Below, piece after piece: positions 1-64,000 of a stretch of DNA of 64,000 bases; positions within the stretch are counted from its first letter, which is position 1, and every line of letters begins with the position of its first letter. The notes beneath the pieces were generated by a model, which was given only the letters and a program-made list of their open reading frames with translations, ran no database searches and was not told the origin of the DNA. The position numbers were made by a program, and so were the translations under genes. The stretch covers positions 1,240,001-1,304,000 of the forward strand of contig NW_027271168.1 in assembly GCF_040938485.1 (NCBI RefSeq). Direction: 5' to 3'. This DNA is from Diadema antillarum. Lineage: Eukaryota.

Positions 1-274
1 ACGTAAGAGCAAAGAGCCTCGGACTCATGGGCACTAATATGGGTATCGAAAGTAAAGCTATGCCCTTCCTCCCTCTCTCTCTCTCTCTCTCTCACTCTCC
101 CTATCGTAAATAGTGGTATAGTGCTGATATACAATAGTACTTTTGGCTAATGTCATCTTTGGCACGTTTTACAGGTGTGATTACAAAGGATGCCGCCGGA
201 GGAGGTGATTTCTTTAGGTCAGTTTTGGTACTACTTCTTCAGTTTTATTTGGCTGTGTGTCAATATATATATAT

Positions 275-466
275 AGACGATGAAGACAAACAAGTTGACA
301 TAATGCATTAGATTCCAACTTCATTTATTTGTAAACCAAATTTTCGACCCTTGCACGGATCTTCCTCAGGGTAACAGTGCAACCGTGCAAGGGTCGAAAA
401 TTTGGTTTACAAATAAATGAAGTTGGAATCTAATGCATTATGTCAACTTGTTTGTCTTCATCGTCT
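275..466. repeat. Perfect 84-bp inverted repeat (24-nt loop) containing a hammerhead-like motif
   Basis: 275-358 is the exact reverse complement of 383-466. The minus strand 375-331 reads CUGAGGA-A-GAUCC-gugcaa-GGGUC-GAAA-AUUU. Confidence 0.85.
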
Positions 467-501
467 TCATGCTCTTATTCCAACACGCGGATAATAATAC
501 C

Positions 502-556
<55 letters not shown>

Positions 557-560
557 ATAT

Positions 561-869
561 AGAAGTATTAAAACAAGTTCACGCGGTTGACTGCAGATTC
601 ATCCGTATTTATTGCAACCTCCATGAGGTGCAATCATCATCATCATCATCATAAAGTGATCATTATACTTGATGCCTGTTTTATGTTTTTCATTGAAGGA
701 ATTGCAAAGAATTGGTTGAGGTGAAGAGATACTTCGAGAAACCACTTTATGATCGTCATCATCATCATCATCATCATGATTGCACCTCATGGAGGTTGCA
801 AGAAACTCAGAGTTGCAATAAATACAGATGAACCTGCAGTCAACCCCATGAGCTTGTTTCAATACTTCT
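561..869. repeat. Imperfect inverted repeat / foldback element with (CAT)n in both arms
   Basis: 561-658 matches the reverse complement of 743-869 (agaagtatt..caag..gttgactgcag.ttcatc.gtatttattgcaac...ctccatgaggtgcaatcat...cataaagtg). Confidence 0.8.
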
Positions 870-913
870 GTCTAAAGCTCTTCCTTTGAGGATATCGAGC
901 ACTCTTCATAGTA

Positions 914-954
<41 letters not shown>

Positions 955-1522
955 CGGCCATATATACTGCGACATCCTTCATCACACCTGTACAAACATA
1001 AAAACATATTATATCAAGCATGATCAAAAGGCAGCCTCTTCAGAATTCTCACTGTTCATCAAGGTGGGCATGAATACATAAAAACCTCACTAGTGTCGAA
1101 TAGACTCAGCACCTATAGTGTGTTCGATGATATCCACAGCATCACCTGTTCTTGTCAGTAGTACTCATGTTTTCGCTTGGCATCTGAAAGTGACATCTAC
1201 CGTCTCGTTGGTTGATCAATAGTGGTTCACAGACTGACGCGCTTTCCGACCTAATCCAACATCCGTGAGCACGTGGAGTATTTGGACAGAAAAATTAATT
1301 TTCACTAAAACATCAGGGTGGTTGGCATGAAACTTTGAGATAACCCAAGCTGTGTCCGTGTGTCTATCTCTATATCGTGCATTTTGCTAACTCCACTGCC
1401 CACCGCCCCCTTTTTTTAGGGGGTGGTACTGCTTCATTTGCTTTGATTGCTGGTTACCAGTGGAGTGTCAATACAGTCATAAGATACAAAGCCTTTTGTT
1501 TTCAACACACGCCCATTGACTC

Positions 1523-4500
1523 CTAATCATCACAACAGTCACAGTCACAGTCACAGTCACAGTCCCAGTCCTATAAAACAAAGAAGAGAATAACACATTA
1601 TATACAAATGTATAGATAGAGAGAGAGAGGGGGGGGGGCAAAGAGATATTTATATGTACTTGTCCCATTAAAAAAAAAGAATAAAGAGCGAGAGGAGATT
1701 AATGCGCATCTGTGGACCTTAAAATGGATTAAATTGCCTTGATGCAACTTTTATGAGCAGCCCCTTGATCGATACCATTAACTTCATCACGTATGACTAC
1801 ATTACAGTACACACCTTAATCATAAAGGCCTCACAAACAATTCATATCAGTTTCTACCTATGATGGTATCCACCCATCACATGATTTCTACGTGGAAGAG
1901 ATAAGACAATTTCTACTTAAGGTCCCGTCTACAAAAAAGAAATGGTAAATCCAACATTGTACATGCTGTTACTCCTTTTGTATATGTTAAATTGATATTC
2001 AAAATACTGGATTTACCATTTAATTTTTATTCATTTTTAGACTGGTCCGTCAATCAAACCATGCAAGCTTTTTCTTTAAACATGAAAATGTTTGTTGTCG
2101 CCCTTTGCCTCACTCAAAATACAAATATCAGTCTCTGATATGCATTGTCCAGACAGATTTGGTAAAGAAAATAGATGACGCATCAGAATGAATAGATTAA
2201 AAAATGAGGGAAATTAAACCCATCTGTTTTTGTTTGTTTGTTTGTTTATTTTAATTTTAGAAAATCCACACCCCCAACCCCGGCAGCAATCTGGTTTAAA
2301 CAACGTCAGGTATTGACTAACATATTGTAGACGAAAGGGCACTAGGGAGAGAGAGAGAGGGGGGGGGGGGGAGAGGAGAAGGATAGTGATAGAGAGAGGG
2401 GTAAATATATCAAAATGAATTGAGTTCGTCACGTAAGCCCCAATTTATGTTGACGATATGCTGTCTCATTTATTGAAGCGTTAAATATGCAAATTCCCTC
2501 ATATTTATCGTGTGCACAGGCAAAATCAATGAAAACTGAAGAGTGATTGTGACAAGAGCCAACTGATATAACATATACACAAAATCAAAGATAAGTACAG
2601 GACTTGAAAGTGAAAATGCATATCCGTCAGTGGTTTTGCTTCTCTATATTTTCCGTGTGTTTAAAGGTGTTGTCACTTGCTGTTGTTTCATCTGGCTGTA
2701 AGAATGGAAAGCCACATGTCTCTTGGTGGGTTTTTATACATAATACACAGGCTTTGACGCTCGAGTTAAAATTATATTACGCTGAATATTTGCCTGATGC
2801 AAATATGAATCGCTTATTTCCTCATGTTTCACAAAGTTAATAATCAACCCCAGCTCAAATGGTGTGCGATTTTTTTTCTTTTTTTTTTTAGTCTGTTTAC
2901 GTTGCGCGCCACCATATTTGTATGGTGCCTGCCGTATTATATTGTACTATAAATAACCATGATGCATTTGAGTATCATGACGTCACCCGAGGATTTTTTT
3001 TCCCCGCCACATTTCAATAATAATTTGACAAATAATGAACAGTAATTATACATATCACGTATACTTGAAGTAGAAAGAGAAAAGAAACGATAACCTCGCG
3101 AAAATTAAAAGCTGCATTTCAGTGTGATTAATGAATATTTGCTATCAAAAATATCTCTCATATAAACTACTGAACCATATTTTGAAAAATTTAAGGTACC
3201 CCGACTTTTCACCTTAACCCAGATGATGTTTACGTCCCTTCTAAGTCAACCCAATCCTTTCGATATGGACAGGTTCTTGTTTTAACACTGGTTGAAGGAA
3301 CAGATTCAAGGAAGTTTGTAGAGAAGGATGGAGAATAATATAAGATAGTTTCGCAGCCCGAACTACGAGGAAGTTCAGCATGTTCAGAGGAGAAGGATGT
3401 GAAGGTAGCGACTTTATTCATTATTTATACGAGACATTACAAGAGGGACAAAAGAAGTATATACACAAAGCTCGAACATAAAATTATTCTGCAGTTTTCT
3501 AAGATGTCATTGAGGAAATGATGGGTGGGGAAGAGTCCAGAAGATGTTCGCTTGTGAAAAGTAGTATCAACCACAGACATCATCTGTTGAATCTGAAATT
3601 AATACAGATTCTGTGAAGGCCTCACACGATTTTCCCTGGGTTACGGATTAATAGGAGAGAGCTCGGAAAGAAATATCCATGTCATGATTAACCATTTGCC
3701 TGCGAGATTTGTAGATATCTACAGGATTTGGACAGGCCTTTCAAGGTTTCCAAGGGCAACTAACTGAGCAATGTTGTGTGTAATCATACCGTCCCCTCTG
3801 TAGTCAGTGGACAAACACTCTGTCCCTCGGATGGGACATAAGATGAAGGTCCCGTGTGTGAGAGGATCACAACTAAAAGATCCCGCTTCATTTATTCATG
3901 GTATAGAACAGGATGTTAAACCCAGTGCAGTGGTCCCACCTCACACCCAACTGGACCCATGGAAGACCAGCATAGTTCAGCTGAATGATAATATGGGCTA
4001 TCCAGCCCTCTTCTCAGATGGAAAATGAAACAACGAACAAACAAGGGAGATTATTAGCCATGGCACCTGGAGTACTCGGAAGAAAGAAGCCTTCTTACCC
4101 CACAGCATCCATCGCCGTCGTCATCATCGTCACCACCAAAGCAAAAACTTAGAAGGCAACACACGTTACAATCGTCAGCATTATTGTTGTTACTGCACGG
4201 CCCAATCGAGAAAGATGTGTCAGTAGGCAGCAGGGGAGGGAGAGAGTGGGAAAGAACAAGACATAGATTTTAACTCATGCATTTTTAATCCATGACATTT
4301 TCATATTTGACAGTCCTACCTTCGGCATTTTAACTTCTAACATTTTTTTTTCTCTCTCTCGCATTTGTACCTTAAACATTATGCTACCTCTAGCATTATT
4401 TTTCGTTATGGATATTAACTTACCTCTTTGCAGTTATATCATTGATATCTTATCCCCGACATTCGCATCTAATGCATCCTTATCTGTGATATTTCTAACA

Positions 4501-5924
4501 TTTGACATATTTTATCTCTGCATTTTTATTCCTCTGACACTATTACCTTAATTGCCATTTTTATTTTGGGAATTTGTTCACCTCCGATTCACTTTTCCAT
4601 GACAGTTTTACATTTTAGAGCAATTATGGGGTGTATGATTGGGAGCACGTTTGCGTGTCGTCCTAGTCTTCTTTAAGGAGAAAAGATTCTAGCTTTGTTT
4701 ATATCAGAGACTCGAACTGCTCTTTGTTTCATATATAGTACTATTCAAAGATACTTCTATTCTTTTGTGTGCTATATTTGATATTATATACCTCATAATA
4801 TCCTCTCATCTGATTGGTTAAAAGTGGAGTCATGAAAATAGCTGTGCCCCATTTTCGATCAAAATGACATCATGATTTACTGTGCCCGGGGCATAGAATC
4901 AACTGCGCCCTGTAAATAGGTTTGGATACAGTCGCAACCCCGTACACATAGATCACTCATAAATGTACGCACCAATGATACAACCGCCGCGCTGTCAATC
5001 AGCGTTGATTACGAGTGCTGTAAAAGAGACTAGAATCTATATTTTCGGTATCTATATTTCGGAATCTATATTTTCGGTATATAAAACAAATAATGACAGC
5101 TTGATATTCGGGGCACAGTTAAAATTATGTAGGCCCTTGGTGATGTGAAAACCATAACTATGCCCTCAGCTTCGCTTCGGGCATAGTTATGGTTTTCACA
5201 TCACCTTGGGCCCATAATTTTAACTGTGCCCCTCATAGCAGTCATTATTTGTATACTATTTAAAGGAACTTTTCTTCTCCAGTTTGCACGCTTAAAGTCT
5301 AATGGATTAAAAATTACAATGTACTTTGTACTCATCTTATGTATTTTACGCTACCAATGATATATGTGTGTACACGCATGTGCAATAAAAAAACACGAAC
5401 CAATCAAATCAAATCAAATCAAAATCAAGATGCTATTTCTGAACGTGAACACGAAGTGGAGTTTCTCTCTAAGATTCTGTAAGTGCCACCGCGGTACCTT
5501 GTTCCAGCGTGATAGTGGGAACCTGCTCCATATGCAAAGGCGTCTACGACGTCATCTACCCTCTCCTCCCGTTTCTCCTCCTCCTTTCGCCGTCTCTCTT
5601 CCTCCTTGCGCCGCCACTCCTCCGCACTCTCGACGGTTACATGGTAGGCCGAGTTTCCGGGCGTGGGCTGGGCAGTAATGGCCATCGGGGGCTGACCAGT
5701 AGTCGGTCCTGCTACGGGCACCATGGCGATCTACACACAAAAAAAAACACACCATTTTTTCAAGTGTCAAAACCTTTCTCTTTTGTTTTCTCTCTTCTCT
5801 CTCTGGTGTTTATATCATATCCCATTCATATATGCATTATACTTTGCATAGATGTAAAATATTGTATAGGCCTATATATTAAGTATATCATACATATTAA
5901 ATATATTATATACAGGCCTTTATG

Positions 5925-5961
<37 letters not shown>

Positions 5962-6099
5962 TCTCTAAAAAAATCGAGTGAAAATATTCACTCTTTAAGG
6001 AGTGAATACAAAAGAGAGTGAATTTAGAGTATTCACTCTTTTTTGTATTCACTCCTTCAAGAGTAAATATTTTCACTCGATTTTTTTAAGAGAGTATAC

Positions 6100-6132
<33 letters not shown>

Positions 6133-6343
6133 ATGTATGATTTGATTTCAATTGATATCAAGGCAATACGTATATTATGGTGTGTGTGTTTTCTTTGTGT
6201 GTGTTTTCTTTGTGTGTGTTTGTGTATTGTGTATTCGTATTACGAATATCACCCCTGAAACAAAAATCTGATGGTATAGAACTACATTACGACAACAAGT
6301 ATACCAGTGGGAAATGGAGACAAAAAACAACAACATGAACAAT

Positions 6344-6374
<31 letters not shown>

Positions 6375-6551
6375 GAAAACGAAATTGAGGGATCCTATTT
6401 CTTGCTACAGAAAACACAGGAACACGCGCATTATATAGGGTATCTAGGCAGACAGGGGCACAGTTCCTACCTGCTCCACGCCAATAGCTGGGTTCTCTGG
6501 ATACGGCAGCTGGCCGGTGCTCTGTGAGGGCTGTGAGCCATAAGCGGCCAT
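1523..6551 (-). CDS. Gene A: small Cys/Asp-tail protein of an unrecognised family, 4 exons, 151 aa
   Basis: Exons 6551-6471 (MAAYGSQPSQSTGQLPYPENPAIGVEQ|gtagga), 5730-5498 (IAMVPVAGPTTGQPP...EEWRRKEEERRRKEEEKREE...HYHAGT-AG|gtaccg), 4192-4099 (NNNNADDCNVCCLLSFCFGGDDDDDGDGCCG|gtaaga), 1570-1523 (DWDCDCDCDCDCCDD*). Total 456 nt, phases 0/2/0, same as the two paralogues. Confidence 0.8.
3764..4045 (+). mobile_element. 5'-truncated copy of the same SINE (intron 3 of gene A; partial counterpart at 12597-12738)
   Basis: ctgagcaatgttgtgtgtaatcataccgtcccctct...cccaactggaccc.tggaagaccagc...cagatggaaaatga matches the 43.5 kb copy. Confidence 0.8.
5085..5255. mobile_element. Foldback MITE-like hairpin
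   Basis: caaataatgac...cacagttaaaattatg...gtgatgtgaaaaccataactatgccc / cttcgcttc / gggcatagttatggttttcacatcac...cataattttaactgtg...gtcattatttg. Confidence 0.7.
5959..6097. mobile_element. Short palindromic MITE (TACTCTCT...AGAGAGTA family)
   Basis: Self-complementary cactc/gagtg-rich element, an internally deleted relative of 19723-20016, inserted in a (TA)n tract. Confidence 0.75.
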
Positions 6552-7815
6552 CGCAAACCGTGGCGGTGGTGGCGGTGGTGGCGTGTGCTGTGCTGTGCTG
6601 TACTCAGACGAAAGATGAACACAAGACGGCGGCGGAATTCAAGCCAGGGTCACGTCTCGGTCCCAAAATGGTGATGTATTCAAGTGGTTCGATCTCCCTG
6701 CAAATACTAATTTGGCGAACTGCTCTCGAGATACGTTCGGTCCATGTTCTATCTCATACGAGCCATGCGAATTTCTTCCTTCTACCTCATAATAACGATA
6801 TTCCATTGCCTAAACCGACATACGTCTTGCTAATGAGCGCGGCCGTGTCTCGCAAGACCGCATGATATCGAAGGGCAAGTGCAAGTACAGTGTACATTTA
6901 TTTTGTTTGAACAAAACCCGTCGAAACCCTTTCGGCTGTGATTCAGATGACTGGACTGTGAAGATATCTGTTAGGCCTGCAACCCTTCCCTTTTGTTTGT
7001 TGAGATCAAACAGAATGTGGCGGGGGTGCAGATCACAGTAGGCCTATAGTCTGCTGTTTTGTGCCTCGGAATATTATGATTATTACTAATCAATGAAACT
7101 TAAAACCACAACACATTCGTCAGTATGCCACATTTTCTACTGTAAAATCCTTCTTGAAAAGACGTATTCATCAGTAGTTGGAAAGTGAACATTTCTCTTC
7201 AAATAATATATCGATTTATATAGGTGTTGTATGTTTAATACGTTTATCTTCACTAGTTACCTTGAATGTAATTTGTTGATTTGCTTTGATATCATATGTG
7301 TGTAAAATAGATGTTTTTTTTTCATCACCAGCACTTAGGAAGCATTAGTTTGTTATGACGCGCTATAGAAGCTATTATCTTTATTGTCATCTATTATCAT
7401 TTGTTATCATAATCGCTGTTACTACTGTTATTTTTATCATTTAATCATCATCATTAAGTATTTTTATCATTACTATGTCTATAAGAGATGATTGAGTGTA
7501 ATGTAACGATACGAAAAAAAAAATTGGTGTCCTCTGTGAAAATGGCACGAAGAATCTTTTGTATTCAGTCACGATTTTGATTGACTTTGTCTTCAAACTT
7601 TAAAGTGAAGCTCAGTTTATATCTTTATAGAATGCCTCCATACAGATTAACCGATCTCAAGCTGCATGATAATGATCTTAAGACAAACTTTTCCTTCTAG
7701 GGTAAATACCTCACACATCCCTCTCCAGGGAAAAAAGAAAAAAAAAAGAAAACAAGAAACACATCCTGTCTTTGGAAACGTTAAGATTACGCCACGTGCA
7801 TTCCCATACCTTTTG

Positions 7816-8171
7816 TTAAAGGGGATGGCTAGTAACTGATCAGTGGGAATCAGTGGGAATGCTGAGGGATGATTGTTCCAATCCTTGTGGGATTCATTTA
7901 AGAGTACATTATATATCTATTCTTGTGTGAAAATTATTTGCGTCAGAATGGTCTCATATTCAAGTAATGTGCAGTTTAATGCTTCCCAGGTAAGCGTCCC
8001 TGGTCAGTGACGGGGCATTAATCTGCACATTACTTGAATATGTGACCGTTCTGAAGCAAATGATTTTCACACAGCAGTAGATATATAATGTACTCTTAAA
8101 TGAATCCCACAAGGATTGGAACAATCATCCCTCAGCATTCCCACTGATCGGTTACTAGCCATCCCCTTTAA
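7816..8171. mobile_element. TTAA-flanked MITE (Kolobok-like termini), copy 1
   Basis: TTAA|AGGGGATGGCTAGTAAC...GTTACTAGCCATCCCCT|TTAA. It is absent at the equivalent position of duplication copy 2. A second copy is at 55403-55767. Confidence 0.8.
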
Positions 8172-9722
8172 TGAAAGTACAATGTAGTAATGTATAGTGA
8201 TTGACAGATGATGTTGCATCAAAAGTATGGATAGAATTTTCGTTTAGGATTTTTTTTTGAGGGGGGGGTAGGCCGATTCAAGTAATCTACAGAAAATTAT
8301 CATACATGGGACATGCTATTGATAATCGGGGTATCATAAATCAACCAGAGTAAAACATGTATTTGTATTGTAGCATGGAGGTACAATACACCTACTTTGA
8401 CCTCCATGGTATACTAGTAAGCCATAAACGTAAAGACTATCAGCACAAGAGGGCGTCTTTCACAGAGATACCGCTTATACAATCACTGTGATACTATATA
8501 CATCGTGATGCGTAGAATGTGGTCTAGATGAAAAAAATATATATAAAATCGTGAGCCGTATGACTCGTGGGTGTCGGGCTCGTTCAAACTACGGCTGCAG
8601 ACCATGGTTCCAAATTGACGTGTAGTGATTGTTTACGCGCGAAAGACATTTCGAAGTTAAAAAGCACGAGTATAACATTGCTTATCAAAGCCCTGCAATG
8701 CTCAGTAATAATGACTACATACACTGGATTTATATCATATCATGTGTATAAAAAGCTGTCATATTTTATTGAGAATTTTACACTTTGTTTGCGAAGCAAC
8801 CGGTACGGTTACTTTGTTATAACATAGTTATACCAGATGAATATTACACTCTTCAGAATCAATTAATGTATAATAATTTTAGCTACTGTGATATTGCGTA
8901 CAAATGCAAAACATTCCTATTAAAAGTACGAAAAAATTTCGATTGGCTTAAAATACCAAGCTCCTTGAAAAGAACTAACTACCGTATGTCACGCTAATGC
9001 AGGAAAGTCCTGGCAAACTGCGATGTTATCTTTTGGTTTTTACAATTACATTAGAATCTCATTAACGCTCATTCAATTTCATATATTAACTAAATTACAA
9101 TAAATAGTGGTACTGTTCCATGATGTATTAACATATCAAGTACTTGTAGCCAGCTGATTTCAGTTAGAATGATGAAGTACAAAACAGACATATATAATAT
9201 AACAAGCTCAATCACAATCCTCGAACTTAGAATTGGGCTTTCAACTTTTTGCGAGATACCAAGAAAACACTTATGATATAGTACAGAGCATACCATTTTT
9301 AGAGGAATTCAAAGTTTATTTGATGAAAATCGGGTTTGGAATGACTGAAACATCCAAAAACAAAGTAAAACAAAGCGATTGTAATAAAGTGTGGGTCCCA
9401 CACTTTATTAGAATCGCTCTTTTTTGGATAGCACAGTCATTTCAAAACCAATTTTCATCTGCAATAAACATTGAATTCCTCATAGAATTACATGCTCTTT
9501 CATATTTCAGAAGAGGTTTCGCATTATCTCACCAAATAATGTTAGAAACGTGACATTAGGTCTCAACCAAAACTCAGTTACTTATTGCAGTCTTTACGCA
9601 CATCAGAATGAATTATATTAAATCGCATTAGTTGATGAAAAACAGATAAAACAGATATTGCCTCATTTGCATAACTTAATACAATATCAAGATGGGTATC
9701 GGCAGTAAAGCTATGCTTTCTC

Positions 9723-9753
<31 letters not shown>

Positions 9754-10002
9754 CCTCTATCATATACAAAATTAGTGATAAAATGTTGATATACAATAAG
9801 TATCTTTGGCTTTTGCCATCTTTGGTACGCTTTACAGTTGTGAGACGATAACAAAGAATGCCGCAGAGGCGAAGATTTTTCTGCTTTATCTTCAGCTTTA
9901 TCTGTCTGTGTGTCGCAAAGACACACAGACACACACAGATGTATAAACATTATGTATAACTGCATACATATATATCTATACAGTTGTAGTTATGTGGAAT
10001 TG

Positions 10003-10054
<52 letters not shown>

Positions 10055-10195
10055 CATATATATAGTGAAAACTTTGAGCAAAGAAAATGGGTTTTCATCG
10101 GGATGAAAACCCATTTTCTTTTCTCAAAGTTTTCACTATTTATTATTTGTTTCTGGTCAGTTTTCCTTCTCTTTGTTTCAAAATATATAATCATA

Positions 10196-10241
<46 letters not shown>

Positions 10242-10859
10242 CAACATGTTATATCTAGCATGATATATTTAAGATATAGCCTCTTCAGAATTCTCACTGT
10301 TCAGCAAGAGGGACATGAATACGTAAAAAATCTCACTCTTGTCGAAGAACGTCAGGCTCTGCACCTATAGTGTGTTCGATGATATCCCCATCAATATACT
10401 GTTCTTGTCAGTATTACTCATTTGTTCGGTTGCCATCTAAAACTGATACCTAACTGACAATCTGGATCATTCAAAGCCTCACTCAAAACTCACATTTTCA
10501 CCATGGCATTCAACTGCTAACTCCCTGGGAGGAGTCTGCGCCTTTGAATGTTTTTACAGCAGATATACGGCACTATACAAATGCTGTGGATCATCATCAT
10601 TATCTACAGTCTCATTGGTTGATCAATAGTGGTTCACAGACTGGCGCGCTTTCCGACCTAATCCAACATCCGTGAGCACGTGCCATGGAGTATTTGGGCA
10701 GAATCAGTGTGGATGGGATGAAACTTTGAGATAGCCCAAGTTGTGTCCGTGTGTCCACCTCTGTAGCATGTTTTTCTTTTTCTGACTGCTGGTTGCCGGT
10801 GGAACGTCCTGCATGTCGTAAGATAGAAAGTTCTGTTTTCAACACGCTCCCATTGACTG

Positions 10860-23938: not shown

Positions 23939-26900
23939 AAAATTAGACAATGCCAAAATGTCAAAATACAAATAAGGCGGAACTTCATTTGAATGTACAA
24001 CTATAAATCTCAATAAACAAAAAAATATGTTTGAAGTAGTGTTGGTCTGTATGTTCAAAGTACGAGAAATATAGAGCCTCAGTACCTATTAATAGAACAT
24101 TGGTCTCTTTACACGCTGAACATGTTTATGACATAATGACATGTCACTTGACATGTACTCCATTGTTCCATTCTTTTTTTCTTTTTACATGTTAGAGCAG
24201 CCTTTTCATGGGCGTCACGGGGGGGGGGGGTGCGTTGGATGCGAACGCACCCCCCTTCAGTTCATGTTATTCAGTGTAAATATTAAAAAAGAAAGTTTAT
24301 TTCGATGATAGTATTTTATAGGTAAATTGTTCAATGATAATCTACATCAAAATATACTGCTACCTTAAACAAGTGGGACTGTTTCAAGTCGATAAAACAC
24401 GCAAACATATGCATCAACTTGCACCATTTACAACATCAAAATGCAAAAAGTTTTCACCGTGGGAGGGGGACACACCCTCCCCCTCGCTAACTCTGCTCGC
24501 TCTTGCTTGGTCGCGTGATATTCAGTGTAGGCCCCTAAATATCAAAACAGGAAGTTTGTTTGATGATACTATTTTATAGGCAAACTGTTCAATGATAATC
24601 TACATCAAAATATACTGCTACCTTAATCAAGTGGGACTGTTTCAAGTCGATAAAACAAGCAAAAACATGCATCAAATTGCACCATCTACAACATCAGAAT
24701 GCAAAAAAAAAAAAAAAAAAAAAAAATCTCAGTGGGAGGAAACCCCATCCCAGACTCTCCACCCTCGCTAACTCCGCTCACTCTTGCTTGGTCGCGTTCA
24801 CGATATTCAGTGTAAATATTGAAACAGGAAGTTTATTTTAATGATACTATGTTATAGGCAAATTGTTCAATAATAATTTACGTCAAAATGCACTGCTACC
24901 TTAAACAAGTGGGACTGTTTCAAGCCGATAAAACATGCAATAACATACATCAATTTGCACCATTTACAACATCAAAATGCAAAAAGTTCTCACCGTGGAA
25001 GGGGGATGACCCCGTTCCCACACCCTCCCCCTTCGCTCGCTCCGCTTGCTCGGGCTCGCTCGCGTTTATGACATCAGTGTAAGAACCAATACAAGAAGTT
25101 TACCGGTATTTAAATGATATCATTTATAGGCACATTGTTCAATAACAATTTACATCAAAATGTACTGCTACCTTAAACAAGTGGGACTGTTTCAAGTCGA
25201 TAAAACAACCAAAAACATGCATCAACTTGCACCATCTACCACATCAAAATGCAAAAAGTTTTCACCGTGGGAGGGGGACACTCCCTCCCACACCCTCCCC
25301 TTACTCACTCTGCATTCTCTTTCTTGGTCGCGTTCATAATATTCAATGTAAATATTAAAACAGAACGTTTATTTCGATGATATTATTTTATAAGTAAAAT
25401 GTTTAATGATCTACATCAAAATATACTGAGTATCTTTACCAAATGGGACTGTTTCAAGTCGATAAAACACGCAAAAACCTGCATCAACTTGCACCATTTA
25501 CAACATCAAAATGCAAAAAGTTTCCACCGTGGGAGGGGGACACCCCCTCCCACACCCTCCCCCTCGCTAACTCTGCTCGCTCTTGCTTGGTCGCGTGATA
25601 TTCAGTGTAGGCCCCTAAATATCAAAACAGGAGTTTGTTTGATGATACTATCTTATAGGCAAACTGTTCAATGATAATCTACATCAAAATATACTGCTAC
25701 CTTAAACAAGTGGGACTGTTTCAAGTCGATAAAACACGCAAACACATGCATCAACTTGCACCATTTCCAACATCAAAATGCAAAAAGTTTTCACCGTGGG
25801 AGGGGGACACCCCCTCCCACGCTCTCCCCCTCGCTAAGTCTGCTCGCTCTTGCTTGGTTGCGTGATATTCAGTGTAGGCCCCTAAATATTAAAACAGGAA
25901 GTTTATTTGATGATACTATTTTATAGGCAAACTGTTCAATGATCTACATCAAAATATACTGCTACTTTAAACAAGTGGGACTGTTTCAAGTCGACAAAAC
26001 AACCAAAAACATGCATCAACTTGCACCATCTACCACATCAAAATGCAAAAAGTTTTCACCGTGGGAGGGGGACACTCCCTCCCACACCCTCCCCTTACTC
26101 ACTCTGCATTCTCTTGCTTGGTCGCGTTCATGATATTCAATGTAAATATTAAAACAGAAAGTTTATTTGGATGATACTATTTTACAAGTAAATTGTTCAA
26201 TAATAATGTACATCAAAATATGAAGAGCTCATTTGCAAATGGGGTTAGATCCATTTTTGATGAAAATTGAGTTATTAGCATCACTGCACAGAATTCCACT
26301 TGAGTTAGTTATAGTGAAATTTTCAAATCCAGACAAACATTTGAATATAAATTATAGCAAAATTAGATTTTGATTTTCCATACACTTGTGTACAAATTCT
26401 CACAAACAAACCAGTTTTTCTCTAAAGTTTTATACTAAAAGTGGATCTAGCCCCTTTTGCAAATAAACTCCTCATATACTGAGTACCTTTAACAAGTGGG
26501 ACCTCTTCAAGTCGATAAAACACGCAAAAACATGCATCAACTTCACTCTTAAAACATCCGAGTCAGAACTGATCTGGAACTGGGTCCGTTGGGGTCACAC
26601 ACCGTTCCGGGTCAAAAATGACTTGGAATTTGGTCATGACACACCCTCCCACACCCTCCCCTTCACTAACTCTGCTTGCTCTTGCTTGGTCGCGTGATAT
26701 TCAGTGTAGGCCCCTAAATATTAAAACAGGAAGTTTATTTGATGATATTATTTTATAGGCAAACTGTTCCATGATATTCTACATCAAAATATACTGCTAC
26801 CATAGATGATAAAACAAGCAAAAACATGCATCAAATTGCACCATCTACAACATCAGAATGCAAAAAATTCTCACCACACCCTCCCCCTCCCTACCCCCAA

Positions 26901-29900
26901 GATGAAATCCTAGCTACGCTGTACCCTTTCCCCGCTTGGTTTCCCTTAAAAATCACTAAAAGTCTGGGGATTGAGAGCTTCCTAAATTCCAAATGTCTGT
27001 CCAAAAAATTCGTTACAGTTAGTGTCAAAACGCACCCCCCCCCCCTTGAAAAAAAAGCTGGTGACGCCCCTTCTTTGATTTAAGTTTAATAGTTAAAGAT
27101 GAAACTCTATTAGACTTGACAGTCATATCATATCAAACGTGAGATGAATACACAGACATATATATGAGTTTTCATCTATAGTAATCAGATTCGATCCAAT
27201 ATGAACAGACACAACCAACCTGTTGCTGATTCTGTTTGCTTCAGAATATTTTGCTTACGGCAAAAAATGTGTGGAACAAGGAGACATAGATGAAAGCAAA
27301 TATTATTCAAAAGGGTGTAGAGGAAGACAAATTGATAAAGAAACTCACCTCTTAACAAGAATATATCAGTTAATATGATAATAATTTATATACATATGCT
27401 TTACAATGCATTTATTTTCCCTCATATGGCTTATTGTAATATTGTTTGGGGTAATTGTAATAAGACGCAGGTAAATTTATTGTTTGTTGTTTTTTTTTTT
27501 GCAAAAGAAGACGATCAGAATATGTTCACACTCTACGTACTTAGCGCATACAACCCCGTTATTCAAGCAGCTAAATGTGTTAAAAATTGATGATATACAT
27601 AAGTTTCAAACTTCTGTATTTATGTATAAGTACACGCAAAATTTGTTATCACAGTCCTTTCAAAACTTTTTTTGACTAAAATGCCATCATTCATTCGTAC
27701 CCTACAAGACACTCAACAGATTTTCATCTGCATTATCCAAAATCTCTTATAGCTCACAGGTCAGTGAGGCATCACCGACCTGATACATGGAATGCTTTAC
27801 CTGACTCCCTAAAGACACGAACATCTTTGTTTTCTATTAAAGCTATAGCTTAAAGAAATTTATTTTAACTCAATATATTTAGTAAATTAAAGGATAATAA
27901 CACAAACATTCAACTCACTTATTGCACCCGCACAGCACTCACTCCATCTTCTTTTTCCCTCTAAAGCATACTATTGTAATATAGAACAGAAAAAAATCTG
28001 TACTTTCTGTGAGAGGCAATCCTGAGTTGTTTTTCCCAATGAGGCCATCAGCCCAGTCAAGCTATGCTTATGCTGACGGTCCCCTGCTTCCTTATTTAAT
28101 CAAATGTACTGCCTTATTTGTATCATATGAAACTATCAATGTTTTACAAAGATTTTTGTTATGCATGTATAGTATCAACTGCACTTTTGTTTTGTATTGC
28201 TCCTTTGTCATTTTGGTCATGTTTGGTTTGAATTTGTCACATTGATGTTATTCATTTTTTATTTAATTTAATTTGAGAAGCAAAATAAAATACGAACGAA
28301 CAAACGAACGAATATTTGTGAGCAACTTGTTGAAATGGGACAATGGATATAGAAGTATGTTGATATAATTATACAAGTATTATATTTTTTTATTAGTTGA
28401 AATTATTAGCTACTGAAGAAAACTAAAACATGAGTGATGATTAATTCTAACAATATCTTAGAAAATATTCTTAAATAATGAGTGCACTATCATGAAAAGT
28501 TTTGGCTTCATTTTTTTTTTTGGGGGGGGGGTTCTGCTGTTTGGTGATGACCTTACTTTTTAAGACATTGAATATTTCCTTGATCTGTTTTTTTACTTGA
28601 AGCACTTAATAATAGTATATACTATAATGATAGATCCAAAGAGAGATAACAAACCTGACAAATAAATGACGATCGTATATGTACTCAAAATAATGGCTGA
28701 GTGTGAAGATATAAGTTGTGTCGCATAACGGTAACACGAGCATTATTTGAGGTCTTATAGATATGATGTGATTTGTCAAAGATTACGTACAGGTCATTAT
28801 CTGATATCGACATCTTTTGTTCAACCATTGTGCAATGAAACTGACGAATCTTAGCTGTCCTTGACGGTAGAAACATAATGAGATGTATGCGTATAGAATT
28901 CGCAGTGATAATGATTATCATAATAACAACTCAGATTAATAAAAACATGTTGTCTAAAAAAATGAACGCCGGTCAATTTACAAATTGTTCAGTTCAGTAT
29001 ATCATCTAGAAAATGAAATGATGAAAGCTTCATTAAGTGAGAAATAAAATTGTTGCGTAATCTTAACTTTTCTCATATCTGAAAAAAAAATAAATCGTGA
29101 TTTTCTTCACAACCGGATGCATTTACGCAGATAAGTATATGATTGGATGATGGTGTCAAAACCTTATACACTTCCCGGACTGATCTGCACGCAGATTTTT
29201 TCACTACATTTCCATGCTTTGCAAAGACTTTAAAGACATTAAAACGGTGTAATAGTTTTGGTTGAGACCTAACTTCAGGCTTGACCTTTATTGGTGAGAT
29301 AATGAGAAACCTCTCATAAAATGTAAAAGAGGATGTAGTTCCAAGTGGAATTCAACGTTTATTTGATGAAAATTGGTTTTGATGTGGCTGAGATATCCAA
29401 AACAGGGCAATCCTCAAACAAAAGGCAGGACCCACCTTTTATTATGATCGCTTGTTTTACTTTGTTTTGTTTTTTAATGTCTCAGTCATTCCAAAATCAA
29501 TTTTCATCAAATAAACTTTGAATTCCTCTTAGAATGGTATGCTTTGTAGCCAAGTCCTCATCTCCACCAATAATACCATGGTTTTAAAGCTGGCATCAGC
29601 AGACCAGGAGCTCATTAATTTGTTTTCCCATTCCTTCGTTAAGGTATCTCTTTCATATCCATTGTATATCCCCTTTATCTTTGCTTAAATCGGCAGCTGA
29701 AAGTACCTAATCAGTTTCGGGAAGGATTTTAATCACTGTTTCGGCGACAAGCACCAATAGGGTCAATCTCAAAATGTGCATGGGGTCCTTTGTCTTATCA
29801 TCCGCCGAATTTACGCCGAAATCTTTTTGTCTCGGCTTGAAATTAAGATGCGATTCGGGACCTTGCTCAAAGTTGGTCTGAATGAAATAATAGATTAAAA

Positions 29901-32900
29901 ACAAGACGAACAGCTTGGATGGTAGAGGTTTTATCACATTCAAATAGAATTGCTTTACTTGGGCCTCTTCCTCTTCTCTCTTTTGAATCGGAGTGCCAAT
30001 CCGTTTACTCAGATATGTATATTTAGTTATGCATTTTTCCCATTATTTAAAGATTTCCACTACAAATAAAAAGTATCATTTTCAATTTGTCCCTTTTTAC
30101 TCAGGAACTTACCAGTTGTGAAAGCATTGGTCTTCTTTTAGTCTGTGAATTCCGTCCATATTCCTTAAAGTCTTGTGCTATTATTTCACAAAATTCCACG
30201 CCTGTCAAAATATTTGTATGTTATGTGTATATTATACATACATGTATATGTACAGGTGTATGTTCGTAAATTTGTTCATATTATGATTATGTGGTTGTTT
30301 AGTATTTATTTTATGTAAGTAATTTATTCTTACTTTATTGCATTTTCCCGATATGCCATTTCACCTGCTTGTTCAAATTATGATTGTTTCTTTGTAATGT
30401 CATTTTGCATGATTTGGATATGGAAAACTATATGTGAAAATAAAAGATGAATTTAAGATGAGATATTTCTTGAGTTTCCCTGATTTCAGAAATCAGTGAT
30501 AGCAGTTCCAACCACATATTCAAATTGACAGCGGTGATGATGTCATCACCCAACAAAGTCTTCAACATATAATACATAAAGCAATGTGATTAAAAAGTAG
30601 GCCTTTCTCCTGCGCATCAAATTGTTGGTAATTAGGAAACAATGATACCTGTTGTGTTTTTCGGGTGTGAAGGAAGAGGTTGAAACTGCTATTACATCGA
30701 GCAAATAAATGCTTTAATCAGTAACCATTGCGTATTAGTGATGTGTGATTACACTACAAAGCAATGTTGGCGTGGTTAGATAAGCACCACTTCTAAAAGC
30801 AGTGATCTCCGATTAAGAAAAAAAAAAGTCAAACAAATTTAGACAAATCCTCTCCAATGCAGATATCTGGTTAATGACAGCTTTTCATATTTTTGTTAAG
30901 TTATAATTTCGCAGACAGTAAAAAGAACATTCATAATTGGCTCAGAGATCGCACTATTTACAAATTATTTGCAATGATAAATCATTTGTGAATGATGTTC
31001 GTTGTACATATTTAACTTCCCCTTAATATGGTCCATGGGCTGTGCTAACATAATAGATTGGTGATGAGGCGGACAAAACTACATACATGCCGTGCTAACT
31101 TTTTTTTTTACAATGCCCGGCCGTGGTACAAGAACGCGTATACATACGCCTGTGGATGTTAAATGTTGACATTATTGGTTCATTATTGCAGTCCTATACC
31201 AATCACTAATCTGTGTCCAATGAATACTCTGGGGAAATTTGCAGTAGAAATAATATTCGTCGTGTTATTATCAGAATAGCACCTCTGAGTTTAATTGCTG
31301 GCCCTGCTCTATAAGCCATCAAAGAAATTTACAGAAATAAATGTTCCTTTGAGAGAGAGAGAAACAGAAAGTTTAATCTATTGGAATAAAGTGCCTGTTT
31401 AAAAATCCTCTACAAACTTGTAAATATTCAGAGGTGACCATAACAATCAACTATCTTTTATCTGAACAACATAAATATGCTCTCATGAAAGCTATTTTTA
31501 TGCCTCCGTCACGAAGTGGTGCCGGAGGCATTATGTTTTCGGGTTGTCCGTCCGTCCGTCCTTCCGTCCGTCCGTCCTTCCGTCCGTCTGTAATGAATTT
31601 TGTGGACAGGATAACTATCAAAACCTTTTGAGGTATCCTAATGAAACTTGGCATATAATATGTGTATTAGGGGGTGAAGTTGTGCTTATCAACTTTTGGG
31701 TGCACATGCTCAAGGTCAAAGGCCAAAAGGTCAAGGTCAAATACATAAAATTTCACTATTTCCACCATATCTATGCAATGCTGAAGATATTTTCTTGAAA
31801 CTTAATGTATACATGTATTACCCAATTAAGATTCTCTGGTGAAAGTTTGGGTCATGAGGTCAAAGGTCAAAGGTCAAAAGGTCAAGTAAAAATATTAAAA
31901 CTTCACCTTTTTTTTCTGTACCTTGGAAATTGTTCAAGGTATCTTCATGGAACATAGTATATATACATGTACTGACTGGCAGTGATTATCTAGAGAATTT
32001 AGGGTTCATGGGGTCAAAGGTTAGGGGTCAAAGGTCAAGGGCAACACTTCAAAATTTTACTATTTCCGTCATGTTTATGCAATGCCAGCAGGAATTTTTT
32101 TTTTTTACACTTGGTGTATGCATGTATAACCTAATAGAGATTCTCTGGAAAGTTTTTTTTTTCTTTTGTTTTTGCCTCAAAGGCCAAAAGGTCAAAGATC
32201 AAGTGAAAGTGCTGAACTAGGTTTTTCCTCCATATCTCGGAAGTGGCTCAAGTTATCTTCAAACGTACTACATATTTATGCATGTCCTGCCTGACAGTGA
32301 TTATCTTGTGAATTTTAGGGTCAAAGGCCAGATGAAAATGGTAACAATTTACTATTCAATACAGAAATTGCACTTTTTCTCAATACCTTGAAAATTACTC
32401 AATGCATAAACATATGAATGGGTCAAAGTCAAGTTAAAGTCCTTAAATCCCAAATACATGCTCTCCTATTCATCCAATTAAACCTAGGTCAAGGAAGGTG
32501 AACATTCAACACATTTGTGACAAACTTGTCATTTTGATATTTTGCCAATTTTGTGAAAATGTAATCACACATTGTCCACATGTACTATGGATAGACCTAT
32601 TGGGAGAATCATGCATTATGGCGGAGGCATACCAGTCGCCATAGCGACATTTCTAGTTCTATTATTAACATTATAAAACACTAACAATGATTAGTAAAAT
32701 TGATTATGAAAATATACTCTCAACTGTACCCCCGTCCCAACCCCCAACCCCACCGTCCCCATCTCTCTCCCTTCCTCGTTCAGGTATCTGTCGACCCGAT
32801 GCCACCGGCGGAATACCCAGAGAGTTCGCCCCTAACGACAGCGGTGACGGCTCAGCCCATGCCAACCGCGCCCATGGAAACGAACGGTACTGGCGTCGAA

Positions 32901-35900
32901 TCGGAAGAGGAGAAACAGCGAAGACGGGGTTACTATGACAACGCTCCCGTGTACACGCAACCTGTTGCTCATCCTAGGTATAATATGAACACGAGTATAC
33001 AAAAACTGTCGCATAAGTACTGGCCACATATAGCCAGTATGATGGCCTAGCGCTGCTGTTCACATTTATGTACTGCAGGAAAAATACCGAATAAAGTCGT
33101 GAAAGTTTGGATCCTGCGACACATGCGCTACGTTAAATTTCATTTACCTTTATGCGTTGACAAAAAAAAAAAGGTGGTTGGAAATACTCATGGAAGTGCA
33201 ATTGATTAATCAAAGTTTGGAACTGAGATAATCATCGCAATGTTGACGATGTAATTTGTAATGATTACTATCATCAACATTACTATCGTTGTTCTTATTC
33301 ATTATTAAGGTTTTTGCTTTCATTGCCATCATCATCATCATAATTGATGATCTTATGTGGTGATGAACGTTAGGATTTCAGACAATTAACAATTTAGTAT
33401 CAAAATTTCTTCACTCTTGTAGAAACGGAGTTCAACGACTGTCATCCAGCAGGCAGTGTGAATGCGATGTCTTTTATATCCATTCGATTTGATCGTCATA
33501 GTCACAATGATTGGTATTATGATTTCATTATCAAGGAATCAATTACTAGTGGCTCTATGTATTGTGGAGTACTGTATTTACTGTAATCTATATCACATGA
33601 CGAGCAACTTATACCATGGGCAGCGGCGTAAATCCGTACTGAGGAGTGGGGGGGGGGGGGGGGGATGGTCACCATCACCACGATTACAAGCCCATAACCG
33701 GACCGGCGCAGCCTTGGGGGGTGGGGGGAGAAGCTTGGTGCCCCCCCCCCCCCCACACGCACACTTTACAGGGATCGGATGTCCCACTCTTTTGCATGAA
33801 ATATAAAGTGGGAGGAAAGTGGCAGCAAAAATATGAAGACTTTTTGTTCTTGTTGTTGCTTTTTTTTTTGCTTGTCAGATGACTTGCGGCGGAAAATCAG
33901 ACCTTAAAAGTATGAAGACATTTTTTGTTTTTGAAATATCTGTGAGAGAGAGCGGAGCGACCGGGTTAACGGGGGGAGGGTGTGTATGGGGGGGGGGGGG
34001 GTGTCCCTCTCCCACACGAGGAAGATTTTGCATTTTCAGACCTGAAATTCAGCGATCTGGTGCACATTTTTGGTGAAATTTTTGTTTGTTTTTTCTTTAA
34101 AAAAACAATAGAAAATGAAATATTCACAATATATTATTGAATGACTAAATCGTGGTATTTCAGCTCTTGCTCCGCCTGTGCGACATCACTGCGAAAGCCT
34201 ACTAAATAGTGGGGCCTATCACTGGCGTAGACAGGATTGGGGGAGCGGTTATGAGATCGTGAGGGAGTGAAGCAAGCGAGGGGGGGGGGGGAGGGTATGG
34301 TATGGGGGTTTCTTCCTCCCACGTTGAAATCTTTTTACATTGAAAATTTTGACATTTTACAGTCCAAAAACTGCCGTTTGTAGCTTTCTTCGCTTTGGAA
34401 ATTAAGGGGGGCGCACACCGTGCGCAACTGCTGTCAATCACTGGCAGCAACATCAGGAGAATGGCATAGCGATTAAATGCGAGCGAGCGGAGCGAGCGAG
34501 CTTGAAAATTTTGTCATAATGCTTTTACATGCTAAAAACTGCCGTTTGTAGCTATACTTCTTCGCTTTGGAAATCAAGGGGGGCCGCACCGGGCGCAACT
34601 GTTGTCAATCACTGGCAGCAACATCAGGAGAATGGTATAGCGATTAAATGCGAGCGAGCGAAGCGAGTGAGCTTGAAAATTTTGACATTTTACAGTCCAA
34701 AAACTGCCGTTTGTGGCTGTATTTTTTTGCTTTGGAAATTAAGGGGGGCGCACCGGGTGCAACTGTTGGCAATTACTGGCAGCAACATCAGGAGAATGGC
34801 ATAACAATTAAATGCGAGCGAGTGAAGCGAGCGAGCTTGAAAATTTTGACATTTTACAGTCCCCAACTGCCGCTTTTGGCTGAATTTTTTTGCTTTGGAA
34901 ATTAAGGGGGGCGCACGGGCGCAACTACTGGCAGTTACTGGCAGCAACATCAGGGGAATGGCATAACGATTGAATACGAGCGAGCGAAGCGAGTGAGCTT
35001 GAAAATTTTGACTTTTTACAGTCCCAAAACTGTCGTTTGTAGCTATATTTTTCGCTTTGAAAATTAAGGGGGTGGGGGCGCACCGGGCACAACTGCTGGC
35101 AATTACTGGCAGCATGCAACATCAGGAGAATGGCATAACGATTAAATGAAAGCGAGCGAGTTTGAAATTTTGACATTTTACAGTCCCCAAACTGTCGTTT
35201 GTGGCTGTATTTTTTCGCTTTGGAAATCAAGGGGGGGGGGGGGGCGACACACCGGGCGCAACTGTCGGCAATTACTAGCAGTAACATCAGGAGAATGGCA
35301 TAACGATTAAATGCGAGCGAGCGAAGCGAGTGAGCTTGAAAATTTTGATATTTTACAGTCCCAAAAAACTGTCTTTTGTGGCTGTATTTTTTTCGCTTTG
35401 GAAATTAAGGGGGGGCGCACCGGGCGAAAATTGCTGGCAGTTACTGGTAGCAACATCAGGAGAATGGCATAATGATTAAATGCGAGCGAGCGAAGCGAGC
35501 GAGCTTCAAATTTTTGACATTTTACAGTCCCAAAACTGCCGTTTGTAGCTATATTTTTCGCTTTGGAAATTAAGGGGCCGGGGCGCACCGGCGCAACTGC
35601 AGCCATTCACTGGCTGCAGCATCAGGAGAATGGCATAGCGATTAAATGCGAGCGAGCGGAGCGAGCGAGCTTTAAAATTTTGACATTTTACACTCCTAAC
35701 ACTGCCGATTGTAGCTATATTTTTCGCTTTTGTTTGTCCCACTTTTATGGGGGAACCATCCCCCCCCCCCCCATTGACGCCTCTGCATATGAGGGTGCTT
35801 TTGTTAAGTGAAAGATCTGCTGCACACTCTTTGATAAATTAGGGAAATATACGTCAATCTCAAAAGTGTACAAAGTCTATCGAAAGGGATCCTGTTATAC

Positions 35901-37235
35901 AGCGGAGCTTTTGCATGTTTATGATTGCAATACAACGATCTGGTGCATCTGGCGATATTTGGACAATTTTCCATTAAGAAAGTTCGAGATTTGTCCTCAT
36001 CTCGGGAATTGCTTTGGGGATAAATGATTTGTCTGCCTTAACACTTCCGTAGGGGCGGGGCAAATGCCCCTTTGCCCCCCCCCCCCCCCCCCCCCCCGAG
36101 ATAGATTCGACGCCCCTGATCTTCCTTGGGTATGCTCATAGATGTATCCTGACTGAGTCACCAGTCACTGTCGTTTCTCAGGAATGATTCAGGAAATTGC
36201 GGGGGTTCAATTATGGCGATATAGTTTTTGTTATTGTTTGTTTGTTTGTTCGTTTGTTTGTTTGTTTTCGTACATATCTTGCAGATGGTCCCCAGTTACT
36301 CGCGTCATAGCATGTTTACATATAGGCCTATACTATTTGACGTTGTCAACGTCTGAGCCATACCTTACAGTGTATGTCGATGTTACTTTCTTCGTGAGCG
36401 AGCGAAGCAAGCGAGCGCTTGAGAAAATTATGACATTTTCCTACAAGATAGAATACTGTTCAGCTCTGTTACCTGTCTGAAGGCCGGCGTACAAACGTCA
36501 TGCAATATGCCAAAATTGATACAATCACATTTCTGCTTCCTCCATTTTTTTCTCAAAATTCAGGGGTTGATGATTGTACAGGCCATCCCCCCCCCCTCCT
36601 CCATTTCAGGGGGGATATATCCCCCCCCCCCCATCCCCCCCCCCCCGGGATTTACGCCCATGCCACCATGGGTAATCAACCATGGCTCGCAATGAATCAA
36701 TCAGATGTCTGCGCAACGTACCCATTAATTTTGATTTTGTCACACGTACTCTCCTACTTGGTTTCATAGCACCACAGTGCGCTCAGATGATTGTTGCGCG
36801 TCATGCTACTGCACAGGAAACGAGTGCGATGGCGACTGTCTCTCATGCTTACTATGCTGCTGGATTTGGCGTGGAAACTCACACCACCACGGCGGTCACG
36901 TCAACCACGATCACGGCGGGTGCTGCGATGGTGACGGTGATGGCGGTTGCGACTGCGATTGCAAGTGTTGCTCGGTGAGTTTCATCCGTTGGTTGCCCAA
37001 CACGAATTTACACGTATGCTGGCATTACACTGTCTCGAAATTTAAGACGCCCTCACGAATAACCTGATGTTGTTACGATCAGACACGAATTGGAACATTT
37101 TCCTAACGTGTGTCCATCTTTGCTCAACTTCAAGACAGTGTGACGCCTGCTTTCAAGCACGATCCTGGTTCAAGTTCCTGATCATGGCTGCTAATCGTTG
37201 TCGTGCCCATAGGCACACACGCACAAACACCCTCT

Positions 37236-37272
<37 letters not shown>

Positions 37273-37593
37273 TCCACTTTTCTTCTTTGACTATATATCG
37301 ATCATTATTCTTTAGATTTCTGTTCTAATTCATTATCAGTTAGCCGATCTATACAAAATCGCAAATCTACTATTTGTGTACTTTTATATCCGATGAACTA
37401 TACTATGATATCATATCTATAGACCAATCTATCAATTATCTATCTTTCAGTCGATATTTATGTTTCTATCCCATCAACTTCTGTTATCCAGGATGGATGC
37501 GACCATGATTGTGACTGTGATTGTGGTGGATGTGATTGTGATGGATGCGACTGCGACCTTGGAGACTGCGACCTTGGAGGCTGCGATTTTTGA
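21896..37593 (+). CDS. Gene C: divergent paralogue with PPPPY motif and extended Cys/His/Asp-rich C-terminus, 4 exons, 190 aa
   Basis: Exons 21896-21967 (METTQTPTGMDDPPPPPYSVAVEQ|gtaaga), 32784-32977 (VSVDPMPPAEYPESSPLTTAVTAQP...VAHP-AG|gtataa), 36770-36974 (TTVRSDDCCASCYCTGNECDGDCLSCLLCCWIWRGNSHHHGGHVNHDHGGCCDGDGDGGCDCDCKCCS|gtgagt), 37492-37593 (DGCDHDCDCDCGGCDCDGCDCDLGDCDLGGCDF*). Total 573 nt. The exon 1-2 join across 10.8 kb is inferred from the homologous VEQ junction in A and B. Confidence 0.78.
24290..26870. repeat. ~265-bp tandem array (7 full units plus degenerate units)
   Basis: The marker aacaagtgggactgtttcaag recurs at ~24367, 24625, 24903, 25175, 25438, 25704, 25969 and ~26490. 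Confidence 0.92.
26219..26476. mobile_element. MITE nested within a satellite unit
   Basis: TA|TGAAGAGCTCATTTGCAAATGGGGTTAGATCCA...TGGATCTAGCCCCTTTTGCAAATAAACTCCTCA|TA splits the unit motif catcaaaata-tactgag. Confidence 0.7.
27400..27880 (+). mobile_element. 3' fragment of a CR1/L2-group non-LTR retrotransposon (post-RT region, frameshifted)
   Basis: LYNAFIFPHMAYCNIVWG ... LQKK.IRIC ... HTTPLFKQLNVLKIDDIHKFQTSVFMYK is a typical C-terminal ORF2 motif series. Confidence 0.8.
31495..32658 (+). mobile_element. Helentron-associated (DINE-1/HINE-like) non-autonomous element
   Basis: 5' TTTTTATGCCTCCG subterminal IR, (GTCC)n microsatellite, repeated aaggtcaaaggtca cores, then 3' CGGAGGCAT, a hairpin GTCGCCATAGCGAC and CTAGTT. 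Confidence 0.8.
34340..35730. repeat. ~167-bp tandem array, 8 units
   Basis: catcagg.gaatggc recurs at 34451, 34622, 34786, 34948, 35120, 35285, 35454 and 35620; the units carry gcgagcgagcgaagcgagc. Confidence 0.92.
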
Positions 37594-40500
37594 GGATGCT
37601 CCCAACGTACAGCCTGCATGATGAATCCTCTTCGTCAACGTCATGAAAGACGCGCATCAATAGACGAGGTTCCGTGACGTCAAATGACGCTTTGCTTGCG
37701 GAGAAAAGACAAATCACGTGTGTCGTAAGCGCGTAGCTCTAGCGCGCGGGACGCGTACAGTACCCGCCTGCCTATGGGACGTAAGATGTAACGCTTACGC
37801 GATTGCCCACGCGTATAGGGCCCGATAGGCAGTTTTTGTCCCAGGCCCGCAGCATGGCTTGATGACGTCATTGAAACTTCGTCCGTATTTGGGTGTACGT
37901 AAAGACGCCAGTACTTAGTCCTACATTATTCTTTCCCAAAGAGCTTATCATAACGAGCAGAAAAATCTCTTTAATCTTACCTCAGACTGCTCAGAATGAT
38001 GCTACGGAAAATCATGTGCTGCCAGGAATTGTTCCGAGACTCTATGAATGGCAAACCGATGTTCTTGACGTGACAAGAGGACAAAGGAAGTTTAGGAATT
38101 AGTTTATATGCAGGGACCTTAGAACGTTTTGTGTGTGATTTGCGGGGCGGGGAGGGGAAGGGCTCGTGTTTGATTCACTAGTAAAGGGTCAATGCCTCCC
38201 CTCCCCCCCCCCCCCCCCAATCTTGGGAAGGAACCATTTTCGGCATTTTGAAGAGCCAAAGACTGTTTCTTGCGCGGCCCCGTACTACAGGACAGTCTTG
38301 CGTTCAAAGTGTTCATCGGCAATATTTGTTTTTTCATACATTAATTTTGACTTTCGTTGAACTTTAAATCAGTCAGCATCGCTTGTGCATGAGACAACCC
38401 TCATGAACTTCGAAAGCTTTAACAAATATGTGATACCTCTGGCCGTATGTACGCATGCGATTGTGTTAACGAGTACACTATAGTTTTAGTTCAGACCTAA
38501 CTTCAGGTTTCTAACATCTTTTTGTGTGTGTGTGTGAGATAATGAGAAACCTCTTATGAAATATGAAGTATTGATTTTTTTAAAAATAAACATTGAATAT
38601 TCTTAAATAAACATTGAATTCCAAGAGAAATTAAATATTTATTTGATAAAACTTGCTTTTGAAATGACTGAGACATCCAAAACAGAGCAATCCAAATAAA
38701 AGATCGGACCTACACCTTCTAAAGGGATGACTTTGTTCTACTTTGTTTTTGGATGCCTCAGCCAATACAAAACCGATTTTCATCTAATAAACTTTGAATT
38801 CCTCTCAGAATGATATGCTCTGTATAATTTCATAAGTGGTTTCTTGGTATCTCCAAGGGCTCTAGTTAAAAGCCCAATCCTCATCTCCACCAATACTATA
38901 CCATCCCTGTAGGGTGTCTGTATAATATTTATAAGTGTGTCACTATAGAACGGAGTGTGGTGTGGGTGTGTGTATGTTATTAAAACAGTACTAGGAAGCA
39001 AAGAGGCTTTACCCCCCCCCCCCCGTCACACACACACACACCGCACACATCCTTAGCTACCCACTAAAAAAGTGGAGATACTGTACTGATTACTAAGATG
39101 GAATTGTAATAATCGATATAACAATGGTACCTTATTGACATCATCATACTCAGTATCATTTAAATCTTTATCATCACACTTAAATTTCAGCATTATTATC
39201 ACCATTATCATCATCGACATTATTATCATTATCATCATTATTATGAAAATGACACAGGTGTGAAACTCATGGCAACGTCAGTCATTTCAAGTTCCTATAG
39301 AATCACACCTTACGGCCCAAGATATTCAACTCTAAAATATTTCATGAAATAACGACTTTTTTTTAAAACTCTGAAATGTTAAAATGTTTACGATATGTCT
39401 TTAAATAGGACATAATTAGGCCTACACGAGCGCGTCAAATGCACGGCAGGTATGTTTCACCTATAGCTGTAGTGCCAACGTTAGTCATTGAAATACATAT
39501 AGGACTTGTACATTGCAATACATTATAACTCAGTATGAACCTAACGCAGAGCATGCGTCATGTTGTAAATTCAAAAAAAAAAGTGTAAATACTCTATAGA
39601 AATATACGAATTATTGATTTCCCATAGCAAGAATTATGGTTATACCGCACAAACGTGCTCTGCTACAAAGGTTAGGAAATCGATCACTTGACGCCAAATT
39701 AACAAATTGCAGTCCGTTCCACTGATGTGTGCACCACTTACTAGTATGGTAGTAGGCCTATAACTTAGGCCCTAAAGCGTAGTAATACCAGGTTATTTTG
39801 AAAGGTTAATAGAAATTCTGATTTTCTATATTTTCTATATTAGCTTTGTGAGCTTGTGTACCCCATACGGCAATCCATTCTTGCAAGTGAAATCTTGTTA
39901 TCTGTAGCAGGCTACACGGTCTATGATTTATCAAATGCATGTACATGTATAAGAAATGCATAATCATTCTGTCCCGTCGAGGCTTACAACTTTGAAGACG
40001 AATAACGTTTCCGGTGATTATGTATTTGGCGTGCATACAAATTTAACATAAATTAATGGATGCATACTTCCACGAAGATGATGTTAAATTTCCAGAATAA
40101 TTCCTGTATGATACAAAATTCGTAGGCATACCTGTATGTAATACGTTGTATCATGCAACTACTTTATACCCGTTTGCATACTGGAGTATGGTATTAGCGT
40201 GCGTGTGGGAGAGGAAGGTAGTATGTTCGTCAAAACAGGAACGTGGTAATGTGTTCGACGGGGTTTGTGTGTGTGTGGGGGGGGGGGACGTACATGTTTA
40301 TAAAACGAACGCGGGATTGTGTTTGACGGTGTGTGTGTGTGTGTGTGCGACAGATAGGGGTAGAAAATAAGGACAGACAATATTTTGATTAGATTCTATT
40401 CTTTAGAACTGATCTTTATTTCATGACGTATATAAATCTATTTTCAAATGATTGATTATTGTACTCGAAATTTCAGTTGCCTGGTTTACACATTCGATTG

Positions 40501-41233
40501 AATGCTTACTACATTGTAAATGCAATAATAATTATGTATTAAATGAAATCAAATGAAAATTACTGAAATGAAATGTTTAATTCGTTTCATTTTTGTTAAC
40601 AATCTTCCAAAAAGTTAAAATAACAAGCACTTCCAAATCCTAAAGCACATTTCGCGCGTATACTAAAAAAGGATCACGAGTTTTGCCGATTCATCTATTG
40701 GTGCTGGTAAGAGCGTGGTATTCAACAGTGTTGTATTGTGGAAATTGATTGTGCAATGGCACTGTTGCTTTGAATTAAGAGTTTTTAATGTCATTTATAA
40801 TAATGATAGTACTTTAAAAAATAACAATGATGATGACGATAATGACGACAGTGATGACGACGAGGATGATAATGATGATGGCAATGACGATGATAATCAA
40901 GATGATCCTGATGATGATGTAAATGTTGAACAAGCACGTAATCATCAAAGGCAACCCCCTCTGTTAAGACAGCTCTGCAAAAATCGGTCTGAGTAGGTCG
41001 ATACGGTGGAAGGCAGTTCTCGATGTCTTCGCAGGACCATGTTCTAACCTGGGGTTCTATACTCCGCCTGTCTGATCTATTTGTAGCATTATCAAAGTTA
41101 TTTCCTTTTTCATCTAACCTGAAATCGAAACATGATATCTAACCGCAAGATGGGTTGGCGAATTCCGTATTTCATTTACGTGGCTCGACCAAAGGCAATC
41201 GTTGACCGATTGTTAGCCACTTCAGGGTGGTAA

Positions 41234-41448
41234 TACAGTGGACTCCCTTTATAACGAAGTGCTCGGGACCGGTATAGGGTTTTTGTTTGGTTTGTGTTTT
41301 TTTTTTTTTCGTTATATCAAAATTTCGTTACAACCGAACAAATAAACAATTAACAACATAGAGATGATAATGTTGGAGCCTAAATTCTTACCTCCCAGTA
41401 ACTGGAATTTCGTTATAACCATGCTCGTTATAAGGGGAGTGCACTGTA
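41234..41448. mobile_element. Tc1/mariner (pogo-like) MITE, second copy
   Basis: TA|CAGTGGACTCCCTTTATAA...TTATAAGGGGAGTGCACTG|TA. Confidence 0.75.
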
Positions 41449-42981
41449 CAGAAATTCGCCCGTTGTATGTCGAGTGTAACATATAGGTTGAAAGACAGAC
41501 TCCTTCCACTTCACTTTACATCACGTAATGCTCTTTGCGAATCAATTTTGCGAAGTGAGATCTTTTTATGTGTGTGAGTCTTGACTCCAACACGCTGAGC
41601 TCTCATTACTATAGCTCGATATCCAAGGGGCGAAGAGGTTTGTATTCTGCACTGTTCTGACGGAGAGGAGATGACACAAGATCACAGAGTTGGCTCAGCT
41701 GGTCTCACTGGGTCTTGAACCTTTGACCTGTAGGATTGTCAGGCAGAGACAAGCTACTGACGGAGCCAGCTCGCCGCCCAGTAGGCGGATATTGCTTAAT
41801 TTAAGGCCTGAAATAGCTCAATGGATTGGTTTACCAAGTATGCTTATACTTCTAATACTTCTATGTTCATCCCTATAAGAGNNNNNNNNNNNNNNNNNNN
41901 NNNNNNNNNNNNNNNNNNNNNNNNNNNNNNNNNNNNNNNNNNNNNNNNNNNNNNNNNNNNNNNNNNNNNNNNNNNNNNNNNNNNNNNNNNNNNNNNNNNN
42001 NNNNNNNNNNNNNNNNNNNNNNNNNNNNNNNNNNNNTCTCAATTCCAAATACTTGTACTGGTATCATTAACTTGTTGAATACAAAGTACATTTGTATCTA
42101 CATTGTAGGGATAACTGAATACTACAAGTGTATGTCCTCAGAAGAATAAAAAATCCATACACTTGAATACAGGTACTCACATAATTTTAAACTTAACAAA
42201 CTTAACTTTTATCAATACACTTAAGAACATCAGTGAGACCATTAAAGGCAATACAATTCAATGCCTCCGAAAAATTAAAAGCCACATGTACATTAATTCG
42301 CTAATTGCCATTGACATAGAGAAACACAAACAAACAGCACAATGTCAAATATCAGTATGGTTTCTTGTTTGTTTATACAATGTATTTGTTTTAATAATTG
42401 AAAACAGGCATTTACACAGTAAATAACCTACATGACTGATACAGAAGGCCTACATACATACCAATGTCATTGGTGCTATGAAACGGCATGAGGGGCACGA
42501 ACAACTCCAAACATTATATTAGAAATATCTTGAAATATAACAAAGAATGACAATAATGGCATATAGAAAAGAATTTGTTATTGCATAGGGTATTTCATCA
42601 TTTTAAACACATCAAACGAAAAGTGCGGTATCATTGTATTCGTCACATTGACGGTCTGCTTAGAAATTAGGTAGCACCATTTCCAATGGAAGCATTCAAC
42701 ACTTAGTTTGTGCATGTAGTTTCAATCTACATAATGATGCTAATTGATAGCACACATCTATTACTCTATTATCTGGTTTTTCAGATTGCAGCTATTATGT
42801 GCACTCCACAATGTCCAATGATGAGGTGAAATAATAAATGAATACATACAATGTATATTTCCATGACTGAGTACACATCCCGGATCATAGATTACTATAC
42901 CCGCAGGGGATTCACAAGGGTGTCGTCATCACTGACAAACCACTCATAGGCCAACTGTTCAATGTTATAATTTTCCGCATA

Positions 42982-43284
42982 CAGAGACTCCAACTCTCCC
43001 ATTTTCGACGGGAGATCTCCCGCCGAAAACCCATTTTTGCAAAATCTCCCGTTCTCCCGCTGGAGATTTGATTTCTCCCGCCCTGGCTCTGCGTCTCCTG
43101 GTGGAAAGGATTTCTTACTTATTGCTATCGTATGTTGAAAAAATAAGCCTTAGATAGCACCAGAGAACATCTAGAACCCTAGGAACTTCGCGCTTCGCAC
43201 ACATCAACTTGGAGTCTCCCATTTGCTAGGGGTTTCGGGCTGGAGAATCTCCAGATAAGAAGGTGCTTGGGGTTGGAGTCTCTG
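42982..43284. mobile_element. MITE with CAGAGACTCCAAC termini
   Basis: cagagactccaac ... gttggagtctctg; no clear TSD. Confidence 0.6.
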
Positions 43285-43461
43285 TGCATATTTTATCCAT
43301 TTTGAAACCTTTCCCACCCACTCATCCCATCCCCCCCCCCCCCCTCCCCAGGAAAAAAAGAATCAAAAAGGAATCTTAGAATAATTTGCTTATTGTCTCA
43401 GTTATTATGACCTTAGCTGGCTTTACTTCATAATAGCTGTATTTCTGAATCAATCAAGTAT

Positions 43462-43804
43462 GATTGTTTGTTCATTTTCCATCTAGGAAGATGGCTGGAT
43501 AGCCCATATTCAGCTACTTTAAGCTGGTCTTCCATGGGGTCCAGTTGGATGTGAGGTGGGACCACTTCACCGGGTTAAACACCCTGCTCTTTGCGATGAA
43601 TGAATGAAGCGGGATCTTTTTCATGCATGAGCTGTGACTCTCTCATACACGGGATCTCCATTTTATGTCCTATCCGATGGACAGAGTGTTTTGCCTCTTG
43701 CTAGAGGGGACGGTATGATTACACACAACATTGCTCAGTCCAGACTCGGGTTCGAACCCGGGCCGCGTGATCGTGAGGCAGACGCGCTACCGACTGAGCC
43801 AACT
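43462..43804 (-). mobile_element. tRNA-derived SINE, near full length
   Basis: The minus strand starts with a tRNA-like head: A box TGGCTCAGTCGG and B box GGTTCGAACCC. The body is shared with copies at 3764-4045 and 12597-12738 and ends in an (AAAC)-like tail. Confidence 0.8.
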
Positions 43805-45363
43805 AATCGTCCTATTACTTTCTACAATGGGACCTTGACTTTATTTCCTCTTTCTTTTTTTTTTAAGGAAAGTTGAAGTGTCGGATATGGCCAAAATATC
43901 ACCTAATGGAACAAAATAGGAGAAACGCCTTTCAGTATGCACAGCGTATGACTGACTTATGCGTTGTATTGACACATCAGTATACAATTTTACTTAATAG
44001 AGATAATACGACAATGTACCTCAGTTTGTAGCAGGGACGTATTAAGAAATGCGACCTCAATGTACAGATAGAATAGACTGTATGCCATTTTGTAGAAAAA
44101 TTCAATGAAATTCTGCGAGTAGCATATGCCCTGTGGAAGACAATACTGTACATACAACTAGTGTTGGTAGCGTATGGCAGGTGGCCGAGCAGAAGCCAGC
44201 TCCATACATGGGAGTTTACTGGTACAGAAAAGTTAAATACTGCAGTGTGACTTCAATATCATCACCTTGAAACTGAATATCATTTGCTTCAAAATGTCAT
44301 GAAATGTGATTCAGATAAAAACAAATGCTTAAATCAATGTTTATTTTTTTTTCTCATAATAACTCATATCAGATAGAGAAACAAGCGAGGGCACATCACT
44401 ACATTTTTTAATTTCTGAGGGGAGTTTGGAAAACTTGATCAGAAATGGCAAAATTATGTATTTTTGCATTCAGTGCTAATTTGCTTTAATAATTTCAGAG
44501 ACTTACAAAACAATATTTACACATTGGTAATCTATTTAGAGTGTAAACACTATTTATAACCACCCTAGGGGCTTGCTCACAGAAAAACAACACTTTAACC
44601 ACTACAAAAACACATTCAAACACAAGATCAGGAAGATCTCACAATTATTTCTTGCCAAATCTTTTGATGGCATTATCTTATTTGATATAATGATAAATAC
44701 AAATTCAATTTGCTTTTCTTTATCCTTCATTGTGGAATTTCATTTTCAGGGTTATATCATGTATATATTCACTTGTGTAGTGGCACTAGAAGCAAAAGAT
44801 TGGCAAGTTGCAGCTTACGAATTTGTAAATATGAACCATACTCATTAATATTATAATATTAAACATTTTGCACATTAGTTGATTGCCCTTAATTGTTGGC
44901 CAACTGCCACAATTTGACAGCAACATTAAAAGATTCAAAATCTATTTCATATGGCATGTCAAGGTATTCAAGTACTGCTGCAAAGTAAACATTATGTTAC
45001 ATTGATATGATATATTTAACTTATCAAAATATAAGTCATATTCAAATGCCACTGAGACAAATTTTAAAGTAGATATTAGTTTGGCTGATCAGCTCTTGAG
45101 AGAAGATAAACTCTTCCAAGCAAGGTCTGTATATGAAAAATTTTGTACAAATAAGTGACATAAATCATTTACTTATAGAATATGATGCCCAGTGAGTTTC
45201 AAAAGTAGTACATTCATTCACACACACACACACAAAAAGAGAAAAAAAATCACAAATTCTACTTCCTAAAACAAGCAATGAATGCATAACCTTAACCCGC
45301 ATCGATATAAAAAGTGCGAGAGATTGTTCCTTTCCCAAAATGCAGTGCCTCATTGTGGGTAGC

Positions 45364-45530
45364 ATATAGTGAAAGAAATTAGACTCGAGGCGGACGTTGC
45401 TCTTGATCTTGCTCTCCCTATTAATCTAGCTTTGGCCTGATGGCCTGACGACAGGCCGAAAGCTCAGTTAAAAGGGAGAACAAGATCGAGAGCAACGTCC
45501 GCCTCATGCCTAATTTCTTTCACTATATAG
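45364..45530. mobile_element. Foldback hairpin element (~165 bp)
   Basis: tatagtgaaagaaattag..gaggcggacgttgctct.gatcttg ... caagatc.agagcaacgtccgcctc..ctaatttctttcactata. Confidence 0.75.
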
Positions 45531-46812
45531 ATATGTTGTTTTTGTTGTTGTTGTTCAACTGCACATGTCATAGCGTCTTATATTTGGAGCTAGGCTTCTC
45601 CATAATCACAGGTTAAGTTCACACCAAAGCTTTTATTTAGCAATCATCAGATTCACTGCTGCAAAGATTTACATGGGGTATTGCTAGAGATATGCACAGA
45701 AGCCATCTTTGCGTCAATTGACACTGGAGAACAAGAAACTCTCCCACTAACTGACTTAATACTCACTCCTTTTCGCGTTCCTTACTAATCATGAACCAAA
45801 GAATAGGTACTAGCAGTAGACTTCTATGCTCATGATTAATTCAGTGCATCAGGGAATGTGTACATTTGAGGAGAGATTCATACTTAATGTCCACATAGAA
45901 GCTAAAGAACCAAATCAGTCAACATTTTGAACAATTCCACATAAGCTAGAAGCAAGTACACAGTAAGTAGTCTAACATTGCTCTAACGACAGTCATTCTG
46001 GTCACTGAGCTGTAACTGAGAGGACGTAAAGCCCTTTACTATTTGTATTGGCCATGGAATGTCTATGATATTTCAGGAGTGTTCAATTTAGACAGATTTT
46101 CTCCATGATTCTGATAATACTGTGAGAATATCACCACACTACACATCCTCTTACATCACTATAGAAAATTCGATTATCTTTTAATTCATTCTTATAAGAA
46201 AGCAAAAATTTGGTCTTTCATGTTAAAACACTATCTGTACAAGTAATGAAAACGTTGCATGATCAATACAACAATTTCATTGTGTTATAGGTTGTTATAA
46301 TACTGCAATAGAATGCTTTAGCATTTATCATTTACTTTAAACATTAATTCTTGGGGAGTATCACTCAATTTCAGTTGGTATAGTGTGTTATATTGACAGA
46401 TAAAAATCAAAACAAAATTTACTTTGAAGTACATTTTCTTAGAAAAATATCTAAACTCTTGTATAAACTGTAATTGTTACGTTGCTTCTAAATGCTTCTT
46501 GAAGCCAGCAAATATAAAACTTGATATAAGGTTATTACAGCAAAATAAAATCAGCAACTTATATATCAGCTTTGTTGTGACTGGATCTATTTGATTCACT
46601 CGCATAGTATGTGATTATTTTTGGTAACATGATTACCAGTATTCACACCCTGAACGGAAATAGAAATTTAGACAGAATGCAGTTGTTACAGTTCTTCTTA
46701 TCGGATAAATCATATACAGTTGTATATATATATATATATATCTAAAATGAAAGATAAATGATGACTGAATGACATACTGGTCTAAATTTTTCTGACCATT
46801 GGTCCTTAAGAA

Positions 46813-54996
<8,184 letters not shown>

Positions 54997-55402
54997 CAGC
55001 CTCTCCTGCTCTTGAAATAAGTACCTGACAACAAGAGACACATAAGACATGATGCTTCTGAAAGGAATCAGTATTAATAGTACGATACCAATTACTGCAC
55101 AAGCTGAAATTTTTGTGGTGGTTTTATTTTCGCAAATTTCGCGAATCGCCTTTGAAAAGCGAAAATAACAACACACGAAAATAACAACGCGTGAATAACT
55201 ACGTTCACTTAGACCCTCACAACCGCGAAATGAACAACACGCCAAAATGTCCTCCAAGTAGCAATTCGCGAAAATATCTGTACGTGAAATTTTCAGCTCG
55301 TACAGTAATGTGAATTGTACTACACACTATAAAAATCAAACAGAGCATAAAATCCTGTTTGCAGACTATCCAAAGTCATGATTCAGCAAAACAGTAAACT
55401 GC

Positions 55403-55767
55403 TTAAAGGGGATGGCTAGTATCCGATCAGTGGGAATCAGTGGGAATGCTGAGGGATGATTGTTCCAATCCTTGTGGGATTCATTTAAGAGTACAGTATG
55501 TATCTACTGTTGTGTGAAATTTATTTGCTTCAGAACGGTCTCATATTCAAGTAATGTGCAGATTAATGCCCCGTCACTGACCAGGGACGCTAACCTGGAA
55601 ACATCAAACTGCACATTACTTGAATATGAGACCATTCTGAAGCAAATGATTTTCACACAACAATAGATATATAATGTACTCTTAAATGAATCCCACAAGG
55701 ATTGGAACAATCATCCTCCAGCATTCCCACTGATTCCTACTGATCAGTTACTAGCCATCCCCTTTAA
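55403..55767. mobile_element. TTAA-flanked MITE (Kolobok-like termini), copy 2
   Basis: TTAA|AGGGGATGGCTAGT...ACTAGCCATCCCCT|TTAA, internally similar to 7816-8171. Confidence 0.8.
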
Positions 55768-56190
55768 GAACTGTGGAATGGAAAGTAAAATAAGAAATTA
55801 TACTTGGTTGGTTTGCCACTCACCAGTAGGCCTACTATGAAATACATTATTTGGGTAATGTTCAATTTCTTTTGGGGAAATTTGCTTGTTCTTTCCCAAC
55901 TCACTCCACTGCACTGAAGTCTTCTCAATTTAATACAGTTTGCTCTCTATACCGTATACGATTGGTAAAGCTTTTTTTTTTTGTTTCCAATGCATAGGTC
56001 CTAACAGTTTTTAACACAATTATGCAGGTTCCTTGTAACTTGACTCAAAAGAGTCTGTCATGTGCAATCTAATTACCATGGATGTGGTATCCTAAAACAT
56101 TTACCCATTCTTGCTTCCCAGTTTAAACCTTATGCACAAATTAAGCTTGTAATGAGTGTAAATCTAGCAACCTACAGTTAAATCTTAAAT

Positions 56191-56672
56191 GAACAAGAAA
56201 AGCAATCCGAGAGCGCAGACCTCCGCCAAGCAGTTACTTTCCACCGATGATCTTGCTCTTCCATAGAGATCAATGATTTCCACCCACTGAAAAATCGCCC
56301 GATTTCCAATATAGAAGCCTTTGTTACGTCATAAACCCTGAGATGCGCGGCGGCGCCTCGCCCCGGCAGAAACTAGAGCACGCACTTTAGTGCGAACATG
56401 AAAACTCCTAAAATGTGCAGCTTGAACTCCCAAGTTCATTGACCCTATGTGGGAAAATATCGAAAATCCTTCATAAAACCCATAAAAATTTAAGGATCAC
56501 TACCAAATTTTAATCATCTGTTCCTTGTGTCATTCTCAACCTTTCCTGCAAGTTTCATTCAAATCCCGGCACAACTTTTTGAGTTATTTTGCACACGGAC
56601 CAACAAACAAACTAACAAACTAACTAACAAACCAACGGTAACGAAAACATAACCTCCTCCCTTGGCGGACGG
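56191..56672 (-). mobile_element. HINE-like element family 2
   Basis: Closely matches 51315-51868 along its length. Confidence 0.75.
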
Positions 56673-59429
56673 AGCTAATTAAACATTTCCATTCCAGTTA
56701 CAACTGATTTCCAATGAGGTTTAGAGTAGACTGGCATATTAGAAACTGCTAGCAGAAAGGAGGTTTGAGATATATAAATAAAAAAGTTCAGAAAGTTTTG
56801 TAATTTTACAGAGCAGGAGTTTACAAAAGACTTGCATGATTCTAACAGTTAGATGCGCAAAAGTTACAGAGACTGAGTGCTACACAGAGCTAAAAGAATA
56901 GAAAAGTGAAGAACAGCTCGAAACACACTAAGTGAGAGTTGGCAGCCCTGTCAGGTGCATACTTAACTGTTAAGTGGCTACTTTTTACTTATTTTGAAAG
57001 ACTAAAGGGAAATATACCTTCAATTGCAACTATCACTTTAATCTTTTGAGCTATGCCGATTGTTATAGGCTAGGCCCAAGTTGCAGACTTTGCCCGATGC
57101 GTGAGAAAAATGGGTGCCATGCGTGAGACCGTGAGATGGCCCCTAAATGCTTGAGTCTCACTCAGAATGCGTGAGACTTGGTAGCTCTGTTATGTGATAC
57201 ATTGTTTTTGTATTGATAATCGCAATCAGCTAGCTGCGCTGGTTGGCTTACACTGTCACTGCAGCATGCAGAGGCAGTCAGACTGCAGATAGTGCAGTGC
57301 AGTGTTACTGTTGTTAATTACGGTGTGTTACTAGTGACAGTGTTAGTGTTACTTTACTTATTAGCTCAGAACTTAATAACTTCTTACAATCTTACTAAAC
57401 TTAGGCCAAGTGGCTAACTCTTACAACTTCTTACATACAAATGTCCGGTTGACTTGACAGCGCAGGCCAAAGCAATTCTTGGGTTGAAAACAAGTTCTTA
57501 GTGGACGTTACATACTAGTTCATTTATAACCAAAAATAACACGACATCTTCTGCCCAACAAAACACCGTCCTCCGCCTCAGCCTCGTCTGACCTGTGAAC
57601 GTTACACAACCAACCACTATTAAGGTAGGTAAGGTACCGGGTTTATGTACTAGACCCTCTAGTTCTACTTCAAAACAGCACACGATAGTTCCATTGACCA
57701 AACACTGAAACATGAATAGTTGCAATGATACAAAGATAGCAATTAAAAAGCTAATCGACAAATCAACAAATCAAACAAGTACGTGTACTACAACACATTA
57801 CTTCCCCCCCCCCCCCCCCCCACCCCGGCCCCCATACTATATCATACTAATTATTGTGACAACAAGGGTCTGAATGATAGACATTTGATTCGAGAGGTCA
57901 CCTGATGGGTAGTGCTTTATGTTGGGGGAGTGATCAATCACGTGATAGGCGCGCGTGCTGGTGGTGGTGGTGGTGGACTACCAGTACCCCATTTTACAAA
58001 ATTAATATCATCTCTTCTCTTGTCATGCTTGTAGTTAGTTGCTTGAATGGGAACTTCCATAACAGCAACAGCCAACAGCCCATCAAGAAGCTGGGTTATT
58101 GTCATTACCATAACAATTGCCATCACTTAGAGTTGCTACCGGAGTTGCTATCGTATCAATATACTAGTATATATTTTTTTGATAGTTATGGGATTTCTGG
58201 GATCCGTTTCATGAAGTCATCACAAATCAAAAATATAAATGAATAGATAGATAAATAAATAAATAAATAAGAATGAAAAAAACAGTTACCTAACAAATCT
58301 AAGAATGGCCAAAGTCGTTCATAACAGGTGATATGGGCATATTTCTATGAGAGATTTTCAACGAGAGATAAAATTCCATTTCATGGAGTCTCTCATTTTA
58401 ACCGTGCCATAAAGATAGCCTAGTATGACAATATATAATGACATGCGATTTTGCAGCGTAACGGTATTTCTAAAGACCTGTTTGGATCATCACTCAGAAA
58501 GGAAAATATCTGTAAGATACAGCCTTGATGATGTATAGTAGCATATAGGACATGAATAAATGAATAAAGAAAAAGTTTACCTCGCTCAGTTCAGCATAAT
58601 TAAGTAAGCTTCTAACCCAATGTTTGATATATTGTGTATTGATCTATACCTGCTTTGCATTTTCCCCTCTTGCAGGTGTTAGAAAATGATTTTTTTTTTT
58701 TTTTTTTTTTGGCGGGTGAGCGTGAGATGGTTTGATGTGGAGTGAGACTCACGTTGTAGGAGTAAGACTTGGTATAGGTCTGCTATATGGCTTGGATTTG
58801 AATTTGAATTTGAATTTGAATTTATTTGTTCAGCATTAAAGACAAAACAACAGACTCATGGCAATGATAAACAATGATGACAAGCACAGAGTAAAGACGG
58901 ATCTATGGAATTTGATAAGCTGGAGCTTAGGAAGCAGCCAACGAGAAACTAAATTAAAAGTTTCCTTAAAATCTGGCTGACCAAGATAAGCAATAAAAAA
59001 ATGCATTGGTTGTAATCATTCTAATATTTTTAGACAAAAAGATGAACAAATATACAGATGTAAGAACAAAACAAAAAGAAACACAACAATGATACACGAA
59101 ACACTACATTTACATTACGAAGACAGTACAAACACAAAGTGAGTTACAGATAAAGTAATGCCAGCCAAGCATATCAAGAAGTTAGGAATGATAGTTTTGT
59201 ATAAATTCTCCTTATTACTTTCGAATACATTAAAAGAGGTAACTTTACGAATTATCATCTGGTATTGAATTCCACAAGCGAACCTTGATAAAACACAAAT
59301 TTCTGAAATAATCATGTTCTTACTTTTGGCGTGTGAAAATTCTCAGTGGTACAGTAAGGATGAATATGGCAATTTAAAGAGAATTAATGCAGCAGAGAAC
59401 TGGTAAAAAGAAAGTACCTAACCGGATGG

Positions 59430-59819
59430 TTAAAGGGTGTGTACAGTTCTGGTCGAGGTGAGGATTTGGCTTTTAACGTTTTGCGAGATATTCAGAAACC
59501 ACTCTATGTCAAAAAGCATGAAATTGTAAAGGGTATCAAAAGTTTATTTGATGAAAATCGGTTTTGAAATGGCTGAGATATCCAAAAACAAGGTGAAACA
59601 AAGAGATCCTAATAAAAGACGTGGCCTGTCGCCTTTTATTATTATCATCACTTTTTTGGATAGCTCAGCCATTTGAAAACCGATTTTCATCAAATAAACG
59701 TTGAATCCTTCTTAAAATTACATGCTCTTTCATATTTCATAAGAGGTTTCTCATTATTTCACTTAGGAATGTTCAAAACATGAATCCCCACCTCAACCAG
59801 TACTGTACAGTTCCTTTAA
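59430..59819. mobile_element. Second TTAA-flanked MITE family (degenerate relatives at ~9220-9580, ~29260-29580, ~38485-38900)
   Basis: TTAA|AGGGTGTGTACAGTTCTGGTCGAGGTG...CACCTCAACCAGTACTGTACAGTTCCT|TTAA. The core tttatttgatgaaaa..g.ttt.gaa.tg.ctga.a.atccaaaa is shared with the other three loci. Confidence 0.75.
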
Positions 59820-60616
59820 GGCCTACCTAAGTCTTGGTAATTGCATGTGATGATCATGAGATTGTGATGATTACAGAAGTTGCAGTTGGTGGTCCCAGTA
59901 AAATAGGAGTGATGCCATGGACTGCTATATGTTTATGTTAAATTATTTCCTTACAATTTGATTTCTTTTCTATATTAGACTCTGTGCTAAATGTTTTAGG
60001 ACTATCACACTCTGAGCAAAGGTCAAGTAGTAAATTGAAATACTCAGTGTACATTCCATATTAACAAAGGTTGATGATTGATTATGAACTTAAATTTACA
60101 GGGTTTTTTCTAATGTAGAAATTTATTGGAGAATCATTTTTTTAACAATCAAGGCTTATTTATTATGATTAAAACTGTTTGCTTGTATCTAATCTTTGTC
60201 TATTGTATATTATGTGTCATACTCGCATGCTCATGCAAAATATGTACAGTATATACGATCGAGGCCTACATTATTCACATTATGTCTATGTTTTGTTGTT
60301 CATAAACTCCAGCTCATATCATAAGTTCTTGAAATAAGTTCTTTTTCCTCCAGAATGGTCTGCATACGATCATGTTACAAGTTTATAGAATGCATGCACG
60401 TTTGACACATTTATGCTACTTCGCCATGGGGGTATAAGCTATTTAGTTGCCATTGTTTGTTTGCTTGTCTATGGTGCCCGTTACAACAGATATTGATGAA
60501 ATTCTTATAGATGAGCCAATTTATCATAGAAATAAGAGATGAGTATAGATGGGTCCTGTATACCAAGCTGATTATAAATTGTCAGAGGTGGGTGATTATA
60601 ATGACGTTGACGTTAA

Positions 60617-62290
60617 AGCCCCCGTTCCACTGTCACGATTTGGACCCCGATCTGTCCCGATCTAGCAGATCGGGAGAGAGCGGCAAAAGCGTACGGGGAT
60701 CGGAAACATCGTAGCAGCAGCGTGTGGAGGTCGGGGTTGGAGCGGGCAGTTTTTCAGTTCGGGAAGAAATTTTGAACCGGTTCAAAATTTCTTCCCGATC
60801 TCCCCGATCAAAATTGACATATTTTTAATCGTACGGCAAGCGGGGAGAGCGTAGTTACAGCGTAAACGCAGCGGGGAGAGCGTAATGACGGCGTAAACGC
60901 AGCGGGATGAGCGTAACAAGGTCTTTCTGAGCGTAGTAACATCGGCACAAGAACGGGAAGTAATTTCAGCTGTAATTTTCGAAGAAGAAGAAGAGATGAA
61001 GGAAAAGAAGAGAAGAAAGCAGCGAAGCAGCTACCCAAAAGGCGAAGAAAGAGAGACTACACGTGATGCTGAAAGTGGAGGAAGAGGACATAGCAGAATT
61101 TTGAAGAATATGAAATCATCTACAACCGGAGGAAGACGGACTATAAAAGCAAGGACATCAAGAAAAATCCTTTGAAAAATCAGCACGTCTTTGTTTATAC
61201 AATGCATTGCTGCAAAAGAACCGTGAGTTGAGGAGGCTCTTCAAGTTCAAGTTCAAGTTGATTTATTTCACTTCCAACAAACAAATAATAAAAAATACAA
61301 AGAAACGCTCATATACACAGACGTCATGAAATCAGTACCACAATGCGATGAACAGAATAACATTGTAAAAGAGATACAGGCAAATCATCAACAGAGATAC
61401 AAATAACAGTTACGTCACTGTGGTAAATGCATACAAAATATTGCTGGAAATGGAGGGGACTGCTAAAAGGCAGAGCTTGTAGTATTAGAATGCAGTCCCC
61501 TCATAGAGAAAAATATATAATTGCAAAAAACAACAACAACAAATTTCCCTAAGCGGTAGCAAAAAAAAAAAGAGTAATACACACATACATGCACATATAC
61601 GTACGCACATTAACAAACACATGGCGGCTCTCTTGTAAGGAAAAAATTGATGAGAGGATAGAAAGATATAGTAGTGAAGAAGGTAGTAAGTCCGAGGTGG
61701 ACAAGGGGGGGGGGAGGAGGGGAGAGGAGAGGGAAATGGTGGTCATAACCAGGGCACTGGAGGCACAGAAGCACGGGCTCGCTGATGAAGAAAGAGTAGT
61801 GAGAATAACGAAGCAACAACAACTTTGAAAATCAAAAGTAAAAAAAGAAGAATGAATCTTCGAGGTCCACAGTATATTTCTTCGGTTCTGCATGCTAATA
61901 AGTTGACTGACTGCTGATCCACAGTCGAATCGGGGTACATCGGGGCACATCGGGCACTTTTCAGCTCTCTGAACGGGGTAACAGCGTGATAAGGTCGTAT
62001 AGATCGTTCAGAGCGTAGATACAGCGTGCATTGATCGGATAACATCGGCAACATCGCACTAACAGCGTAGCTACATCGTTCTAAAGCGTACCGGCAGCGG
62101 CAGAGATCGCAATGTCTAATTCCCGATCATCGTAGTAAGAGCGTAGCAAGCACTTGGTAGTCGTAACTGCAGCGTACTTAGAGCGTTCTAACATCGTACT
62201 GTGTCCAGATCGGCTCAGGTTTTACCCGATCCTTCCCGACCTGAGAAAATTGTCAAATCGTAGCGAGAACGGCATAGTGGAACGGGGGCT
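60617..62290. mobile_element. PIF/Harbinger-type non-autonomous DNA transposon with a degenerate MADF-like remnant
   Basis: TAA|AGCCCCCGTTCCACT...AGTGGAACGGGGGCT|TAA (15-bp TIR, 3-bp TAA TSD) with subterminal agcgta repeats. Near 61070-61170 a broken frame reads EEEDIAEF/EEYEIIYNRRKTDYKSKDIKK. Confidence 0.8.
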
Positions 62291-63349
62291 TAACCTTATA
62301 TTGGCGGGGGTTCGTGATCTCTCCTTGTGCCATGTAGGGCCTATCTAATTTATATTTGCTTTCTGACTTCGTAGGCCCATATTGTGCGAACAAAGTGAAC
62401 ATCTTTTCATGAAGTTTTTGACTACTTTTGTTAAAGGGAGCAGAGTTGGGAGCCCAATATCAGTAGCTCCGCCACTGTACACAATATTATTCGGAAAATT
62501 ATCAATCAAAAAAGTACATGTACATTATATACTTTGGTTAATTTCTAAAGTTGCAAGAAAAGAATAATAAACCAGATTATTTTGTTGTCGCGTGATCGAA
62601 GACAAGAACAATAATCTATCTTTTTTTTCTGTTTTAATTTTCTGTCTCTCTATTAATAACTTCAATAGATATATACACAAAAGTTCAAATTGTTGTGCAG
62701 TTTGCGGAGAAGATAGCACGAGTAACATATTGGAAATGATTTTCAAGAAATTGAACGTAGAGCATACGTTCGTATCTCTGTCATGTCTGTAATCGTGGAG
62801 CTCTATGACACAATTCACAGTGTAATTACGTAGGGCATACGTACGCGCCTCTCTACGTAGCGAACGTTGGACATCATAGCGCAGAAGGCGCCACACATAC
62901 TGCGCGTGCACAGAACCCTTGTGTAAACGTGTACACACACGGCCGCCAGCCGGCCACCCGGTACCGTACATGTATACAATGTACAATGTACGTGCAAACA
63001 AGCGACGCATGCATTCAGTTGCATGAGCATCGAAGGTGAAGTCGAATCAAGAATCCAGCATAAAATCTGTGAAATTTCATCGAAAGGGGTCTTAAGAATT
63101 GACTGTTTGGTGTTTGATTCAACGTAAGTACATATATTGTTTTGTGGCATTATTGTACTTGATGTCCCCAGGGTACATCAACGTTTTTACGTTTAGAAAT
63201 ACGTACGATCATGGAGCGGCTACTGTCGTTGGGAGAGAGATTGCTAGCGGTAGCGCTCTTTTGTAGTTTAGTGTGACCGTGAAAGTAGTTCCAGTTGAAC
63301 GGGGGTTCGGGGGTGTCCCCCGTATCTAATCTCACATCGTTCGCTATCA

Positions 63350-64000
63350 AAGCTTGAGAGCTAAAGCTCGTCTCTCTATAATTACTTGCACTTGGTGCCC
63401 CCAAAAACGCGTGAAAGCAGTTCCGGTGAAGTAAAAAAGCATTTCTAGCCGCCCTTCATTCACATCGATACCGACACTTAATTTAACCTTGATAGCTAAA
63501 AGCTCGTCTCTCTATATTTACTTGCACTTGGTGCCCCCAAACAATCCCCATATTTCAGAACGTTTATTCAGAAGTTTGTATTCCACTAACCCCGTTTTCC
63601 CCTCTTTTTCTAGTTCTAGCCGCGCAAGCCTTCATTTACATCGATAGCGAATTAACCTTGAGAGCTAGAGCTCGTCTCTCTATATTTACTTGCACTTGGT
63701 GCCCCCAAAAACGCGTGAAAGCAGTTCCGGTGAAGTAAAAAAACATTTCTAGCGGCCCTTCATTCACATCGATACCTAATTTAACCTTGATAGCTAAAGC
63801 TCGTCTCTCTATATTTACTTGCACTTGGTGCCCCCAAACAATCCCCATATTTCAGAACGTTTATTCAGAAGTTTGTATTCCACTAACCCCGTTTTCCCCT
63901 CTATTTCTAGTTCTAGCCGCGCAAGCCTTCATTTACATCGATAGCGAATTAACCTTGATAGCTAGAGCTCGTCTCTCTATATTTACTTGCACTTGGTGCC
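63350..64000. repeat. Tandem repeat with alternating ~130/~168-bp subunits (~300-bp period), running off the window end
   Basis: agct.aagctcgtctctctatatttacttgcacttggtgcc recurs at ~63360, 63494, 63662, 63793 and 63960. Confidence 0.88.

Follow-up and report, generated by a model that had tools for sequence, protein, structure and literature searches.

The window analysed here, a stretch of 64,000 nucleotides of the Diadema antillarum genome (contig NW_027271168.1, positions 1,240,001 to 1,304,000), carries three neighbouring four-exon paralogues, of which two (A and B) occupy the minus strand and the third (C) the plus strand. These are real genes, predicted to be of the expressed type, and they belong to a small nameless family that is conserved at least within the genus Diadema. 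Asp-Cys tails end the products of A and C only. By analogy with known systems, and with a probability of roughly 0.4, we propose that the family consists of disordered cytosolic proteins in which a Cys/Asp/His domain binds metal ions and a Cys patch is S-acylated.

Gene structure, paralogy and protein layout

The four exons of gene A, all on the minus strand, begin with 27 codons from ATG to VEQ (6471..6551; donor GTAGGA, phase 0). Exon 2 (5498..5730) is Pro-rich, carries an AITAQP motif and a stretch of E/R/K-rich, helix-like composition, and ends in phase 2. Exon 3 (4099..4192; donor GTAAGA, phase 0) encodes an Asn run, DDC, the patch VCCLLSFCFGG, poly-Asp and CCG, and exon 4 (1523..1570) an Asp-Cys tail of 15 codons plus stop. 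In gene B, also on the minus strand, exon 1 (17150..17233) has 28 codons and ends in VEQ, exon 2 (13997..14223) encodes protein 70% identical to that of A, the first 24 residues being identical, and exon 3 (12803..12893) encodes the patch CDVCCLFSFCC followed by four Asp. Gene C, on the plus strand, starts with 24 codons (21896..21967) that contain a canonical PPxY (PPPPPY), end in VEQ and are 100% conserved in D. setosum. Its exon 2 (32784..32977) is Pro-rich, with a VTAQP motif, a short charged helix and a phase 2 end. Exon 3 (36770..36974) opens with DDCC and continues through the patch CLSCLLCCWIW, a His/Gly-rich insert and a Cys/Asp/Gly stretch, and exon 4 (37492..37593) encodes a Cys/Asp/Gly tail of 33 codons with Phe last.

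The initial annotation had described three four-exon genes with identical intron phases, and this description is confirmed by the AG/GT boundaries and by the NCBI models on the same assembly. All introns are GT-AG with phases 0/2/0, and the NCBI products of 151 (A), 130 (B) and 190 (C) amino acids equal ours in length; those of B (P0001) and C (P0002) agree with our models letter for letter, A having been compared by length. The shared features that it had listed are likewise present in each gene: exon 1 ends in VEQ, exon 2 contains an [IV]TAQP motif, and exon 3 starts with (D/E)DC...CC and a hydrophobic patch (CCLL in A, CCLF in B, CLLCC in C). B and C match by BLASTP at E=3e-6, collinearly over 121 amino acids, with a z of 4.8 against shuffles. 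A and B are 86% identical over exon 1 and approximately 350 bp upstream; this conserved 5' flank (6552..6897 in A, minus strand; 17234-17573 in B) probably represents a shared promoter and 5' UTR.

From N- to C-terminus, the layout is a Pro-rich head, an [IV]T[AT]QP motif, a short charged helix and the 11-residue Cys patch, which in A and C is followed by an acidic Cys/Asp(/Gly/His) domain with Asp-Cys repeats at its end. The products, of 130-190 residues, contain 10-17 Pro. Cys makes up 26% in A; in C, the final 97 residues comprise 27% Cys, 23% Asp, 19% Gly and 7% His and include eight CxC and four CC. Net charge is -22 (A) and -29 (C). The N-terminal hydrophobic signal of a signal peptide was found in none of the three products, as had been claimed, and no transmembrane helix is predicted in any of them, the maximum 19-residue Kyte-Doolittle value being 0.7-0.9, with 2.1 reached over the 11-residue patch. 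An AF2 model of a Diadema protein has no confident fold (pLDDT 41, below 50 across the head; pTM 0.13). The products are thus predicted to be cytosolic and, on their own, intrinsically disordered.

The gene B stop codon and selection on gene C

Gene B contains an in-frame TGA (12812..12814) three codons before the donor of exon 3. The corresponding codon in A is GGA (Gly). The product of B thus stops at residue 130, the Cys patch and four Asp forming its end. An Rfam scan of the window returned neither SECIS nor other Rfam matches, the TGA included. The counterpart of exon 4 (10860..10883, minus strand) reads DCDCGDD plus stop, but because the TGA lies upstream of it, it is 3' untranslated and does not enter the protein. 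The Asp-Cys strings of the fourth exons had been reported at 1523-1570, 10860-10883 and 37492-37593, and lie at exactly these positions; as final coding exons, those of A and C stand, whereas that of B does not. Three assembly gaps, one in intron 3 of B (12468..12596) and two in intron 1 (16161-16307 and 16724-16928, within 16161..16928), all lie in introns and leave the exons untouched. On both flanks of the first gap, and immediately beyond the third, B and A are collinear, as judged from the flanks rather than the N runs.

It could be argued that these are fast-evolving, largely functionless young genes whose tails are translated microsatellites, with B a decaying pseudogene. The A tail is encoded by an almost perfect hexanucleotide repeat, (GACTGT)5, of which B has a (GACTGT)2 remnant, and the B stop is premature relative to A. 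dN/dS between A and B is 0.42, with 0.45 for the C-terminal half alone, and the databases searched yielded no relatives from other sea urchins. Gene C does not fit this explanation. Its orthologue in D. setosum (P0003) shares 95% identity with it and retains every splice site. Between the two species dN/dS is 0.17, from 9.5 nonsynonymous changes at 438 sites and 14.5 synonymous changes at 120, and non-coding identity is 88-91%. The tail exon has zero nonsynonymous and three synonymous changes, its protein being 100% conserved, and a hand-worked Fisher exact test on the tail counts gives about 0.004. Gene C is under purifying selection, tail included. Its tail is also not a simple DNA repeat or microsatellite, since the Asp and Cys codons are mixed (GAT 6 and GAC 6, TGT 5 and TGC 5). 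Furthermore, the D. setosum gene divergently upstream of the C orthologue is called at 129 amino acids, so its product is short as well, suggesting that a B-type stop is old and tolerated rather than a sign of decay. Together with a probable mollusc relative of the same layout, these observations leave the explanation of young, functionless genes very unlikely, although the repeat tail of A could itself be young and unconstrained.

Relationship to known families and a limpet protein

The initial annotation could not assign this architecture to a named family, and neither can we. None of the sequences compared with Pfam by hmmscan (B, C, exon pieces, the D. setosum orthologue and the Lottia protein described below) had a match at E<=10, with the caveat that HMMER filters may hide very weak matches; the metallothionein families were among those without a match at this threshold. 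A sequence search of the PDB found no relatives, and among 1.84 billion representatives gene C itself was the sole match. Whatever the function, this is a clean case of a conserved family missed by profile libraries, which we attribute to the composition of its sequence.

A profile search returned one marginal, collinear relative, LOTGIDRAFT_157625 of Lottia gigantea (P0005, 157 amino acids), at a database-wide E of 0.14. The C-terminal domains of the Diadema and Lottia proteins are similar with a z of 4.6 against doublet-preserving shuffles, and hhalign gives a probability of 94.6%. Composition-adjusted BLASTP gives no match between the two proteins, and similarity between their N-terminal halves is not significant. 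The Lottia protein has the Diadema order of features, with PPxY near the N-terminus, as in the head of C, an IITTQP motif and a Cys domain that begins DD.CC..C.C. The exact words CCDGDGD and CDCDCGG are common to both, as is a C-terminus that ends in C-D-(A)-F. Unlike the Diadema genes, the Lottia gene has two coding exons, and its single phase 0 intron is near, not at, a Diadema intron position. Its Atlas model has a pLDDT of 0.44. On these sequence comparisons, the Lottia protein is probably a relative of the Diadema family, though the likeness may reflect convergence of low-complexity sequence.

Among the closest known systems is the CYSTM/CYSPD module (PF12734; human CYSTM1, yeast Cpp1-3, plant CDT1 and PCC1). 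CYSTM and Diadema proteins are small and signal-less, with a disordered Pro-rich head, sometimes bearing PPxY, a variable linker, a hydrophobic Cys patch and then acidic residues. The disordered Pro/Gln-rich cytoplasmic head and the small size are found in Diadema, and the product of B, which ends at the patch and four Asp, has the overall CYSTM layout. Yeast CYSTM domains are palmitoylated anchors rather than transmembrane helices, and in one yeast member Rsp5 is bound through a PPxY motif (PMC10840359); family members have been linked to metal and stress tolerance (PMC2804304, PMC10840359). However, the CYSTM module is always at the extreme C-terminus (PMC2804304), whereas 32 (A) or 68 (C) acidic Cys-rich residues follow the patch in Diadema. 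The patch itself has 11 residues with CC pairs, as against a CYSTM helix of transmembrane length with five or six Cys, three or four of them consecutive, and an acidic residue after it; acidic residues do come after the Diadema patch. The CYSTM profile is unmatched at E<=10 by the exon pieces, the products of B and C, the D. setosum orthologue and the Lottia protein. The earlier suggestion of CYSTM-like membrane-tethered proteins with Asp-Cys tails therefore holds as an analogy only: the profile is unmatched, the position of the patch and its Cys run are wrong, transmembrane hydrophobicity is absent, and B is tail-less.

Possible roles of the Cys-rich domain and patch

Under the metal-binding and S-acylation proposal, the C-terminal domain would be the selected, working part of the protein and would most likely fold around soft or borderline metal ions (Zn, Cu, Cd), with thiolate and carboxylate ligands, plus imidazole in C. 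The hydrophobic Cys patch would most likely be S-acylated, holding the protein at a membrane as in yeast CYSTM/CYSPD, and gene B, in which the stop falls just after the patch, would be an anchor-only version that lacks the chelating tail. Several observations count against this proposal. Asp next to every Cys makes the domain very negative, a property unusual for thiolate clusters that would suit the binding of basic partners just as well; the tail-less gene B persists; and metal-response-element cores are not enriched upstream, with one (A), zero (B) and zero (C) within 1 kb, counts that do not favour a classical MTF-1-driven promoter. As for the anchor, the hydrophobic patch is short, and Asp-flanked Cys are poor S-acylation sites.

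The proposed chemistry has a precedent. Natural phytochelatins are enzyme-made, with gamma-Glu linkages, and the Diadema tails are not enzyme-made gamma-Glu-Cys polymers: Asp-Cys is encoded by codons in spliced exons as part of a larger protein, and the resemblance is one of chemistry only. A further comparison is with ribosome-made, alpha-linked (Glu-Cys)8-20 'synthetic phytochelatins', which bind Cd according to a passage in PMC4292183 that cites Bae et al. 2000, and in which acidic residues and Cys strictly alternate as they do in the Diadema tails. The Asp-Cys domain may be the ribosomally made natural counterpart of these polymers.

Another reading dispenses with acylation: the whole Cys/Asp/His region, patch included, would wrap metal in the cytosol as a soluble, metallothionein-like buffer. 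Metallothioneins normally pair Cys with Lys or Ser and rarely contain aromatic or hydrophobic residues. Like the Diadema proteins, they are cytosolic, of low molecular weight and foldless without metal, and their Cys content, arranged in CxC and CC motifs, is roughly 26-33%. A and C have Cys at 26-27% in such motifs, the His-rich insert of C keeps its His count in both Diadema species despite substitutions, and a transmembrane segment is absent, all of which a soluble buffer would explain. It fits less well with the Leu/Phe/Trp/Ile-rich patch, which is kept in the three paralogues and in D. setosum and which B retains without a tail, suggesting an independent role for the patch. The Diadema proteins also differ from metallothioneins in having Asp beside Cys, in containing His, Trp, Tyr and Phe, and in their long N-terminal half without Cys. 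Considering in addition the unmatched metallothionein families and the few upstream cores, we regard a soluble buffer as improbable.

The main rival to the metal-binding, S-acylated protein is an I-mfa-like (MDFI/MDFIC) module, in which the acidic Cys-rich C-terminus would bind basic NLS or arginine-rich motifs and retain partners in the cytoplasm, Zn being purely structural. The vertebrate I-mfa domain is acidic, starts with an acidic residue and then DCC..C, and has DCDL-type motifs; it has more hydrophobic residues than the Diadema domain and is not known to have regular Asp-Cys repeats, and we know of no VEQ or TAQP motifs in vertebrate MDFI/MDFIC. In both families, a long Cys-rich C-terminus follows a non-conserved disordered region. 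The cytoplasmic, C-terminal, Cys-rich I-mfa domain binds the basic NLS in HIV Rev as well as several transcription regulators, resulting in cytoplasmic retention of these partners (PMC3062594). The charge of -22 to -29 would suit basic partners, and MDFI clusters appear weakly among the Atlas feature matches (0.51 for C exon 3, 0.58 for the Lottia protein), although scores under 0.9 are leads only. The MDFI profile (PF15316) is unmatched at E<=10 by the products of B and C, residues 85-190 of the latter (P0002:85-190), the D. setosum orthologue and the Lottia protein. We consider this module unlikely; if it were correct, the I-mfa family, described from vertebrates only in the literature searched, would extend to invertebrates.

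To our knowledge, no natural gene-encoded proteins with chelating repeats of alternating acidic residues and Cys have been known before. If the tails bind metal, they would be the first known natural gene-encoded version of the engineered (Glu-Cys)n design, here on a CYSTM-like anchor, and a new player in how marine invertebrates maintain metal and redox homeostasis. A broader and rather doubtful extension is that the echinoderm and mollusc family represents old bilaterian, ribosomally made Asp-Cys chelators, tethered to membranes by S-acylation, with tail length evolving through hexanucleotide slippage and the naturally tail-less gene B as an anchor-only form. This would add a third natural poly-thiol/carboxylate route for metals, beside metallothioneins and phytochelatin synthase. 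Should metal binding be correct, the three neighbouring genes would also provide a natural structure-function series, with a long tail in C, a short repeat tail in A and a tail-less product in B.

Gene models and paralogy

Genes A, B and C are a real, conserved family of small proteins that as yet has no name. When each exon was read with its flanks, all three showed canonical AG...GT boundaries and intron phases 0/2/0. A lies on the minus strand (exons 6471–6551, 5498–5730, 4099–4192 and 1523–1570; product 151 aa), as does B (17150–17233, 13997–14223, 12803–12893 and 10860–10883; 130 aa), and C on the plus strand (21896–21967, 32784–32977, 36770–36974 and 37492–37593; 190 aa). The four-exon structure, phases and shared motifs described in the initial annotation are borne out by this exon reading, by a six-frame search of the window, which recovered the Asp-Cys strings along with the VEQ, TAQP and CCLL/CLLCC motifs where that annotation had put them, and by public annotation of the same assembly (GCA_040938485.1, contig JBFRCO010000280.1). 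Annotated products at the three places are 151, 130 and 190 aa long, and those of B (P0001) and C (P0002) are identical to the gene models built here. A tblastn search of the window with every exon of the three genes turned up no further paralogue.

Sequence comparison shows A and B to be a tandem duplicate pair: identity is 74–83% across the introns, 93% over the first part of exon 2, and 86% over exon 1 plus some 350 bp of upstream DNA. BLASTP aligns B with C in collinear order along 121 residues (E=3e-6), with a score above that of shuffled sequences (z=4.8; reached by 0 of 1000 shuffles), and intron positions and phases are common to all three genes. The window is AT-rich, with about 38% GC and four runs of N. 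Assembly gaps fall in intron 3 of B (12468–12596) and intron 1 of B (16161–16307 and 16724–16928), and cross no exon and no reading frame; A–B collinearity holds on both sides of the first (A 3317–3580 with B 12135–12379; A 3906–4529 with B 12603–13219) and resumes directly after the third. Simple-sequence repeats common to the A and B regions (9999–10241, 504–561, 916–951, 5921–5960 and 6095–6138) produce many short BLAST matches in both orientations and seem not to affect the genes. A 157-aa ATG ORF without a Pfam match lies on the minus strand (18312–18785), in the 4.7 kb that separate the divergent genes B and C.

The 90% cluster of gene C includes a D. setosum orthologue (P0003, 189 aa, 95% identical) together with another copy from D. 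antillarum itself (P0004, 192 aa), which lies elsewhere in this assembly, on contig JBFRCO010000675.1 (L003). The DNA of that contig is 93–99% identical to window 20000–39000, and carries an A/B-type exon 1 at 3935–4015, 6 kb upstream of the gene C copy; where the body of B would be, there is a called gene of 498 aa whose domains are YqaJ / viral alkaline exonuclease. L003 probably represents the second haplotype, as an uncollapsed haplotig into which a mobile element has inserted; otherwise it would be a very recent duplication. An HHIP-like gene lies downstream of C on the minus strand (46813–55257), where the ORF at 53938–55257 matches Folate_rec and GSDH; it also comes after the gene C copy on L003, with a called product of 749 aa and domains Folate_rec, GSDH and NTR.

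The stop codon of gene B and evolution of the tails

The initial annotation gave Asp-Cys tails to all three genes, which stands for A and C. Exon 3 of B contains an in-frame TGA at 12812–12814, three codons before the donor and aligned to GGA (Gly) in A. The annotated B product ends at this codon, at residue 130, which leaves the exon encoding DCDCGDD untranslated and Asp-Cys tails on the products of A and C alone. Selenocysteine at the TGA was rejected as unlikely, the counterpart residue in A being Gly rather than Cys; no SECIS element was found, and no Rfam family of any kind reaches threshold in the window. Loss of exon 3 of B in an assembly gap was likewise rejected, as the exon is present at 12803–12893, outside the gaps. 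The D. setosum gene that lies upstream of C in divergent orientation carries an exon 1 of B/A type, and its called product has 129 aa; this exon and the called length suggest that the short B-type form is older than the split between the two species.

Non-coding DNA is 88–91% identical between D. antillarum and D. setosum, and all eight splice boundaries of gene C are kept. By Nei-Gojobori counts, dN/dS for the whole of gene C is 0.17, and its tail exon has no nonsynonymous and three synonymous changes; a Fisher exact test on these counts, done by hand, gives about 0.004. Between A and B, dN/dS is 0.42 overall and 0.28 over the first 82 residues. The possibility that these are largely functionless young genes seems to us improbable. 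Since GAT and GAC, and TGT and TGC, are used about equally in the gene C tail, its Asp-Cys pattern is held at the protein level. The tail DNA of A is a near-perfect (GACTGT)5 repeat and the remnant in B is (GACTGT)2; judged within D. antillarum alone, slippage probably accounts for changes in tail length in the A/B branch.

Database searches and a probable relative in Lottia

No exon piece or full protein submitted to Pfam has a match at E<=10, including CYSTM, MDFI, PLAC8 and all metallothionein families (the spliced protein of A was analysed in scripts only). The HMMER comparison with metallothionein families proposed earlier is thus negative, and CYSTM, the other family suggested there, is an analogy rather than a membership, as there is neither a profile match nor a transmembrane helix. 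PDB sequences gave nothing meaningful, and in the ESM Atlas no score reached 0.9 and the only leads, to CYSTM and MDFI, were weak. A phmmer search with exon 3 of C against 1.84 billion representatives returned gene C itself only, and word-indexed searches with exon 2 of B and the whole of C returned B and C themselves only. The 151-aa product of A and the 129-aa D. setosum product are in contig tables, yet were never returned by homologue searches, the former even when A's own exon sequences were in the query profile. Because the sequence databases searched have such holes, absence from other urchins is weak evidence. Nothing relevant came up in the literature on DCDCDC, on the Lottia locus tag or on cysteine-rich transcripts of Diadema.

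A family-profile search added one marginal match at E=0.14. This is a hypothetical protein of 157 aa from the limpet Lottia gigantea (P0005, LOTGIDRAFT_157625). Its features follow the order seen in Diadema: PPxY lies close to the N-terminus, IITTQP comes next, the Cys domain opens with DD.CC..C.C, and Phe stands at the C-terminus. It has the exact words CCDGDGD and CDCDCGG in common with gene C. The hhalign probability is 94.6%, and the comparison of C-terminal domains beats doublet-preserving shuffles (z=4.6; 0/2000). However, composition-adjusted BLASTP gives no match, similarity of the N-terminal halves is not significant, and the single intron of the Lottia gene falls close to a Diadema intron position without coinciding with it. 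On this sequence comparison, homology is probable, if far from assured.

Protein features and candidate functions

None of the three products has a signal peptide or transmembrane helix: the best 19-residue Kyte-Doolittle windows score 0.7–0.9, but the 11-residue Cys-rich hydrophobic patch of exon 3 (VCCLLSFCFGG, CDVCCLFSFCC and CLSCLLCCWIW) reaches 2.1. Net charge is −12 to −29, and the 97 C-terminal residues of C comprise 27% Cys, 23% Asp, 19% Gly and 7% His. AlphaFold2 gives gene C a pLDDT of 41 and pTM of 0.13, with short helices only (residues 65–74 and 113–125) and no confident fold.

The CYSTM module is always at the extreme C-terminus, and combines a helix of transmembrane length, five or six Cys including a run of three or four, an acidic residue after it and a Pro/Gln-rich head before it (PMC2804304). 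Of these features the A/B/C family shows just two, the Pro-rich head and the acidic residues that follow. The yeast CYSTM domain is a palmitoylated anchor, not a transmembrane helix, and one yeast member has a PPxY motif that binds Rsp5 (PMC10840359). By analogy with that anchor, the patch could plausibly work in a CYSTM-like way, above all in the truncated B. Exon 1 of C also has a canonical PPxY motif; in its place A and B have LPYP, which fits neither PPxY nor LPxY.

Ribosomally made, alpha-linked (Glu-Cys)n peptides are described in PMC4292183 as binding Cd, and by the same chemistry Asp-Cys repeats would be credible chelators. The earlier idea of membrane-tethered proteins with a phytochelatin-like tail is, by these analogies, a reasonable one, and we put at roughly 40% the reading in which a metal-binding acidic Cys domain is joined to an S-acylated patch. 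That the products are instead soluble, metallothionein-like buffers is consistent with their Cys-rich composition and lack of a transmembrane helix, and appears unlikely alongside the negative metallothionein profiles. A little less doubtful, though still unlikely, is a partner-binding domain like I-mfa. That Cys-rich module is cytoplasmic and C-terminal, and it masks basic NLS motifs (PMC3062594). The very acidic tails of A and C could mask basic motifs likewise, but there is no match to the MDFI profile.

Returning to metal binding, the 1 kb upstream of A, B and C contains one, zero and zero metal-response-element cores (TGCRCNC), respectively. This is no enrichment, and gives no support for classical metal induction. 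The excess of TGCRCNC across the window is due to a 162-bp tandem repeat in intron 2 of gene C (34340–35730, 8.4 copies), most units of which carry a metal-response-element-like TGCGCCC core on the minus strand. A second tandem array, of 267 bp in 7.3 copies, occupies 24277–26221 in intron 1 of the same gene.

What the first reader, a model, noticed from the sequence alone, without database searches (positions are those of the whole stretch)
36770..37593. Gene C C-terminus: 26 Cys, 7 His and 22 Asp in ~100 aa, with a HHHGGHVNHDHGG insert
Seen by manual translation of exons 3-4: CC, CxC and CxxC motifs flank a short hydrophobic CLSCLLCCWIW stretch, followed by a His/Gly loop and a CDCDC-rich acidic tail partly built from a 15-nt duplication (gactgcgaccttgga x2). 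Inference: Cys density is metallothionein-like but Asp replaces Lys and His is added, suggesting mixed soft- and borderline-metal ligation (Zn/Cu/Ni/Cd) or an acidic biomineral-associated domain.
Basis: partly seen in the sequence, partly recalled or inferred. Interest (0 to 1): 0.72.

Follow-up and report, generated by a model that had tools for sequence, protein, structure and literature searches.

The report
Sea-urchin Cys/Asp/His-rich protein tail
The stretch is the real, selectively conserved end of an annotated but uncharacterised gene known so far only from Diadema sea urchins. Its short cysteine patch has grown into a long cysteine/aspartate/histidine tail that probably binds metal ions, though neither expression nor metal binding could be tested here.

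Summary
Window 36770-36974 and 37492-37593 (+) are the last two coding exons of a four-exon gene of Diadema antillarum, annotated as "uncharacterized protein" XP_071493115.1 (190 aa). These exons encode 102 residues with 26 Cys, 22 Asp and 7 His. They include the CLSCLLCCWIW core, the His/Gly loop and the 15-nt tandem duplication.

The reading frame is under purifying selection against D. setosum: tail dN/dS is 0.11, coding indels are all multiples of 3, and every splice site is GT-AG.

No family could be assigned. Pfam, NCBIfam and PDB sequence searches gave nothing. A HMMER scan of 1.84 billion representative proteins found no real relative outside Diadema. There is no signal peptide and no membrane-spanning helix.

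The window holds two paralogues on the minus strand with the same intron phases. They end in a short Cys patch plus an acidic tail. Gene C is therefore an expanded version, and the His loop is an insert specific to it.

The architecture most resembles CYSTM/CYSPD proteins, which are palmitoylated on a C-terminal Cys patch. Membership of CYSTM, metallothionein or LITAF was not shown. My best reading is a cytosolic, lipid-anchored protein with a metal-chelating tail; this is inferred. No RNA run was listed.

The parts
21896..21967 (+). Gene C coding exon 1 (residues 1-24). It carries a PPxY motif at residues 15-18 and ends ...VEQ|gt.
   Evidence: The other D. antillarum copy and D. setosum start 2 codons earlier (MIMETT); the window copy has GTG in place of that ATG.
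32784..32977 (+). Gene C coding exon 2 (residues 25-88 plus 2 bases of codon 89). It is Pro-rich, has PTAP at residues 51-54 and an EEEKQRRR linker, and its donor is in phase 2.
36770..36974 (+). Gene C coding exon 3 (residues 89-157): N-terminal Cys cluster, hydrophobic Cys patch, His/Gly loop and the start of the acidic Cys tail.
36837..36869 (+). Hydrophobic Cys patch CLSCLLCCWIW (residues 112-122), the segment that aligns with the C-terminal Cys patch of paralogues A and B.
   Evidence: It is the Kyte-Doolittle maximum of the protein (11-residue window 2.1). The 19-residue maximum is only 0.72, so no membrane-spanning helix is predicted. Paralogue alignment.
36882..36920 (+). His/Gly loop HHHGGHVNHDHGG (residues 127-139), an insert specific to gene C.
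   Evidence: In D. setosum N125H and H128D change position but the number of His stays the same.
36921..36974 (+). First part of the acidic (Cys-Asp/Gly) tail (residues 140-157). It contains the in-frame 12-nt indel relative to D. setosum.
37492..37593 (+). Gene C coding exon 4 (residues 158-190 plus the stop): a (Cys-Asp)n tail built from two 15-nt tandem duplications (37516-37547 and 37549-37586).
   Evidence: All 3 differences from D. setosum are synonymous.
12812..17233 (-). Paralogue B (annotated gene, 130-aa product). Exons are 17233-17150, 14223-13997 and 12893-12812. It ends in a Cys patch CDVCCLFSFCC followed by GDDDDN and the stop.
   Evidence: The unique sensible splice model comes; the alignment.
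1523..6551 (-). Paralogue A (my model, 151 aa; I could not check whether it is annotated). Exons are 6551-6471, 5730-5498, 4192-4099 and 1570-1523. A Cys patch CNVCCLLSFC is followed by an acidic stretch, then a last exon DWDCDCDCDCDCCDD encoded by a (GACTGT)5 microsatellite.

Best explanation
SHOWN: the two exons are the 3' coding end of a real gene present in both Diadema species examined (D. antillarum, D. setosum). It is one of three clustered paralogues. Each encodes a small, disordered protein without a signal peptide: a Pro-rich N-terminus, a charged Glu/Arg linker, then a short hydrophobic Cys patch followed by acidic residues. In gene C the part around and after the patch has been enlarged. 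An extra Cys cluster lies in front of it, a His/Gly loop has been inserted, and short tandem duplications have built a (Cys-Asp)n tail. This 51-residue tail carries 17 Cys, 17 Asp and a net charge of -16.

INFERRED: the protein stays in the cytosol. The Cys patch is S-palmitoylated and holds the protein on the cytosolic face of a membrane, as shown for yeast CYSTM/CYSPD proteins. The PPxY and PTAP motifs, which only gene C has, could recruit Nedd4-type ligases or ESCRT. The reduced thiolates, carboxylates and imidazoles of the added tail would chelate divalent or soft metal ions (Zn, Cd, Cu, possibly Ni or Co). On this reading the protein is a membrane-tethered, acidic, metallothionein-like buffer or detoxifier.
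For: Real coding gene:
- A unique GT-AG model reproduces XP_071493115.1.
- The D. setosum orthologue is 95% identical. In the tail there are 8.5 synonymous and 4.5 non-synonymous changes (dN/dS 0.11, P about 8e-4 for the excess of synonymous changes).
- Exons are 96% identical against about 86-92% for well-aligned intron flanks. Coding indels are 3 and 12 nt, while only 6 of 32 flank indels are multiples of 3.
- Intron lengths differ widely between the species (3792 vs 732 bp; 517 vs 1499 bp) while the exons are kept.
- Exons 2-4 are identical in the second D. antillarum copy, whose surrounding DNA is 97-99% identical.

Family and expansion: paralogues A and B share the exon 1 ending VEQ|gt, the phase-2 donor of exon 2 and the phase-0 junction after CCG/CCS. 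Their C-terminal Cys patch aligns with the gene C patch.

Cytosolic, not membrane-spanning: the N-terminus is polar and the 19-residue hydropathy maximum is 0.72.

Analogy: CYSTM proteins are small, with a Pro/Gln-rich N-terminus and a C-terminal Cys patch followed by an acidic residue, and some confer metal tolerance (PMC2804304). In yeast the patch is palmitoylated rather than membrane-spanning, and one member carries a PPXY motif and interacts with Rsp5 (PMC10840359).

Ligand chemistry (Cys, His and Asp as donors) rests on established coordination chemistry, not on a test made here.
Against: - There is no expression evidence; no RNA run was listed.
- No profile match to CYSTM, any metallothionein family or LITAF, and no PDB sequence match.
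- The AlphaFold2 model is uninformative (pLDDT 41).
- No cluster of metal-response-element cores lies near coding exon 1, although the true promoter is unknown.
- PPxY and PTAP are absent from paralogues A and B and could arise by chance in a Pro-rich stretch.
- The yeast authors note that palmitoylated cysteines are not available for chelation (PMC10840359).
- D. setosum is a close relative (dS about 0.13-0.17), so conservation of individual Cys residues has little power on its own.
Confidence: 0.4

Rival explanations
1. A soluble cytosolic metal-binding protein, an acidic His-containing analogue of metallothionein with no lipid anchor. The hydrophobic Cys patch would simply be part of a metal-thiolate cluster.
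For: The tail is 25% Cys with CC, CxC and CxxC motifs plus 7 His and 22 Asp. There is no signal peptide and no membrane-spanning helix. The tail is under constraint.
Against: The one element conserved across all three paralogues is the short hydrophobic Cys patch next to the C-terminus. Paralogue B has almost nothing else that could bind metal. Trp, Ile and Leu inside a thiolate cluster are unusual for metallothioneins. No metallothionein profile or PDB match was found.
Confidence: 0.2
2. A lipid-anchored adaptor whose function lies in the N-terminal short motifs and the Cys patch. The (Cys-Asp)n/His extension would be a tolerated low-complexity expansion, or extra acylation sites or a charge spacer, with no specific metal role.
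For: The tail is built by microsatellite-like and 15-nt duplications. Its length varies between paralogues (0, about 30 and about 70 residues after the patch) and between species (a 4-codon indel). CYSPD cysteines are palmitoylated in yeast (PMC10840359).
Against: The tail dN/dS of 0.11 is lower than that of the N-terminal half (0.26). All three differences in exon 4 are synonymous. Acidic neighbours are a poor context for S-acylation; this last point rests on general knowledge and was not tested.
Confidence: 0.2
3. An annotation artefact: open frames across Cys/Asp-coding repeats that are not translated, or not transcribed at all.
For: No RNA run was listed. All three frames of exon 3 are open. 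The sequence is low in complexity. No homologue was found outside the genus.
Against: Substitutions show a synonymous excess in exactly this frame. Indels are in frame. GT-AG sites are conserved in two species and two haplotype copies. Intron phases are shared with two paralogues.
Confidence: 0.07
4. A secreted acidic protein of the skeletal matrix (biomineral-associated).
For: The Asp content is high, and sea urchins build calcite skeletons.
Against: There is no signal peptide and no membrane-spanning helix: the N-terminus is polar and Pro-rich. Unpaired Cys at 25% is untypical of known urchin spicule matrix proteins; this rests on general knowledge.
Confidence: 0.03

Closest known systems
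CYSTM / CYSPD proteins (Pfam PF12734; yeast Cpp1-3, plant CDT1 and PCC1, human CYSTM1)
   Same: They are small proteins without a signal peptide, with a Pro-rich disordered N-terminus, a variable charged linker and a short hydrophobic Cys-rich patch near the C-terminus followed by acidic residues. A PPxY motif occurs in some members, and the family has links to metal tolerance (PMC2804304, PMC10840359). Paralogue B in this window fits this layout best.
   Different: No profile match was found for any of the three genes. There are at most 2 consecutive Cys, where CYSTM has a 3-4 Cys run. In gene C the patch is followed by Arg and 68 more residues instead of sitting at the extreme C-terminus.
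Metallothioneins (including sea-urchin MTA/MTB)
   Same: The Cys share is about 25%, with CC, CxC and CxxC spacing, in a small, probably cytosolic and disordered polypeptide.
   Different: No match to any metallothionein Pfam family or solved structure was found. Asp takes the place of Lys (net charge -16 in the last 51 residues), 7 His are present, and aromatic and aliphatic residues (W, W, Y, F, I, L) occur. The tail is attached to a 96-residue Cys-free N-terminal part.
LITAF/SIMPLE-CDIP1 family
   Same: An N-terminal PPxY plus P(S/T)AP pair is followed by a C-terminal region in which Cys motifs flank a hydrophobic membrane-associating stretch. This resemblance is recalled from general knowledge and is a lead only.
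   Different: There is no hit to the LITAF-like zinc-ribbon profile. The hydrophobic stretch is 11 residues rather than about 22. The PPxY and PTAP motifs are absent from paralogues A and B.
His-rich metal loops of ZIP/CDF transporters and bacterial Hpn-type Ni/Zn storage proteins
   Same: They share H-H-H-G-G-H type runs mixed with Asp, and in Hpn Cys pairs lie nearby (general knowledge).
   Different: The resemblance is compositional only; no homology was found, and only 13 residues are involved.

Membership tests
CYSTM/CYSPD | Match to the family profile (Pfam PF12734) | tested here: not met
   hmmscan at E<=10 gave nothing for P0001, for its exons, or for the exons of paralogues A and B.
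CYSTM/CYSPD | Cys-rich module at the extreme C-terminus (PMC2804304) | tested here: not met
   In gene C 68 residues follow the patch. The feature is met in paralogue B, where 6 residues follow.
CYSTM/CYSPD | A patch of 5-6 Cys including 3-4 consecutive Cys, followed by an acidic residue | tested here: not met
   The gene C patch CLSCLLCCWIW has 5 Cys but at most 2 in a row and is followed by Arg-Gly. Paralogues A and B have CC and are followed by G(G)DDDD.
CYSTM/CYSPD | Small protein with a Pro/Gln-rich non-globular N-terminal part and no signal peptide | tested here: met
   The protein is 190 aa. Residues 1-88 hold 17 Pro, and AlphaFold2 pLDDT is below 50 almost throughout.
CYSTM/CYSPD | S-palmitoylation and membrane association of the Cys patch (PMC10840359) | not testable with these tools
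   This needs acyl-biotin exchange or click labelling, plus localisation.
Metallothionein | Sequence relation to a recognised metallothionein family or solved structure | tested here: not met
   Pfam and NCBIfam gave no hit. The PDB gave no hit by sequence or by profile.
Metallothionein | High Cys content in CC/CxC/CxxC motifs | tested here: met
   There are 26 Cys in 102 residues; positions and spacings are listed.
Metallothionein | Few or no aromatic residues and His (classical definition) | tested here: not met
   The tail has 2 Trp, 1 Tyr, 1 Phe and 7 His.
Metallothionein | Metal-thiolate clusters, stoichiometric metal loading | not testable with these tools
   This needs the recombinant protein and ESI-MS or ICP-MS.
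LITAF/SIMPLE-like | LITAF-like zinc-ribbon domain (CxxC ... long hydrophobic stretch ... CxxC) | tested here: not met
   No Pfam hit was found, and the hydrophobic stretch is only 11 residues.
LITAF/SIMPLE-like | N-terminal PPxY and P(S/T)AP motifs | tested here: inconclusive
   PPPY is at residues 15-18 and PTAP at 51-54, both invariant in D. setosum. Both are absent from paralogues A and B and are plausible by chance in a Pro-rich stretch.
Secreted skeletal-matrix protein | Signal peptide or other entry into the secretory pathway | tested here: not met
   The N-terminus METTQTPTGMDDPPPPPY has no hydrophobic core. The only hydrophobic peak is residues 112-122. No dedicated signal-peptide predictor was available.

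The most novel reading that the evidence does not exclude
A gene family so far seen only in the two Diadema species examined, in which a CYSTM-like palmitoylated C-terminal Cys patch has been extended, step by step across three clustered paralogues, into a long cytosolic (Cys-Asp)n/His tail. The extension would have come from microsatellite and 15-nt duplications and would work as a membrane-tethered acidic metallothionein. That would be a new class of metal buffer, caught at three stages of its evolution in one locus.
Probability: 0.25. Interest if true: 0.7.

Novelty: new variant of a known kind. Interest (0 to 1): 0.45.

Why it matters
If the tail binds metals, it would be an animal example of an acidic Cys/Asp/His ligand set, as opposed to the basic Cys/Lys set of metallothioneins, tethered to a membrane. 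It would be relevant to metal handling in a keystone reef herbivore. The three paralogues, with tails of roughly 0, 30 and 70 residues after the patch, would also show how short tandem duplications build a new domain on an old lipid-anchor module. If the tail does not bind metals, this is one more lineage-restricted low-complexity protein of modest interest. Either way the gene is already in the public annotation, as an uncharacterised protein.

Tried and rejected
- RNA evidence: the look-up of sequencing runs listed no run.
- Word-index protein search with the exon 3 ORF found nothing. The exon 2 ORF found only the gene's own cluster.
- Full HMMER scan with P0001 gave three extra hits. One is a 1688-aa repeat protein of a stick insect; the other two (776 aa and 252 aa) carry tail-fibre-like repeats and are of unknown or unchecked origin. 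They match only residues 47-110 through many repeated weak stretches, and I rejected them as chance.
- Pfam, NCBIfam and PDB searches by sequence and by profile gave nothing.
- The AlphaFold2 model has pLDDT 41, so I made no fold search; it would be meaningless.
- Metal-response-element cores (TGCRCNC): only 1 lies within 4 kb around coding exon 1, and there is no conserved cluster in the other copy or in D. setosum.
- Synteny: in S. purpuratus, L. variegatus and L. pictus the HHIP-like neighbour is followed by a TMEM179-like gene. There is no trace of genes A, B or C within the 10-kb flanks.
- A (TGT)n run at 6285-6404 (-), which translates to a poly-Cys string, was considered as an exon of gene A and rejected as an intronic microsatellite.
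- A literature search for Cys-Asp repeat motifs returned nothing relevant.
- The joined models of genes A and B were used only inside local scripts and were not sent to any database search. Only their single exons were scanned, by reference.
- The N runs in the window were left as they are.

Full report
**What is there.** The stretch 36770-37593 holds two exons on the + strand. Exon 3 (36770-36974) translates to a Cys-rich segment ending CKCCS before a gtgagt donor. Exon 4 (37492-37593) follows a pyrimidine-rich acceptor and runs to a TGA stop.

A word-index search with the ORF around the upstream exon returned one protein, P0001. This is XP_071493115.1, "uncharacterized protein [Diadema antillarum]", 190 aa. 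A brute-force search over all GT/AG combinations gave a single model that reproduces it: 21896-21967, 32784-32977, 36770-36974 and 37492-37593.

**Check of the observation.**
- Residues 89-190 contain 26 Cys, 22 Asp, 18 Gly and 7 His.
- The hydrophobic core CLSCLLCCWIW is residues 112-122.
- The His/Gly loop is residues 127-139.
- The last 51 residues hold 17 Cys and 17 Asp, with a net charge of -16.
- Tandem Repeats Finder confirms the 15-nt duplication at 37549-37586 and finds a second one at 37516-37547.

**Is it coding?** No RNA run was listed, so transcription is untested here. The evidence is comparative.
- The 90% cluster of P0001 holds a D. setosum orthologue (P0002, 189 aa, 95% identical) and a second D. 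antillarum copy (P0003). I fetched both loci.
- The second D. antillarum copy is 97-99% identical in DNA and has the same HHIP-like neighbour. The public draft assembly is 1.73 Gb with 84% duplicated BUSCOs and 2.5% heterozygosity (bioRxiv 10.64898/2026.05.24.727502). D. setosum is 886 Mb (PMC11066563, abstract). The second copy is therefore most simply the other haplotype. Its exons 2-4 are identical to the window's.
- Against D. setosum the tail shows 8.5 synonymous and 4.5 non-synonymous differences: dS 0.17, dN 0.019, dN/dS 0.11. The probability of that many synonymous changes under neutrality is about 8e-4. The N-terminal half has dN/dS 0.26.
- Exons are 96.1% identical, against about 86-92% for the intron flanks that align well.
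- The two coding indels are 3 and 12 nt, whereas only 6 of 32 flank indels are multiples of three.
- Intron lengths differ strongly between the species.
- All splice sites are GT-AG in all three sequences.

I take the gene and this reading frame as real, with a probability of about 0.9. D. setosum is a close relative, so keeping 25 of 26 Cys says little by itself. The substitution pattern is the real test.

**Relatives.**
- Pfam and NCBIfam give nothing for the whole protein or its exons.
- PDB sequences give nothing for the protein or for a profile of the tail.
- A phmmer scan of 1.84 billion representative proteins returned, besides the query, three repeat proteins that match residues 47-110 by many weak repeated stretches. 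One is a stick-insect hypothetical protein and two carry tail-fibre-like repeats. I reject all three as chance.
- The proteomes of S. purpuratus, L. variegatus and L. pictus are in that collection, as the HHIP-like hits show. So no annotated camarodont protein is detectably similar to gene C.
- For synteny I used the 440-aa first-exon ORF of the neighbouring HHIP-like gene to reach its orthologues and fetched their loci. In all three camarodonts a TMEM179-like gene follows 3.5-5.7 kb downstream, and there is no trace of gene C in the 10-kb flanks.

**Paralogues in the window.** A weak tblastn echo and a scan for Cys-dense frames led to two more genes on the minus strand, head-to-head with gene C.
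- Gene B is annotated (130-aa product, window 12812-17233). The only sensible three-exon model ends in the patch CDVCCLFSFCC followed by GDDDDN and the stop.
- Gene A is my own model (151 aa; exons 6551-6471, 5730-5498, 4192-4099, 1570-1523). It has the patch CNVCCLLSFC, an acidic run ending CCG, and a last exon DWDCDCDCDCDCCDD encoded by a (GACTGT)5 microsatellite behind a good acceptor.

All three genes share three features: exon 1 ends VEQ|gt, the donor of exon 2 is in phase 2 (AG|gt), and, in A and C, there is a phase-0 junction after CCG/CCS. In the alignment the gene C core CLSCLLCCWIWRG lines up with the A and B patches, and the His/Gly loop has no counterpart.

The tail in the finding is therefore an enlarged version of a short C-terminal Cys patch plus acidic tail. 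The His loop really is an insert. D. setosum also has an exon 1 of the A/B type upstream of its gene C.

**Topology.** The N-terminus is polar and Pro-rich, and no stretch reaches membrane-spanning hydropathy: the 19-residue maximum is 0.72 and the 11-residue maximum is 2.1, at the patch. AlphaFold2 gives pLDDT 41, with only a low-confidence helix over residues 113-125. The protein is most likely cytosolic and disordered without ligands. That makes a secreted skeletal-matrix role unlikely.

**How it most likely works (inferred).** The family layout is that described for CYSTM proteins: a small Pro-rich head, a charged linker, a short Cys patch and an acidic end (PMC2804304). In yeast the patch is S-palmitoylated rather than membrane-spanning. 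One member carries PPXY and interacts with Rsp5, and the degradation of another (Cpp1) depends on Rsp5 (PMC10840359).

I therefore read the conserved patch as a lipid anchor on the cytosolic face of a membrane. I read the gene C-specific additions (26 Cys, 7 His, 22 Asp) as a metal-chelating extension. The PPPY (15-18) and PTAP (51-54) motifs occur only in gene C and may be chance.

Membership of CYSTM is not shown. There is no profile hit, at most two Cys stand in a row, and in gene C the patch is not C-terminal. Metallothionein and LITAF membership fail their sequence tests too.

I found no cluster of metal-response-element cores near coding exon 1, but the promoter is unknown.

**Limits.**
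The proteins of genes A and B, which are less repetitive and might reach further, were not searched.
- Their joined models were used only in local scripts and were scanned against Pfam exon by exon.
- Expression, lipidation and metal binding are all untested.

**Verdict.** The gene is real and already annotated as uncharacterised. It has no detectable relatives outside Diadema and belongs to a local three-gene family. Metal binding is plausible but unproven, and the biomineral reading is unlikely. Interest is moderate.

Noticed in passing
window 1523-17233 (-): Two paralogues of gene C lie head-to-head with it. Their tails after the Cys patch are about 0 residues (gene B) and about 30 residues (gene A). 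The last exon of gene A is a perfect (GACTGT)5 microsatellite read as (Asp-Cys)n. I could not check whether gene A is annotated.
   Followed up: partly
window 21880-21900 vs L002 9985-10005 and L001 9985-10005: The window copy has GTG where the other D. antillarum copy and D. setosum have an upstream ATG (MIMETT... versus METT...). The annotated start therefore differs by 2 codons between the two copies.
   Followed up: partly
window 24277-26221 and 34340-35730: Large tandem arrays sit inside introns 1 and 2 of gene C: a 267-bp unit x7.3, and a 162/335-bp unit x8.4/4.2. The second carries most of the window's TGCRCNC matches, so it could mislead a motif scan.
   Followed up: no
L003-L005 (S. 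purpuratus, L. variegatus, L. pictus) vs window 37594-46812: In camarodont urchins a TMEM179-like gene lies 3.5-5.7 kb downstream of the HHIP-like gene on the same strand. In Diadema that side holds the three-gene Cys-patch cluster instead, and no TMEM179-like sequence was detected in the window by tblastx.
   Followed up: partly
L002 1-1982 (-): In the second D. antillarum copy an annotated 498-aa product with Viral_alk_exo/YqaJ domains (probably from a mobile element) lies about 2 kb beyond the gene B-type exon 1. I did not check whether the window copy has it.
   Followed up: no
window 6285-6404 (-): A (TGT)n microsatellite in the first intron of gene A translates to a run of 10 Cys. It looks like a cysteine string but has no usable splice frame.
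   Followed up: yes
window about 12470-12600 and 16740-17000: Runs of N (assembly gaps or masked stretches) lie just beyond the 3' end of gene B and inside its first intron. They were left untouched.
   Followed up: no
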